Below are positions 1 through 64,000 of a stretch of 64,000 nt of DNA, piece by piece; position 1 is the stretch's first letter, and each line of letters starts with the position of its first letter. The notes under the pieces are model-generated. The model had not been told where the DNA came from and searched no databases. It worked only from the letters and a program-made list of their open reading frames with translations. A program made the translations under genes and the position numbers. Source of the DNA: Candidatus Cloacimonadales bacterium (GTDB lineage Bacteria > Cloacimonadota > Cloacimonadia > Cloacimonadales > DAONDQ01); NCBI GenBank assembly GCA_963662275.1, contig OY759316.1:1760001-1824000 (forward strand), given 5' to 3'.

Positions 1-1
1 T

Positions 2-1111
2 CAGCCAATAAGTACCGCTTGCTGTTATTGTAGGTATTTCAGATATCCAATGCCCGTAACGGAATTTCATATATGCACCCATATGTCCGTAACCAGAATC
101 CATGATATCCCATGAACCGCAAGGATGCATATCGGTATTGACATAGTCATATAAATCAGGTGAACCCATAGCGTGGAACATTTCGTGACATAAAGTGTTA
201 ACATCATTCTGCGATTCGGGTTGGAGGGTATAATCATAGACCCTTTTATTATTAATATAGGCATATTCAGTGGTTAGCCAGTAACGGTGAGCCCAGAGAA
301 TATCTGCCCAACCGCTGTTTCCACCACGAATGATGAAGCAGACATTATCTACTTTACCATTGTTATCAGCATCAATATCCAAGGTTTCCGGTATTTGAGA
401 AGAAACAAAATCAACAGCATGTTTCAGTAAAGCTGCCTCTCGGGTATAATATTCATTTCCTTGGTATCCAATCGGATTTGAGGTAGCATTATATGGAACA
501 TAGTAATTCCTGGGATTCGGATCCTGATAGGACAGATTTGTTGTCATTTCGCAAACTGGATAATGAGTTGTACTAACATTTAAAGTATTATAAGATACTT
601 CCTGGAAGTAGTTATACTCCGATATGGCTCCTATCGTGTGATCATTGAATTTTGCATCGAAAAATGTCCGGTTGTTTGAAAATTCATCCTGATCAGAAAA
701 TCGAACGTAAATAGCAATGTTATTTATTGTACCGGTTGTAGGTGCCTTTGAACCTCTGCTTGCCTGGTTATTGAACGCCTGACGTTTGGCTTGATAGGCT
801 TCGTTTGATAATTTCAACCAGGGTAAAATACCCGCTTGAGAGGGATTAATAGAATTTACTTTGTACACAGAAGGTACTAATGTACCATTTATTTTTGTGG
901 CATAATAGTAGTAGCCATCTGATGGGCTTTGCATGATCGTATAACCGTTGCTGTCGTGAAGCCAGTTGAAGAATTCATCACCGCTTGCAAAACATGATAT
1001 TACCTGTCCATTCGGTTGGGAGATAGACATGGGTAATGCCTGATAATATGCTGCATTCAAATTTAGGGTTAAAATAAGTAATGCGAAAAAAAACAAAGTG
1101 AATTTACACAT
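2..1111 (-). CDS. M6-family (immune inhibitor A-like) secreted metalloprotease, runs off the left edge
   Basis: Manual translation of both ends (not in the ORF track): ATG at 1111 after AGGAGG; signal peptide MCKFTLFFFALLILTLNLNA; propeptide QPNG..GDEFFNWLHD; zinc motif HEMFHAMGSPDLYD near 150-190. Confidence 0.85.
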   Translation of the reverse strand, partial: MCKFTLFFFALLILTLNLNAAYYQALPMSISQPNGQVISCFASGDEFFNWLHDSNGYTIMQSPSDGYYYYATKINGTLVPSVYKVNSINPSQAGILPWLKLSNEAYQAKRQAFNNQASRGSKAPTTGTINNIAIYVRFSDQDEFSNNRTFFDAKFNDHTIGAISEYNYFQEVSYNTLNVSTTHYPVCEMTTNLSYQDPNPRNYYVPYNATSNPIGYQGNEYYTREAALLKHAVDFVSSQIPETLDIDADNNGKVDNVCFIIRGGNSGWADILWAHRYWLTTEYAYINNKRVYDYTLQPESQNDVNTLCHEMFHAMGSPDLYDYVNTDMHPCGSWDIMDSGYGHMGAYMKFRYGHWISEIPTITASGTYWL

Positions 1112-1362
1112 CTTGAAACCTCCTATGTAATAAACCTTAATTATGCAAAAAGGATTCCAGTCAAGGTTAAAGACAGGTATTAAATAAGAAAATATTCAGT
1201 TAGGGCATATATTTTTTTATAATCAGTTGTGCCTAATCGAGTGATATGCCTGTAAACAACCACAATCTGGAAGGGAGCACCCAAACGTCTGAGCAACGAA
1301 AATTTGTTACTTGACGAATACAAGCTCTTTCATACTCAATCCTGCAGGAGATATTAATATTC

Positions 1363-1911
1363 ATGAATAAAGACATATTACGATTGAATCAGATCAATCC
1401 TGAACGTCGTGTGATATACTTGGGATTCTTTACAGCATTTGCAGTAATGGTATATATCCTGGAAACATTTATACCCAAGCCATTGCCTTTTTTGAAACTG
1501 GGACTGGCGAATATGGTCGTTTTATTGCTACTCACTTCCGGATATCCATGGTCAGCTCTCTTAGTAGCTATCTGTAAAACTCTTTTTGGCGGATTACTTT
1601 CTGGAACATTTCTAAGTCCTGGTACTTTGTTATCGTTAGGAGGAAGTATCCTGGCATTTACTGTAATGGTGATTGCCAATCGTAATTTCTTTGGATTGAG
1701 CATAATTGGAGTTAGTATTTGCGGAGCAGTTGCACATAATTTAGGGCAAATTATGGTAGCAAGATTAGTAATCATCCGCCAAGATTCCATATTTTATTTG
1801 ACTCCAATCATGATATTAATGGGAATAGCAACAGGATTAATGATTGGATATTTGACTGACATATTCCTGACAGCACTCTCAAAGAAGGTTTTAAATGAAT
1901 CGATTGGATAA
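1363..1911 (+). CDS. Gx transporter family membrane protein (heptaprenyl diphosphate synthase component I-like)
   Basis: Hydrophobic 182 aa with E..IP.PLP..KLGLAN and GAVAHNLGQ motifs. Confidence 0.8.
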   Translation: MNKDILRLNQINPERRVIYLGFFTAFAVMVYILETFIPKPLPFLKLGLANMVVLLLLTSGYPWSALLVAICKTLFGGLLSGTFLSPGTLLSLGGSILAFTVMVIANRNFFGLSIIGVSICGAVAHNLGQIMVARLVIIRQDSIFYLTPIMILMGIATGLMIGYLTDIFLTALSKKVLNESIG

Positions 1912-4042
1912 TATCTACAAACATATAAAAGCAATCAGAATCAGTTCGGATACGTGGCGTTATTTAAAATACTTCTGCTATGTTCTCATGGTGTTTGTAG
2001 GTATTGTGGTAGGATTATTCTGGTTTTATAAAGATGAACTGCCTCCTCTCAGCGAACTGCAACACTATACGATGCGTACCGGTTCAGAAGTATATGACCG
2101 TAATGGCAAACTCTTTCATATGTTTGCCTTTGAACAAAGAAAGCTTGTGAATTTGAAGGAATTACCAGCATATGTACCAGATGCCTTGATCGCTTTGGAA
2201 GATAAACACTTCTATCATCATTTCGGCATTGATTTGATTGGTACAACACGTGCTTTTATCATTGATATTTTCCGAGGAAGTTTCTCCCAGGGAGCCAGTA
2301 CTATCACACAACAACTTGCACGAAATATGTTCCTGACTTTAGATAAACAATTACCACGAAAAATAAAGGAAGCTCTCCTTTCTTTCCGTATTGAATCTAA
2401 TTTTTCAAAGGATGAAATACTTGAGATGTACTTCAATAAAATCTATTTCGGGAATGGCGTTTATGGAATAGAAACAGCCTCTCTCTATTATTTCGGAAAG
2501 CATGCTAAAACATTAACCCTTCCTGAAGGGGCAACTCTTGTGGGAATGGTGCAGCGTCCTAATTACTTCGATCCTCAGCGTTTTCCAGAACGAACAACGA
2601 ATCGTCGTAACCTGGTAATCAAGAGAATGCTAGAGGAAAAAAAGATTACAAAAGAACAATACAAAGAAGCAATCCTGGCACCTCTCATATCTGATGCTTC
2701 TATTATGGACGATGATGCAGCAGACTATTTTCTTGAATACATACGTCTCTATCTCGAAAGGAAATATGGAACTAAGAAGCTTTTTGAGGGTGGTTTGAAG
2801 ATCTATACAACAATAGATTTTGATCTAACACAATATGCAGATTCGATGTTGAACCTCCAGTTAACACGTATGGAAGAAAGAAACGGAATGTGGTTCAGAT
2901 ATAAAAAATATGATCGTAAATCAGCGAATATTTCAACTCCTTATCTTCAGGGTGGAGTTCTGACGATGGACAATAAAACCGGATATGTGAGAGCCATGAT
3001 CGGAGGCAGGAATTTTAATCATAGTAAATTCAATCGGATCATGATGGCACGAAGACAACCCGGTTCTGCCTTCAAGCCAATACTATATACCGCAGCAGTG
3101 GAAAAAGGATATACGCCTGCTACAGTAATAAGAGATGAACCCATGGTCTTTACTCTTTCTGATGGGACGACATGGGAACCGCATAATTATAATTTTAATG
3201 AATATTATGGCTTGACTCGAATGCGTGAAGCTATCACGAAATCACAAAATATGTGGGCTGTAAAGACGGTTTACGATATTGGAGTTTCTTCTGTAGTTGC
3301 TGCTGCTTATCGTTTTGGACTTACTTCTCCACAATTACCTACCTATTCAATTGCACTTGGGTCATCGGAAGTAATTCCCCTGGAATTAATTAGTGGATAC
3401 ACAGCATTTCCCAACAATGGTTTTCGAGTAAAACCCATTTTTATTACCCGTGTCGAAGATAAGAAAGGTAAGATTTTAGAACGGGCTCATGAAGAAAAAA
3501 CACCTGTCTGTGACCCTAAAGTGGCGTATTTATTAACAAGCATGATGCAATCAGTCATAGATAATGGTACTGCTACTGTGGTCCGCAGCCAGGGTTATAT
3601 TTGGCCTGCTGCGGGTAAAACCGGCACAACAGATGACTACCGCGATGCCTGGTTCATTGGTTTTAATCGAGAAATGATTACCGGAATATGGGTTGGATTT
3701 GACAACAATCAAAGCATGGGAGCTGGTATGACTGGTGGAGTCGCTTGTGCTCCTGCCTGGCCATATATTATGCGTCGTGCTATTACGAATGATAACGGTG
3801 GACATAGACCTGCCATCAATAACCCCCGTTATACATTCGTTATACCAGAAGGTATTATCACTGCTAATATTAATCCAGTATCAGGATTTCTATCTAAAAA
3901 TCCTGAGAATGGTTTGAATGAGGTCTTTATTGATGGAACTGAACCAAAAGTTACAGCCGATAGCTTGATCTATAACTATTATCCAACTAGATATCGACTT
4001 CGTGACCGCGTCCCGTATACAGTTACAGAAACTGGGAAATAA
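1895..4042 (+). CDS. Class A penicillin-binding protein (PBP1A)
   Basis: N-terminal TM; transglycosylase EDKHFY, GASTITQQL; transpeptidase SAFK, SQN, KTG. Confidence 0.95.
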   Translation: MNRLDNIYKHIKAIRISSDTWRYLKYFCYVLMVFVGIVVGLFWFYKDELPPLSELQHYTMRTGSEVYDRNGKLFHMFAFEQRKLVNLKELPAYVPDALIALEDKHFYHHFGIDLIGTTRAFIIDIFRGSFSQGASTITQQLARNMFLTLDKQLPRKIKEALLSFRIESNFSKDEILEMYFNKIYFGNGVYGIETASLYYFGKHAKTLTLPEGATLVGMVQRPNYFDPQRFPERTTNRRNLVIKRMLEEKKITKEQYKEAILAPLISDASIMDDDAADYFLEYIRLYLERKYGTKKLFEGGLKIYTTIDFDLTQYADSMLNLQLTRMEERNGMWFRYKKYDRKSANISTPYLQGGVLTMDNKTGYVRAMIGGRNFNHSKFNRIMMARRQPGSAFKPILYTAAVEKGYTPATVIRDEPMVFTLSDGTTWEPHNYNFNEYYGLTRMREAITKSQNMWAVKTVYDIGVSSVVAAAYRFGLTSPQLPTYSIALGSSEVIPLELISGYTAFPNNGFRVKPIFITRVEDKKGKILERAHEEKTPVCDPKVAYLLTSMMQSVIDNGTATVVRSQGYIWPAAGKTGTTDDYRDAWFIGFNREMITGIWVGFDNNQSMGAGMTGGVACAPAWPYIMRRAITNDNGGHRPAINNPRYTFVIPEGIITANINPVSGFLSKNPENGLNEVFIDGTEPKVTADSLIYNYYPTRYRLRDRVPYTVTETGK

Positions 4043-4053
4043 TAGGAGTAATA

Positions 4054-5208
4054 TTGCCGATTTATGAAATTATCCTGATCTGCCTGACATTCATATCCCT
4101 ACAAGTGTGGATTATATATAGTCTGCGATATCGCAAGGGTTTTCTTTCTCTGAAACAGGAATTCAATTATCATAAGAGAAAGGTATCAGTTATCGTTGCT
4201 GCACATAATGAAGAACATAATCTCGTATGTTTATTGACATCTCTTGTAAATCAGACTTATCCAACTGAATTATATGAAATCATCATTGCTGATGATGATT
4301 CTACAGATTCTAGCTGCAATGTTGTACGGGGTTTCATGAAAACATTTCCGAATGTCCGTCTAATTGAAGTAAAAGGACGTGACCAAGTTATTTCTCCCAA
4401 AAAAAATGCTCTTACTCAAGCGATCGCAATTTCAACAGGTGATATCATTCTTACTACTGATGCTGACTGTCTGGTACCCCAAAGATGGGTCGAATCTATG
4501 GTGGCTTCATTCCAGGATGATACTGCAATGGTTGTTGGGTATTCAAGAACTAAATTAAACGATTGGAAAAAGGCTTCTTTAGTTCAGAAATATGAACACA
4601 TGGATTTTGTTGTTATCTATCTTGTTATGGCTGGCAGTTATACGATAGGGAAGAGCTTCGCTGCAATTGGTCAAAATCTTGCCTATTCCAAGGAAGCATT
4701 TCTAAAAGTTGGGGGTTTTTCTAAAATCAATCATATGCTCTCTGGAGACGATGTCAATTTGATGCAGTTAATGCGATTAGCTGGCATGAAAATACATTTC
4801 AATTTCTCATCTCATAGTTTTGTTTATACAACTCCAATTACAAATTGGATGATGTTACTTAATCAAAGGACTCGATGGGCTTCAAACATGAAAACCCAAA
4901 GCTCACTGAATCCTGAATTCTTCTGGATTCTTGTCTCTATTGTCACTTTTTATCTGCTCAATATTACACTATTTTTTGTAGATTGGCGATTAGGTTTGAC
5001 CTTCATGCTGATTAGAGAGTTCATTGAAATAAATTTGTTTTACTTCGGTTTTCCCTATTTGAAAGCAGATCGACGGATGATCTGGTTCTACCCGATTTGG
5101 CAAATTATTCAAGCGATATTTCTTACAACCACAATTATTCTTGGTCAATTCAATTTGTACCGATGGCGCGGACGTAAACCGGTAAAACTTTCATTACCAG
5201 AGAGGTAA
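4054..5208 (+). CDS. Membrane glycosyltransferase family 2
   Basis: AHNEE, DDDSTD, TDAD, SGDD, QRTRW motifs; N- and C-terminal TMs. Confidence 0.9.
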   Translation: MPIYEIILICLTFISLQVWIIYSLRYRKGFLSLKQEFNYHKRKVSVIVAAHNEEHNLVCLLTSLVNQTYPTELYEIIIADDDSTDSSCNVVRGFMKTFPNVRLIEVKGRDQVISPKKNALTQAIAISTGDIILTTDADCLVPQRWVESMVASFQDDTAMVVGYSRTKLNDWKKASLVQKYEHMDFVVIYLVMAGSYTIGKSFAAIGQNLAYSKEAFLKVGGFSKINHMLSGDDVNLMQLMRLAGMKIHFNFSSHSFVYTTPITNWMMLLNQRTRWASNMKTQSSLNPEFFWILVSIVTFYLLNITLFFVDWRLGLTFMLIREFIEINLFYFGFPYLKADRRMIWFYPIWQIIQAIFLTTTIILGQFNLYRWRGRKPVKLSLPER

Positions 5209-5212
5209 GTAT

Positions 5213-6457
5213 ATGCATGTTATTATTTTTGATGATCATAAGTGGAGTAATTTTAAACCTCTTTCATATGTAAGATCAGTGGGTGACTTACGAGTTGGAA
5301 TTCTCAAACAAAGACAACGTTTATTAGCATATATGGGTTCTGATGAAAATGCTGTCATTGTACCGTCCTTTTTAAAGAAACTTTACCAGGAACGTCACCC
5401 CGATTGGGATATCAATATTACTCCTCTTGAGGTTTGCTTATTTGTCAATTCTCGTCTGAAAGCACATGAAGATATCATACATCAGATTGAAAACTTAGAA
5501 CCAGGGGATGTTATTCAAAATGGGGAAGAGGTCATTGCGTTTTGCATAAAAGGGACAGGAAAGCCCATTTCCTCGGAAACGATAGATACATTGATTTCTA
5601 ATTGCAGTCATAAGATCAGTTCTGAAGCAAATACTTGGCAATATGCATGGGAACTTGTTTCTGAGAATAGCATTTGGATTAAAAGAGATTTTGATGAGTT
5701 TTTTTATGAAAAGGATAATTACTTTGAAACGGAGATGGGAGTAACGATTTTAAACCCCTACCAGGTATGGGTTGGTGAAGATGTAACATTAAAACCGGGA
5801 GTGGTTATCGATGCCAGCGATGGTCCTGTTGTGATAGATGAAAACGCTAAGATAATGTCCAATGCTGTGATCATTGGTCCGGCATATATAGGTAAGAAAA
5901 GCACAATAAAAGTCAGTGCAAAGATATACGAAGGGACGAGTATTGGTCCTGTATGTAAGATTGGAGGAGAAGTTGAGGAATCGATCATCCAGGGTTACAC
6001 AAATAAGCAGCATGATGGCTTTTTAGGTCATTCCTATCTGGGAGAATGGGTGAATATAGGTGCTGATACTAATAACAGTGATTTAAAAAATAACTATGGT
6101 CATGTGAAAATGCATGTTTATCCGGAGAATAAGAAAATAAGTACAGGCACTCAATTCATGGGATGCATTATCGGAGATCATACTAAAATTGGTATCAATT
6201 GTTCAATTAATACAGGAACGGTTATTGGTGTGGCATCCAATCTTTATGGTAAAGATCTGATTACGGATTTTGTTCCTGATTTAAGTTGGGGAGAATATTC
6301 AAATTTAAAGATTTATACTCTTGGAAAATTCATAGAAACTGCTAAATTAGTCAAGGAACGAAGAAAAATGCTCTTTACAAAAACAGAGGAAGAGATATTC
6401 AAGTCTGTCTTTGAAAGTCAAAAAAATAATGAGGTAAATCAATGCAAGAATGTATAG
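5213..6457 (+). CDS. Putative sugar nucleotidyltransferase / GlmU-related hexapeptide-repeat protein
   Basis: Left-handed beta-helix repeats; KQHDGFLGHSYLGEWVNIGADTNNSDLKNNY. Confidence 0.8.
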   Translation: MHVIIFDDHKWSNFKPLSYVRSVGDLRVGILKQRQRLLAYMGSDENAVIVPSFLKKLYQERHPDWDINITPLEVCLFVNSRLKAHEDIIHQIENLEPGDVIQNGEEVIAFCIKGTGKPISSETIDTLISNCSHKISSEANTWQYAWELVSENSIWIKRDFDEFFYEKDNYFETEMGVTILNPYQVWVGEDVTLKPGVVIDASDGPVVIDENAKIMSNAVIIGPAYIGKKSTIKVSAKIYEGTSIGPVCKIGGEVEESIIQGYTNKQHDGFLGHSYLGEWVNIGADTNNSDLKNNYGHVKMHVYPENKKISTGTQFMGCIIGDHTKIGINCSINTGTVIGVASNLYGKDLITDFVPDLSWGEYSNLKIYTLGKFIETAKLVKERRKMLFTKTEEEIFKSVFESQKNNEVNQCKNV

Positions 6458-7269
6458 AAGTTGAATTCAGATCAGGTCGCCTGGGTTACTATGTGAATCC
6501 CCAGGAGTTGGAAATAAATCCTGATGACCTGGTCATCCTGGAAGTGGAACGTGGTGAAGATATAGCAACTGTTATCCACTTGGCAATTACTAACCCTGAA
6601 ATCGATGCTCTTTGCGAAAGTAGTAAGATACTCAAGATCAAGAGAATCGCATCAGAGGAAGATATCGATAAACTGAATAACATCATTGAAAAGGAAGAGT
6701 CAGCTACTGAAACATTTCTTACTTGTGTGGGTAAGTATGATTTTGAAATGAAACTCATTGAAACCATCTACCAATTTGATGGCAATAAACTTACTTTCTT
6801 TTTTACTGCGGACGGAAGAATTGACTTCAGACAATTTGTCCGTGAATTAGCTAACATTTTTCGTACAAGGATTGAGTTACATCAAACAACAGGTCGTGAT
6901 GAAGCTAAACGCTTGGGTGGATTTGGTATGTGTGGTAATAAATATTGCTGCACTTCCTATATGAAACGATTTAACCAAGTTACAATTAAAATGGCAAAAG
7001 ATCAGAATCTTGCTGGAAACTTGTCCAAAATTTCTGGTCCCTGCGGACGATTGCTTTGTTGTCTGCATTTTGAAGAAGATTACTATGTGGAAACTGCCAG
7101 GGATTTTCCTGAAATGGGTGATAGTATTCAAATCAAAGGGATAACCATGTATGTATTCAAAAATGATTACTATAATAAAAAAGTCTATCTTTCCTCTGAT
7201 GATCAAGTCATTGATACTGTTGACTTAGCGGATTTTCTCCGCTTGAAGGAAATGCAAAAGAAATCATGA
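6442..7269 (+). CDS. ricT: PSP1/RicT (YaaT) family Fe-S regulatory protein
   Basis: FTADGRIDFR, RTRIEL, CGNKYCC, KISGPCGRLLCCL. Confidence 0.85.
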   Translation: MQECIEVEFRSGRLGYYVNPQELEINPDDLVILEVERGEDIATVIHLAITNPEIDALCESSKILKIKRIASEEDIDKLNNIIEKEESATETFLTCVGKYDFEMKLIETIYQFDGNKLTFFFTADGRIDFRQFVRELANIFRTRIELHQTTGRDEAKRLGGFGMCGNKYCCTSYMKRFNQVTIKMAKDQNLAGNLSKISGPCGRLLCCLHFEEDYYVETARDFPEMGDSIQIKGITMYVFKNDYYNKKVYLSSDDQVIDTVDLADFLRLKEMQKKS

Positions 7270-8306
7270 AGTTAATTTCCTTTTTTAGTCGATTACCTGA
7301 AGAAAATGATGTCATTTTCAAGGAATTTGAAGAAAAATCGTATCGATTTAAGCAATTGTATCAATGGGTCTATGAGAAACATATCACGAATCCTGATGCC
7401 ATGACTAATTTATCACTTCCACTCAGGGAGAAGATTAAACTAGCTTTTGATTTTTCTTTACCTATCGTCGAAAAGGAAACTAAGTCATCTGATGGAAGCC
7501 GAAAATTCTTACTGAAACTACAGGATGATCAGAAAATTGAAATGGTGCTGATGCCTGGAGATGGCAAAAATACTGTTTGTATCTCTTCCCAGGTAGGTTG
7601 CAGTCGGCACTGCGTTTTCTGTGCAACAGGAAAAATGGGTATGCTGCGTAATCTTGAGATTGAAGAAATTGTCGGTCAGGTATTTTTAGCAGCTGAACTA
7701 TTAGCGGATTTATCACTAACGAATATCGTCTTTATGGGGATGGGGGAACCGTTAGATAATTACGAAAATGTCCTGAAAGCTATCCGTATCATCCAGGCTG
7801 AACCGGGGATGAAGTTTAGCCCGAGACATATGACGGTTTCAACTTGTGGAGTGATACCAAATATTCGAAGATTGGGTGCAAGCGGATTAAAAATGAAATT
7901 AGCTGTTTCTCTGAACTCAGCAATTGAAAGTGTACGAGATAGAATTATGCCCATCAATCGTATCTATCCTCTTTCAGAACTCAAGAAAACTCTCTTGGAT
8001 TTCAGGCAGCGTACAACCTTTCGAGTAACTTATGAATACATTATGATACCTGATATAAACATGAGTGAACAAGATGTAAAAGCGCTTTTTAAGTTCCTTG
8101 GCGATCAATCCTGTAAACTGAACCTGATCTCTTTCAATCCGGTTGCAATGTCATCATATCGAAGTCCGACACCTGTCGAGATCGAAAACTTCATGAATGC
8201 ACTTTCTGAATTGAAGATTGCAGTCATGCTTAGAAAAAGCAGGGGCTCAGATATCACTGCTGCGTGCGGACAACTTGCCAGCCAAGTTATAAAAGAGAAA
8301 AAATAA
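7266..8306 (+). CDS. rlmN: 23S rRNA/tRNA C2-methyladenosine radical SAM methyltransferase
   Basis: CISSQVGC, CxxxCxxC (CSRHCVFC), MGMGEP, AACGQL. Confidence 0.95.
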   Translation: MKLISFFSRLPEENDVIFKEFEEKSYRFKQLYQWVYEKHITNPDAMTNLSLPLREKIKLAFDFSLPIVEKETKSSDGSRKFLLKLQDDQKIEMVLMPGDGKNTVCISSQVGCSRHCVFCATGKMGMLRNLEIEEIVGQVFLAAELLADLSLTNIVFMGMGEPLDNYENVLKAIRIIQAEPGMKFSPRHMTVSTCGVIPNIRRLGASGLKMKLAVSLNSAIESVRDRIMPINRIYPLSELKKTLLDFRQRTTFRVTYEYIMIPDINMSEQDVKALFKFLGDQSCKLNLISFNPVAMSSYRSPTPVEIENFMNALSELKIAVMLRKSRGSDITAACGQLASQVIKEKK

Positions 8307-8354
8307 CTTTACTGAGGCTTGTCTATAGATAATATAAATCAATAATGATAAGAG

Positions 8355-9143
8355 GTGATTATGAATTCTTCAAAGGATATGGCACTAATACTATTTCCTC
8401 ATTTAAATCGTAGACCATGTTTATGTGGTGGAAATCACGAAATCTGTCTGCAATGCAAAGTCTGCCGATTTGAGGAACCAGCTCAACTTCCTTCTGATTT
8501 GGAAAATATAGCGCAATACATCGATCATACAGCATTAAAACCGGAGACTTCTCACAAACAAATTGAAGACTTATGTACGGAAGCTGAAGAATACCAAGTG
8601 ATGGCTGTGTGTGTGAACCCGATTTACGTGAAGCTAGCCAAGAAATTAGTCAACAATGTACTTGTCTGCTCTGTTGTCGGATTTCCTTTAGCCGCTTCTA
8701 AAACAGATATCATCTTCGAAGAAACAAAAATGGCTTTGGAAGATGGTGCTGCTGAAATAGACATGGTGATTAAAACGAATTGGCTGAAAGATAAAAAATA
8801 TAAGGAAATTGAAGAAGAAATAGAGATTATCTCTCAATTAGTGCATAGGTACGATGCAAAATTAAAAGTAATTTTTGAAAATTGCATCCTGACCGATGAA
8901 GAAAAAGTGATCGCCTGTTTATTAGCTAAAAAAGCGGGAGCCGATTTTGTAAAAACATCTACTGGCTTCAACTCTAGCGGTGCTACAGTGGAAGATGTAT
9001 CTTTAATGAGAGCTGTTGTAGGTTTCAAAATTGGCGTAAAAGCGGCAGGTGGTATTCGTACTCGTGAACAGGCAATTAATATGCTGAAGGCTGGTGCAAA
9101 CCGTATTGGTGCAAGTAAAACCGCCGAGATTGTTACAGGCTGA
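8355..9143 (+). CDS. deoC: Deoxyribose-phosphate aldolase with a Cys-rich N-terminal extension
   Basis: IDHTALK, VVGFP, EIDMV, FVKTSTGF, VKAAGGIR. Confidence 0.95.
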   Translation: MIMNSSKDMALILFPHLNRRPCLCGGNHEICLQCKVCRFEEPAQLPSDLENIAQYIDHTALKPETSHKQIEDLCTEAEEYQVMAVCVNPIYVKLAKKLVNNVLVCSVVGFPLAASKTDIIFEETKMALEDGAAEIDMVIKTNWLKDKKYKEIEEEIEIISQLVHRYDAKLKVIFENCILTDEEKVIACLLAKKAGADFVKTSTGFNSSGATVEDVSLMRAVVGFKIGVKAAGGIRTREQAINMLKAGANRIGASKTAEIVTG

Positions 9144-9145
9144 TA

Positions 9146-10534
9146 ATGAAAGTAAAACTTGCTGGTTACAATATCGACACATCTCTCATCAAACAGTTAC
9201 CGGATGTCAATAAAGCAACTCCTGAAGTTCTTTCTGCTGCTTATGCGAGGATTAGCAGAAGTGCAAAAAACGTGACTGAACTTCGAAAGGAATCTTTAGA
9301 AGAAATTGATAAAGCTCGAAAATCAAATCAGAAAATTATCTATGAAATGGGACACAGTTCCGTCGCTGAACATGCTGTCTTCAACTTTGATATTATTGGT
9401 ATTTCACGATATTTAGCTGAATATGTGCAACAAAGCAGGCTTGCTTCCTTCACTGAGAAATCTCAAAGATATGTCACTCTCGAGGGAGATTATGTCATCC
9501 CCAGGGAAATCGCTGATCATCCAATCAAGACTCAATATGTATCACTTATCGAAGAATTGAATCAGCTTTATCAACATCTATATGCACAGGCAATTGAATT
9601 ACCGGAAGTACAAGCTCTTGAACATAGGAGAGATCGAGAAGGACGTGCTAAGGAAGATGCCCGTTATTTCCTTCCTTTGGCTACTGAAACTCAGATGGGA
9701 ATGACTATAAATGCGCGTAACCTGGAGAAAATGCTGAAAAGACTGGATTGTCTTCAATTCCAGGAAGCAGGTGATCTTAAAGCTCTATTATTGAAGGAAA
9801 TCCAACCTGTTGCACCTTCTTTGATTCGTTATACCCAAGCTGAACCGTATGAAAAAAATAGAATATTCCAGGAATCTAGAATTCAACCGATTGACATTCA
9901 GAAAACACGACTTATTGATTATGACCATAATATTGATACTAAAATCCTGGCTCATCTTCTATTTCAAGATAGGGGGGGGACGATTAGAGGTTGGATGGAT
10001 GTTTTTGAAGAATTGGACCAGGCTTTTCAAAAAAGATTCTATGATAAGCTCTTTGAAGGGATGAAGAGTTACCACACGGTTCCCCGTGCCTTTGAATACG
10101 TTAATTTTTCTTTTGAAACTGTCATGTCAGCAACTTGTTTTGCTCAGTTCAAACGGCATAGGATAGCCACGATTCTTCGATCTCCGTATCAATTAAGTGA
10201 TGGGATTGTTATACCTCCATTATTAAGAAATCTACTCTCTGATGATCAAATCGATGTGTTACAGAATAAAGTCTCTGAAATGTTTAATAGCCTGGAAGTA
10301 ATCAATCCTGCAATTTCACCATATATCCTTCTAAATGCTCAAAAACTACAAGTCATTTACCAGATGAATTTGCGGGAAATATACCATTTTGTTCGACTAC
10401 GTTCCGATTCTCATGCTCATTGGGAGATTCGCAATTTATCCAATAAAATGATAGAGTTGCTGAAGGATAAATGCCCTCTTGCTTCTTCCCGTTTGATGGG
10501 TAAAGATCAGTTTGATGAACAGAACCATTCATGA
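9146..10534 (+). CDS. thyX: FAD-dependent thymidylate synthase, tandem-domain type
   Basis: MGHSSVAEH, SFTEKSQRY, EDARYFLP, NARNL; second domain with RHR and NLRE..HF..LR...HAHWEIR. Confidence 0.85.
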   Translation: MKVKLAGYNIDTSLIKQLPDVNKATPEVLSAAYARISRSAKNVTELRKESLEEIDKARKSNQKIIYEMGHSSVAEHAVFNFDIIGISRYLAEYVQQSRLASFTEKSQRYVTLEGDYVIPREIADHPIKTQYVSLIEELNQLYQHLYAQAIELPEVQALEHRRDREGRAKEDARYFLPLATETQMGMTINARNLEKMLKRLDCLQFQEAGDLKALLLKEIQPVAPSLIRYTQAEPYEKNRIFQESRIQPIDIQKTRLIDYDHNIDTKILAHLLFQDRGGTIRGWMDVFEELDQAFQKRFYDKLFEGMKSYHTVPRAFEYVNFSFETVMSATCFAQFKRHRIATILRSPYQLSDGIVIPPLLRNLLSDDQIDVLQNKVSEMFNSLEVINPAISPYILLNAQKLQVIYQMNLREIYHFVRLRSDSHAHWEIRNLSNKMIELLKDKCPLASSRLMGKDQFDEQNHS

Positions 10535-10605
10535 CCCCCCTTGGGTGGGTGGGGTACTTTTTTCTTGACGACTGAACCTGCTGATAATTCTTTGTGCATA
10601 CATGT

Positions 10606-10682
<77 letters not shown>

Positions 10683-10694
10683 ATGAAATAGTGT

Positions 10695-10771
10695 GGCGGT
10701 GTAGCTCAGTTGGTTAGAGCAGCGGAATCATAATCCGGAGGTCCGGGGTTCAAATCCCTGCGCCGCTACCA
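10695..10771 (+). tRNA. tRNA-Met (CAT), probably elongator (Ile2 not excluded)
   Basis: Cloverleaf GGCGGTG..CGCCGCT-ACCA; anticodon loop ATCATAA. Confidence 0.9.
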
Positions 10772-10801
10772 TTTTTACTTTCATAAGTGTAATGAACCAG
10801 A

Positions 10802-10878
10802 GCGCCTGTAGCTCAGTTGGATAGAGCATCGGCCTTCTAAGCCGAGGGTCATGGGTTCGAGTCCCGTCAGGCGTGCCA
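10802..10878 (+). tRNA. tRNA-Arg (TCT)
   Basis: Cloverleaf; anticodon arm TCGGC-CTTCTAA-GCCGA; CCA end. Confidence 0.95.
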
Positions 10879-10910
10879 CAAGTTAATTCAACTATTTTAT
10901 AAAATAACGA

Positions 10911-10986
10911 GGTGGATGTAGTTCAATGGCAGAGCACCGGATTGTGGTTCCGGGCGTTGTGGGTTCGAGTCCCATCTTCCACCCCA
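10911..10986 (+). tRNA. tRNA-His (GTG)
   Basis: Encoded G-1; anticodon arm CCGGA-TTGTGGT-TCCGG; ends CCCA. Confidence 0.95.
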
Positions 10987-10996
10987 GTTTTCGATG

Positions 10997-11024
10997 AAAC
11001 CGATTCAACAGAATCGGTTTTTTT
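10997..11024 (+). terminator. Rho-independent terminator of the tRNA operon
   Basis: AAACCGATTC-aaca-GAATCGGTTT followed by a T run. Confidence 0.85.
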
Positions 11025-11025
11025 G

Positions 11026-13137
11026 GTTTGCCCAGAATGTTTTCTGCGCCGATGGACTGGAAGAAGTCCTGACACCTAATCAGCGGGAAGTCAACTCGAG
11101 GTCAAGGGCGTTGCCGGCAACGGCAGGGTCTGAAGTAAGACGCAGAGGGAATATGGAACATAGCGCAAGTGAACTGATGTTGGTTTGTAGAGTGGGTAAC
11201 CTTTCTAAAAGTGGGAAAGCCCGAAAGCTGGATAACTCTACAGATTATGACAGATGGCTTCATATTCAGGCAGGAAAACTTAACTGGGGAAGCCTGTTAT
11301 TGTCTACTTAAGGTAGTAGCTTCGATCAAGTTGAAAGACAAGTGAGAAGCCAAGCGGTAGCAGGTGGCAGATGATTCCGTAGTAGTGATTAACCTTTTGC
11401 CTATGAAAGCTGGTGACAGTCTGGAGGATAAAACAAAAGGGACAGCATTCACGGTAATGCTGAGTTCTGTATCTCAAAAGGCTACAGTTCATGCGAAGGG
11501 ATGAAGATAATCCGAAGGCATGATTTGAAATGTGGAAAGTAATCGATGAAAAGTGAGAAACGAAGGAAGAAGCTGAAATGCTTCGAGGCTCGGTTTGACA
11601 GTGGTGACGAACTTCCTTTCAAACCCGACCGCACGAGACTGAGTAATCAGGGAAAGCTGACAAGCCGTAGTTTTGTCATATTGCTATATGCTAAAGAAGG
11701 CAGGACAACCTGATGAAGAGACAATCATCATCGATGAACACCTCAAGACGAATCACAATGAGACAGGAAATGTCATGAGAAAATACTACAGCTTAATCGA
11801 CAAGGTGTACTCCCTGCCCAACCTATATGCTTCCTTCACTTCGGTAAAACGAAATAAAGGTGCATCAGGCATTGATGGGCAGAGTATAGAAAACTTTGAC
11901 GAACAACTGGCAGTGAACATCAACCAACTTCACGACGAACTAATGGCAGGTACTTACGAGCCTTCACCGGTAAGACGTGTAGAGATACCCAAACCCAATG
12001 GCAAAATGAGACCGCTAGGCATTCCAACGGTAAGAGACAGAGTAGTGCAGCAGGCAATCCTGAATATCATACAACCGATATTTGAGCCTGACTTCCATCC
12101 GTCCAGTTATGGCTACAGACCGCATCGGTCTTGCCAACATGCCGTAGCGAAAGCTCAGCGTTTTCTTACAGCGTACAATTTGGGTTATGCTGTGGATATG
12201 GACTTATCCAAGTGTTTTGACACCTTAGACCACGAACTGATATTGAGCCGTCTGAACAGGAAAATCAGTGATGGTACATTGCTGAGATTAATCAGCCGTT
12301 TTCTCAAATCAGGAGTAATGGTCGATGGGGATTTCAAAGCTACTGAGATAGGCAGTCCGCAAGGTGGAGTAATCTCACCCTTATTGATGAATATCTATCT
12401 GGATGAGTTTGACCAGAGGATGAAACAGCGGAATATCAGGATAGTACGTTATGCTGATGACATCCTGATATTTGCTCCGACCAGGAAAAAGGCAGAGCAA
12501 TATCAAAGGATAGCGACAGCGATACTTGAAGAACTTCGCTTGCAAGTCAATCTGGAAAAGACTCATATCAGCAGTGTCGAAACAGGAATCAGCTATCTGG
12601 GATTTTTCATCAAAGGAAGCCGTGTCTGCATCGACAAGGAGCGTTTGAAACGTTTCAAGGATAAGATACGTAAGCTTACTCCCCGCAACAGTGGCATCCC
12701 AATATCCATGACGATAGGAAGCCTGAATCCTGTACTAAGGGGATGGGGTAACTATTTCAAAGTTGCGAGTTGTAAAAGCATCTTTGCGAGCCTGATGGAA
12801 TGGATACGAAGGAGGCTTCGAATGAAGAAGATGCGTGAATGGAAGAGCTGGAAAGCATTCCATAAAGCAATGCGCAGACAAGGCTTCAAGGGAGAATGCC
12901 CAAAACTATCTATGACCAGATGGCGTAACGCTCAGAGCTTCCACTTATGCTTTGCCTTGCCGAACAAGTGGTTTGAAGAAATGAAGTTGTTTGATTTGAC
13001 ATCACTTCAGACAAGTGTTTTATTTAATTACTACGAGTAATTACAAGGATTATCAGGAGCCGTGTACGAGACCCGTACGCACGGTTCTGTGAGAGGGATG
13101 ATGCTGGAATTAATTAGCCAGCATCACCCTACTCGAT
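11026..13137 (+). mobile_element. Group II intron, bacterial class C (IIC)
   Basis: Begins GTTTGCCCAG just after the terminator (5' end uncertain by a few nt); DI closes at TAACTGGGGAAGCCTG; DV GAGCCGTGTACG..CGTACGCACGGTTC; DVI hairpin ending CCCTACTCGAT. Confidence 0.9.
11775..13040 (+). CDS. ltrA: Group II intron reverse transcriptase/maturase, no endonuclease domain
   Basis: GIDG, RPLGIPTVRDRVVQQ, GSPQGGVISP, RYADD, X-domain LNPVLRGWGNYF; ATG 11775 after ACAGGA preferred over 11673. Confidence 0.95.
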   Translation: MRKYYSLIDKVYSLPNLYASFTSVKRNKGASGIDGQSIENFDEQLAVNINQLHDELMAGTYEPSPVRRVEIPKPNGKMRPLGIPTVRDRVVQQAILNIIQPIFEPDFHPSSYGYRPHRSCQHAVAKAQRFLTAYNLGYAVDMDLSKCFDTLDHELILSRLNRKISDGTLLRLISRFLKSGVMVDGDFKATEIGSPQGGVISPLLMNIYLDEFDQRMKQRNIRIVRYADDILIFAPTRKKAEQYQRIATAILEELRLQVNLEKTHISSVETGISYLGFFIKGSRVCIDKERLKRFKDKIRKLTPRNSGIPISMTIGSLNPVLRGWGNYFKVASCKSIFASLMEWIRRRLRMKKMREWKSWKAFHKAMRRQGFKGECPKLSMTRWRNAQSFHLCFALPNKWFEEMKLFDLTSLQTSVLFNYYE

Positions 13138-13194
13138 TGTCTTAATGAAAAAAGATTTGACGAGTATATTGAAATATAACATTATAATATAACA

Positions 13195-13355
13195 GTAGGG
13201 ATAGACCCATGTGTCTATCCTCCGATTTTAAATAATGCATCATTGTATAAGATGATATGGACAAACACATGGGTTTATCCCACTTGCTACGAAGGATAAA
13301 CACATGGGTTTATCCCTACTTACCAGGAATGATAGGCACACGGGTCTGTCCCTAC
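13195..13355. repeat. Cluster of four GTAG-type REP-like palindromes (family A)
   Basis: GTAGGGATAGACCCATGTGTCTATCC plus three inverted variants ending CCCTAC/CCCAC; an identical 26-mer recurs at 29429. Confidence 0.8.
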
Positions 13356-13372
13356 AAAAGATGGAGATGCTG

Positions 13373-14614
13373 ATGGAAATAATCAAGACGAATTGTCTCT
13401 CACCAATTAACGCTAATGAAGTACTCTATTTACCTGACCACTACATCATGATAGAAGATGGTAAAATATTCAATATAACCCCCAACCTGCCTTCTGGTAT
13501 GAAAGACTATTTTATAGACGCTACAGATTGTATCTGCATACCCGGTCTCATCGACATACATGTTCATCTTTCCCAGTGGTTTGCGCGAGGTAAGTACAAA
13601 CCTGATCTCATTGAATGGCTGGAGACCTATATATTTGAGGAAGAAGCTAAATTCAAGGATCCGGTCTATGCACGTTATGTAGCAGAGAAGTTCTTCCAGG
13701 CTCTCATCAGTAATGGAACAACCTGTGCCGTCATCTATGTGGCTGCCTTCAAGGAAGCTACTGACCAGGCTTTCCAGGTTGCTGAAGAATACGGCTACAG
13801 ATGTATCATGGGAAAGACGATGATGGACAGTAATTGTCCTGATTTTATACGTGAAGATACAGATCAATCTATGCAGGAAAGCATTTCTCTCTTTGAAAAG
13901 TGGAATGAAAAGACACCTTTGCTCAACTATGTTTTTACTCCTCGTTTTGCTCCTGTTTGTTCCCTCAAACTTCTCAGAAAGATAGGTGCTTTTGCCAGGA
14001 TGAACAACGCCTATATCCAATCCCATCTCTCAGAGAATATCAATGAACTGGATTGGGTACATAAGCTGTATCCTGAATACAAGAATTATACAGATGTTTA
14101 TGCTCATACTGATACTCTTGGACCAAAGACGATTATGGCTCATTGTATACATTTGAATGAAGATGAGATAGAAATACTCAAAAAGACTGATACCCGCATT
14201 GCACATTGTCCCGATTCTAATTTCTATTTGAAAAGCGGTATGATGCATTATCATAAGTTAAAGAAGAATCATATAAAAATCGGCTTGGCATCAGATGTTG
14301 GAGCAGGTACAAGCTTAAATATGTTCTATCATATGAAGATGGCTAATTTCAGACAGAGTCATGATATCATATTACCCCAGGAAGCATTCTATTTGGCAAC
14401 TCTCGGTGCTGCCAAAACAATCAGTAAAGAAACTACGATTGGTTCTTTGGAAGTCGGGAAGGCAGCAGACCTGACCTTCGTTGAATTTGCTGATACTAAA
14501 GACAGGACAGCAGAAGAGATCGTTTCAGAACTGGTATTTACCGGTATGGAAAAAAGGATTCGTTACGTATATATCAATGGATCAAAGAAGTATCCATTTG
14601 CCTCTAAATCTTAA
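13373..14614 (+). CDS. guaD: Guanine deaminase
   Basis: PGLIDIHVHLSQ, TPRFAPVCS, QSHLSEN, HCPDSN, SDVGAG; start chosen after GGAG because the upstream extension is REP-derived. Confidence 0.9.
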   Translation: MEIIKTNCLSPINANEVLYLPDHYIMIEDGKIFNITPNLPSGMKDYFIDATDCICIPGLIDIHVHLSQWFARGKYKPDLIEWLETYIFEEEAKFKDPVYARYVAEKFFQALISNGTTCAVIYVAAFKEATDQAFQVAEEYGYRCIMGKTMMDSNCPDFIREDTDQSMQESISLFEKWNEKTPLLNYVFTPRFAPVCSLKLLRKIGAFARMNNAYIQSHLSENINELDWVHKLYPEYKNYTDVYAHTDTLGPKTIMAHCIHLNEDEIEILKKTDTRIAHCPDSNFYLKSGMMHYHKLKKNHIKIGLASDVGAGTSLNMFYHMKMANFRQSHDIILPQEAFYLATLGAAKTISKETTIGSLEVGKAADLTFVEFADTKDRTAEEIVSELVFTGMEKRIRYVYINGSKKYPFASKS

Positions 14615-14629
14615 GAAGCGGGGAAATCT

Positions 14630-16162
14630 ATGCATCATATTAAAATACACTTTTACCTGAATGAACGGGAAATGGATTTGACCATTTCTCCTGATCTATC
14701 AGCACTTCAATTGATACGCGAACATGCAGGGCTTTCAGGTACAAAGGAAAGCTGTTCCGAAGGGGATTGTGGAGCCTGTACGATTGCTGTCGGGAAATGG
14801 GAATATGACAAATTCGTTTATCGTGCATTCAATTCCTGTATCATGCCCGCAGTGAAAATGCATGGTATGCATGTTGTGACTGTGGAAGGCTTGGGTACTC
14901 CAGTAAATATGCATCCAATCCAAAAAGCCATGCTGGATGCACACGGTACGCAATGCGGATATTGCACTCCAGGCTTTATTATGTCATTGTTCTGTGTTTT
15001 TTCACTGAATTCCGATCCTGATATGGAAGAAGTGAAAGCTTCTCTCGAAGGCAATTTATGCCGTTGTACCGGGTATGAAGCAATTTTCAAAGCGGTTGAA
15101 CAAATTCGTAACTGGAGAAACAGCAATTCAGAGCATCATTTTTATCCAACTCACTTTCTTCCCATACATGAAAAGCTACATACTTTTGAAAAGGTGATAG
15201 AGTTTGTTCAAGTCAATGGGAATAATATAGATACTGTTAAAGAATACGTAGTACCGAAAAGTATGAAAGATTTATTTGAAGTTCTTGCTAACATGAAAGA
15301 TAGTAAGAGTTATCGTATCATTGCCGGGGCTACCGATCTCCTGGTGGATGCTAATATCAAGGGACAATGGTATCCTGTATATATTGATATTTCCACAATT
15401 CCTGAACTGAAGATATTGAAGGATGATCCGAAGAATATATGGATATGCGCAGCAGTCACTCAATCAGAAGTGATCGAATCATCTCTGATCTGGGAAAAGA
15501 GTCCGATTCTTGCCAAAGCTGTATCAAAAATGGGTTCAAAGCAAACAAGGAATGCTGCAACCCTCGTTGGTAATATTGCCAATGCGTCACCCATTGCGGA
15601 TGGAGCGACTGCCCTGTTAGGTTTGGGGGCATATGTTGAACTCATGTCCGAAGGAAAGCAGCGTTCTATTCTTCTAGAGCAATTCTACAAAGGTTATAAA
15701 GCAACTGATCTGCAACCGGGTGAGATCATCGGCTGTGTTTTGGTTCCTCATCAGAAAGGATTTTGTTCTTTTGAGAAGACAGCAAAGCGTATTGCTGTTG
15801 ATATTTCAACAGTCAATTCACTACTCAATATCAGGATTGAGAATGATCTTGTTCAATATGCACGTATCGCCTTTGGTGGTATTGCTCCCTATCCGATTTT
15901 AGCAAATCAGACGATGGAATTCCTAGTAGGAAAGAAGATTACAGAATCAGTTATCAATGAAGCTGCTGAAATTGCTATGCAAGAATTCAAACCAATCGGT
16001 GATGTCCGCGGTAGTATGGAATATCGTCAGCTTTTAATACGAAATCACATCAGGAAACATCTGAATAAATATCTTGTAAAGCAAGACTCCGTTGTGGGAC
16101 AAGATTCCGATCTTGTTGAATCTGCAGTCCAAGATGCTCATACTCCCGGAGGTGAATTATGA
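14630..16162 (+). CDS. xdhA: Xanthine dehydrogenase small subunit (2x[2Fe-2S] + FAD)
   Basis: GTKESCSEGDCGACT, QCGYCTPG, NLCRCTGY, AGATDL, GNIANASPIADG. Confidence 0.9.
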   Translation: MHHIKIHFYLNEREMDLTISPDLSALQLIREHAGLSGTKESCSEGDCGACTIAVGKWEYDKFVYRAFNSCIMPAVKMHGMHVVTVEGLGTPVNMHPIQKAMLDAHGTQCGYCTPGFIMSLFCVFSLNSDPDMEEVKASLEGNLCRCTGYEAIFKAVEQIRNWRNSNSEHHFYPTHFLPIHEKLHTFEKVIEFVQVNGNNIDTVKEYVVPKSMKDLFEVLANMKDSKSYRIIAGATDLLVDANIKGQWYPVYIDISTIPELKILKDDPKNIWICAAVTQSEVIESSLIWEKSPILAKAVSKMGSKQTRNAATLVGNIANASPIADGATALLGLGAYVELMSEGKQRSILLEQFYKGYKATDLQPGEIIGCVLVPHQKGFCSFEKTAKRIAVDISTVNSLLNIRIENDLVQYARIAFGGIAPYPILANQTMEFLVGKKITESVINEAAEIAMQEFKPIGDVRGSMEYRQLLIRNHIRKHLNKYLVKQDSVVGQDSDLVESAVQDAHTPGGEL

Positions 16163-18483
16163 AACAAGCACAATTCATCAAACAAATAAAAGCAACCAAG
16201 CATATCAGCGGACATCTGCATGTGACTGGTACTTCCAAGTTCATCGGCGATGAGATCCGTCCCACAGGTATGCAGAGCATTAAGCTTGTTTTCAGTCCTT
16301 TTGCTCATGCTGAAATTGTATCTATAGACACCTCAGAAGCATTGGCTGTGGAAGGTGTGAAAGCTGTTCTAACATGGAAGGATATTCCTGGAGAGAACCA
16401 AGTAAGTCATCTTTTTCATGATGAGCCTCTCCTGCCTGAAACAGAAGTTATCTATGTCGGTCAGCCAGTTGTGATTGTCGTTGCAAAGAACGAAAAGATA
16501 GCTGAATATGCATCTAAATTAGTAAACATCGAATATAAAGAACTGATACCAGTTCTCACTGTGGAAGAAGCACTTGCCAACAATATGCTATATGTACCCG
16601 AAAGAAAGATCGAACGGGGAAACGTATCTCATTATTATGAATTTGCTCCACACAGATTGTCAGGGGTTGTACAGACAGGTACTCAGGAACAGTTTTACAT
16701 GGAATCCCAACGCTGTTGGGCTATTCCTTCCGAAGACGGGGAATTAACCCTGTATTCGGCAACCCAAAGTACATCTGAAGTGCAGGAAACAGCAGCCCAT
16801 GTGTTAGGTAAGCGAAGCAAGGACATCACGGTAGATGTCAAACGTCTTGGTGGTGCCTTTGGCGGAAAGGAAAGCGGTGCAACCCTTTGGGCTTGCCTGG
16901 CTGCTCTGGCTGCTGATCATACACAGATGCCGGTTGAATTGAAACTGACCAGGCTGGAAGATATGACTGCCACAGGGAAGCGCAATCCATTCAAAATGCA
17001 TTATAAAGTTGGTTTTGATGATGATGGCAGGATACTTTCTTATGATATTACACATGATGTGAATGGCGGAGCCTGTACAGATCTCACGGTTGCCATCATG
17101 GAAAGAGGGATGCTGCATTCAGATAATACTTATTATCTTCCCAATGTTCGTATCATTGGTCATGCCTGTCGAACCAATCTTCCACCCAACACCGCCTTTA
17201 GAGGATTTGGTGCACCCCAGGGCATCTTTGCCATTGAAACTGTCATGCATCGTATGGGCAGATATCTGAAGAAAGATCCGAACGAAATTAGAAAAGCCAA
17301 TTTCTATAAAGAAGGCGAAACTACTCCCTATCAACAAATCATTCATGAAGAATGCAGCCTGGAATTATTAAAAAAATTGGAAGAGACAGCCCAATATACA
17401 AAATTAAAAGAAGAAGTGAAAGCCTTCAATCAAACTCATAAAGATGTGAAACGCGGTATTGGGACGACACCCGTCAAATTCGGTATTTCCTTTACGACTG
17501 CTTTCTTAAACCAAGGCTCTGCACTGGTACTCGTTTATACTGACGGTACAATCTCCTTAAGCCATGGCGGTATTGAAATGGGACAGGAGATCAATACCAA
17601 GGTTGCACAAGTAGTTGCCCGCGTGCTGGGAGTCAGTATAGAGCACATTAAACAGGAAAGTTCAAATACAAAGCGTACGGCGAATGCCTCTCCAACGGCT
17701 GCATCCTCAGGTTCTGATATCAATGGTAATGCTGCCAGGATTGCTGCTGAAAAGATCAGAGCACGACTAGCCCAGGCAGCTTGTGATTATTTTACTGAAC
17801 ACAAGCTGGGTAATTTTCAACCGGAAGACATTATCTTCGCTTCCGACCAGGTATATTCAGATTCCAAACAGGAAGAATCTGTTTCCTTTAAAGATCTTGT
17901 CATGTACGCCTACCTTCACAGTATAGATCTCTGTGCTCATGGTTTTTACAGCACTCCCGGTATTTGGTATGATCGTGACAAAGGAGAAGGCAATCCCTTC
18001 TATTATTTTGTATATGGTGTAGCTCTTGTTGTGATGGAAGTGGATGTCTATACAGGTATGAATCGGTTGGTGGATGTCATTATTGTTCATGAAACAGGGG
18101 AGAGTCTGAATCCGGAAGTAGATAGAGGGCAGGTCATTGGTGCTTTTTACCAGGGATATGGCTGGTCAACGATGGAAGAAGAAGTATATGACTCCAAAGG
18201 TCGTTATCTTGCCTTGACACCATCCACCTATAAATTTCCATGTATTCGTGATTATCCGGACAGGTTAATCATCGAATTAATTGATAGAAAACGAGTTCAT
18301 TCCAGTGTTATGGGAAGCAAGGCAGTCGGCGAACCACCATTAGTATATGGTGAAGCTGCCTATTTTGCCATTCGTGATGCGATTGAATCCATGAGTGATT
18401 TTACTCGTGAAGCAGACCTTCAAATGCCTGCTACCCCTGAAGCCACGCTGATGGCAATTGAAAGAATAAAGGAGAAACAATGA
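16159..18483 (+). CDS. xdhB: Xanthine dehydrogenase molybdopterin subunit
   Basis: GGAFGGKE, AFRGFGAPQG, KFGISFT, SPTAASSGSD, KAVGEPP. Confidence 0.9.
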   Translation: MKQAQFIKQIKATKHISGHLHVTGTSKFIGDEIRPTGMQSIKLVFSPFAHAEIVSIDTSEALAVEGVKAVLTWKDIPGENQVSHLFHDEPLLPETEVIYVGQPVVIVVAKNEKIAEYASKLVNIEYKELIPVLTVEEALANNMLYVPERKIERGNVSHYYEFAPHRLSGVVQTGTQEQFYMESQRCWAIPSEDGELTLYSATQSTSEVQETAAHVLGKRSKDITVDVKRLGGAFGGKESGATLWACLAALAADHTQMPVELKLTRLEDMTATGKRNPFKMHYKVGFDDDGRILSYDITHDVNGGACTDLTVAIMERGMLHSDNTYYLPNVRIIGHACRTNLPPNTAFRGFGAPQGIFAIETVMHRMGRYLKKDPNEIRKANFYKEGETTPYQQIIHEECSLELLKKLEETAQYTKLKEEVKAFNQTHKDVKRGIGTTPVKFGISFTTAFLNQGSALVLVYTDGTISLSHGGIEMGQEINTKVAQVVARVLGVSIEHIKQESSNTKRTANASPTAASSGSDINGNAARIAAEKIRARLAQAACDYFTEHKLGNFQPEDIIFASDQVYSDSKQEESVSFKDLVMYAYLHSIDLCAHGFYSTPGIWYDRDKGEGNPFYYFVYGVALVVMEVDVYTGMNRLVDVIIVHETGESLNPEVDRGQVIGAFYQGYGWSTMEEEVYDSKGRYLALTPSTYKFPCIRDYPDRLIIELIDRKRVHSSVMGSKAVGEPPLVYGEAAYFAIRDAIESMSDFTREADLQMPATPEATLMAIERIKEKQ

Positions 18484-20969
18484 AACCAAAGCATGATAAA
18501 GTCTATTTATCCGATGCACAACTAAAAGCTGAGTTTAATAAATGTGAATTTTGTGAAGAAAAGCCCTGCCGTGATGCCTGTCCTGCCGACTGTTCACCCA
18601 CAGATTTCATTCGTGCTGCCAAGCTGATGAAACCAGTTGACTATCAGCGTGCTGCTGCCATAATCCTTGGCAGCAATCCTCTCGGTGGTATTTGTGGACA
18701 CACTTGCCCTGATTATCACTGTATGAAAGCTTGTGTACACAAAAATTTCAATGAAGCAGTCAAAATACCGGAAGTCCAGGCAACCATCATTCACAATGCA
18801 CGTAAATTCAAAGTTGAACCGCTATTCCTAAAAGCCAAATGGAATAGGAAGAATATAGCCATCGTCGGAGCAGGTCCTGCTGGAATCGGTGCTGCTGCTG
18901 TACTGGGACAGCTTGGTTATGGTGTGACATTATTCGAAAAGTCTTCTCATGCTGGCGGTATGTGCCATTACATCCCTGATACAAGATTACCCAAGTCCGT
19001 GTTGAAAGCAGATCTGCAATTTTTAAAGAAACTCGGTAAGATAGAATATCAATTCGGAAAGGAAATCGCTGATCCTTCATTGTTATTGAAACAGGATTTT
19101 GTAGCTGTGATAGTTTCAACAGGTTTGGATAAGCCAATGAAACTGAATATCCCCGGTTCTGATAAAACACTCGATTGGTACCAATATCTTTCCCAATCTC
19201 AGACCCAACCAAGCCGTCGTGTTGCCATCATCGGTGGTGGTGCAATTGCCTTGGATTGTGCCTTGAAAGCTCTTGAGAATTCTGCAGAACAGGTTGATCT
19301 GATTTGTCTTGAAGTACCTTCTGAAATGCCTTTAACTTCCAAGGAAAGAGCACATCTCATGAATGAGAATATTGGAGTTATCGGTAGAACCAGTATCACT
19401 GAAATTACGCATGCTGATCATTCTTTTAAGCTAAAAGGAAATAAAGTTCAATTAAAGAAAGGACTCGATTTCTCACCCATGAATGTAGAGCCCGTATTCG
19501 GCTCTGAACTTCATTTACCCGGCTACGATATTGTCATTTTCGCTATTGGCAGTCGCAGCTCTTCACCCAAGATAGCCCATAAGGGTGTTTTCTATACAGG
19601 TGATATGATGCATGGAGCCACGACTGTGGTTGAAGCAGTCGCAACCGGAAAGAATACTGCCACTGAAGTAGATGGCTGGATTCAAAATAGGAAACGTGCA
19701 GCCCATTCACAAAAAGCCAAGAGCCATGTCATTCTTCATGGAAGAAACATGATTCCAATTGGCTTGGAAAGTGACTTCTTTGGACGTAAGATCATTTCTC
19801 CCTTTATTCTTTCAGCCGCTCCACCATCAGATGGTTATGAACAAATGAAGAAAGCCTATGATGCCGGTTGGGCTGGCGGTGTGATGAAAACTTGCTTTGA
19901 TGATGTCGATATCCATATTCCAGGTGAATACATGTTCCAGATCAATGATACGACCTATGGCAATTGTGATAACGTTTCCGGTCATCCTCTCAACAGGATA
20001 TGCAAGGAAATCGGGCAATTGATCAAGGAATATCCTGATCGCTTGACTATGGCTTCTACTGGTGGACCTGTCACAGGGAAAGACAAGAGTGACAAGAAAG
20101 TATGGCAGTCAAATACCCTGAAACTGGAAAAAGCCGGTGCGATGGGTATCGAATACAGTCTCTCCTGCCCCCAGGGCGGGGACGGAACAAAAGGCGATAT
20201 CGTTTCCCAGGATGCTGAATTGACAGCAAAGATCATTGACTGGGTCATGGAAGTCAGTAATCCTGAAATTCCAAAACTCTTCAAACTGACAGCTGCTGTC
20301 ACAGCAATTTATCCTATTATGAAAGCCATACAGGACGTCTTTAAGAAATACCCCGGTAAAAAAGCTGGTGTGACATTGGCTAATACATTCCCAAGCATGG
20401 CATTCCGTCCGGGAAGCAAGGAAAACTGGGATGAGGGAATTGTCGTAGGTTTATCCGGCGAAGGTGTGATTCCAATTAGTAACCTGACTCTCGCGAATGT
20501 CGCTCGTTTCAAGATGAATATTTCCGGGAATGGCGGCCCCATGGATTATAAAACGGCTGCAGATTTCCTGGCTCTCGGTGTCAAGACAGTTCAATTCTGC
20601 ACGATCGCTATGAAACATGGTTATGGTATCATCGATGACTTGCATTCAGGTTTAAGTTATCTTCTTCAATCCAAAGGTTTGAAATCAGTTGAAGAACTCA
20701 TTGGTATTGCGTTACCAAATCCAATTACCGGCTTCATGGAATTAACAAGTAAGAAGAAGATTTCAGACGTTGTCGGTTCCTTATGTCAGCATTGTGGTAA
20801 TTGCACACGCTGTCCTTACATGGCAATTGAACTCGATAAAGATAAAATTCCTTCAACAGATCCATCCAAATGCATCGGCTGTTCCATTTGTGCTCAAAAG
20901 TGTTTCTCAAGCGCTTTGTTTATGAGAGACAGAACTGCCGAAGAATTGAAACAATTAAAAGAAGACTAG
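18480..20969 (+). CDS. Single-chain dihydropyrimidine dehydrogenase-like flavoprotein (PreT-PreA fusion)
   Basis: N-terminal GltD-type Cys clusters; GAGPAG and GGGAIA dinucleotide folds; FMN barrel with SCP and ANT; two C-terminal ferredoxin motifs. Confidence 0.8.
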   Translation: MKPKHDKVYLSDAQLKAEFNKCEFCEEKPCRDACPADCSPTDFIRAAKLMKPVDYQRAAAIILGSNPLGGICGHTCPDYHCMKACVHKNFNEAVKIPEVQATIIHNARKFKVEPLFLKAKWNRKNIAIVGAGPAGIGAAAVLGQLGYGVTLFEKSSHAGGMCHYIPDTRLPKSVLKADLQFLKKLGKIEYQFGKEIADPSLLLKQDFVAVIVSTGLDKPMKLNIPGSDKTLDWYQYLSQSQTQPSRRVAIIGGGAIALDCALKALENSAEQVDLICLEVPSEMPLTSKERAHLMNENIGVIGRTSITEITHADHSFKLKGNKVQLKKGLDFSPMNVEPVFGSELHLPGYDIVIFAIGSRSSSPKIAHKGVFYTGDMMHGATTVVEAVATGKNTATEVDGWIQNRKRAAHSQKAKSHVILHGRNMIPIGLESDFFGRKIISPFILSAAPPSDGYEQMKKAYDAGWAGGVMKTCFDDVDIHIPGEYMFQINDTTYGNCDNVSGHPLNRICKEIGQLIKEYPDRLTMASTGGPVTGKDKSDKKVWQSNTLKLEKAGAMGIEYSLSCPQGGDGTKGDIVSQDAELTAKIIDWVMEVSNPEIPKLFKLTAAVTAIYPIMKAIQDVFKKYPGKKAGVTLANTFPSMAFRPGSKENWDEGIVVGLSGEGVIPISNLTLANVARFKMNISGNGGPMDYKTAADFLALGVKTVQFCTIAMKHGYGIIDDLHSGLSYLLQSKGLKSVEELIGIALPNPITGFMELTSKKKISDVVGSLCQHCGNCTRCPYMAIELDKDKIPSTDPSKCIGCSICAQKCFSSALFMRDRTAEELKQLKED

Positions 20970-20977
20970 GAGGATAA

Positions 20978-22309
20978 ATGGAAAAAGGTATTCTCATAAA
21001 GAATGGGACGCTGATTACTTTAGGTATCCATAACAAGGTACTGCATGGTTATGCATTGCTCATAGTTGATGATAAGATAAAAAAGATTGCTCCTCAGGCT
21101 GAATTTCCTGATAAATACGAAAAAGAAATCGATGCTTGCGGTATGGTCGTTATGCCAGGCTTTATTAATGCCCATATGCATTTCTACAGCACTTTGGTAA
21201 GAGGACTAGGCAAAGCTCATCCTTCCCGTGATTTCGTAGAAGTTCTGGAAAATCTCTGGTGGAGGCTTGATCGGAAACTGGAACTGGAAGATACATATTA
21301 CAGTGCCTTGATCATGGCAATCCAGGCAATCAAGAATGGAACGACTACTCTGATTGATCATCATGCCAGTCCAGGTCACATTCCCTGTTCTTTAAATGAA
21401 ATTGAACGTGCTGTTAAACTGACGGGTTTAAGGGCTTCCTTATGCTATGAATTATCTGACCGTGATGGTGAAGATATTACAAAGCAGGGATTATCTGAAA
21501 ATGTCAGATTCATACAAAAGTGCCAGCATGAACCAAATGATCAATTCAAAGCTTTGTTTGGTTTGCATGCTTCTTTCACAATCAGTGATGAAACATTGGA
21601 TAGAGCGGTTGCCCTGGCAAAACATTATGACACTGGATTCCATGTTCATACTGCAGAAGCTGAATCAGATCAAATACATACAATGACTCACCATGGCAAA
21701 CGTGTGGTGGAAAGATTTTATGATCATGGCGTTCTTGGACCACAAACCATTGCAGCCCATTGTGTTCATGTGAACGAACATGAAATGGACTTACTGCATG
21801 AAACCAGCACAATAGTGGTACATAATCCACAATCCAATATGAATAATGCTGTCGGTATTGCGGATATCATTACCTTACAGGAAAAAGGTATTCTTGTGGG
21901 ATTGGGTACAGATGCTATGACTGTCAATATGCTGGAAGAAGTGAGAGTTGCCATGTGGGCTCAGCACCTGAAGCATAACAATCCGACATGCGGTTTCATG
22001 GAAGTAGTGAATACTCTCTTTACAAATAACTCGCTGATCGCAGAAAGATACTGGCAAAAACCAATCGGTGTGCTGAACGAAGGTGCATTGGCTGATATCG
22101 TATGTATTCCTTATTGTGCTCCTACACCATTGGATGACTCAACTGCTTATGGGCACCTGGTATTTGGTATTTCACAGAGTCCTGTTGATACAACCATCGC
22201 CGGTGGTAAAGTACTTATGCAGAATCGCAAGTTGAAAATAAATATTGATGAAACAGAAGTAAATGGTCGTTCTCGGGAAGTTGCTCAAAGACTTTGGAAT
22301 AGGTTCTAG
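20978..22309 (+). CDS. ssnA: SsnA-like amidohydrolase
   Basis: PGFINAHMHFYS, LENLWWRLD, IDHHASP, GLHASFT, HNPQSNMNNAVG. Confidence 0.9.
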   Translation: MEKGILIKNGTLITLGIHNKVLHGYALLIVDDKIKKIAPQAEFPDKYEKEIDACGMVVMPGFINAHMHFYSTLVRGLGKAHPSRDFVEVLENLWWRLDRKLELEDTYYSALIMAIQAIKNGTTTLIDHHASPGHIPCSLNEIERAVKLTGLRASLCYELSDRDGEDITKQGLSENVRFIQKCQHEPNDQFKALFGLHASFTISDETLDRAVALAKHYDTGFHVHTAEAESDQIHTMTHHGKRVVERFYDHGVLGPQTIAAHCVHVNEHEMDLLHETSTIVVHNPQSNMNNAVGIADIITLQEKGILVGLGTDAMTVNMLEEVRVAMWAQHLKHNNPTCGFMEVVNTLFTNNSLIAERYWQKPIGVLNEGALADIVCIPYCAPTPLDDSTAYGHLVFGISQSPVDTTIAGGKVLMQNRKLKINIDETEVNGRSREVAQRLWNRF

Positions 22310-22468
22310 TATTTAAAGTAATACATTATATAGTAATAGTAAATTTATTCCATAATTAGCATTCTCTTGTTTCCGAGTTTACAGAATACTCACATAAGTG
22401 ACTTTAAATATCAGGTAAAAAACAAGAATGTATGAAAAGAAAATGAACAAGCCTTGAAGTAAAAAAGT

Positions 22469-22511
22469 CTAGATGATCCCTAGATGATCCCTAGATGATT
22501 CCTAGATGATG
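22469..22511. repeat. 11-bp tandem repeat CTAGATGATCC x4
   Basis: Direct reading of the intergenic sequence. Confidence 0.85.
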
Positions 22512-22632
22512 CTTAGGTTATTTTATTGGTGGGTTTATTGTTGATTTAAATTCGCTGACTAGATCTTTATAGGTTAAATAACAAAATAATTCAGGAATGG
22601 CTATCAAAGCCTTTCCGTATGAAGAGGTGACA

Positions 22633-23841
22633 ATGAATACGTTATATGATGAAATTGCAAAGCGTTCACACGAATTGGAAGCTGATACAGCACAGTTCTT
22701 ATGTGATCTTGTGGCAACCCCATCCTTCTCTGGAACTGAGAAAGATGTGATTTTAGTGATCAAGAAGGAAATGGAGAAAGTGGGATTCGATGAAGTCCGT
22801 ATCGACGGACTTGGAAACGTGATCGGACGCATCGGTAAAGGACCCAAGGTCATTGCTTTTGATGCTCACATCGATACCGTTTATCCCGGTGATCTTTCCC
22901 AGTGGAAGTTTGACCCCTTCACACCGAAAATTGAAGATGGAAAGGTATGGGGAAGAGGTACCGTCGATCAGAAAGGCGGAATGGCTTCCATGGTCTATGC
23001 TGGCAAGATGATCAAAGAAATGAATTTGAATAATGAATATACCATCCTTTTCACAGGCACTGTGATGGAAGAAGATTGTGATGGTCTCTGTTGGCAGTAC
23101 CTGATCAATGAAGAACACATTCGCCCGGAACTGGTCGTAATCACAGAACCAACCAACATGAACATCTATCGCGGTCATCGTGGCCGTATGGAAATTCTTG
23201 TGGATATCCGTGGCGTATCATGTCATGGTTCTGCTCCTGAACGTGGAGACAATGCCATTTATAAGATTTCACGCATCGCCCTTGAAATCGAGAAGCTTCA
23301 TGAAAGACTGCATACCGATCCCTTCCTTGGAAAAGGCAGTGTAACAGTATCCCAGGTCTTCTTCACTTCTCCCTCCCAATGTGCTGTTCCTGACCAGGCA
23401 AGCATCCAGTTAGACAGACGTCTCACCTGGGGTGAAACCCGTGAATCTGCTGTGGCGGAAGTGCAGGATGCTGCTCTCCGCGCAGGTTATCCGGATGCAA
23501 AAGTCATTGTTCTTCGTTATGAGGAAAAAGCATATACCGGACTTGTCTATCCTACAGATAAATACTACCCCACCTGGGTATTGGACGAAAAGTCTCCATT
23601 CCTGGCAAATGCAGTCGATGCTTTTGAAGGTGTGTTGAGCAGGAAGCCTCTCGTTGATAAATGGCATTTCAGCACTAATGGTGTGGCAATTGCAGGTATG
23701 AACGGGATTCCATGTATCGGTCTTGGACCCGGTAATGAAGTGTATGCCCACGCTGTGGATGAAGCGACTCCTGTGGCTCATCTTCGTGAAGCTGCTGCGT
23801 TCTATGCTGCTTTCATTGCTCATCTGAATGGGAAGTGTTAA
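22633..23841 (+). CDS. ygeY: YgeY-family M20 hydrolase
   Basis: DAHIDTV, GRGTVDQKGG, EEDCDGLCW, GHRGRMEI, FSTNGV; ATG after GAGGTG. Confidence 0.9.
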   Translation: MNTLYDEIAKRSHELEADTAQFLCDLVATPSFSGTEKDVILVIKKEMEKVGFDEVRIDGLGNVIGRIGKGPKVIAFDAHIDTVYPGDLSQWKFDPFTPKIEDGKVWGRGTVDQKGGMASMVYAGKMIKEMNLNNEYTILFTGTVMEEDCDGLCWQYLINEEHIRPELVVITEPTNMNIYRGHRGRMEILVDIRGVSCHGSAPERGDNAIYKISRIALEIEKLHERLHTDPFLGKGSVTVSQVFFTSPSQCAVPDQASIQLDRRLTWGETRESAVAEVQDAALRAGYPDAKVIVLRYEEKAYTGLVYPTDKYYPTWVLDEKSPFLANAVDAFEGVLSRKPLVDKWHFSTNGVAIAGMNGIPCIGLGPGNEVYAHAVDEATPVAHLREAAAFYAAFIAHLNGKC

Positions 23842-25055
23842 GTTCCATGTACGATTTTATATATAAATGCACAACATGCGGTAAAGAATATAAACGGGAC
23901 GAAGAACGTTATCTCTGTCCAGTTTGCAGCGCTGATTACGCTCCCGGTATGCCTCTCAAAGGCGTACTGGAAGTTGTACTGGATTATGAAAGGATCAAGA
24001 GCAGTTTCACTCTAGTCAGACCCGACTGGGAGATGTTCTCAGCCATCGAATCCCGGTATTATCCGAAGTATGCCGTTGGGGGAACTCCATTCTTCCAGAC
24101 AAAGCGCATTGGTGAAGAGTATGGCTTTTCCAATATTTGGCTTAAGAATGATGGCTTGAATCCAAGCGGTTCACTGAAAGACAGGGCTTCCTTCTTTTTA
24201 GTTGCAGAAGCCAATCGTTTGAATGAGAACCGAATTGTTACAGCCTCCACAGGGAATGCTGCAAGTGCTTTAGCTGCCGTTTGTGCTGCAGCCGGCAAGG
24301 AAGCTCTTATTTTCTGTCCGGCAAAAGCACCCAAAGCAAAGCTAGTTCAGATGATTCTCTACGGTGCGCGAGTGATTCCTGTCGATGGCACGTATGATGA
24401 TGCCATTGCTCTTTCCCTGGAATATACGAAGACAAAGCCTGGCTTAAACAGAAACACTGGCTATCATCCTCTCACGATAGAAGGGAAGAAGACTGTCGGT
24501 TTGGAAATATTCGTTCAGAATGGCATGAAAGTACCGGATGCGATCCTCGTTGCTACAGGTGACGGTGTAATCCTGAGTGGAATGTACAAAGCATTCTACG
24601 ATTTGAAGGAAGCGGGTATTATCGATCGTCTGCCTCGTTTGATCGCTGTGCAGGCAAGTACTTCTAATTCCATATCAAAGTATTGGGAGACAGGCGTTTA
24701 TGCGGATGCTTCCAGTCCTGCAACGATTGCAGATTCCATATCTGTCAGGACACCCAGTTGTGCTCATCTTGCAAAGAGAGCATTGGATATGAGTGAGGGT
24801 TTTGCTGTTGAAGTGACCGATGAAGAGATTATGGAAGCACAGGCTTTGTTGGCTTCCCGTACAGGTATCTTTGCTGAACCGGCTGCTGCAGCAACTATGG
24901 CTGGATTAACCAGAATCATGAAAGAGAATCTTGCCGACCCGAATGCCCAGATCGTACTGCTTGTTTCGGGTAATGGCTTGAAAGATATTGAAGCTCCACT
25001 GAAATCCATTGAAATTCCTAAACCATATCCCCTGGATATCAGTTTAATAGATTGA
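23835..25055 (+). CDS. Threonine synthase-like PLP fold-type II enzyme
   Basis: N-terminal CxxC..CxxC; NPSGSLKDR, ASTGNA, EGKKT, EPAAAA, SGNGLK. Confidence 0.8.
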   Translation: MLSSMYDFIYKCTTCGKEYKRDEERYLCPVCSADYAPGMPLKGVLEVVLDYERIKSSFTLVRPDWEMFSAIESRYYPKYAVGGTPFFQTKRIGEEYGFSNIWLKNDGLNPSGSLKDRASFFLVAEANRLNENRIVTASTGNAASALAAVCAAAGKEALIFCPAKAPKAKLVQMILYGARVIPVDGTYDDAIALSLEYTKTKPGLNRNTGYHPLTIEGKKTVGLEIFVQNGMKVPDAILVATGDGVILSGMYKAFYDLKEAGIIDRLPRLIAVQASTSNSISKYWETGVYADASSPATIADSISVRTPSCAHLAKRALDMSEGFAVEVTDEEIMEAQALLASRTGIFAEPAAAATMAGLTRIMKENLADPNAQIVLLVSGNGLKDIEAPLKSIEIPKPYPLDISLID

Positions 25056-25065
25056 GGGAAGGCAG

Positions 25066-26427
25066 ATGTTATTAATTCGGAATGGTGTCGTAAATCTCAA
25101 CCAGGAGTGGCATAAAGTAGATTTATTGATTGCTGAAGGTAAGATTGTCAGAATCGGTCATACACTTCAAAGAGCTCATCATATGGATGAAATAGATGCG
25201 CAAAACAAATTTATTATTCCCGGCTTGATCGATATGCATGTACACGTGGATGATCAAATAGGAAATTACTATTTAGCAGATACTTATAGGTCAGGAACGG
25301 AAGTTGCCATCCAGAACGGTATCACATCCTTCTTCACTTTCATTACGCAAAAGGAAGATGAATCAAACTCTGATGCGATTAATAGAGCTATGAGAAAGAC
25401 AGACGGTAATCTCTTTTGTAACGTGGGTTTTCATTTCACAATGAAATCCTTAGCATCGATGGTCGAGTTTCATAAAAATCCCAAAGACGGTTATGCCTGT
25501 CGTTCCATCAAACTCTATACAACCTACAAAAAAGCAGGTATTTATACTTCTTATAAGCAGATGGAAGAATACTTCCGCTATTTTTCAGGCAGGCAGGTTA
25601 TTTTTCTTATCCATTGTGAAGATGAAGCTGTGCTAGAAGCCATTTCCTCTGATTTCGCACTTCGCACTTCGCACTTCGAACTTCTTGATAATGCCTTCAG
25701 CCACACTCTTCTTCGTCCACCAGCAGCAGAAGTGGAAGCGATTAAAAAAGTAATCGATTTAGCAAGAAAATATGATGTACGAATTCATATTGTGCATGTT
25801 TCCACAGCAGAAGGTATTGCCCTGATCGAAAAAGCTCGCAGTAGCATCAAACTCACTTGTGAAACTGCTCCACATTATCTGTGTCTAAATGATGAGTTAC
25901 TTTCTGAACCAGAGGGTAATCGATGGTTGTGTTCACCTCCATTACGTAGTGAACAAACTCGCAAAGACATGCGTCATTTGGCTGAAAAAGGCAAGATAGA
26001 TGCTTTTGCAACGGATCATTGTGCTTTTTCCACACATGACAAGGATGAGAACAAAGATGACATCCGGAATGTACCCAATGGTATTGCCGGTCTTGGCTCT
26101 CTTCCACATCACATCTACCAGATGAATGAAAAAGATCCTAAGGAATCCTTACTGTTCATGAGTCGCCATCTATCCAAGAACCCAGCCAAAATACTGGGTA
26201 TCTTCCCGCATAAAGGCATTATCACTCAAAATGCGGATGCTGACATTTGCATTGTTGATGTACATGGGAAATCAAGGAATGTACAGTCAAGTTTATCAGA
26301 TACTTATGAACCATATCCTAAAGTAAAGTCTCAATTACATTTTAGCCACGTTATCCTGAAAGGACACCCGGTAGTGAAAGATGGTAAAGTAATAGATATG
26401 AACAACCCGAAAGGGGAATTATTATGA
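25066..26427 (+). CDS. Dihydropyrimidinase/hydantoinase (HyuA-like)
   Basis: PGLIDMHVH, HCED, HIVHVS, ETAPHYL, SPPLR, TDHC. Confidence 0.85.
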   Translation: MLLIRNGVVNLNQEWHKVDLLIAEGKIVRIGHTLQRAHHMDEIDAQNKFIIPGLIDMHVHVDDQIGNYYLADTYRSGTEVAIQNGITSFFTFITQKEDESNSDAINRAMRKTDGNLFCNVGFHFTMKSLASMVEFHKNPKDGYACRSIKLYTTYKKAGIYTSYKQMEEYFRYFSGRQVIFLIHCEDEAVLEAISSDFALRTSHFELLDNAFSHTLLRPPAAEVEAIKKVIDLARKYDVRIHIVHVSTAEGIALIEKARSSIKLTCETAPHYLCLNDELLSEPEGNRWLCSPPLRSEQTRKDMRHLAEKGKIDAFATDHCAFSTHDKDENKDDIRNVPNGIAGLGSLPHHIYQMNEKDPKESLLFMSRHLSKNPAKILGIFPHKGIITQNADADICIVDVHGKSRNVQSSLSDTYEPYPKVKSQLHFSHVILKGHPVVKDGKVIDMNNPKGELL

Positions 26428-28670
26428 CAATCTCCAAAGAAAAAGCCTGGCGTAATGACGCTTTTGCTAAAGTCACCGGTGCTGCCAAATACGCAGATGA
26501 CATCAAAGTGCCGAATCTGCTTCATGCTGTGCCTGTGTACTCCGATTACGTACATGCCAATATTACTAAAATACATACGGATGAAGCCAAAGCAATGCCC
26601 GGTGTGGTATGTGTTATCACATTTGAAGATGTCCCTGGAAAGATCTGCTTCGGTCAGATCGAAAAAGACTACCACATGCTTGCTGATGACAAGATTCGCT
26701 ATAACGGTGATGTCATTGCAATTATAGTGGCAGAGACACGTACCCAGGCGATTGAAGCTTCTAAGCTGGTTACGCTGGATGCAGAACCGCTTCCACTCAT
26801 TCTCGATCCCGAGGAAGCACTCAAGCCGGGTTCACCTCTAGTTCATGAAGAAAGGGGAAACAACCTGATCAATGAACATAGGGTTAGAACAGGAAATGTA
26901 GAGAAAGGTTTTGAGGAATCAGACTATATCCTTGAATATGATTTTAAGACCCCCTATATAGAACATGCCTATCTTGAACCGGAATCAGCAGTCTGTATAC
27001 CAAGAGCAGATGGTGTGATCGAGGTTTACGGAAGTATGCAGCATCCCTTTAGTACGAGACGCTTTACAGCAACCATCCTTGGTGAACCGCTTACCAATGT
27101 GGAAGTGATTACTATCCCCATGGGCGGAGGTTTCGGAGGAAAGGATGACACAGCAGCCCTCGTTTGCGCAAGAGCTGCCCTGGCTGCAAGACTGACTGGC
27201 AGACCAGTCAAGATGACCTATGACCGTGAATGGTCAGTCCGTGAAAGCTACAAACGCCATCCTTACAAAGTACATTATAAGATGGGAATCACAAAAGATG
27301 GATACATCCATGCAGTCAAATGCCGCATCGTAGCTGATGGCGGACCTTACTGCTCAGTGACTCCCTGGGTGACCTGGCGTTCCACTGTGCAATGCTGTGG
27401 ACCGTATATGGTTCCAAATGTTCATTGTGATACTTACGGTGTTTACACGAATAACGTCTTTACCGGTGCTATGCGTGGCTTTGGCTCGCCGCAGATGAAC
27501 TTCATTATTGAACAATTGGTGGAAATGGCTGCTGAGAAGCTGGGCATGAATGCTATTGATTTCCGTAGAAAGAATATGATCAAACAGGATAGTGTGACCA
27601 TAACAGGGCAGTGCCTGGATACGCATAAGGTTAGCTTGGACGAAGCTTTACAATCCGTACTTAAAGAAATAGATTATAATGAAAAATATAAACTTTGCAG
27701 TCATGGCAAGGATACAGAAGAACAATACGGCATCGGACTGGCAATTAGCTATCGTGGTATGAGTCTCGGTGCAGAAGGAAAAGATTTCTGTGCAGCCATT
27801 ATCAATATGCAATTCGATGGAAGTATCCTGCTGGAAGTGGGAGTGCATGAGAATGGACAGGGTTCTGAATCTGCCATGATTATGATCCTTGCCGAGGAAC
27901 TGGGTGTACCTATCGACCGTATCCGTTACCGTCGTAATTCCACACATAATATTCCTGACAGCGGTACGACCGTTGCTTCCCGTGGTACGATCATGGGTGG
28001 CGGGGCAGTTGTAAAAGCTGCCAATATCCTAAAGGAAAAGATAGCGGAAGTGATTGTCGAAGATAAGGATGCAGAAATAGAATATAAAAATGATAGAGTT
28101 TATGCAGGTTCAAAAGAATATACCTGGCTGGAAGTGATGCAGAAGATGTATTTAAAACAGCAGTTTCCATACGCTTTTGGAGTGTTTCAGGCACCGAAGG
28201 TTTCCTGGGATGAAGAGACGGGGCAAGGTAATGCCTACTTCACGTGGGTCTATGCCTGCCAGGCTGTGGAGTTGAAAGTTAACAAGAAAACAGGCAAAGT
28301 AACCATATTAAATGCTGTAGCTGCTCATGAAGTGGGCAAAGCCGTCAACAGGGCTATGGTGGAAGGTCAGTTCTATGGCGGTATGGTCATGGGTATGGGC
28401 TATGGCTTGTTTGAGAATTTCGTACAGGAAGATGGAAAGATTAAAACTTTGAACTTCCATCAATATAGAATAGCAAGAAGCATGGATGTCCCGGAAATGA
28501 CTGCTATAATCATTGAAAACCGCGATCCTTTATCACCTTCGGGTGCAAAAGGTATCGGAGAGCCTGTGAATGAAATAATGGCTCCAGCCATAGCAAATGC
28601 GATTTATAACGCAACCGGTAAGAGGTTCCTACAGAATCCGATTGTCCTGCAAGGGGAGGTGGTTTCATGA
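26424..28670 (+). CDS. Second xanthine dehydrogenase-family Mo-hydroxylase large subunit
   Basis: EHAYLEPE, GGGFGGKDD, AMRGFGSPQ, TVASRG, AKGIGEP. Confidence 0.9.
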   Translation: MTISKEKAWRNDAFAKVTGAAKYADDIKVPNLLHAVPVYSDYVHANITKIHTDEAKAMPGVVCVITFEDVPGKICFGQIEKDYHMLADDKIRYNGDVIAIIVAETRTQAIEASKLVTLDAEPLPLILDPEEALKPGSPLVHEERGNNLINEHRVRTGNVEKGFEESDYILEYDFKTPYIEHAYLEPESAVCIPRADGVIEVYGSMQHPFSTRRFTATILGEPLTNVEVITIPMGGGFGGKDDTAALVCARAALAARLTGRPVKMTYDREWSVRESYKRHPYKVHYKMGITKDGYIHAVKCRIVADGGPYCSVTPWVTWRSTVQCCGPYMVPNVHCDTYGVYTNNVFTGAMRGFGSPQMNFIIEQLVEMAAEKLGMNAIDFRRKNMIKQDSVTITGQCLDTHKVSLDEALQSVLKEIDYNEKYKLCSHGKDTEEQYGIGLAISYRGMSLGAEGKDFCAAIINMQFDGSILLEVGVHENGQGSESAMIMILAEELGVPIDRIRYRRNSTHNIPDSGTTVASRGTIMGGGAVVKAANILKEKIAEVIVEDKDAEIEYKNDRVYAGSKEYTWLEVMQKMYLKQQFPYAFGVFQAPKVSWDEETGQGNAYFTWVYACQAVELKVNKKTGKVTILNAVAAHEVGKAVNRAMVEGQFYGGMVMGMGYGLFENFVQEDGKIKTLNFHQYRIARSMDVPEMTAIIIENRDPLSPSGAKGIGEPVNEIMAPAIANAIYNATGKRFLQNPIVLQGEVVS

Positions 28671-29140
28671 AGATCACAGTGAATGGAATCACACACGAGC
28701 TTTTGAATGAGCATCTGGCTTTAACTTTGATAGATTATCTTCGTGAAGTGCTTGATCTTACAGGTACAAAGAACGGCTGTAGCATCGGTGTCTGTGGAGC
28801 ATGTACCGTCCTATCCGATATGAAAGTGATCAAATCCTGCAAAAAGACCGTCCTGGAATGCGTTGACGCCAATATCTTGACAATAGAAGGCATGCAAAGT
28901 TCTGATGGTCAGTTGCATCCTCTGCAGCAGTCTTTCATGGATGCAGGGGCGATTCAATGCGGATTCTGCACACCGGGCATGGTACTTACAGCCCATGCAT
29001 TCCTGTCTGTCAATCCGAATCCCACACGAGTGCAGATCAGGAAGGCGATCAATGCCAACCTTTGTCGCTGCACAGGGTATCAGCAGATTATAGATGCGAT
29101 TTATAATGCCCAGGAGCATTATAAATCAATTAAAAAGTAA
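28667..29140 (+). CDS. [2Fe-2S] small subunit of a Mo-hydroxylase
   Basis: GTKNGCSIGVCGACT, QCGFCTPG, NLCRCTGY. Confidence 0.9.
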   Translation: MKITVNGITHELLNEHLALTLIDYLREVLDLTGTKNGCSIGVCGACTVLSDMKVIKSCKKTVLECVDANILTIEGMQSSDGQLHPLQQSFMDAGAIQCGFCTPGMVLTAHAFLSVNPNPTRVQIRKAINANLCRCTGYQQIIDAIYNAQEHYKSIKK

Positions 29141-29168
29141 AAGTTAAAAATTAAAAATTGCAGAGAAG

Positions 29169-29427
29169 ACCGGTAGTGGTATCCTTCAGGTTACCGATAA
29201 ACAAGCGCAAGCTAAAGACAGCGCCTACCGACCGGTAGTGGTATCCTTCAGGTTATCGTATACGCGCAAGCTAAAGACAGCGCCTACCGACCGGTAGTGG
29301 TATCCTTCAGGTTACCGATAAACAAGCGCAAGCTGAAGACAGCGCCTACCGACCGGTAGTGGTATCCTTCAGGTTACCGATAAACAAGCGCAAGCTAAAG
29401 ACAGCGCCTACCGACCGGTAATGGTAT
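29169..29427. repeat. Tandem array of REP-doublet unit (4 full copies of 59-62 bp plus a partial copy)
   Basis: Unit starts at 29169, 29231, 29290, 29352, 29414. Confidence 0.9.
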
Positions 29428-29428
29428 T

Positions 29429-29500
29429 GTAGGGATAGACCCATGTGTCTATCCAAAAAAAAAAAGTTCACAGAGGATAAACACGCGGGTTTATTCCTAC
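29429..29500. repeat. Inverted pair of family A REP-like palindromes
   Basis: GTAGGGATAGACCCATGTGTCTATCC ... GGATAAACACGCGGGTTTATTCCTAC. Confidence 0.8.
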
Positions 29501-29519
29501 TTTAATACGAGGAGATACT

Positions 29520-30716
29520 ATGAATCCATTATTAGAAAAGAACTGGGAAGAGCTGCAACGCCTTATGCCGCAACTCTATAACAAAGACTTCTTACTTACC
29601 TGGGAAAACAATGATGACAATATCAAATCAGTTCTATTAATTGCTGAAATGATGAAAGAATTACATAGAACCGGTAAATCACTCAAATCGTTCAAGTCCG
29701 GCTTGGGCATTGCGATCTTCAGGGACAATTCAACCCGTACCCGCTTCAGCTTCGCTTCCGCTGTGAATGCACTCGGTCTTGGCTTATCCGAATTGGATGA
29801 AGTCAAATCCCAGGTGGCTCATGGTGAAACGGTTCGTGAGACTGCCAACATGATCTCTTTCCTCACAGAAACCATCGGTATCCGTGATGATATGTACATC
29901 GGGGAAGGTCATCGCTATATGAAAGAAGTCAGTGATGCCATTGAAGACGGTTACAAGGAAGGAACACTTCCCCAGCGCACCAGCATCATCAACCTGCAAT
30001 GCGACATCGACCATCCCACGCAGACGATGGCTGATTTATTGAAACTCAAGCATTACTTCGGTTCCCTTGAAAACCTGAAAGGCAAGAAGATAGCCATGTC
30101 ATGGGCATATTCACCCAGCTACGGCAAACCTCTTTCCGTACCGCAGGGAATCATTGGTCTTATGACCCGTATGGGCATGGACGTTTCCCTCGCTTATCCT
30201 GAAGGCTATGGTTTATTACCGGAAGTCATTGATATAGCGAAGAAACAATCAGCAGCGATGGGTGGAAAATTCGAGATTACAAACTCCATGGAAGAAGCAT
30301 TCGATGGGGCAGATGTGGTCTATCCAAAATCCTGGGCTCCTTTCCATGTGATGGTCAACCGTACTGAACTCCTCCAGAAAGGCGATAAGGAAGGTTTGAA
30401 AGGACTGGAACAGGATTGTTTGAAGAACAATGCAAAGTTCACGAATTGGGAATGCGATGCCGAGAAGATGAAGAGAACCAAGGACGGAAAGGCTCTCTAT
30501 ATGCACTGTCTGCCGGCTGATATAACGGATGTGAGCTGCAAGCAGGGTGAAGTTTCCAAGGAAGTCTTTGAGAAATATCGCCTGGAAACCTATCATGAAG
30601 CAAGCTTCAAACCGTTTGTCATTGCTTCCATGATTTTCCTCACCCGTATGCCCGACCCGATGAAGGCAATGCAAAAGCTTCTGACAGATTCAAAAAACAG
30701 AAATATGAATATTTAA
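29520..30716 (+). CDS. ygeW: Knotted carbamoyltransferase YgeW
   Basis: FRDNSTRTRFSF, HGETVRETA, NLQCDIDHPTQ, WAYSPSYGKPLSVPQG, YMHCLPAD. Confidence 0.95.
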   Translation: MNPLLEKNWEELQRLMPQLYNKDFLLTWENNDDNIKSVLLIAEMMKELHRTGKSLKSFKSGLGIAIFRDNSTRTRFSFASAVNALGLGLSELDEVKSQVAHGETVRETANMISFLTETIGIRDDMYIGEGHRYMKEVSDAIEDGYKEGTLPQRTSIINLQCDIDHPTQTMADLLKLKHYFGSLENLKGKKIAMSWAYSPSYGKPLSVPQGIIGLMTRMGMDVSLAYPEGYGLLPEVIDIAKKQSAAMGGKFEITNSMEEAFDGADVVYPKSWAPFHVMVNRTELLQKGDKEGLKGLEQDCLKNNAKFTNWECDAEKMKRTKDGKALYMHCLPADITDVSCKQGEVSKEVFEKYRLETYHEASFKPFVIASMIFLTRMPDPMKAMQKLLTDSKNRNMNI

Positions 30717-30730
30717 TCATTGGAGAATAC

Positions 30731-32188
30731 ATGTCAAAAATCATCAAGACTATCAACAAAGAAGTCAGAGCGAAGACAGCCAAGCGCTGTAAAGACCTCA
30801 AAGTCATTATCCCTACATTTGAACAGCTTCGTCATCCCGAAACAATCCCTGAATCCATTAAAAGCCAGTTACCCGGTGTGGGCTTCTGGGATGTGAATCC
30901 TCTCAACCTCTTCCGCATTACCTGGAAGAATGATGAAAAGACCGGTCTGTACGGTGACGTGAATGTCGTCGAGATTCCCTCTTCCATCTCCGGTGTGAAG
31001 GCACGTATCATCGGACTGGTAGGCAAGAACTTCCCCACAGGTGCACATAAAGTCGGTGCAGCGTTTGGATGCCTGGTACCACGTCTCATCTCCGGTGAAT
31101 TCGATCCCGAAGTGAACAAAGCCGTATGGCCTTCCACAGGCAATTACTGTCGTGGCGGTGCATTCGACTGTGCTCTGCTCGGTGTTTCCTCCATCGCTAT
31201 CCTTCCTGAAGAGATGTCACAGGAAAGATTCACTTGGCTGAGAGAGATCGGTGCAGAAGTTATAGCCACTCCGGGCAGTGAATCCAATGTGAAGGAAATC
31301 TATGACAAATGCTGGGAACTGAAGCAGGATTCAAAGAATATGATCTTTAACCAATTCGAAGAATTCGGCAATCCAATATGGCATTATAATGTAACCGGAC
31401 CAGCCATAGAAGAAGCTTTCCAGGCAATCAATAAAACGAATATGCGTTTAAGCGCTTACATTTCAGCAACGGGTTCAGCAGGAACCATCGCTGCCGGTGA
31501 TTACCTCAAAAATTCACATCCGCATATGAATACTGTGGCTGTGGAAGCACTGCAGTGCCCAACCATCCTTCAGAATGGCTTCGGTGCACATCGCATTGAA
31601 GGTATAGGCGACAAGCATATCCCGTGGGTGCATAATGTGAGAAATACAGATGCCGTTGCTGCTATCGATGATGAAGACTGCATGCGTATCATGCAGCTTT
31701 TCAATGAGAAAGCCGGACGTGACTTCCTCGAAGCAAAGGGCATCGACACTTCCAAGCTTCCATTATTGGGAATCTCCAGTATCTGTAACATGCTTGCTGC
31801 AATCAAAACTGCCAAGTATTATGAAATGGACGAGAATGACGTTATTTTCACTATTTTCACCGATTCCATGGAAATGTACGGCTCACGTATCAATGAGCAG
31901 GACGAAGCTAAGGGTGAATATACTAAGTGCAATGCAGCCATCGACATGGCTTCCTGCATTGCCCATCAAGGCATTGATAACTTCGCTGAATTGAACTACC
32001 GTGACCGCAAACGGGTGCATAACCTGAAGTATTTCACTTGGGTGGAACAGCAGGGCAAGACCTTTGAAGAGATCAATGAGCAGTGGGATCCTGAATATTG
32101 GCGTGCTCTTCTCGAAGATGAAGTGGCGTACTTCGACACTCTGATCAATGAATTCAATCAGATTGTCTCAGAAATTAAGAATAGATGA
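30731..32188 (+). CDS. PLP-dependent fold-type II enzyme (cysteine synthase-like), function unknown
   Basis: PTGAHKVGAA (PLP Lys), PSTGNY, NQF, ATGSAGT, HRIEGIG. Confidence 0.8.
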   Translation: MSKIIKTINKEVRAKTAKRCKDLKVIIPTFEQLRHPETIPESIKSQLPGVGFWDVNPLNLFRITWKNDEKTGLYGDVNVVEIPSSISGVKARIIGLVGKNFPTGAHKVGAAFGCLVPRLISGEFDPEVNKAVWPSTGNYCRGGAFDCALLGVSSIAILPEEMSQERFTWLREIGAEVIATPGSESNVKEIYDKCWELKQDSKNMIFNQFEEFGNPIWHYNVTGPAIEEAFQAINKTNMRLSAYISATGSAGTIAAGDYLKNSHPHMNTVAVEALQCPTILQNGFGAHRIEGIGDKHIPWVHNVRNTDAVAAIDDEDCMRIMQLFNEKAGRDFLEAKGIDTSKLPLLGISSICNMLAAIKTAKYYEMDENDVIFTIFTDSMEMYGSRINEQDEAKGEYTKCNAAIDMASCIAHQGIDNFAELNYRDRKRVHNLKYFTWVEQQGKTFEEINEQWDPEYWRALLEDEVAYFDTLINEFNQIVSEIKNR

Positions 32189-32192
32189 GAAT

Positions 32193-32816
32193 ACCGGTAG
32201 TGGTATCCTTCAGGTTACCGGTAAATAAGCGTAAGCTAAAGACAGCGCCTACCGACCGGTAGTGGTATCCTTCAGGTTACCGATAAACAAGCGTAAGCTA
32301 AAGACAGCGCCCACCGACCGGTAGTGGTATCCTTCAGGTTACCGGTAAATAAGCGTAAGCTGAAGACAGCGCCTACCGACCGGTAGTGTTATCCTTCAGG
32401 TTACCGATAAAACAAGCGCAAGCTGAAGACAGCGCCCACCGACCGGTAGTGGTATCCTTCAGGTTACCGATAAACAAGCGCAAGCTGAAGACAGCGCCCA
32501 CCGACCGGTAGTGGTATCCTTCAGGTTACCGATAAAACAAGCGTAAGCTAAAGACAGCGCCTACCGACCGGTAGTGTTATCCTTCAGGTTACCGATAAAA
32601 CAAGCGCAAGCTGAAGACAGCGCCCACCGACCGGTAGTGGTATCCTTCAGGTTACCGGTAAATAAGCGTAAGCTGAAGACAGCGCCTACCGACCGGTAGT
32701 GTTATCCTTCAGGTTACCGATAAAACAAGCGCAAGCTGAAGACAGCGCCCACCGACCGGTAGTGGTATCCTTCAGGTTACCGATAAACAAGCGTAAGCTA
32801 AAGACAGCGCCTACCG
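32193..32816. repeat. Tandem array of REP-doublet unit, 10 copies of 62-63 bp
   Basis: Unit starts 32193, 32255, 32317, 32379, 32442, 32504, 32567, 32630, 32692, 32755. Confidence 0.95.
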
Positions 32817-32837
32817 AAACAACAATAAAGGAACAAA

Positions 32838-33413
32838 ATGAAAAAGCTAAACGTTCTTATCCTCGCTGCAGGCGAAGGCACACGCATTGGAACACCCAAA
32901 TGGCGTCTGAAATGGGAGGGTGAACGTTTCATAGATATTCTGTTCAATCACCTGGAAGAAGCGAACCTGGCAGATATCTACACCCTCATGAGTGAAGAGG
33001 AAGCTCCTCAATTCATCAGAAACTATCCCAACAGGAAAGTGCTCATCAATCCCGATCCATCATTGGGCATGATCTCCTCTATCAAGATCGGGGTGGAACA
33101 AACTCCCCCTGCCGATTCCTACTTGATCGTTTTGGTAGATCATCCTTTCGTGAAGACTGCCACGTATGAAACCCTTGTCAATTCCTTCAAAAAATACGCA
33201 GGCTACCTGATCCAACCTGTGGTGAATACCAAGCCCGGACATCCCGTCATCGTTCCTCACCAGGTATTTGACAAAGGCTTCCCGGAAGACCTTGCAAATA
33301 GCAACCTGCATATGATGATCGTAAAGTCGAATATTCCTGTGATGAAGGTGGCGGTGAAGGACGAGGAGATCTTTAGGAACGTTAATGTTCCGGCAGATCT
33401 GAGAAGAGACTAG
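32838..33413 (+). CDS. MocA-like molybdenum cofactor nucleotidyltransferase
   Basis: LILAAGEGTRIG.PK, GMISSIKIG, LVDHP, GHPV; Mo-hydroxylase context. Confidence 0.8.
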   Translation: MKKLNVLILAAGEGTRIGTPKWRLKWEGERFIDILFNHLEEANLADIYTLMSEEEAPQFIRNYPNRKVLINPDPSLGMISSIKIGVEQTPPADSYLIVLVDHPFVKTATYETLVNSFKKYAGYLIQPVVNTKPGHPVIVPHQVFDKGFPEDLANSNLHMMIVKSNIPVMKVAVKDEEIFRNVNVPADLRRD

Positions 33414-33431
33414 TCTCTTGTCTCTTCTTCC

Positions 33432-34832
33432 CTAGTACAGCCGATAATTCAGATTGATATAAGAACTCAAATTCTCTAGTTGATAAACTGATGAATCTTT
33501 ATTATGAACATGATTTAAAGTACCTGACAATTTACAAGTGAGATCCATCCTGGAGCTAATCTGGTAAGTTGCTCCTAAACTCGTATTAAGATCAAACCTA
33601 GATGCTTCCGAAACAAATCCGTTATTGTACATAGACTTTTTAACTCTAGTCTGAATTTCTTCCATGTTATTAATTTGATATCGAGGTGAAACATTTAATG
33701 CAATTAAGCTACGGCAATCAGGATAACATGAGATTGTACAAGTTGCCTGTAAATCGGTAAACGGCTTCTTATGATCTTGAATAGTATCCACTTCATCATT
33801 ATCAGCAAAGAAATCAAACCAGCCTTGCTTGACACTCATTTCACGGCTAAGCTGGAAAATGTTGTTTAGAGGAAGTTCATCCCTGGCTACTAATTCCATT
33901 CCGCCTTCTGCATGATAGAAGTTATATATATTAGTATCATCCGGTTGATCTACATATTCATAGCGTCGATTATGTTTGTCATTGTAAAATGATAGGAAAG
34001 GTTTAACTTCAAAACGAGTCCCGGTTAAACGAGTTTCATTATTACCTCTTAGCCATAAATCCATCAGGATTGATGTGGCTTTCGTTTCAGAGCTACTGTT
34101 TACGTAATCTTTTGATTTTAAGTCATCTAAGAGCAGTGTTGATTTCCTGACAAAGATTGCTCGAGGATCTATCATGTGAATTGATCTGAGTTGATACAGC
34201 ACTAAAGCCAGTTCATCTATATCCTGGTCAGTGAATTGCCTGCTTAAACAGCCATTTTTTCCTAATTCATTGAAAAAGTACCAGGATAAATATGATTCCT
34301 GGCATTCATATAGCCTGCCATAACCGAATGTGCCTGCTATTTGATTTACAAAGTCCCAATCTCTTTGATGAGAATTATGAGAATTAATGGAATAATAACT
34401 TTCTTGATCGCTATCGTTTTTATTCATCTCACAAGTATTAGTAAATTCAAATCCTGCAAATAAATCATTTTTGTATGATTTGTATTCAATCTTATTATTA
34501 GAGGACAGTTGCTCATTCCATCCCCGATTACTATGATATGAAGAAGAGTGTGGGTAGTCGTTCCTCGAAGTATTATACGATGCTGCCTCGTAAGAGTTTA
34601 TTAATAAATCAAATTTCGGTTTGCTGATATTCAATGACCCATCGATAGAAATCCTGTTATTAAAACTAAAATTATCACGAGAACTCAAAAAATTCTGATA
34701 AGATGTGTTATTATTTAAACGAGGAGTAAGATAATAATCTACCAAGTCTGTGTGTTTAAAATTACCAATATTGTAACCGCATAAAGCTGTATTTAATGCA
34801 CACATGATGATAAGAAACGGGATGTTCTTCAT
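33432..34832 (-). CDS. Hypothetical secreted, probable outer-membrane beta-barrel protein
   Basis: Signal-like N-terminus after AAGGAG; Asn/Tyr-rich alternating strands; C-terminal YINLNYRLY beta-signal-like end. Confidence 0.6.
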   Translation of the reverse strand: MKNIPFLIIMCALNTALCGYNIGNFKHTDLVDYYLTPRLNNNTSYQNFLSSRDNFSFNNRISIDGSLNISKPKFDLLINSYEAASYNTSRNDYPHSSSYHSNRGWNEQLSSNNKIEYKSYKNDLFAGFEFTNTCEMNKNDSDQESYYSINSHNSHQRDWDFVNQIAGTFGYGRLYECQESYLSWYFFNELGKNGCLSRQFTDQDIDELALVLYQLRSIHMIDPRAIFVRKSTLLLDDLKSKDYVNSSSETKATSILMDLWLRGNNETRLTGTRFEVKPFLSFYNDKHNRRYEYVDQPDDTNIYNFYHAEGGMELVARDELPLNNIFQLSREMSVKQGWFDFFADNDEVDTIQDHKKPFTDLQATCTISCYPDCRSLIALNVSPRYQINNMEEIQTRVKKSMYNNGFVSEASRFDLNTSLGATYQISSRMDLTCKLSGTLNHVHNKDSSVYQLENLSSYINLNYRLY

Positions 34833-35283
34833 GAATTTCTCCTTAGCATTCAATACTTGGAACTTGTACTATAGATTAACAGATGTACATTAGCAAATTA
34901 ATACATAAGTGTCATCGTTATTCTTATAGTTATTTAAATTGATAATATTTTTTTTCAGACTGTCATTAGTGTCAAGAAAATACAATATGGAATTTGATCC
35001 AGGACAGCAAAGTTTTATCAGTAGCATTACGTGTGTAAATCAGAGAGAATATAATATCAGCTAGTTACTAGAAAAAAATAGACAAATTATACAGGTGTGT
35101 AAAACTACAGTCAGTTTGTCTGATGATGTATAATCTATATGTCGAAGTTTGAAAGAAAGACTTCGCTATGTAGCACCCGTTTCAGAAGAATGGAAAATCC
35201 TGTGTGTTTATCTTCTGTTCTGCAGTCCATCGGACATTACTCTGATAGCCCAGGAATATATTCTTGGTTATGTTGAAAGATAT

Positions 35284-36718
35284 CCGGTAGTGGTATCCTT
35301 CAGGTTACCTTACAAGCGCAAGCTAAAGACAGCGTCCACCGGTAGTGGTATCCTTCAGGTTACCTTACAAGCGCAAGCTAAAGACAGCGTCCACCGGTAG
35401 TGGTATCCTTCAGGTTACCTTACAAGCGCAAGCTAAAGACAGCGCCTACCGGTAGTGGTATCCTTCAGGTTACCTTACAAGCGCAATCTAAAGACAGCGC
35501 CCACCGGTAGTGGTATCCTTCAGGTTACCTTACAAGCGCAAGCTAAAGACAGCGTCCACCGGTAGTGGTATCCTTCAGGTTACCGTACAAGCGCAATCTA
35601 AAGACAGCGCCCACCGGTAGTGGTATCCTTCAGGTTACCTTACAAGCGCAAGCTAAAGACAGCGTCCACCGGTAGTGGTATCCTTCAGGTTACCGTACAA
35701 GCGCAAGCTAAAGACAGCGCCCACCGGTAGTGATATCCTTCAGGTTACCTTACAAGCGCAAGCTAAAGACAGCGCCCACCGGTAGTGGTATCCTTCAGGT
35801 TACCGTACAAGCGCAAGCTAAAGACAGCGTCCACCGGTAGTGGTATCCTTCAGGTTACCTTACAAGCGCAATCTAAAGACAGCGCCCACCGGTAGTGGTA
35901 TCCTTCAGGTTACCTTACAAGCGCAAGCTAAAGACAGCGCCTACCGGTAGTGGTATCCTTCAGGTTACCTTACAAGCGCAAGCTAAAGACAGCGCCTACC
36001 GGTAGTGGTATCCTTCAGGTTACCTTACAAGCGCAAGCTAAAGACAGCGCTTACCGGTAGTGGTATCCTTTAGGTTACCTTACAAGCGCAAGCTAAAGAC
36101 AGCGCCCACCGGTAGTGGTATCCTTCAGGTTACCTTACAAGCGCAAGCTAAAGACAGCGCCCACCGGTAGTGGTATCCTTCAGGTTACCTTACAAGCGCA
36201 AGCTAAAGACAGCGCCTACCGGTAGTGGTATCCTTCAGGTTACCTTACAAGCGCAAGCTAAAGACAGCGCCCACCGGTAGTGGTATCCTTCAGGTTACCT
36301 TACAAGCGCAAGCTAAAGACAGCGCCTACCGGTAGTGGTATCCTTCAGGTTACCTTACAAGCGCAAGCTAAAGACAGCGCTTACCGGTAGTGGTATCCTT
36401 TAGGTTACCGTACAAGCGCAAGCTAAAGACAGCGCCCACCGGTAGTGGTATCCTTCAGGTTACCTTACAAGCGCAAGCTAAAGACAGCGCCTACCGGTAG
36501 TGGTATCCTTCAGGTTACCGTACAAGCGCAAGCTAAAGACAGCGCTTACCGGTAGTGGTATCCTTTAGGTTACCGTACAAGCGCAAGCTAAAGACAGCGC
36601 CCACCGGTAGTGGTATCCTTCAGGTTACCTTACAAGCGCAAGCTAAAGACAGCGCCCACCGGTAGTGGTATCCTTTAGGTTACCGTTAAACATGCGCAAG
36701 CTAAAGACAGCGCCTACC
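35284..36718. repeat. Tandem array of REP-doublet unit, 26 copies (55-bp period; last copy 60 bp)
   Basis: Consensus CCGGTAGTGGTATCCTTCAGGTTACCTTACAAGCGCAAGCTAAAGACAGCGCCCA; first start 35284, last start 36659. Confidence 0.95.
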
Positions 36719-36731
36719 AACGGAGTTAATC

Positions 36732-37505
36732 ATGAACATCGCCTTCATCAACGAAATGAAAAAAGTCATAGAAGCCAACACCCCTGCCTGGCTGCTCACC
36801 GTCACAGCTTCTGAAGGCTCCACACCCGGCAAACCGGGTATTAAGATGATCTTAAGAGCTGATGGCACATTCATCGGCACCATCGGTGGCGGTAATATCG
36901 AAAAGATAGCCATGCAGCGTGTTTTGGAAGAAAAGCCGACTTTCCCCCAGAAATGGAATTACGACCTCTCTGGAGAGGAGCTTCTGCTTCCTACAGGCAT
37001 GATTTGTGGCGGTTCACAGGAGATATTTGTGGAACCTCTCTTTGCAGCACAATCCCTCTATATCCTCGGCGGTGGACATTGCGGTATCGCCCTTTCCGAA
37101 CTGGCTGCGAAATGCGGATTCCATGTCACGGTCATCGACGATAGGGAAGAGTGGGCTGCCAAAGAAAAGCATCCCTACGCTGCCAGTGTCGTCTGTATCG
37201 ATTACGAGAGGGCAGGAGATATGGTGCAGGATGGAAGCTATGTCGTCATCATGACTCATGGGCATAAGCACGACGGCATGGTCTTACGCCAATTCCTAAG
37301 GCGTGAAATGAAGTATGTCGGCATGATCGGCAGCAAAACAAAGGTTGCAGCCACCTATGCGAAGATCATGGAAGAATGCTACACCGAAGCTGAACTTGCC
37401 AAAGTCTATGCACCAATAGGCTATCCAATAGGATCTCAAACTCCAGAGGAAATAGCAGTATCTGTTATGGCACAGTTGATAGCAGTCAAATACGGAAAAT
37501 TATAA
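36732..37505 (+). CDS. xdhC: XdhC/CoxI-family Mo-hydroxylase maturation factor
   Basis: GSTPGKPG.KM, GTIGGG, GMICGG, GGGHCG, DDR, MTHGH..D, GMIGS, TPEEIAVS. Confidence 0.9.
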   Translation: MNIAFINEMKKVIEANTPAWLLTVTASEGSTPGKPGIKMILRADGTFIGTIGGGNIEKIAMQRVLEEKPTFPQKWNYDLSGEELLLPTGMICGGSQEIFVEPLFAAQSLYILGGGHCGIALSELAAKCGFHVTVIDDREEWAAKEKHPYAASVVCIDYERAGDMVQDGSYVVIMTHGHKHDGMVLRQFLRREMKYVGMIGSKTKVAATYAKIMEECYTEAELAKVYAPIGYPIGSQTPEEIAVSVMAQLIAVKYGKL

Positions 37506-37547
37506 CCACGAAACAGTCGAAAAACACGAAAGCAGAAATATTACAAC

Positions 37548-37641
37548 GTAGGGGTTTGCGGAAGTAAACCCATTCCATAACCAAGATAGTTCCATAACCA
37601 AGATAGACTAAGTAGATGGGTTTACTGCCGCAAACCCCTAC
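37548..37641. repeat. Inverted GTAG REP-like pair (family B) enclosing a 17-bp tandem duplication
   Basis: GTAGGGGTTTGCGGAAGTAAACCCA and its reverse complement (1 mismatch); TTCCATAACCAAGATAG x2 between them. Confidence 0.85.
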
Positions 37642-37669
37642 TCTTCAATCTTAAATTCCGACTCTTCTT

Positions 37670-37813
37670 CTATTCCCTGTACGCTGTACGCTGTACGCTG
37701 TACGCTGTTACCTGTAAGCTTCTGCAAGATCTTGGAATTCCTAAATGATGAAACTTCCAACCCCATTGAGCTATTGCTTCCGGTAACTCATGATCTTGTC
37801 TGGTATTCTTCAT
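37670..37813 (-). pseudogene. Truncated gene: N-terminus resembling a VOC/glyoxalase-like protein running into a heptamer tract
   Basis: Manual translation MKNTRQDHELPEAIAQWGWKFHHLGIP, then repeat-derived TAYSVQRTAYRE*; family recognised from the W.FHHLGIP pattern only. Confidence 0.45.
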
Positions 37814-37999
37814 CTTCCTACTCTTCTCTTTTCTGAACTATTCTCTAGTCTCTAGCCTCTTCTGCTAGTTCTTCTCTGCAATCTTACATTATCCTACTCC
37901 ACACAAAGCAAACATAGGATCGGAATGAAATGTCATGAAGATAGTTTTCTTGACATGCAAAAATGGCAATTTATTTTGAAAAAATACATTGGAGGTTTT

Positions 38000-38590
38000 A
38001 TGAAAGCAATGCCATTGGAAAATAAAAGGATGCTGTTATTATACATTCAAATCTATGATATTGAGCCTCCAATCTATCGTAGACTATTGATTCGGAATAG
38101 CGTAACATTCATGAAGTTGCATAATATGATTCAATTGTCATTCGGATGGAAGGATTATCATTTTTTCGCGTTTGATCTGAATGGAATTGAAATCATAATC
38201 CCTGACCCAGATGTTTCTAAACAAAGACAGATAGGTCTTGATCCTCGTACAGTAAGACTCGGAGACTATCTCCAGGAAGTGAATGAAGAATTTACATATA
38301 CCTATGATTTTGGAGATGATTGGATTCATTCCATTAAAGTAGAGCAAATCCTCCCCTTCAATCCGAATCTTAAAGCTCCTATATGCCTGGAAGGGAAAAG
38401 GGCTGCTCCCCCGGAAGATTCGCATGGACCACATTACTATCCTGAAATCCTGAATGCAGTGAAAAAGAAGAAAGGCGAATTGTATGAGTGGATCAAAGAG
38501 ACGAATCAAGGTAGGGACTTCGATCCTGAGGATTTCAGAATTGAGACTGTAAATGGATTAATGAGCACTTCACCATATTCGGACAAATAG
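38000..38590 (+). CDS. Plasmid pRiA4b ORF-3 family protein
   Basis: PPIYRRL, LHNMIQ..FGW.DYH, YTYDFGDDWIH, CLEGKRAAPPED; ATG after GGAGG. Confidence 0.9.
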   Translation: MKAMPLENKRMLLLYIQIYDIEPPIYRRLLIRNSVTFMKLHNMIQLSFGWKDYHFFAFDLNGIEIIIPDPDVSKQRQIGLDPRTVRLGDYLQEVNEEFTYTYDFGDDWIHSIKVEQILPFNPNLKAPICLEGKRAAPPEDSHGPHYYPEILNAVKKKKGELYEWIKETNQGRDFDPEDFRIETVNGLMSTSPYSDK

Positions 38591-38964
38591 CAGAAGGTGA
38601 CAGCGTACAACCGTAGCATAATTTGGTAAATTGTTGTATTCGATAATGGTATTGTCGAATTCCGCATAGATCGTGGATTGCCAATCCCCTCGAACAACTG
38701 AGTACCACATTATGTTACACGGGTAAGAGCAAACCGGACTTCACTGCTTAGTAGCTGATATCGAATAATAGTGAAACCCTTTAATGGGTTCGAAGAGTGG
38801 ACGAGTAAAACATGCTGAAGAGACCAGAGCCCTAGCAAATAAATAACTATACATTAATTTAACCTATCTTATACTGACAAAAGACATAGAAGAACTAAAA
38901 ACTAATAAATAATAACTAAAAGTTGCAGACAGAAAAGACCAACGCTACACACAAGGAGGAAGTA

Positions 38965-39330
38965 ATGAAACACGTACTGATTCTACTGGCTATGATGATC
39001 GTTTTATGGGGTTGTGCCCAGAAACCTGTTGATGAAAGCAAATTCCCTGGAACTGCAGAATACATCCAGGCATATGCAAACGAGAATATTAGCCCCGATT
39101 GGTTTGGTAAAAACAAGCCTACGGGCAAAATCGAAGTGACAGAGGTTCAGGTTCTTAAAATATTACCTTCGAAAGATAACGAAAATTCTGCACTCGTGAC
39201 AGTTACGCTGAAAGGGGACGCTACAAACGCAGAAGACGGGACGAGTAAGAAATTCAGTCTCAGGAAAGATTTCAACGTTACACAGAATGCAAACGGGTAT
39301 TCCGTGAGATCACTGAGCGCTGTGAATTGA
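38965..39330 (+). CDS. Hypothetical lipoprotein (paralog of 56565-56951)
   Basis: AAGGAGG RBS; lipobox LWGC. Confidence 0.8.
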   Translation: MKHVLILLAMMIVLWGCAQKPVDESKFPGTAEYIQAYANENISPDWFGKNKPTGKIEVTEVQVLKILPSKDNENSALVTVTLKGDATNAEDGTSKKFSLRKDFNVTQNANGYSVRSLSAVN

Positions 39331-39573
39331 GGCAGAAGCGTACAGCGTACAGCGTACAGCGTACAGGGCAGAGGTTGCAGAATTTAAGATTGAAGATAGA
39401 AAATTGAAGATTGTGCAGAGAGCAGAGGAGCGCTTCACCCCGTGTGTTTAAATGTTCATTCTTATGAACCGCCAATGAACGAAAAATCTGAATCCAGCCT
39501 CAAAAACACACGGATCACGATGCCACAATCATATGCCAAAATCCACTATGAAACCGCCTATATACTACTAATT

Positions 39574-39630
39574 TCAATCCTGTATCAATCCTGTTTCAAT
39601 CCTATATCAATCCTGTTTCATTCCTGTTTC
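39574..39630. repeat. 11-bp tandem repeat TCAATCCTGTW x5
   Basis: tcaatcctgta tcaatcctgtt tcaatcctata tcaatcctgtt tcattcctgtt. Confidence 0.8.
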
Positions 39631-39839
39631 GTGAAACAGGAAAGAGATTGGTATGGAATTAGTTTGATATTGGTTTTGACTTGGATAAATATTGGTATCA
39701 TGTATGCTGTATATGAAGTGACGTTGGAGTATGGATAATTGCGGTTAATGGCGAATTGTGGTTGAAGATATGTTGTCCTGCCACAAGAAAACCCGTTGAA
39801 GTGGGTGCTAGTGATAGCAAGAACGAAGTTCTACTCAGC

Positions 39840-39915
39840 AACCGCGTAAATGCGGAGCTACGGGACAACCGGCTAAACCCGGAGCTACAGGACAACCGCG
39901 TGAATGCGGAGCTAC
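39840..39915 (-). repeat. Three tandem GTAG REP-like palindromes (family C), 27-bp period
   Basis: Reverse strand reads GTAGCTCCGCATTCACGCGGTT and two variants. Confidence 0.8.
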
Positions 39916-39933
39916 GATTTGTAATATTATATT

Positions 39934-41579
39934 CAGGCATCCCCCCGTAATTTTCTTAACAATTAGTTTAGAAGCGTTTATAGTAACAGTCAAACGTTTT
40001 GCCGACTTTGAAAATCTGTTTAACATCACTGGTTGGTCAAAACTCCTAAACAGAAACTAGTGCAATTTGTAATTTACGGTAAACAGAAGAGTTGTGTTTT
40101 CACGGTAAAAGCAAAAAGCAGGTATTTTAATAAAACTTATAAAATTATGTGAGAAAATAAGATAACTATATAGAATGTCCATAATAAAACTGTACAAAAA
40201 AAGTGTCTCCGATCTTTTGTTCAAGCACTAAACCAAACCTAAGAAGGAGACACCCATGATTAATAAGAAGCAAATCAAAACCAGAGAAACCTTGCAAGTA
40301 AAATTGTTACAATTTCTGAATAATTTTAGAGAAACGCAATCTCTACCTGTGTATAAGTTCATACAGGATATCTGCTTAGGGATACTGAAAAGTAAATCTG
40401 TAATTATGCTCCAAATAGCGAAACAGCTAAATGAACCAATCACGGTTAAAAAGCTCTGCGAACGTTTCACCCGACATTTGAATAAGAAGCCCTTAGGAGA
40501 TAAGCTGCAAGCGGAAATAATTAGGCATCAGTGCCAGGGTTTTGATGATGAGACAGGCATCATAGTTGATGAAAGTGATATCGTAAAAACCAAAGCCAAA
40601 AAGATGGAGGGATTGCAGAAGGTGCGTGATGGCAGCACCGGCAGTCATGATCAGCAGGGCTATGCATTGCTGAATATAATTGCCTATCAGGCAGGCAGTA
40701 CAGGCTATGAGATAAAACCCATCAGTTCAGACCTGATAGCCCGAAACATGGAACTGGATAGCGTCTCTCAGATCATGGAAGACCGGCTAGTGGGGATTAT
40801 TCTTGCAAGTGGTAACCGTGGAGTAACTATTTTCGACCGTGGCTTTGACAACCGAAATCTATTCAGCTTTCTGCATGAACATGGACTAAGCTATATCATC
40901 AGATCAACAGGTGAAAGAAGTCTTATCATGGATGGCTGCGAACAGAACTTCATGGCAGTGGCAAAGACAGTGAAACTCGATCATACATTCAATCTGCAAG
41001 AATCAGGACAACAGATAAAATGTGGTTTAACGCGGGTGAAGCTGCGTTTGAATCCTTACCCTGTAAAATACCCTGATACTACAGATGCCTGGCTTATTGT
41101 TGCACAGTTCAGTCCCGATGCTAGTGGCAGACAGGGATATTTCTATTTCATCTGCGACTTTCCGACACAACCTTATCTGACGGAAAATGCTATCATGGAG
41201 AAGGTTTTGCGGATGTATCGCATACGCTGGAAAATCGAAGAGGTCCATCGCCATATCAAGCAGGAATATGGTTGGGAAAAGATACAACTGAAATCATATA
41301 CCCGTCTGAAAAACATGAACCAGCTGCTTCTGCTAGCTATGTGCTACCTGTATTCTCTGAAAAAGTATGCTGGCGTATTTTTAGATGCCTTCCCAAATCT
41401 TATGAAATACTCAAATAAACAGTGGAAGCAGATATATGACTTTGTGTATTATCGTCTGTCAATGCTGATAGAGATGTGTTTTGCCACCGTGACAAGGTAC
41501 AGGCTCAATCCTTTTGCAGGAAAATGGCTGGATAATCAGCAGCTAAAAATACCTGGTTTGAAAAACGGGGGGATGTGAG
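39934..41579 (+). mobile_element. IS4-family insertion sequence
   Basis: Imperfect IRs CAGGCATCCCCCCGT / CTCACATCCCCCCGT; 13-bp TSD GTAATATTATATT at 39921-39933 and 41580-41592. Confidence 0.9.
40256..41578 (+). CDS. IS4-family DDE transposase
   Basis: DESD, DRGFD, YREK signature YRIRWKIEEVHRHIK. Confidence 0.9.
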   Translation: MINKKQIKTRETLQVKLLQFLNNFRETQSLPVYKFIQDICLGILKSKSVIMLQIAKQLNEPITVKKLCERFTRHLNKKPLGDKLQAEIIRHQCQGFDDETGIIVDESDIVKTKAKKMEGLQKVRDGSTGSHDQQGYALLNIIAYQAGSTGYEIKPISSDLIARNMELDSVSQIMEDRLVGIILASGNRGVTIFDRGFDNRNLFSFLHEHGLSYIIRSTGERSLIMDGCEQNFMAVAKTVKLDHTFNLQESGQQIKCGLTRVKLRLNPYPVKYPDTTDAWLIVAQFSPDASGRQGYFYFICDFPTQPYLTENAIMEKVLRMYRIRWKIEEVHRHIKQEYGWEKIQLKSYTRLKNMNQLLLLAMCYLYSLKKYAGVFLDAFPNLMKYSNKQWKQIYDFVYYRLSMLIEMCFATVTRYRLNPFAGKWLDNQQLKIPGLKNGGM

Positions 41580-41655
41580 GTAATATTATATTAGATTGAC
41601 AAATTTAGGAACATATAAATTAATCTGCGAATAGTTTAGTGTTTAAGGAGCATCT

Positions 41656-42783
41656 ATGTCTAAGCAGCGTTATCCTTTTATGGGGATTATGGGTCAGGAA
41701 GAACTAAGCCTGGCACTGATCCTGAACCTCGTGAATCCACAAATTGGAGGTGTACTGATTCGTGGTACGAAAGGCACTGGAAAAAGCACAGCCGTTTATG
41801 GATTGCCCCAAATCACACCTGCGATACAAGTAAATCAATCGTGTCAGTACAATTGTTCACCGGATGAGCCTGAGAATTGGTGCGCCTGGTGCAAAGAGCA
41901 GCAAACTCATACTGCGATTCAGAAAGAGATTGAAGTGGTGAATCTACCGATGAATGTATCGGAAGAGAATCTATTTGGTAAGATCGATATCGAAAAGCTT
42001 CTGAAGACAGCAGAGAAAGCTTTTGTGCCGGGTCTCATCGCTAAAGCGCATAGACAGATCCTGTATATCGATGAAGTGAACCTAATCCCTGATCATATCA
42101 CGGACAGCTTGCTGGATGTGGTCGCTTCGGGTGTGAATATTGTTGAACGGGAAGGTTTTTCAGTTATCCATCCCGCCAAGTTCCTTCTCATTGGAACAAT
42201 GAATAGCGAAGAAGGTGAACTTAGACCGCAGATTCTTGATCGTTTTCCGCTTTCTGTCACCATTCTCACGGCAAGTAATATGGAGGACAGGGAAGAGATC
42301 ATTCGGCGTAATTTTGCCTATGAAGAAAATCCGGACAGTTTTGCTGAAAGCTTCAAAAATGTGAATGAACTGATGAAAAATACAATCCTGGGAGCCAGGA
42401 AATTATTCCCTCAGACTTCAATTTCCCAGGAATTAGTGCAAAAGATACTTCAATTCTGTATCCAGTTTGCGATCGATGGACATAGGTCGGAAATCGTCAT
42501 CGTGAAGACAGCCAGGACATATGCTGCGTTGGAAATGAAACAGAAGGTCGAGATCAAGCATATTAAGATGGCAATGAAGCTGACGCTTCTCCATCGTACC
42601 CGGGAAGGCGGGCTCAAGAAAGCGGTTACTTGGGACGATATTGATAAATGGTTTGCAGAAGTGAAAGAGGAAAGTGAAACCAATCCTGCGTTCTCACTGG
42701 AGTACACACCCGAGAATATTTCCTTGTTGAAGGGAGGCTTTGTTTCCCCATCAAAAAAATCAGAGAAAGCCTCAACAATCTAA
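41656..42783 (+). CDS. ChlI/BchI-like chelatase AAA+ ATPase (zero-frame product)
   Basis: YPF..I.GQEE, IGGVLIRGTKGTGKS, ILYIDEVNL, GELRPQILDRF. Confidence 0.9.
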   Translation: MSKQRYPFMGIMGQEELSLALILNLVNPQIGGVLIRGTKGTGKSTAVYGLPQITPAIQVNQSCQYNCSPDEPENWCAWCKEQQTHTAIQKEIEVVNLPMNVSEENLFGKIDIEKLLKTAEKAFVPGLIAKAHRQILYIDEVNLIPDHITDSLLDVVASGVNIVEREGFSVIHPAKFLLIGTMNSEEGELRPQILDRFPLSVTILTASNMEDREEIIRRNFAYEENPDSFAESFKNVNELMKNTILGARKLFPQTSISQELVQKILQFCIQFAIDGHRSEIVIVKTARTYAALEMKQKVEIKHIKMAMKLTLLHRTREGGLKKAVTWDDIDKWFAEVKEESETNPAFSLEYTPENISLLKGGFVSPSKKSEKASTI

Positions 42784-44090
42784 GATTATTCTTAGGTGAC
42801 GAGGCAAGCGAAGGTTATGTCGAAAGGCGAAATCTGTTCATTATTATTCTGAAGCAGGTCCAGGAAAAAGAACTGACTGAAGTTGAGAAAAGACTTCTCA
42901 AGGAGTTCGATGCAATATGGCAGAACTATGAGAACGATCCTGTGACTATCATGACCTTGACCAGCATATATGCTCTCCTTTCTCATCCTGATTTAAAGAA
43001 TATAAGATTCGATCAAGATTTATTTAGTGAGGCTCTATCTCCTTTCAATCAAATATTCATGGAGCCAAAAAGCCTGAGTGAAGTTGTCAGTTTCATAAAG
43101 AAATTAGTGAAGAACAGGCACATTGAAGAAAACATGAAAACGATTACTAAAGGAGTTTCGAAGCACAGGAAGGATGAAAATTCTACGTTTAATGTGGATT
43201 TGAAAGATAATGAGTTGAAAAAGGTCGCCTTCAAAAGAAAGAAGATCACTTCTCTCAAAAACAGGGATACCGATTGTGCGACCGGATTGCCAATCATTAC
43301 CTGGACATCCATTAAAGCTGCTAATGAGAAACCGCATATCTACCAGACAGTCAAAGCAGCCGCGCTGGATGGGTCTTTTGTTTGTAATCCGTATCATATT
43401 CAAATCAGTAATCGGCACTTCCGTTATCCGGTCTTCCAACAGAAACAGAACTTCAATATGATGCTGGTACTGGATATCAGCAATTCTGTAAAATGGGTTC
43501 TGAAGTTCATGGCGAAGATCATCTCCATGCTGACGTCTGATGCAAGAGCTGCCGAAGATAAACTTGGGTTGATCATCTTCAATGATGACCGAGCGCAGGT
43601 CATGCATTATCCCACTACCAATATCAGGCATGTGATCGGTACTATCAACACCCTGGCTCCCAGTGGTAAAACACCTTTAGCTGATGGTCTGAAACTAGCC
43701 ATGCAGACCCTGGAGCATAGCCGGTTCCAGGTTACAGGGATGTCCAATGCCATTGTGCTGCTTTCCGATTGCTTTCCGGAACCTATAACCAATGAACATG
43801 AAGACCCCATGGATGAACCTGTATGCCAACAGATTCTGCATGTTTGCGATAAAATAAGAGACAACAAGTTTAAATTACTCGTTCTTAATCCGAGTTTGAG
43901 TGATCTTCCGCATTATGATCAGCAACTGGGTTTCAAATTAGGGAAAAAGGCTGCTGAACGTGCAGATGGTAACTTCCTTAACCTGGTAGGACATCCAAGC
44001 GGATCTTTTTTTGCCAAGGATGATGACTTTGTCTTACCGGATCAGATGCTGAAAGAGTTGATGAAGGAAGTGGGGGAGTTCAGGAATTAA
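42759..44090 (+). CDS. VWA-domain module (ChlD-like C-terminus), probably reached by -1 frameshift from the ATPase
   Basis: MIDAS LDISNS, GKTPLADGL, LLSD; frame open from 42678 with no ATG/GTG/TTG before 42942. Confidence 0.75.
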   Translation: MRESLNNLRLFLGDEASEGYVERRNLFIIILKQVQEKELTEVEKRLLKEFDAIWQNYENDPVTIMTLTSIYALLSHPDLKNIRFDQDLFSEALSPFNQIFMEPKSLSEVVSFIKKLVKNRHIEENMKTITKGVSKHRKDENSTFNVDLKDNELKKVAFKRKKITSLKNRDTDCATGLPIITWTSIKAANEKPHIYQTVKAAALDGSFVCNPYHIQISNRHFRYPVFQQKQNFNMMLVLDISNSVKWVLKFMAKIISMLTSDARAAEDKLGLIIFNDDRAQVMHYPTTNIRHVIGTINTLAPSGKTPLADGLKLAMQTLEHSRFQVTGMSNAIVLLSDCFPEPITNEHEDPMDEPVCQQILHVCDKIRDNKFKLLVLNPSLSDLPHYDQQLGFKLGKKAAERADGNFLNLVGHPSGSFFAKDDDFVLPDQMLKELMKEVGEFRN

Positions 44091-44468
44091 AAATTAAAAG
44101 TTAAAAATTAAAAATTGCAGAGAAGACCGGACATCGAATTCCGGTCATTGAGCGAAGTCGAAATGTCAGTTGTTGTTGCATTCTAATCAAAAAAAACCAA
44201 AATACTTTATAGGTTGATTAGCACCTGGACAGTATATTATTCGAGTGCTATTCAAGAGCTGATAACGAGTGAAATAAGTCTACAATATATCCGTTTATAG
44301 ATAGTAGTACATTTAATTATGATGTTTATCAATAATTAATAGATGTGGCTTTTGATATTACTAACAAATAATCTTGACTGAATATTATTCAATCTTCTTA
44401 TTGCCTGTTACTTCACATTTGAAAATGAAATTACGCATCCAGTAGGCAGAAAAAGGAGAATAGGGTCA

Positions 44469-47396
44469 ATGAAAAGGACTATCGTTTTATTTTCAGTTCT
44501 TATAGCAATCTGCAGTTTGTTCGCAGGATCACTAAATGAAGGCTTTGGCTCTGTAGTTCCACCGCCTGCATGGCAAGTGATTAACGGTGGTGACTCTAAT
44601 ACCTGGATCAAGTATTCCGGTGTTCTGGCGAGAACAGGTGGCACATGTGCCTATATCTATTATTCTGAAACAGCTCATGATGATTGGTTAATAACTCCCC
44701 AGCTCTTACCATCGATTGGTGATGCAACCTTTAGCTTCTGGGCTTTTAACGGACCGGGTTACACGGATCGTTTTAACGTGAAGCTTTCTACTGCGTCAAA
44801 TAATGTAGCTGACTTCACGGTTTCACTGGCAACGAATGTCGGACCACCCAATACATGGACACTATACACATATGATCTTTCTGCCTATGTTTGGCAAACG
44901 GTGTTTATTGCTTTCCAGGCAATCTCGACGAATCAGAGTTTTTTAATGATAGATGACGTTTCCGGGCCTCTCATGCCTTTTGTCGATGGCTTTGAGACCA
45001 ATAATTTCAATTACTTCCAATGGAACAATAGTTCTGCCAGCCCTTGGACTGTTCAAAACGTAGAGCATTACTATGGCAGCTATTCAGCCAAATCCGGTAC
45101 TATAGATGCCGATTCCAGCACAAGCCTGATCCTGTCTCAAGTGATCAGTGCCCCCGGGAATATATACTTCTCAGCTAAGGTCAGCTCTCTATCAGGCTCT
45201 GATTTCCTGAAATTCTATGTTGATGATGTGCTGAAAGGTTCCTGGTCCGGGGAAACTGGCTGGTTTGAACAAGGTTACCTTGTTACAGCCGGCTCACACG
45301 TATTCAGGTGGACTTATAGTAAGAATGTTGCAGGTGTTGTCGGCAGTGATTGTGCATTGTTGGATAATATAGTACTGCCGCCAATCAGTTATGCAACAGA
45401 AGCAAATCCCGTTCAAATCACTACCCCCGCTCAACTGAACAACATACGCAATTACCTGGGTAGTCAGCATGCAAACAAGTTTTTTAAACTGATGAATAAT
45501 ATAGATTTAACAACTTATCTTGCCAGCGGTGGTGAAGGCTATACTACCTGGGGAACAGCCGGATGGTTACCGATAGGAACAAATGCAGCTCGTTTTTACG
45601 GTCATTTCAATGGAAATAGTAAATCTATTTCGGGGCTAAAGATTGACCGTCCTGCAAATACAGATATCGGCTTTTTTGGAAATGTGGCTGTAGGTGCTGT
45701 TATAGAAAATACAAGAGTGGCAACTGCTGCCGGAAGCTATGTAAAAGGCTGGCAGACAACCGGAATGCTGGTTGGCTATAATGACGGAACTATTACCAAT
45801 TGCTCTGCTGTAGGTAGTGTTTATGGACAGTCAGATGGGTGTGGCGTCTTAGTCGGTGCTGTAGGTGGTTCCGGCACAATCAACCGCTGCTTTTCCAAAG
45901 GGACTGCGATCGGTGCTGCCTATAGAGTTGGCGGTTTGGCTGGACAGAACTATGGAACGATCAGTAACTGCTATTCCAGAGCCACCGTTACTGGTCAACA
46001 TTACCTCGGCGGACTGGTGGGATACCAGGGTTCAGGTACCATAAATAATTCTTTTGCAACTGGTCTGATAACCGGAGGCAGCAATGGCGGATTGCTGGGT
46101 AATCTGATCGGAGGTACTATCGTCAATTCATACTGGGATGTCCAGACCACGGGACTTTCCTATTCTCAAGGTTCAGCCTCCTCTTATGGTAAGACCACTG
46201 CTCAAATGAAGATGCAATCCACATACCCCGGCTGGGACTTTTATGGAGAAACTGCGAATGGAACCAATGATTACTGGGGTATCTTCCCAACGGATTTTGA
46301 GGGTTATCCCTGTTTGATCTGGGACTGTCCCAATTATACTATGGCACCTCTTCAAAACTACCCTAACGATGGAAGTTTGATAAGAAAAACCCTAGCTTAC
46401 GTGGGTTGGGATGCCAATACCTTGGGTCAGGTCCCTTTTAGTTATATGATTTATATGATTCCCACTAATCCGGCACATTTGACAGAGACTGGTTATCCTC
46501 GTCAAATAACCTACTCCGCCCCTCATGGTTACTACGGCAACCCCTACAATCTTAATGAACATCCTGAGAATATTGTAAACTATGGTGAAACATGGTATTG
46601 GAAGGTGGTTGCCTACGATGCTTCCGGTGTAGCGTATTCCTCTCCGATACGCAGCTTCACTATAGAAAATGATCCCTTTGGAACAGAGAGCTTTGAATAT
46701 AGCTACTCTGACGGCTCCACAACCATACCCAACTGGGAACAGGGCTGGTGGGACGGACCTCTTGAATCAGCAACGTTATGGAAAGCCAATTCTACCCACA
46801 CTGACTTTAACCGTGCTCCCCGTACCGGTGCATTCAATTTAACCCTTTTTAATGCCGGTTTTCCCCTTGTCAGTACTGTTCTTGCCCGTATTTACCCCCT
46901 GGTAGCAGGCAGGACGTATGAGATTGAAGTCTATGCACGGCAGGACACTCCAAATCCTGCGGATGCCGGCATCAGATTCTACACTTTAAATTCACCAATG
47001 ACAGAGCTTAGTCCAATGTACGGTCTAACAAATGGTAGTTACCAGCGTTTTACCTGCACTTTTACTGCCGCGCAAACACACGAGAATGTTCTATATTATG
47101 TAGTGGAAATGAACGACAATGCAAACTATGTTAGTATCGATGATATCACTGTTCGGGAAGTGCTGACACTGGAGACACCGCAGCTTACGATCTCTAAATC
47201 AGGCACGGATGTAACGCTAACTTGGGATGATATTACCTATGCCTCTGAATATCGCGTCTATACTTCAGATAATCCAGCCACCTGGACTTCCTTCATAACA
47301 GTCGCATCACCCACGCATACCTATACTTTCGATTCTGTAGGTGTAGGAAAGAAGTTCTACAGGGTGGTTGCTTCAACAATTGTAAGAAGAGATTGA
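44469..47396 (+). CDS. Large secreted surface protein (cleaved-adhesin/choice-of-anchor-J-like, GLUG repeats, FN3-like)
   Basis: Signal peptide; DDWLITPQL..IDDV; GGLVG repeats; YWKVVA strand. Confidence 0.8.
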   Translation: MKRTIVLFSVLIAICSLFAGSLNEGFGSVVPPPAWQVINGGDSNTWIKYSGVLARTGGTCAYIYYSETAHDDWLITPQLLPSIGDATFSFWAFNGPGYTDRFNVKLSTASNNVADFTVSLATNVGPPNTWTLYTYDLSAYVWQTVFIAFQAISTNQSFLMIDDVSGPLMPFVDGFETNNFNYFQWNNSSASPWTVQNVEHYYGSYSAKSGTIDADSSTSLILSQVISAPGNIYFSAKVSSLSGSDFLKFYVDDVLKGSWSGETGWFEQGYLVTAGSHVFRWTYSKNVAGVVGSDCALLDNIVLPPISYATEANPVQITTPAQLNNIRNYLGSQHANKFFKLMNNIDLTTYLASGGEGYTTWGTAGWLPIGTNAARFYGHFNGNSKSISGLKIDRPANTDIGFFGNVAVGAVIENTRVATAAGSYVKGWQTTGMLVGYNDGTITNCSAVGSVYGQSDGCGVLVGAVGGSGTINRCFSKGTAIGAAYRVGGLAGQNYGTISNCYSRATVTGQHYLGGLVGYQGSGTINNSFATGLITGGSNGGLLGNLIGGTIVNSYWDVQTTGLSYSQGSASSYGKTTAQMKMQSTYPGWDFYGETANGTNDYWGIFPTDFEGYPCLIWDCPNYTMAPLQNYPNDGSLIRKTLAYVGWDANTLGQVPFSYMIYMIPTNPAHLTETGYPRQITYSAPHGYYGNPYNLNEHPENIVNYGETWYWKVVAYDASGVAYSSPIRSFTIENDPFGTESFEYSYSDGSTTIPNWEQGWWDGPLESATLWKANSTHTDFNRAPRTGAFNLTLFNAGFPLVSTVLARIYPLVAGRTYEIEVYARQDTPNPADAGIRFYTLNSPMTELSPMYGLTNGSYQRFTCTFTAAQTHENVLYYVVEMNDNANYVSIDDITVREVLTLETPQLTISKSGTDVTLTWDDITYASEYRVYTSDNPATWTSFITVASPTHTYTFDSVGVGKKFYRVVASTIVRRD

Positions 47397-47507
47397 ACAA
47401 GGATAATGGAAGAACCAGTAACTAGCAAACCAAACAATCCTTTTACCACCATATTGCAGAACAAGTAAGGATAGAATGATATCATAAACTGATACACAAG
47501 GATTTTC

Positions 47508-47535
47508 GTAGAGACGCTCAACCTGAGCGTCTCTA
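47508..47535 (+). repeat. GTAG REP-like palindrome (family D)
   Basis: GTAGAGACGCTCA-ACC-TGAGCGTCTCTA. Confidence 0.7.
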
Positions 47536-47549
47536 TTTTTATATGGTAT

Positions 47550-47663
47550 TGTCTTCAGCTTGCTCTTATACGGTAACCTGAAGGATACCACTACCGGTGG
47601 ACGCTGTCTTCAGCTTGCTCTTATACGGTAACCTGAAGGATACCACTACCGGTGGACGCTGTC
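47550..47663 (-). repeat. Two copies of the 55-bp REP-doublet unit in inverted orientation
   Basis: GGTAACCTGAAGGATACCACTACCGG is the reverse complement of the array unit; 55-bp period. Confidence 0.9.
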
Positions 47664-47859
47664 GGTAAGAGCGGTGTTCTACTCTACTAAGCAAGTTAAA
47701 AATACATAATAGACAAAAGTCAATTATTGAGATTATTCAATTCAATACAATTTAACTTGACCTATATTTGATACTTCACACTAATTGCTGTTAATTTAGC
47801 AATTCATGAAATTTAATACAATATGATAAATATGTAGGCAGAAAAGGAGAATTGGTTCT

Positions 47860-50800
47860 ATGAAGAAGACTATCTTTTTACTTGTACTTCTAATGGCAAT
47901 GGGCGTTTTATTCGCTACAACCCTCAATGAGAGTTTTGAATCTCCAACTTTCCCACCTCCCGGTTGGGGAATCGTTAATGGTGGAGATGGTAGAACATGG
48001 CAAAGGACATATATGGAAAACACCGGCCATACAGGATATGGGTGTGCGACCATTGAAACAAGCAATATTTATGTGCATGATGACTGGTTAATAACTCCGC
48101 AGCTTACACCAATGTCAGGTTCTTCTACTTTCAGTTTCTGGGCAAGAACTCTCTTCATTAATAGTTATTACCCTGCCGAGCAATTCAATGTGAAATTATC
48201 CATTTCAACGAACGACATTTCTGCCATGACTTATGTCCTTGCCTCAAACGTGACTACCAGTACGTCATATGCGCAATACTCCTATGATCTATCTCCTTAT
48301 ATCGGGCAAAATGTACATGTGGCAATTCAAGCTTTATATGCAGACAGGTCAACTCTAATGGTGGATGACATAATAGGTCCTCAGATGATGGGTTTCGAGG
48401 GATTTGAAACAGGTAATTTCAACTCTTTTGCGTGGAATAATGCTTCAGCAAGCCCATGGACATTGCAGAATATTAACAGGTATTCGGGCATATATGCAGC
48501 GAAATCAGGTGTTATCAGTGATGGCGCGAGTACAAGTCTCAGTATTACACAGTATATCAGTGAAATAGGACATATCTACTTTTTACAGATGGTCAGTTCG
48601 GAAAGCGGTTCTGATTTCCTGAAGTTTTATATTGATGATGTGGAACAAGGTTCCTGGTCAGGAGAAGGACTTTGGCAGGCACAAAGCTATCTTGTCTATA
48701 TGGGAACACATACTTTCAGATGGACATATTCCAAGAATGGTTCAGGTTCAAGCGGAAGTGATTGTGCCTGGATCGATCATATCGTTTTTCCTCCATCTCT
48801 TGTCGGGACTGCTGCGGATCCGTATCAAATTACGACTGCAGCAGAATTGAACAACATCCGCAATTACCTTGGCAGTTCCTTTTCAAATAAACGTTTTAAA
48901 TTAATGAATGATATTGATCTCACTGCTTATCTTGCTCCCGGCGGTGCAGGCTATTCTGCCTGGGGAACAAACGGATGGCTGTCGATTGGTAATGGATCCA
49001 GTCTTTTCTACGGGAGCTTTGACGGGAATAATCATACTATCTCCAACCTTAGTACTCATTATTATGGTACATGTCATGGTCTATTCGGTGCTAACGCTGT
49101 TGGAAGTACGATTCAAAATCTTACGATGAGCAATACATGCTATATTCTCGGTGATGGTGAAACAGGTTCCATTATAGGGCGTAACAACGGAGTTGTCCTA
49201 AACTGCAGATCGGCTGCAACGATCAATATTGGCAATGCTGATAAGGGCGGTGGGATCGTTGGTAACAATTATGGTGTGATTGGCAACTGCGGTTTTTCTG
49301 GAACCATAACCAGGTCAGGAAGCGGAGTTTCATGCAATAAGATCGGCGGCATTGCCGGTAACAGTGAAACTGGCGCAATTATTAATAACAGCTATTCTAC
49401 CGGAAGCATCTCAGGTAATACCTACACTGCCGGTTTGGTTGGTTGGAATAACGGAACAATCAATAACTGCTATACGACAGGTACCGTAACGGGTGCTGCC
49501 AACGCTGATGGGGGACTGGTGGGTCAAAACCAGGGTGTCATCAATAATTCATATTCAAGGGCAACAGTCTCCGGTGCCAGCTATGTTGGCGGCTTGGTCG
49601 GATATAATTCTGGCAGTACGATCACAAATTGCTTTTCAACAGGTGCCGTTACCGGTAGTATCAAGGGTGGACTTTGCGGACAAACCGGAGCCACGATCAA
49701 TAGTTCTTACTGGGATACACAGACCAGCGGTTTGGCTACATCCTATGGGGGGACGGGCAAGACGACAGCAGAGATGAAAACTCAATCCAATTTTTCAGGC
49801 TGGGATTTTGCAGGGGAAACAGCCAATGGAACGAATGATTACTGGTATATGACATCCACAGATAATGCAGGCTATCCCTTCTTGTGCTGGGAAAAGGCAA
49901 GCGAAGTCAGAGCTCCACTTCTTGTATATCCAGGCGATGCTGCTTCAGGTATATCACAGAATGGATTTAATTTCTCCTGGACACCTTTCCCGGGAGGACA
50001 GACTCCTGACCACTACAATCTTTACTTCATAAAAGGAAATCCTTCTCATATCTTTGAGGCTGGTTACACTGACCAGCATTCCTATCTCAATTTACACGCA
50101 ATCAGCTACAATCCTGTAAGCAGTGGAGTCATTAGCCTTCATTATGGAGAGGTTTGGTATTGGACTGTGATTGCCTATACGTCAAATGGGGAAGCATTTC
50201 CGACACCGACGACACGTTCATTTACCATCGAAAACGAAGTTGTTTTCACCGATGGTTTTGAAACGGGTAATACCCAGGGAAGCACCACGATAAGCAACTG
50301 GACTCAAGCATTGGGTTCAGGTACAAACTACTGGACGGTTAATTCCACAAACACAGATTTTAATAGAACCCCTAAAACAGGTTCATTTAATGTGACATTG
50401 TTCTTCCCCGGAAATGCCTGGATGTTTCGATCCGTTGTCTTGAAAGGAGGAGTGCCTTATCGTGTTGAACTATATGCCAGGCAGGATGGAACGGTTTCGT
50501 CCAATGCCAGTGTCGGAATCTCATACGGAACGGCAGCCACGATAGCTGGAATGACAAATGTGTTAGTGACCCAGACCGGGTTGGTGAATGGAAGTTATCA
50601 GCTTATCACGGCAACATTCGTACCACAATCAAACGGAACTTATTATATTGGTATCAATGGTATCATTGCTACTCCTTCCAACTATATCAGCATGGATGAT
50701 ATCACCCTGAAGCATACACCTCTGATCGCTCCTGTTGCAGTGACTCAGAACTTACCTGCTGATATGGCTATAAACCAGATCCTGCTTCCTACTATAAACT

Positions 50801-52581
50801 GGACATTCGCAGTTAGCGGAGGATTCCCATCCAGCTATAAAATTTATTGCCAGGCAAGTAATAGACCAATTACACCTACTGCTTTGGTTGCAACGGTAAC
50901 TTCACCTACATTTACTTTTACTACTTCATTGGAATACAACTCAACCTATTATTGGATGGTCATCGCTTCCAATGCATATGGAGATGCAACGGGCAATATG
51001 GTTCACTCTTTCACAACGATTCAAAATCCTGAACTACCTCAACCTCAGCCCAATGACCTTTCTGCAAGATCAATCAGCGGAACTGACTATGGAATTATCG
51101 GAACACCAATTGCACATACTATAACAGTCACTAATTACGGGTCAAGTTCACAGGACAGCTACACTGTACGTATTAAAAGTGTATCACCAGCCATGACGCT
51201 TGCCACCCTCAATGTCACGATACCTCTGGCTTCTGGGGAGACAACCTCCCATAGTATAACCTGGACTCCAACGAATGCAAGTCTTCATGTCAGTAAAATA
51301 TACGGGGAAGTGGTTTTGAATAGTGATAGCTTACTCGCTAATAATATTACTTCCAATATTCCGTTTGGCATCATTTCAGGGTCAGGAACAGATACAGATC
51401 CATATGGCATAAGTACGCCGGAAGCACTGAATGCAGTCCGGTATTTCCTGGGGGTTGCATATGCAGGTAAACATTTCAAATTGCTGAATGACATCGATTT
51501 GGCAGCATATCTCATCACTGGGAATGGTTTTGCAGCCTGGGGTTCCTCGGGATGGCTGCCGATTGGGTCGGGTGCAGAACGTTTCTATGGCAGTTTTGAT
51601 GGAAACAACAGAACCATCTCAGGATTTGTGTTAGATCGTGCTTGGACTGACAATTGCGGATTGTTCGGTTATACTGAATTTGGTTCAAGAATTGAAAGCA
51701 CAAAACTTGTAGGCCACCCGGACAGATGGTGTAACGCGGCTAATTCGTTTGGAATGCTTGTAGGTGGAAATAACGGAACAATTAGTAATTGTTCTGCTCA
51801 ATTCAGCAGAATTGTTTCTCAATCCTGGAGCGGGGGATTGGTAGGTACTAACAATGGTACTATTAGTAAATGCTTCACTTCCGGCAATGTAGAGTCATAT
51901 TGGGAATTATGGGCATCTTCCATTGGCGGATTGGTAGGAATAAATTATGGAAATATCGGTAATTGTTATTCCAGGGCGAGTGTGAAAGCATACATGTATA
52001 TGGGTGGATTGGTCGGAATTCAGTCTGGAACAATCACGAATTGTTATGCCACAGGTGCCATAGACCATATTCTTGGCGATAATTCAAGAGGCGGTATCCT
52101 CGGCGCAGCAGGTGGTACTGTTGTTAATTCTTACTGGGATAAACAAACAACTGGTATACTAACGTCCTTTGGTTCGGATAGTAGTTTTGGAAAGTCAACA
52201 GCCATGATGAAGATGCAGGGAACTTATGCAGGTTGGGATTTCACAAATACCTGGTTTATTGATCCATCTGTGAATGATGGCTATCCGCAGCTTGCCTGGG
52301 CAGCAACATCCGCTCTTATGAGTATTCCAACGAATATCACGATTCAGAAGGATACTGTCCTCGGAGTCGTGACAATTACCTGGGATGACATGCATGCAGC
52401 CTGGTATGGTGTATACGCAGGCTCTTCTCCTTCAAACCTGACATATCTTGGCTGGACAGGCACGAATAGTATTACTGTTAATGCTGATAACCATGGATTC
52501 TTCAAGATCACATCCGGCTCTGGAACACCGACAGCACCAGCGCTGCTGCGTGGGAATTATGAATTAAGAATTAAGAATTAA
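47860..52581 (+). CDS. Large secreted surface protein, paralog of 44469-47396 with a second GLUG block and a CARDB-like domain
   Basis: Signal peptide; HDDWLITPQL; two blocks beginning DPY.I.T...LN..R; GGLVG repeats; DGYPQL. Confidence 0.8.
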   Translation: MKKTIFLLVLLMAMGVLFATTLNESFESPTFPPPGWGIVNGGDGRTWQRTYMENTGHTGYGCATIETSNIYVHDDWLITPQLTPMSGSSTFSFWARTLFINSYYPAEQFNVKLSISTNDISAMTYVLASNVTTSTSYAQYSYDLSPYIGQNVHVAIQALYADRSTLMVDDIIGPQMMGFEGFETGNFNSFAWNNASASPWTLQNINRYSGIYAAKSGVISDGASTSLSITQYISEIGHIYFLQMVSSESGSDFLKFYIDDVEQGSWSGEGLWQAQSYLVYMGTHTFRWTYSKNGSGSSGSDCAWIDHIVFPPSLVGTAADPYQITTAAELNNIRNYLGSSFSNKRFKLMNDIDLTAYLAPGGAGYSAWGTNGWLSIGNGSSLFYGSFDGNNHTISNLSTHYYGTCHGLFGANAVGSTIQNLTMSNTCYILGDGETGSIIGRNNGVVLNCRSAATINIGNADKGGGIVGNNYGVIGNCGFSGTITRSGSGVSCNKIGGIAGNSETGAIINNSYSTGSISGNTYTAGLVGWNNGTINNCYTTGTVTGAANADGGLVGQNQGVINNSYSRATVSGASYVGGLVGYNSGSTITNCFSTGAVTGSIKGGLCGQTGATINSSYWDTQTSGLATSYGGTGKTTAEMKTQSNFSGWDFAGETANGTNDYWYMTSTDNAGYPFLCWEKASEVRAPLLVYPGDAASGISQNGFNFSWTPFPGGQTPDHYNLYFIKGNPSHIFEAGYTDQHSYLNLHAISYNPVSSGVISLHYGEVWYWTVIAYTSNGEAFPTPTTRSFTIENEVVFTDGFETGNTQGSTTISNWTQALGSGTNYWTVNSTNTDFNRTPKTGSFNVTLFFPGNAWMFRSVVLKGGVPYRVELYARQDGTVSSNASVGISYGTAATIAGMTNVLVTQTGLVNGSYQLITATFVPQSNGTYYIGINGIIATPSNYISMDDITLKHTPLIAPVAVTQNLPADMAINQILLPTINWTFAVSGGFPSSYKIYCQASNRPITPTALVATVTSPTFTFTTSLEYNSTYYWMVIASNAYGDATGNMVHSFTTIQNPELPQPQPNDLSARSISGTDYGIIGTPIAHTITVTNYGSSSQDSYTVRIKSVSPAMTLATLNVTIPLASGETTSHSITWTPTNASLHVSKIYGEVVLNSDSLLANNITSNIPFGIISGSGTDTDPYGISTPEALNAVRYFLGVAYAGKHFKLLNDIDLAAYLITGNGFAAWGSSGWLPIGSGAERFYGSFDGNNRTISGFVLDRAWTDNCGLFGYTEFGSRIESTKLVGHPDRWCNAANSFGMLVGGNNGTISNCSAQFSRIVSQSWSGGLVGTNNGTISKCFTSGNVESYWELWASSIGGLVGINYGNIGNCYSRASVKAYMYMGGLVGIQSGTITNCYATGAIDHILGDNSRGGILGAAGGTVVNSYWDKQTTGILTSFGSDSSFGKSTAMMKMQGTYAGWDFTNTWFIDPSVNDGYPQLAWAATSALMSIPTNITIQKDTVLGVVTITWDDMHAAWYGVYAGSSPSNLTYLGWTGTNSITVNADNHGFFKITSGSGTPTAPALLRGNYELRIKN

Positions 52582-52889
52582 GAATTGCAGAGAATATCTA
52601 CCCCTTCCTTCTGATAAGGGTGTCTACGGAGTTAGTTCTGCTCTTCCTTGAAACAGGCTATAACATATGTCTTTCAAAAATAGTCAAAATATAGTCGGAT
52701 TGCTGCCCATTATGAGTCTGAACAACAATGGGTCAACTTCACTTAAAATAACTGGGGTATCCCAGGATTAAGTGAAAAGGAATTGACAATAAATCTGAAT
52801 TGCTAAATCTTAAAAATAATTAATTCATATTCTTAATAGGAATACTTGTATTAGATTAAGTGCAACTTACGTTTGAAAAGGAAGGACAG

Positions 52890-54497
52890 ATGAAGACATG
52901 TATCTTGGTAATTTTATTATCAGGCTTATTAACTGGATTATATGCACAATCACCTGCATGGTTATGGGCAACAGGTGCACAAGGTAGTTCACTTTCTGCG
53001 TCTTCTATAACGGTAGATAATAATGGGAATCAAATCGTTATAGGAAAATTTTCAGATACAGCATGGTTTGGAACAATTCAATTATCAACTATCCAAGAAT
53101 ATGATGTTTTCGTGGCAAAAATAGATACGAATGGAATTTGGCAGTGGGCAGTGAAATGTGGGGGTATTAATATTGATTATGGCTATGATGTTGCTATTGA
53201 TAACAATGGCTTTATTTACATAACCGGAGCCATGGGTGACGATGCTGCTTTCGGTACAATAAATCTGACAAATGGTGGCAATAATGGCTCTGATTGTTTT
53301 GTTGCTAAACTTGATACAAATGGAGCATGGATCTGGGCTGTAAACTCAGGTGGAACTGGTTCTGAAGAAAGCCATTCAATAGTAGTTAATGATAGCGGTA
53401 TATATATTACAGGATATTATGATTTAGATACTTCGATTGGAAGTATAGCCCTTTCTAATAGCGGGTTTGAAGATATCTTTGTGGCTAAACTTGATATCAA
53501 TGGTAATTGGCTTTGGGCAGTAAAAGCTGGTGGAACTTTAGCTGATGAAGGATACTCAATTGCTATCGATAATAATGACAATGTATTCGTGACAGGAGAT
53601 ATTTATGATACTGCTATTTTTGGGACAATTACAGTTACGGGTAACGGTCAAGGTATTTTTGTCGCCAAATTAGATTCCAATGGTAATTGGCTTTGGGCTG
53701 TAAGAACAGGTAATGGTGTGGGATCGTCAAATGTAGTAGATAGTATCGGAAATGTATATATAGCTGGGATATATGCCAACCAATCTGATAATCTTCTTTA
53801 TGTTGCCGGTTTAAATTCAAATGGAGATATAATTTGGGAAAGACAGGTAGGTAATTTTGGTCGTGTGCTTGGACGTTCAATCACCTGTGATAATGATAAC
53901 AAATTATATATTACAGGACGTTTTGAAAGTACAACTAGCTTCGGGTCTATTAGTATAACATCTGCAGGTTCAAATGATATTTTTACAGCAAAAATTGATT
54001 CAAACGGTAATTGGCTTTGGGTAAAAAGTGCTGGTGGAATTGGTTATGAGGAAGGTGCTTCAATGGCAGTTGATAATAATAGATTCTTGTATCTAACTGG
54101 AATTTATACTAGCCCTGCAAGCTTTGGTTCGATAACCTTGGCTTCTGAGGCACGTGGTAGATTATTTGTCGCAAAGTTAGGCAATGTAGTTCCAAATGAA
54201 GACCCAACTTCTTCTACTTCAAACCCAAAATTCCTTAGTAGCTATCCAAATCCTTTTAATCAGAGTACTGTAATTAGCTTCAATCTCAAAGCAGCAAATC
54301 AAACCTTTGTTGATATTTATAACATCAAAGGACAATTAGTCCGAACCCTGGTGAATGAGATGAAAGCAACAGGTTCTCAACAAGTAGTCTGGAATAGCGA
54401 GGATAATCAGGGAAAGCAGGTAAACTCTGGAATATATTTGTGTACGATAAATTCAGGACAATATCATTCATCAAAGAAGTTGATTCTTACGAAGTAG
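52890..54497 (+). CDS. SBBP-type beta-propeller protein with T9SS type A/FlgD-like C-terminal domain
   Basis: Repeated D.FVAKLD.NG.W.WA; C-terminal YPNPFN..IYNIKGQLVRTL..SGIY..KKLILTK. Confidence 0.85.
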   Translation: MKTCILVILLSGLLTGLYAQSPAWLWATGAQGSSLSASSITVDNNGNQIVIGKFSDTAWFGTIQLSTIQEYDVFVAKIDTNGIWQWAVKCGGINIDYGYDVAIDNNGFIYITGAMGDDAAFGTINLTNGGNNGSDCFVAKLDTNGAWIWAVNSGGTGSEESHSIVVNDSGIYITGYYDLDTSIGSIALSNSGFEDIFVAKLDINGNWLWAVKAGGTLADEGYSIAIDNNDNVFVTGDIYDTAIFGTITVTGNGQGIFVAKLDSNGNWLWAVRTGNGVGSSNVVDSIGNVYIAGIYANQSDNLLYVAGLNSNGDIIWERQVGNFGRVLGRSITCDNDNKLYITGRFESTTSFGSISITSAGSNDIFTAKIDSNGNWLWVKSAGGIGYEEGASMAVDNNRFLYLTGIYTSPASFGSITLASEARGRLFVAKLGNVVPNEDPTSSTSNPKFLSSYPNPFNQSTVISFNLKAANQTFVDIYNIKGQLVRTLVNEMKATGSQQVVWNSEDNQGKQVNSGIYLCTINSGQYHSSKKLILTK

Positions 54498-54539
54498 CTC
54501 TATAATATGCTAATTATTCAGACTTCCATAGAGAACTTT

Positions 54540-56400
54540 GAGACTGTTCATGAAGTTATTCATAATATTCAATAAGTTAGAAAGTAGCAAGTTGAAAAAA
54601 GTGGTCGAAACGGTCATAATTTAACATACCTTCCAGAATTGACAGATAAGCTCTGCTAAGGACACCAAATCACAAGTTAAGCTTTTTGACTAAAATTGAA
54701 AAACACGCGATTATAAGTAATGTTTCGAAGCCGTTTCTGACTAAATGTGTAGTTAAAATCATATAAAATAGTTCTTTACAAGTTTTTTGCTATAGCTTCA
54801 ATGGCATTTGTTACCTGGTAACAAAAGGGAGGATATTATGACAAAAAAACACTCCAATTCAAGAAGCGGTAAGTGTTAGTCATGAAAGTAACCAATACCA
54901 TGTAAGTATTAACGTACCATTTTCATTCACTTTGCCTGAGACAACATCAAACCACAAGTTCTTAATAGCGTTTCTACGCTTATTAGTAGGAATAGGCGGA
55001 GACAACCTCCTTACACTTCAGCAAATAGCTGATCTGTTTAACTACGCAGACCGCAGGAATGTACATAATTTCTGGCAAGAGTTTGAGCAGCATGGTCATG
55101 ATATCCTGGCATATTTAAGCCGGAAAGTTGACCTGCTGGAGTGTATTCCTCAGATCGAGAATTTTGTTATCAATAACCTGCTTTTACCTTTAAATGTCAT
55201 GTATCAGGAGTTCATCAGCCATCATGATTTTAAAATGTCCTATACCACTTTCTGCAAATATGCTTCTCAGGTCAATTCTCTGTCTGTAGTTAAGCAAGCT
55301 CAGAAGCTTCTTCTGAAAAAGACAGTAGGCGGTGATGCTGTACATCTGCTGAAACTGCTTGCCGGTCAGCAGAATACACCTGTTATCTGTGACAGACTCC
55401 TGGAACAAATGAAGACTGCTAAAGGCAATACATCCCATAGAACCGCCGATGCAAAGCCGTTCCATAGTCTGGAACGCAAGAACCTGTGTCTGCTGGTACA
55501 TTACCTGGTTGGAAGCGGTATGAACTTCGAGACGATAGCTTTGCTGCTCAACACCTGTAAAGCTACAGTCTCAAATCTCTGGCATGAAATCGCTGACCTG
55601 CAGAGCCTGATTCTGAACTCAATCGGTAAGTGGAGCGGAAAGATCAGCATTGATGAGAAATATGTGAAGATCAAAGGTATTCCGTACTATGTCATCAGTA
55701 TTGTTGATTTTGTGACTCACATCCCTCTGTTTTGTGAGTTGTATCCTGACACAAAGAAAGAATCATTCGAAGCATGTTTCAGAACCTTCAGACAGCTCTA
55801 CAGGAAAGATCCAACCCTGATTGTCAGTGATGGCAGTAAATCGTTAGCAGTTGCAAGAAAAACAGTGTTTCCAAAAGTCCATTACCAACTCTGTAAGTTC
55901 CATAAGATACGAAATCTCTTCAAAAGAATCAGTCAATGTCATCTCCCTGAAGACAGGGACAAGTTCTTTAAGAAGAGGATTATGAAAGCTTTCCGAAGAG
56001 AAACGGCGGGCGGAAGGAAAAAGGGTATCGCAAGCCTGACAGCTATTACTCCCCCAACCGCCGCCGAATACATCAAAAGCAATATCATTAGTGATTGGAG
56101 ACACCTCAGCAAAGGTTTGACTTCCAATGTCTCTGAACGCTGGAACCGCAAAATCAAGAAGGTGACATCCGGTAGATTTGGACTAAAATCTGAAGAAACC
56201 ACCCGCAACCTTGTGTTTTCGCTTTGGTTCAAAGAACTGGTCGATAAAGGTCAACCAATCATGCGTCAGGAATCACTTTTAGCAAGTTTAAATATCTCCC
56301 GCATATGTCAAGAAAATGTGGATTGGTCGCACTTAGACCACTTTTTCTCTGTCACTACCAATAAGGCTGCGTAAAATGGAGGTTAATTTTGAACAGTCTC
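54540..56400 (+). mobile_element. Insertion sequence (DDE; IS256/Mutator-like or IS6-like, family uncertain)
   Basis: IRs GAGACTGTTCA / TGAACAGTCTC; 8-bp TSD AGAACTTT at 54532-54539 and 56401-56408. Confidence 0.9.
54932..56374 (+). CDS. DDE transposase (true start probably ATG 54838 via a frameshift)
   Basis: IDEKYVKI, IVSDG, QLCKFH (CxxH), SNVSERWNR. Confidence 0.85.
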   Translation: MPETTSNHKFLIAFLRLLVGIGGDNLLTLQQIADLFNYADRRNVHNFWQEFEQHGHDILAYLSRKVDLLECIPQIENFVINNLLLPLNVMYQEFISHHDFKMSYTTFCKYASQVNSLSVVKQAQKLLLKKTVGGDAVHLLKLLAGQQNTPVICDRLLEQMKTAKGNTSHRTADAKPFHSLERKNLCLLVHYLVGSGMNFETIALLLNTCKATVSNLWHEIADLQSLILNSIGKWSGKISIDEKYVKIKGIPYYVISIVDFVTHIPLFCELYPDTKKESFEACFRTFRQLYRKDPTLIVSDGSKSLAVARKTVFPKVHYQLCKFHKIRNLFKRISQCHLPEDRDKFFKKRIMKAFRRETAGGRKKGIASLTAITPPTAAEYIKSNIISDWRHLSKGLTSNVSERWNRKIKKVTSGRFGLKSEETTRNLVFSLWFKELVDKGQPIMRQESLLASLNISRICQENVDWSHLDHFFSVTTNKAA

Positions 56401-56564
56401 AGAACTTTTAAAAAAGCGTTCTATTTTTTTACCTTGACATGATAATAGTTTTTTATCGTAGTCTAAATACAATAGAATAGATATTCAATCTTAGCGATGA
56501 TTTAGACTTATACGAAAAAATAACGCTCTATCTTTTAGATAATTATGTTAAATAGGATGGACTT

Positions 56565-56951
56565 ATGGGTAAATTCATTATTTTAGCGTTCTTGGTTATA
56601 ATTACAGTTGGCTGTTCTAAAACAAGCGGTGATGTGAGTAAATATGCAGATGCTACAGAAGCTATCCAAGAGTATGCGCAAAAGCATATGACAGCCGATT
56701 GGTTTTCCGTTTTGGAGCCAGTTGGTCAGTTTGAAGTTACTGGTGTGGAAATAAAAAAAGCTAAGGTTTTAGAGGATGATGATCATTCTGCTGAATTGAC
56801 TGTTATTTTACAAGGTTATTATACTCCTATGGCAAGTACGGATAAAGATGAAACAAAGCAGTTCACACTCAAGAAGAAGTTTAATGTTACCCGTGTGACC
56901 TACGGCAAGGAAGCGAAATATAGTGTGAAGCTTATGCGAAATAATAATTAA
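56565..56951 (+). CDS. Hypothetical lipoprotein (paralog of 38965-39330)
   Basis: Lipobox TVGC; shared IQ.YA....DWF, EVT.V, F.L.K.FNVT. Confidence 0.8.
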   Translation: MGKFIILAFLVIITVGCSKTSGDVSKYADATEAIQEYAQKHMTADWFSVLEPVGQFEVTGVEIKKAKVLEDDDHSAELTVILQGYYTPMASTDKDETKQFTLKKKFNVTRVTYGKEAKYSVKLMRNNN

Positions 56952-57043
56952 GAATGAAGCAAACCCAAAAAAATAAAGAAGTAAAAGTCTTGACTGATAA
57001 TCGCATTGATACTTTTGGCTAGCTTAGGAGTTTAAAAGACAAT

Positions 57044-57982
57044 ATGGATAATTTGAATATCAAAAAGAACAGAATTACCGGTAATTACAATATTTCGGCT
57101 GCTCCCGGCTATTTTTGGGGAATTGCTGCATTATTGATTATACTGAGCTGTTGTTTGATATTTAGTCTGATATATATAGGTATTCAGAAAGAACGTAACA
57201 TTAACTTACGAAAGTTACAGGCTGAGAACATCAAATTAAGACGGAAACTTGATCTTTATGCTGTACAAGTAGATTCTATCATGACAATATTAGATAAAAT
57301 TCAGAAGAAAAATGAAAAGAATCAGTCAAGAAGCAAGGAGCAGGCTTTTCTTTATTCTCATCCTGACCTGGATGCAGATACAGTGACTGAAAGTGATTTT
57401 AGTTATGATTCCTATTTGTATGCTCAGAATCATTATGTGAATCAGCGTTTAACCAATGTCCTAGCATATTTACCGCAATTGATGAAACAAAATATGATGG
57501 AAAAGCCTGTCGCTGTAACAGTAGAAGATAAACTCGCTGAGATGCCATCCATTTATCCTGCATTCGGCAGAATGTCAGATTTATGGGGTAGTCGTATTCA
57601 TCCTATTTATCATGAAATGATCTTTCATTATGGATTAGATATCGCTAATAAAATAGGTACACCCATATATGCCACAGGAGCGGGTATCATTGTTTTTAAC
57701 GGTTATGATCAGTATTATGGCAGAATTATTAAGATTGAACATGGGAAAGATTATGAAACACGCTATGCTCATCTTTATCGCAGTACTGTTTTAACAGGTG
57801 ATACCGTGAAGAAAGGTCAGATCATAGGATACATGGGAGATTCAGGTTTATCGACAGGTCCACATCTTCACTATGAGATAATAGCTCACGGAGCGAAGGT
57901 CAATCCATCAGCTTATCTGAACAAATTTACGAATAGTCTGCTAACCAGGCATACTAGTGCGGAAAGTAAGATTATTCGATGA
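57044..57982 (+). CDS. Membrane-anchored M23 family peptidase
   Basis: TM and coiled coil; HYGLD, TRYAHL, STGPHLHYE. Confidence 0.9.
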   Translation: MDNLNIKKNRITGNYNISAAPGYFWGIAALLIILSCCLIFSLIYIGIQKERNINLRKLQAENIKLRRKLDLYAVQVDSIMTILDKIQKKNEKNQSRSKEQAFLYSHPDLDADTVTESDFSYDSYLYAQNHYVNQRLTNVLAYLPQLMKQNMMEKPVAVTVEDKLAEMPSIYPAFGRMSDLWGSRIHPIYHEMIFHYGLDIANKIGTPIYATGAGIIVFNGYDQYYGRIIKIEHGKDYETRYAHLYRSTVLTGDTVKKGQIIGYMGDSGLSTGPHLHYEIIAHGAKVNPSAYLNKFTNSLLTRHTSAESKIIR

Positions 57983-58617
57983 AATCCAAAATCGCATATC
58001 TTTTTACACATCCTGCCCCTAACACCATTTATTCAGATTACCGTAAAATTCCTGAAAATGCAACTATCATCGGTGTGGATGGTGGAACAAATATCCTGGA
58101 GAGTTTACAACTTTACCCCGATTTAATTATTGGAGACATGGATTCGATATTACCTGGTGTAATGGCTAAGTATGAATCGAAAGTGAGAATGATTACATAT
58201 CCGATTGCCAAGGATGAAACAGATAGCGAATTAGCTGTCCGCTGGTGTATCGAGAATAAATATGAGGAAATTATCCTGGTTAATACTCTTGACGGTAGAT
58301 TTGACCATGTTATGGGTTTACTTCAAAACATGTATTATGCAAAGAAACATCATATCAAAGTTCGTATTGAATCCCAGTCACAGCAGCTATTCTTCCTGGA
58401 AAAAGATGAAGTAATTTCTACCAAACCTGGGAGGAATATTTCACTATTATCCTATTCTCCGATTGTGACAATGGTGAGAACTAAGGGTTTGGAATACCCT
58501 CTTGATAACGAAAATCTCTACCAATTTGAATCTCGCGGGATCAGTAACATCTGCCAAGAGGAAACAGTTGAAATTCATTACGGTGAAGGTGATTTACTGG
58601 CAATTCTGACTCTCTGA
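57979..58617 (+). CDS. thiN: Thiamine pyrophosphokinase
   Basis: VDGG, GDMDS, KDETDSE, GRFDH, GLEYPL, GISN. Confidence 0.9.
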   Translation: MKSKIAYLFTHPAPNTIYSDYRKIPENATIIGVDGGTNILESLQLYPDLIIGDMDSILPGVMAKYESKVRMITYPIAKDETDSELAVRWCIENKYEEIILVNTLDGRFDHVMGLLQNMYYAKKHHIKVRIESQSQQLFFLEKDEVISTKPGRNISLLSYSPIVTMVRTKGLEYPLDNENLYQFESRGISNICQEETVEIHYGEGDLLAILTL

Positions 58618-58684
58618 AGGATCAGTATTTTGATATGGAACTGAACTGAAAATGAATAAAAATTCAATAAATGTGATTTCGGTG

Positions 58685-58712
58685 TTGACAAATTGGAAAT
58701 CATTCCTATAAT
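58685..58712 (+). promoter_or_regulatory. Sigma70-type promoter upstream of xseB
   Basis: TTGACA-16 nt-TATAAT, both hexamers match consensus. Confidence 0.7.
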
Positions 58713-58809
58713 ACATACAGATGACAAAACATTGCAGTTTGGAAAGAGCCATTTTTCGGTAACATTATCGATTTAATGGTAAAACTTCATAACCTGAACA
58801 AGGAAATTT

Positions 58810-59046
58810 ATGAAAAACGAAGTTGAAAAGAACTTAAAATTTGAAGAAGCCCTTCATAGATTGGAAGAAATAGTGAATCAATTGGAAGATGGTGTGGACG
58901 AATTAGATAAAATTGTAACATTATTTGAAGAGGGCACACAGATGGTTGAATATTGTCAGAAGAAGCTAATTCAAGTGGAAACAAAAATTGAGATATTGAG
59001 TCAAAAACTGAGCCAGGAACCGAAAGATGAGGTAAAGAATGATTAA
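58810..59046 (+). CDS. xseB: Exodeoxyribonuclease VII small subunit
   Basis: FEEALHRLEEIVNQLE..FEEG..C; adjacent to ispA. Confidence 0.95.
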   Translation: MKNEVEKNLKFEEALHRLEEIVNQLEDGVDELDKIVTLFEEGTQMVEYCQKKLIQVETKIEILSQKLSQEPKDEVKND

Positions 59047-59929
59047 CAAGATGACACTCAAAAAAGACCTTAAAGAAAAAAGAGAATTAGTCAACATCAC
59101 ACTAGATAGGTTTTTACCTCGTAAGGATGAATATCCCAAGGAAGTTCATAAAGCGATTCGACATAGCCTGTTTGCCGGTGGTAAGAGATTGCGTCCATTC
59201 CTCTGTATCAGAGCCTATTCCCTGTTCAGTGAGAACATTGAAAGAGTACGAAATGTAGCTGCTGCAATCGAGTTATTACATACATATACTTTGATACATG
59301 ATGATTTACCGGAGATTGATGATGATGATTTTCGCCGTGGCAGAAAAGCTTGTCATATTATGTATGGGACTGATATTGCACTCCTGGCTGGTGATGCACT
59401 TCTGGTTTCTGCCTTTGAATTGTTGAGTCATGCACCTCTTGAAGATGAACTGAAACAGCAGATGATTAGGGAAATGGCGATTGAATGTGGTGATCGTGGA
59501 CTTATTGCCGGTCAAATGATGGATATATTGTGTGAGAACAAAGATGTGAATGAAAAGATGCTCAGTTTTATTCATAAGAATAAAACAGGTAAGTTGATCA
59601 ATATGGCTATCCGTTTTGGATGTTTGGCTTCTGGAGCGACAAAATCCGATATTAAACGAATGAATGAGTATGGTACTCGCTTAGGTTTAGCATTTCAAAT
59701 TGTGGATGATCTCCTGGATATTGAAGGTGATGAAGCAACATTGGGAAAAACGATTGGTAAAGATGTAAAAGTTAAAAAAGCTACATATCCTTCAATTTAT
59801 GGAATCGATAAATCCCATGAGATGGCAAAAAAACTCATTGATGAAGCAACGATCCTTCTCAATCATTATGGCGAAAGAGCAGAAGTTCTATTAATGTTAA
59901 CGGATTATATGCTAACACGTCAATTCTGA
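59039..59929 (+). CDS. ispA: Geranyltranstransferase / farnesyl diphosphate synthase
   Basis: GGKRLRP, HDDLP..DDDDFRRG, FQIVDDLLD. Confidence 0.9.
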   Translation: MINKMTLKKDLKEKRELVNITLDRFLPRKDEYPKEVHKAIRHSLFAGGKRLRPFLCIRAYSLFSENIERVRNVAAAIELLHTYTLIHDDLPEIDDDDFRRGRKACHIMYGTDIALLAGDALLVSAFELLSHAPLEDELKQQMIREMAIECGDRGLIAGQMMDILCENKDVNEKMLSFIHKNKTGKLINMAIRFGCLASGATKSDIKRMNEYGTRLGLAFQIVDDLLDIEGDEATLGKTIGKDVKVKKATYPSIYGIDKSHEMAKKLIDEATILLNHYGERAEVLLMLTDYMLTRQF

Positions 59930-59930
59930 T

Positions 59931-60368
59931 ATGTTGACGATAGATATTCAAAAACTGACTCCTACAGCTCAATTACCCAAGCGAATGACACCTCATTCAG
60001 CAGGATATGATCTATTCGCTGATTCGAGCGAAGAGATTATCATTTCTCCGCATCAAGTTATATTGATCAACACAGGAATTGCTATTAGCCTTCCTGAAGG
60101 TTATGAGGCTCAAATACGTCCCCGCAGCGGATTAGCAATAAATAGCAAAATTGGGATCTTAAATTCACCGGGTACGATAGATGCGGATTACCGTGGTGAA
60201 ATCAAGGTTATCATGTACAACTTTGGAGATACGGATTTCTCCGTCAAACCTTTGATGCGAATAGCACAAATGGTCATTTCAAAGCATGAAATTCTTGAAT
60301 TTCATGTGACAGATGAGCTTGATCATACTGATCGTGGTGCAGGTGGATTTGGACATTCATCATCATAG
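59931..60368 (+). CDS. dut: dUTPase
   Basis: AGYDL, RPRSG, GTIDADYRGE, RIAQ, RGAGGFGHS. Confidence 0.95.
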   Translation: MLTIDIQKLTPTAQLPKRMTPHSAGYDLFADSSEEIIISPHQVILINTGIAISLPEGYEAQIRPRSGLAINSKIGILNSPGTIDADYRGEIKVIMYNFGDTDFSVKPLMRIAQMVISKHEILEFHVTDELDHTDRGAGGFGHSSS

Positions 60369-60379
60369 AATTAGAAATT

Positions 60380-61033
60380 ATGAATTCTGAACACCTGGTT
60401 CCGATAACTTTACCCGGTTATCCTTTCCGAATCTATCAGACAAAAGCAGGACAAACAGTTACCCAGGACACGCAATTCTTACTTGATACGGTATTAACTC
60501 ATTTTTCAAACCAACCCATCAAAGTACTGGAATTAGGTTCTGGTACTGGTGTTCTTTCAATATTGATGAAATTACAGTGTCCTGATTGGAATATTACGGG
60601 AATTGAAATACAATCTCACTTGGTTGAGCTTTCACTGCTAAATGCAGCATTATGCAATATACATATTAATTTCAGGGAAGGAGATATACGTCAGATTAGT
60701 GCAGATATTCCTATGGAACATTATGATCTGATAGTCAGTAATCCTCCTTATTTTCGAATTGGAGAGTTCAGGCTGAGTTCAAATCAAGAGAAGTCGATTT
60801 CGCGTCATGAACTGCTTTGCACAATGGATGATGTAGTTGAAGCGGTAAGAAAAATGATGAAACGAGATGGTAGGGCATATCTGATCTACCCATTCAATCG
60901 GGTTGAAGAATTGAAGAAGAAAATAAAAAATATTGACCTCCAATTCATCACTGATTTTTCGTTATCAACAATGAACAATAAATATACAGATAAGTCTGTC
61001 ATTGTGGAGTTAGCTCATGCTGATCATCGATAA
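60380..61033 (+). CDS. SAM-dependent N6-adenine methyltransferase (tRNA1Val m6A37 type)
   Basis: ELGSGTG, SNPPY, SRHE. Confidence 0.8.
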   Translation: MNSEHLVPITLPGYPFRIYQTKAGQTVTQDTQFLLDTVLTHFSNQPIKVLELGSGTGVLSILMKLQCPDWNITGIEIQSHLVELSLLNAALCNIHINFREGDIRQISADIPMEHYDLIVSNPPYFRIGEFRLSSNQEKSISRHELLCTMDDVVEAVRKMMKRDGRAYLIYPFNRVEELKKKIKNIDLQFITDFSLSTMNNKYTDKSVIVELAHADHR

Positions 61034-61631
61034 TTATCATTTACGTGCCGGGGAGGATACAATTCTTCATGTATCCTCGATTCATATACAATCAGGGGAA
61101 AAAGCTCTCTTACGGGCAGATAACAGTAAAGGCAAATCATTGCTTCTGAAAGCGATTAAAGAGCACGATCATGACTTTAATGGTGCAATTCAATTACGAG
61201 AACCTCAGGGCAGTAAGCATAAAAACAATACATGTATCCTTTTAGAACTGGCACCTCATCTACTTAAAGAGAATACTGTATGGCAAAACCTGGTCTTACC
61301 TTTTAAAAAGATCTCTGATTTGCAGGAACAGAAACTAATTCATTTTCTAAAGCTTGCAGGAATCGAACAAATTAAAGAAAAGAAAGTTAATACTTGCTCT
61401 TTTGCCCAAATGAAAATGGTAGAATTCGTGAGAGCGATGATCATTGAACCATATCTTTTATTGATTGATGATCTCGATAAATTCTTTGATTTAGCGCATT
61501 ACGAAATTGCTTTAAAGATGATTGAGCATATCAATGCTTCTGGCTGTTCCGTATTTGCTACTTCAGTTCAAGAGATACCCGGATTTTCCACTTGTTACAT
61601 AATCCAGGACAGGGAGCTTGTATCATGCTGA
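61017..61631 (+). CDS. Divergent ABC ATPase (FtsE-like by context)
   Basis: ADNSKGKS, ENTVWQN, CSFAQ in place of LSGGQ, LLLIDD. Confidence 0.6.
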   Translation: MLIIDNYHLRAGEDTILHVSSIHIQSGEKALLRADNSKGKSLLLKAIKEHDHDFNGAIQLREPQGSKHKNNTCILLELAPHLLKENTVWQNLVLPFKKISDLQEQKLIHFLKLAGIEQIKEKKVNTCSFAQMKMVEFVRAMIIEPYLLLIDDLDKFFDLAHYEIALKMIEHINASGCSVFATSVQEIPGFSTCYIIQDRELVSC

Positions 61632-62404
61632 AAAGCAAAATGATTATATTATTACTCACAACCCTCGTCCTGTTATCAGGATGGGGATTTCTTGAGTATC
61701 TAATTGATTTTCAGGTAAGGAATGTCTACCAGGCTATTTCAAGTTATCCAGTCATACTGTATTCTTATGATATAGGCCTATTGCAGAAAATGCAGCAACA
61801 ACTGGGAAGTCAGAAATATGTCAAGCAGACCCAATTGCAGGTTAGTGATTCAATAGCAGTCGATCTCATCAAAAAATACAATCTTGGTGAAGCTATTGAT
61901 ATTATTGAAAATAACACTCTTCCTAATGTTCTTTTGGTTTATATCCAGGGCAACCGTTTTTCCAATGTGGATAAAAATCTATTGAAAATACAACTCACTC
62001 CCTATAAAGATAGCTTGATGGTTGATTACCAGGAGAGTGTTTGGAATGAATCTCTTTCCCGTTCCCAGAGCTTAAGGCAAATTCATTTACTGGGAAGTAT
62101 CTTATTTGGACTTCTAATGTTCCTGGTCTTTCTGTTAATGCGTTTACACTATGAGAAAGATATGTCAGATTATTGGAAAATATATGCCCATGCCGGTGGT
62201 GATATTCGTTATCAGCATACCCATTTCTGGCAAAATACTCTCGTGATTTGCCTGATACCAACATTCATCAATACTATCGTTTATTATATTTTATCTACAG
62301 GTCATTTGATAAATGCAGTCATTCCGTGGGATTTTTTCCTCTTACAATTGATCATAATCAGCCTCTCTTCCGTGATTGCTAAAGCGATGAAACCAAAAAT
62401 ATGA
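61625..62404 (+). CDS. FtsX-like membrane protein
   Basis: 1+3 TM layout; periplasmic loop with NTLPN resembling FtsX NPLP. Confidence 0.55.
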   Translation: MLKSKMIILLLTTLVLLSGWGFLEYLIDFQVRNVYQAISSYPVILYSYDIGLLQKMQQQLGSQKYVKQTQLQVSDSIAVDLIKKYNLGEAIDIIENNTLPNVLLVYIQGNRFSNVDKNLLKIQLTPYKDSLMVDYQESVWNESLSRSQSLRQIHLLGSILFGLLMFLVFLLMRLHYEKDMSDYWKIYAHAGGDIRYQHTHFWQNTLVICLIPTFINTIVYYILSTGHLINAVIPWDFFLLQLIIISLSSVIAKAMKPKI

Positions 62405-62982
62405 AAATCAAGAAACATCTTCCCAATCTGATCACGCTATTTCGTATAGTACTGGTACCTGTTTTCGGATACCTGATATTTAATACGAATGTGATTAATG
62501 GTGCTTGGTGGGCTTTAATCGTCTTTATCGTTGCCAGTATCTCAGATTACTTTGATGGAAGTTTGGCACGGAAGTATGGATTAGAATCCAACTTTGGGAA
62601 GATTATGGATCCACTGGCAGATAAACTCCTGGTCCTTGTCGCCGTCATTGCTCTGACAATCGAGCCAATAGCCTGGTTGAATCCAGCTATTTTAATCATT
62701 ATTGCTTGCAGAGAAATCTCAGTTACAATATTACGTGAGTATTATATGAGGAAGAAGATCGTGATTCCTGCCAATATCTGGGGGAAACTAAAGACAGTCT
62801 CGCAGATGATAGGTATCATTATTGCATTACTATATTATGCTCTTGTAGAAGCTCATCCTGACGATAGAATCTTGTTAGGCATCCAGCTTTATTTCTGGTT
62901 AGTAGCTTTTATTACTCTATTATCCGGGATGAATTATTTTATTATTAAACATGAATCTTCAGAGAGAAAGAATGAAAAGTAA
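62401..62982 (+). CDS. pgsA: CDP-diacylglycerol--glycerol-3-phosphate 3-phosphatidyltransferase
   Basis: PNLITLFR, SDYFDGSLAR..FGKIMDPLADK, GKLKT. Confidence 0.95.
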   Translation: MKIKKHLPNLITLFRIVLVPVFGYLIFNTNVINGAWWALIVFIVASISDYFDGSLARKYGLESNFGKIMDPLADKLLVLVAVIALTIEPIAWLNPAILIIIACREISVTILREYYMRKKIVIPANIWGKLKTVSQMIGIIIALLYYALVEAHPDDRILLGIQLYFWLVAFITLLSGMNYFIIKHESSERKNEK

Positions 62983-64000
62983 ACTCATCCTTTTTTTACT
63001 CCTTGTTTTAGTCTTTCTCGGTTGCAATAAAGGAATAGAAAAGTATTCGAAATTTGATGATCTGATCGATAATCGAAAACCCATATCCTGGGGGCAGGAT
63101 AGAGTTATTTATGTTTTTGCTGATGAACAAATTTGGAAATATGCGGAAGCACCGTTACGTGAATCTCTCGAAAGATTCAGGTTCACAAACGTAAATGAAT
63201 CCTATTTTGAAGTGAAAAGAGCTGATTATAAAAATATCGAGCAATTCTATCGCTTCAGGAATCTGATAATTTTAGGCAATACTTCTTCAGACTCGCAGGT
63301 ATCTGCTTGGCTTAAAAAGACGTTGCCTGAAAAGAAATTAGAAGAAGTGACCAAAAATCACTACGGTCTATTTAAAAATGAAAATGTCTGGGCTAACGAT
63401 CAGCAGGTATTATTCATTGCAGCAGATAACTTGCATGATTTGGTAAGCCTCACAATCTTACAGAAGGAGAAGACATTCCAGATTTTTCTCCAGAGATTGA
63501 TGAAACGTACAGCATATAGAATTTATCAGATGCCTGTACTGAGTAATTCATTTTTTATTGACTTTCCGTATACGCTGCAAATACCTGTTCAATATCAGGT
63601 CTATAAAAAAGATATTCCTGGTCGGTTTCTATGCTTTTTATATAGAAATTTACATGAGTCTGATGAGACACCGGACAAGTACATTTCTGTTTATTATGAA
63701 AAGATGGATTCAAACCAAGTGAACCAGGAATGGCTGATTAAGAAACGAACTGAATTTGCGAAGAAATATTATGAAGGTGATGAGTTTAAAAAAGAAGACT
63801 TCAATATTTCCAAGATTCAATTCAATAATGCTGATGGGTGGGAAATATTCGGTAGATGGCAAAACCAGAAGTATAAGATTGGTGGAGCATTCCAAAGTAT
63901 TGCCTATTGGGATGCAACTAAGAAAATGGCTTTTATTATTGATAGTTCCGTCTTTTATCCGGCAGGTGAAAAATTAGGTTACCTGCTGGAACTGGAAACT
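62972..64000 (+). CDS. Lipoprotein, DUF4837-like, runs off the right edge
   Basis: Manual translation MKSKLILFLLLVLVFLGC (lipobox), WGQDRVIYVFAD, NVWANDQQV, KIGGAF. Confidence 0.7.
   Translation, partial: MKSKLILFLLLVLVFLGCNKGIEKYSKFDDLIDNRKPISWGQDRVIYVFADEQIWKYAEAPLRESLERFRFTNVNESYFEVKRADYKNIEQFYRFRNLIILGNTSSDSQVSAWLKKTLPEKKLEEVTKNHYGLFKNENVWANDQQVLFIAADNLHDLVSLTILQKEKTFQIFLQRLMKRTAYRIYQMPVLSNSFFIDFPYTLQIPVQYQVYKKDIPGRFLCFLYRNLHESDETPDKYISVYYEKMDSNQVNQEWLIKKRTEFAKKYYEGDEFKKEDFNISKIQFNNADGWEIFGRWQNQKYKIGGAFQSIAYWDATKKMAFIIDSSVFYPAGEKLGYLLELET

Follow-up and report, generated by a model that had tools for sequence, protein, structure and literature searches.

The anaerobic degradation of urate was established in 2025 to pass through 2,8-dioxopurine (PMC12507026; bioRxiv 10.1101/2025.04.24.650524; further pathway chemistry in PMC12990295). 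In E. coli the reductive urate cluster comprises xdhD-ygfM, ygfK, ssnA, hyuA, ygeW, yqeA, ygeY and ygeX, and the C. difficile cluster carries UacX, a PydA homologue, and UacY (both PMC12507026). The 2,8-dioxopurine pathway of C. sporogenes includes DOPDH (XdhAC) and DOPOR (YgfK); according to the same preprint, all of the cluster-bearing strains of its gut library had SelD and YqeBC, and the DOPDH of a selD mutant was inactive (bioRxiv 10.1101/2025.04.24.650524).

A probable purine-degradation cluster in a Cloacimonadales genome

The window analyzed here is a 64,000-nt stretch (positions 1,760,001 to 1,824,000) of contig OY759316.1 from the closed, 4.38-Mb, 99.97% complete genome of a Candidatus Cloacimonadales bacterium (GCA_963662275.1). 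Between 13304 and 37505 all 14 cluster genes are intact, full-length, co-oriented ORFs on the + strand (Table 1), as the first-pass annotation had reported for the genes it named, and of the 13 junctions between them, nine are either overlaps or spacers no longer than 15 nt. Markers were called by comparing NCBIfam bit scores with curated cut-offs, which SsnA, YgeY, YgeW, XdhB and guanine deaminase exceeded, and domains were assigned with Pfam. These annotations identified no purine/urate permease and no regulator gene in the cluster.

Table 1. Genes and repeat arrays of the cluster, in window coordinates; scores are NCBIfam bits vs the curated cut-off, other entries are domain matches or repeat structure
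Feature	Position	Strand	Evidence
Guanine deaminase (guaD)	13304-14614	+	TIGR02967 377.4 vs 375.4; Pfam Amidohydro_1
XdhA-type small subunit (2Fe-2S + FAD), canonical xanthine dehydrogenase	14630-16162	+	Fer2_2, FAD_binding_5, CO_deh_flav_C; TIGR02963 415.7 vs 467 (under cut-off)
XdhB molybdopterin subunit, xanthine dehydrogenase	16159-18483	+	TIGR02965 871.6 vs 849.5
Fused DPD-type flavo-iron-sulfur reductase, 829 aa	18480-20969	+	Fer4_20, Pyr_redox_2, PreA
SsnA, ring-opening amidohydrolase, pathway marker	20978-22309	+	NF005540 543.7 vs 444; TIGR03314 508.9 vs 455.5
YgeY, M20 ureido-group hydrolase	22597-23841	+	NF009555 558.9 vs 321
ThrC-like PALP enzyme, N-terminal CxxC...CxxC motif	23835-25055	+	PALP domain; TIGR00260 176.6 vs 167.1
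Hydantoinase-like cyclic amidohydrolase, putative HyuA role	25066-26427	+	TIGR02033 259.2 vs 393.25 (under cut-off)
Second XDH-family Mo subunit (Mo2)	26424-28670	+	TIGR03313 234.1 vs 1101.9; TIGR03311 434.5 vs 830.45; no equivalog cut-off reached
2Fe-2S subunit of second Mo enzyme (FeS2)	28667-29140	+	Pfam Fer2_2; no equivalog cut-off reached
Tandem repeat, spacer 5' of ygeW	29168-29427		62-nt unit x 4.2
YgeW, knotted carbamoyltransferase	29520-30716	+	NF005538 654.6 vs 453
CysK-like PALP enzyme, 485 aa, N- and C-terminal extensions	30731-32188	+	TIGR01139 118.8 vs 350.95
Tandem repeat	32193-32817		62/63-nt unit x 10
MocA-like molybdenum-cofactor cytidylyltransferase	32838-33413	+	NTP_transf_3; TIGR03310 98.5 vs 186.45 (under cut-off)
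Tandem repeat, immediately 5' of xdhC	35284-36718		55-nt unit x 26
XdhC-family Mo-cofactor insertion chaperone	36732-37505	+	XdhC_C, XdhC_CoxI; NF045664 248.6 vs 350; TIGR02964 128.1 vs 161.6

The first-pass annotation had read the locus as a variant urate-degradation cluster with replaced enzymes, which our analyses support, and had correctly found no ygfK, ygeX or carbamate kinase in the window. Neither a bona fide ygfK nor a ygeX was found elsewhere in the genome: the best match to the YgfK model scored 300.6 bits (cut-off 835.3), TIGR03528 (YgeX/DpaL) had no match, and the best match to TIGR01747, at 19.7 bits, was the CysK-like gene of the cluster itself. Whole-genome profile searches also detected no XdhD, SelD, YqeB or YqeC. 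Carbamate kinase (ArcC), on the other hand, is encoded in the genome, by an unlinked gene (G000:C1:1225397-1226332; 375.5 bits, cut-off 358.25) about 535 kb from the cluster.

Based on the observed gene content, marker family membership, genome-wide lack of canonical counterparts and conserved synteny, we consider it probable that 13304-37505 encodes a route for purine fermentation to pyruvate, a modified form of the reductive urate (2,8-dioxopurine, "yanthine") pathway. GuaD would convert guanine to xanthine and the canonical XdhAB would convert xanthine to urate, from which the FAD-less Mo/2Fe-2S enzyme (26424-29140) would form 2,8-dioxopurine. Dearomatization would be performed by the fused five-domain DPD-type reductase instead of YgfK, and SsnA and the hydantoinase-like amidohydrolase would open the rings to give 2,3-diureidopropionate. 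YgeW would remove one ureido group to yield carbamoyl phosphate, from which the unlinked carbamate kinase would form ATP, and YgeY would remove the other, leaving the ThrC-like and/or CysK-like enzyme to release pyruvate and ammonia by PLP-dependent beta-elimination instead of YgeX. The Mo enzymes would be matured by XdhC and the MocA-like protein, without SelD, YqeB or YqeC. The substrates assigned to all of the substitute enzymes, the division of the Mo steps and the split of work between the PLP enzymes are predictions from sequence.

The cluster has in common with that of E. coli the SsnA, YgeY and YgeW orthologs, with a carbamate kinase in the genome, and it retains the same logic of Mo-enzyme dehydroxylation, flavin dearomatization, two ring openings, two ureido cleavages and a PLP step. 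However, it differs in having no YgfK, YgeX, XdhD, YqeB or YqeC, in its DPD-type fusion and two other PLP enzymes, in a Mo enzyme made of separate Mo and 2Fe-2S subunits with no FAD subunit, in an amidohydrolase under the HyuA-type cut-off, in the unlinked carbamate kinase, and in that guaD and xdhAB are joined to the operon. As in C. difficile, YgfK is replaced by a dihydropyrimidine dehydrogenase-type FMN enzyme and the Mo enzyme lacks an FAD subunit, but PMC12507026 describes UacX without an FAD/NAD(P)H module, whereas the Cloacimonadota fusion has all five domains. Also, YgeW is retained where C. difficile has UacY, while C. difficile retains YgeX and depends on SelD and YqeB to use purines (bioRxiv 10.1101/2025.04.24.650524). 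The intermediates, overall order and ATP formation via YgeW and carbamate kinase would be those described for C. sporogenes, unlike which SelD is absent from our genome and from eight of the 21 same-order carriers, and YqeB and YqeC from all 41 same-order genomes. The Cloacimonadota cluster would represent an environmental variant of the urate pathway in which several enzymes, the last included, have been replaced.

To describe its distribution we used the 41 same-order genomes, our own included, and the best 80 of 462 confirmed loci retrieved with the ThrC-like alignment, which cover other phyla; related genomes in these sets are non-independent samples. Forty-two of the 80 had at least 8 kb on each side (full-flank loci), and among these 42 (from the best 80 of 462) we found homologs of ygeW in 38, ssnA in 36, cysK-like in 33, ygeY in 31, the DPD fusion in 30 and Mo2 in 28, with all seven of the DPD fusion, ssnA, ygeY, Mo2, FeS2, ygeW and cysK-like in 21. 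The hydantoinase-like gene was present in 22 of the same 42 and missing in 20. MAGs of Ignavibacteriota, Verrucomicrobiota, KSB1 and Bacteroidota have these genes in the same order; the arrangement is widespread in environmental genomes and is not limited to the Cloacimonadota lineage. In many genomes besides ours, the substitute genes keep synteny with ssnA, ygeW and ygeY. The proposal of a guanine-to-ring-opening route using alternative enzymes gains support from these results, although the arrangement is not special to this lineage, UacX is a published precedent for the replacement of YgfK, and passage through 2,8-dioxopurine was not part of the first-pass account.

The reductase and molybdenum enzymes

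The N-terminal half of the fusion is GltD/PreT-like (Fer4_20 and Pyr_redox_2) and the other half PreA/DHODH-like, with residues 429-815 matching PreA; the YgfK model scored 156.5 bits against its cut-off of 835.3. The protein is collinear with pig dihydropyrimidine dehydrogenase (DPD) residues 74-997 and retains equivalents of Cys671 (catalytic), Asn609, Ser670, Asn736 and Thr737. Since it has the full five-domain DPD architecture in one protein, NAD(P)H is its likely electron donor. We infer that the fusion is a 2,8-dioxopurine reductase replacing YgfK, although its sequence resembles DPD no less than that of a true pyrimidine reductase would, and uracil and 2,8-dioxopurine are indistinguishable as substrates on this basis.

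The collinearity with the pig enzyme and the conservation of the catalytic Cys and most pyrimidine-site residues, along with dihydropyrimidinase/D-hydantoinase being the best model of the amidohydrolase, would also fit a mixed cluster, in which the fusion, the hydantoinase-like enzyme and the M20 hydrolase constitute an ordinary reductive pyrimidine (uracil/thymine) pathway beside the purine genes and the real 2,8-dioxopurine reductase is something else or absent. We consider this unlikely based on the fact that the fusion and SsnA (over cut-off) each occur in 21 of the 41 same-order genomes, with both in 20. The one SsnA genome without the fusion (G004) has YgfK adjoining SsnA, and in the one fusion genome with no SsnA over cut-off (G030) SsnA is broken by the contig end (441.4 bits). 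The fusion also lies directly 5' of ssnA in 45/45 loci holding it (best 80 of 462), the M20 gene exceeds a YgeY-specific cut-off, and no other candidate reductase was found in our genome. Furthermore, the PydA homolog UacX was shown to perform the yanthine step with SsnA (PMC12507026).

No FAD subunit lies alongside Mo2 and FeS2. Mo2 retains equivalents of bovine Glu1261, Arg880 and Phe914, with Glu802 replaced by Asp and Phe1009 by Leu. It is the conserved Mo enzyme of these clusters, being present in more of the 42 full-flank loci (from the best 80 of 462) than XdhB, which was found in only six; FeS2 homologs occurred in 30. These features suggest that Mo2/FeS2 may be the urate/2,8-dioxopurine dehydroxylase replacing XdhD/DOPDH, and that 2,8-dioxopurine formation may be assigned to Mo2 rather than XdhAB. 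Orthology of Mo2 to XdhD or the selenium-dependent XDH family was ruled out, as its scores are far under those cut-offs.

Because maturation would involve XdhC and the MocA-like protein without SelD, YqeB or YqeC, the absence of a labile-selenium cofactor is implied, and we expect that the cluster is selenium-independent. YqeB and YqeC were each found in 0/41 same-order genomes, and YqeB in 0/5 other-phylum genomes carrying the cluster. Thirteen of the 21 SsnA-bearing same-order genomes and four of the five other-phylum genomes do encode SelD, and its presence means that selenium use by other routes is possible there.

The differences of Mo2, the amidohydrolase and both PLP enzymes from characterized ones, with no urate permease in the cluster, might alternatively reflect degradation of another N-heterocycle (such as a pterin, or a methylated or oxidized purine) via SsnA/YgeW/YgeY-like chemistry. 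However, the genes at the operon start include those for a guanine deaminase and a canonical XdhB that each exceed their cut-offs, and SsnA, YgeW and YgeY are far over equivalog cut-offs, which makes a substrate of this kind quite improbable.

Two PLP enzymes in the position of YgeX

The closest solved relatives of the ThrC-like protein are threonine synthases (short bacterial class; PDB 2D1F, 2ZSJ, 1UIM), with which it shares its fold and PLP lysine motif. Unlike them, its family has an invariant T-(A/G)-(Y/F)-H-P-L-T where solved ThrCs have N-S-x-N-P-x-R, and STGNA where they have STGNT; in ThrC the replaced residues contact the phosphate of the substrate. Another ThrC homolog, cysteate synthase, sets a precedent by using a three-carbon substrate that carries its leaving group at the beta position. 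Translation could also begin at an ATG at 23847, and a CapA2 structure ranked 22 among the structural matches of the ThrC-like model.

The CysK-like protein has the fold-type II core and PLP lysine of the O-acetylserine sulfhydrylases and cystathionine beta-synthase, but matches the best solved CysK with only 95 bits. Its lysine (K107, motif PTGAHKVGAAF) is shared by all 27 sequences compared, with a mean column identity of 76%, and the family conserves extensions of about 70 residues at the N terminus and about 100 at the C terminus (about 170 in total). The core of its predicted model aligned to O-acetylserine sulfhydrylases with a TMt of about 0.8 and a TMq of only 0.53.

YgeY is followed directly by the thrC-like gene in 50/50 loci (best 80 of 462), a count inflated by the selection of loci through the ThrC-like gene, and cysK-like lies no more than 1 kb after ygeW in 46 of 59 (same 80). 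In 18 of the 21 SsnA genomes the distance between the ThrC-like gene and SsnA is at most 5 kb, and in the other three the ThrC-like gene is on a separate contig. No DpaL-like gene was found in the 80 loci (of 462), and no DpaL over cut-off in the 41 same-order genomes. Both genes also occur, as ygeY-ygeW-cysK-like-thrC-like, in same-order clusters that are of the YgfK type (G011, G019 and G031). The ThrC-like enzyme may be part of the terminal deamination replacing YgeX, and the CysK-like enzyme, a conserved partner of ygeW, is a candidate for the terminal PLP enzyme, with or in place of it. Two PLP enzymes exceed the need of a simple YgeX replacement, and therefore at least one of them may have another role. 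We found no paper in the literature describing this pair.

It is highly improbable that the two are biosynthetic threonine and cysteine synthases without a purine role, the pathway ending at 2,3-diaminopropionate or using an unrecognized lyase. The ThrC-like protein does narrowly exceed TIGR00260, its relatives are named "threonine synthase" in the source annotation, and both predicted models show the corresponding folds, but a better-scoring housekeeping ThrC (248.9 bits) is encoded elsewhere in the genome, the solved-ThrC motif is replaced across the family, the CysK-like protein is far under its cut-off with its extra residues, and the synteny of both genes with ygeY and ygeW extends over different phyla and reductase types.

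Repeats and mobile elements

Three repeat arrays (Table 1) and a minus-strand ORF (33432-34853) break up the 3' part of the cluster, a group II intron lies immediately 5' of it, and two transposases, one of the IS4 family and one whose best model is IS256-family, are nearby in the window; the ORF, arrays and intron were not mentioned in the first-pass annotation. Decay of the cluster through invasion by these elements, leaving it out of use in this genome, is nevertheless very unlikely, as the repeats are only intergenic and the 14 intact genes are 59-92% identical to their counterparts in a same-genus genome.

Composition of the cluster and its canonical counterparts

The gene list of the first-pass annotation agrees with our predictions, which gave 14 intact co-oriented ORFs at 13304–37505 in a closed genome of 4.38 Mb (99.97% complete; the window corresponds to G000:C1:1760001-1824000, G000 being this genome). 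The scores in the table below place several products above their curated cut-offs, the ThrC-like PLP enzyme marginally so, and the hydantoinase-like and CysK-like products under theirs. Also under every equivalog cut-off were the XdhA-type subunit, the 829-aa dihydropyrimidine dehydrogenase (DPD)-type protein (hereafter the fusion), a second Mo enzyme (Mo2) with its 2Fe-2S subunit (FeS2), the MocA-like protein and XdhC. Nine of the 13 gene junctions are overlaps or gaps of at most 15 nt, and the larger gaps contain an AT-rich spacer and three tandem-repeat arrays.

Features of the window and two unlinked genes of the same genome (scores are NCBIfam bits / curated cut-off; positions are those of the window unless marked as genomic)
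Feature	Position	Score / cut-off	Remark
ThyX ORF	9146-10534		462 aa
Four tRNA genes	10606-10983		
Group II intron, RF02001	11111-11278		
Reverse transcriptase/maturase ORF	11673-13040		group II intron
Group II intron, RF00029	13055-13137		
Guanine deaminase		377.4 / 375.4	above
XdhB		871.6 / 849.5	above
Fusion	18480-20969		
SsnA		NF005540 543.7 / 444; TIGR03314 (IPR017700) 508.9 / 455.5	above both
ssnA/ygeY spacer	22310-22596		287 nt, AT-rich
11-nt repeat	22469-22512		four head-to-tail copies
YgeY M20 hydrolase		558.9 / 321	above
ThrC-like	23835-25055	176.6 / 167.1	marginally above
Hydantoinase-like		TIGR02033 259.2 / 393.25	under
Mo2	26424-28670		
FeS2	28667-29140		
Tandem array	29168-29427		4 copies
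YgeW carbamoyltransferase		654.6 / 453	above
CysK-like	30731-32188	118.8 / 350.95	485 aa; under
Tandem array	32193-32817		10 copies
Minus-strand ORF	33432-34853 (-)		473 aa
Tandem array	35284-36718		26 copies
Tandem array	47550-47663		2 copies
Carbamate kinase (YqeA / ArcC)	G000:C1:1225397-1226332 (genomic)	375.5 / 358.25	unlinked
Second ThrC	2714540-2715565 (genomic)	248.9	higher-scoring

The anaerobic urate pathway was solved in 2025 by two studies, in E. coli and clostridia, and a commentary summarises it (PMC12990295). In the accessible text of the two studies (PMC12507026; bioRxiv 10.1101/2025.04.24.650524), dehydroxylation by XdhD-YgfM or XdhAC turns urate into 2,8-dioxopurine, YgfK dearomatises this product, and SsnA and HyuA open the rings to give 2,3-diureidopropionate. 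The ureido groups are then taken off by YgeW (with formation of carbamoyl phosphate and ATP) and YgeY, and YgeX converts diaminopropionate to pyruvate.

Family searches were run against the whole genome, the control genomes behaving as expected in each and E. coli scoring above cut-off. No YgfK was found above cut-off (best 300.6 in the genome and 156.5 in the window, cut-off 835.3). For YgeX/DpaL, TIGR03528 had no match in the genome and the best TIGR01747 match, at 19.7 bits, was the CysK-like gene itself. The XdhD model TIGR03313 reached 234.1 in the window and 196.2 in the genome search (cut-off 1101.9), SelD had a genome-wide best of 29.3 / 125, and YqeB and YqeC had zero matches in the genome. 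The first-pass annotation had seen no ygfK, ygeX or carbamate kinase in the window and proposed alternative enzymes in their stead; across the genome the absences of YgfK and YgeX/DpaL stood, but a carbamate kinase is encoded at an unlinked site whose neighbourhood is uninformative.

Purine fermentation via the 2,8-dioxopurine route is the likeliest function of the cluster. The proposed version would deviate from the published one in five respects: the fusion would stand in for YgfK, XdhD would be replaced by a Mo/2Fe-2S enzyme without FAD, a divergent cyclic amidohydrolase would act in place of HyuA, the PLP pair (the ThrC-like and CysK-like enzymes) would take over from YgeX, and the selenium-cofactor genes are lacking. 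As a tentative and possible reading, which we would not bet on, the pathway here would operate without selenium, with XdhC/MocA maturation and no SelD, YqeB or YqeC, and would end through two new PLP families in place of YgeX.

Conservation of the gene set within and beyond the order

Among the 41 same-order genomes (own genome included), SsnA scored above cut-off in 21 and the fusion was present in 21, with both in 20. In one genome (G004) SsnA is adjoined by YgfK and not the fusion, and in another (G030) the fusion is present and SsnA is truncated by the contig end (441.4 bits). YgfK was above cut-off in six of the 41, its neighbour in every case being SsnA or a gene of 300–360 bits that resembles it. 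In 18 of the 21 carriers no more than 5 kb separates the ThrC-like gene from SsnA, and in the remaining three it is on a separate contig. DpaL was above cut-off in none of the 41, a near-cut-off copy occurring remote from SsnA in three genomes. When the window proteins were compared by tblastn with the SsnA surroundings of 10 relatives, the order ssnA-ygeY-thrC-like-hyuA-like was found in all nine with long enough contigs; the fusion adjoins ssnA in four and, in some others, lies elsewhere next to xdhAB.

G011, G019 and G031 have YgfK-type clusters (loci L124, L125 and L126), and these too hold ygeY-ygeW-cysK-like-thrC-like, so the PLP pair is independent of the reductase type. In these three loci YgfK is paired with an SsnA-like gene of 300–360 bits, under the SsnA cut-off, and there are two more XDH-family enzymes, one with an FAD subunit. 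In G010 the reductase appears to be in two pieces on different contigs, one PreA-like (C7:73793-75055, 76% identity) and one PreT-like (C282:2373-3548, 50% identity), possibly the fusion in split form.

To sample other phyla, 20 aligned ThrC-like proteins served as the query for a scan of one-genome-per-species contigs, and the best 80 of at least 462 confirmed relatives were used. Going by their record titles, these loci belong to Verrucomicrobiota, Ignavibacteriota, Bacteroidota, KSB1, Holophagaceae and other Acidobacteriota, and Planctomycetota, together with one Cloacimonadota contig and a gammaproteobacterium; related genomes among them are non-independent samples. For 42 loci the flanks extend for at least 8 kb in each direction, and among these we found ygeW in 38, ssnA in 36 (out of reach in the other six), cysK-like in 33, ygeY in 31, the fusion in 30, FeS2 in 30, Mo2 in 28, hyuA-like in 22, mocA in 11, xdhB in 6, xdhA in 5, xdhC in 3 and guaD in 1. 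Half of the 42 (21) contain the fusion, ssnA, ygeY, Mo2, FeS2, ygeW and cysK-like together. One Ignavibacteriota locus (L044), which is free of repeats and spans 14.4 kb, reproduces exactly the order that the window shows between the fusion and xdhC.

Within the best 80 of at least 462, ygeY was followed by thrC-like in 50 of 50 cases, a count biased upwards because the loci were selected via the ThrC-like gene, and the fusion by ssnA in 45 of 45. The CysK-like gene followed ygeW in 46 of 59, some of the misses being contig ends. A YgfK homologue takes the place of the fusion in 11 of the 80 loci, mostly in Holophagaceae, ArcC is within the cluster in 19 and a DpaL-like gene in none. The substitutes suspected from the window alone do co-occur with SsnA, YgeW and YgeY genes, in same-order genomes and in other phyla.

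Candidate enzymes for the replaced steps

The fusion is collinear with residues 74–997 of pig DPD, with the same five-domain architecture and a modest score of 173 bits. The catalytic Cys, whose position is marked by the C671A entry, is kept (SLSCPQG vs NLSCPHG in the pig enzyme), as are the equivalents of Asn609, Ser670, Asn736 and Thr737, while Asn668 is replaced by Ser (pig DPD numbering). At least 120 fusion-like proteins of 822–855 aa, with about 59–66% identity, occur in MAGs of many phyla, and the closest among the matches listed is from a Cloacimonadota MAG (83% identity). A PydA-type enzyme, UacX, is described in the accessible text of PMC12507026 as an alternative to YgfK as 2,8-dioxopurine reductase. 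In the window it is likewise a DPD/PydA-type enzyme, and not YgfK, that is syntenic with ssnA, and the fusion is the candidate 2,8-dioxopurine reductase.

The XdhD/DOPDH position has no orthologue, and an XDH-family Mo/2Fe-2S enzyme is conserved in the cluster instead. The nearest relatives of Mo2 are 4-hydroxybenzoyl-CoA reductase, nicotinate dehydrogenase and bovine XDH. Relative to bovine XDH (numbering via chain offset), Glu1261, Arg880 and Phe914 are kept, Glu802 is replaced by Asp and Phe1009 by Leu. Because Mo2 is conserved in the clusters and XdhAB is an add-on here, Mo2 is the predicted enzyme for the urate / 2,8-dioxopurine step, the weakest of our assignments.

In the accessible text of bioRxiv 10.1101/2025.04.24.650524, every gut-library strain with the cluster has SelD and YqeBC, and a selD mutant has inactive DOPDH. 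YqeB and YqeC were each found in none of the 41 same-order genomes, and YqeB in none of five cluster-bearing genomes of other phyla. SelD is missing from 10 of the 41, including eight of the 21 SsnA carriers (G000, G001, G003, G015, G022, G028, G035 and G040, each at least 98% complete), and from one of the five other-phylum genomes. Given the absence of these genes and the presence of XdhC and a MocA-like gene in the cluster, the Mo cofactor would be matured in the ordinary way, presumably with no selenium cofactor. The anaerobic urate pathway is a target for urate-lowering probiotics; a version without selenium-cofactor machinery would be easier to transfer into production hosts and would alter the view of the pathway as a selenium trait. 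Among the SelD matches in same-order relatives (e.g., G024:C50:20977-21897 and G007:C21:37521-38444), several lie inside an open frame of about 740–750 aa, which suggests a fusion protein, and others have one in-frame TGA, as expected of selenocysteine-containing SelD.

The ThrC-like protein is nearest by sequence to short bacterial threonine synthases (168 bits to 2D1F), and its predicted structure (pLDDT 86.6) has ThrC structures as top matches (2ZSJ, E 2.4e-26, TMt 0.83). In this family the Schiff-base lysine (SLKDR) and an N-terminal CxxC...CxxC are invariant. The N-S-V-N-P-x-R of 2D1F and 2ZSJ is replaced by T-(A/G)-(Y/F)-H-P-L-T in 20 members and by T-(A/G)-Y-N-P-L-T in the three members from YgfK-type clusters, and STGNT by STGNA in 23 of 23 aligned sequences. 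We take the N-S-x-N-P-x-R and STGNT residues of ThrC to be its substrate-phosphate site; the pocket of the ThrC-like enzyme, whose gene always comes after ygeY, would then be remodelled at the conserved phosphate-type motif of the solved ThrCs. The own genome has a second ThrC.

The CysK-like protein keeps the PLP lysine in a PTGAHKVGAAF motif, and its family is strongly conserved, with a mean column identity of 76% over 27 sequences. The structures that resemble its model (pLDDT 85.7) are O-acetylserine sulfhydrylases and the cores of cystathionine beta-synthases, at a TMt of about 0.8 (0.81 against a TMq of 0.53), and at 485 aa, compared with about 300 aa for CysK, it carries about 170 additional residues. 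Its Atlas neighbours are PALP clusters without names from Chloroflexota, Spirochaetota and Bacillota.

In databases the two families go by the names threonine synthase and cysteine synthase; they probably have a catabolic function in the urate pathway, and their assignment would correct many annotations. The order of ureido cleavage and its stereochemistry are raised as open questions in the accessible text of PMC12990295, on which the assignment could bear. That ygeY is constantly paired with thrC-like, and ygeW with cysK-like, suggests, taken with the open stereochemistry, that the two enzymes may act on different intermediates or on different isomers. One of them might eliminate urea from albizziin and the other ammonia from diaminopropionate, or the two might divide the D and L isomers; either option, if true, would be a branch or stereochemical step missing from the published pathway.

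Our literature searches found no paper that connects the pathway with Cloacimonadota or with either of the PLP families. The words "threonine" and "Cloacimon" have no occurrence in the accessible text of the two primary papers (PMC12507026; bioRxiv 10.1101/2025.04.24.650524), and Cloacimonadota is not among the SsnA-bearing phyla named in that of the former. Literature on ygeW, ygeY or diaminopropionate ammonia-lyase gave no paper containing "cysteine synthase", ssnA together with threonine synthase gave nothing relevant, and on Cloacimon- and xanthine dehydrogenase the accessible text of PMC11129491 goes no further than reporting the presence of XDH genes. The proposed reach of the pathway would take in Cloacimonadota and, with the same gene order, MAGs of Ignavibacteriota, Verrucomicrobiota, KSB1 and Bacteroidota, in which purine fermentation would feed into the turnover of nucleic acids in anoxic habitats.

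Flanks, repeats and additional ORFs

The G+C content of the cluster is 0.432, vs 0.37–0.38 in the flanks, tRNA genes, an intron and IS elements are nearby, and several cluster proteins have 62–66% identity to Ignavibacteriota/KSB1 homologues vs 53–59% to most same-order ones. Lateral transfer is nevertheless not shown, as a quick ML tree of 49 fusions places the window, its congener and three further genomes of the order in one group (SH-aLRT 93, not starred, with long branches).

The tandem arrays, of 55–63-nt units, have a common 27-nt core, ACCGGTAGTGGTATCCTTCAGGTTACC, whose ends are able to pair. With up to two mismatches this core occurs 89 times, spread over about ten genomic sites (reversed control, 0). 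A CRISPR reading of these ORF-free stretches was rejected because the between-core parts repeat too (96–97% identity) and the tandem units are at about ten genomic places. The ssnA/ygeY spacer has a different repeat, the 11-nt unit CTAGATGATCC and variants, which may be a putative regulator binding site. No riboswitch was found in the window at the Rfam gathering threshold, only the four tRNAs and the group II intron, and the counts from a promoter and terminator scan were at chance level.

The minus-strand ORF between mocA and xdhC encodes a protein rich in N, S and Y, with a signal-peptide-like start, an aromatic last residue and no family match in Pfam or NCBIfam; it is possibly an outer-membrane beta-barrel. 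The compact cluster of Ignavibacteriota lacks this ORF.

Upstream, the four tRNA genes are followed by the group II intron, which ends 166 nt before guaD. The ThyX ORF, with two matched Thy1-domain stretches, is about twice the usual length. Downstream (37925-56374) are a PRiA4_ORF3-like gene, an IS4-family transposase, a ChlI-like AAA ATPase with a VWA protein, two very large GLUG / choice-of-anchor-J proteins (975 and 1573 aa), an SBBP-repeat protein with a T9SS sorting tail, and another transposase, which best matches an IS256-family model but scores under cut-off.
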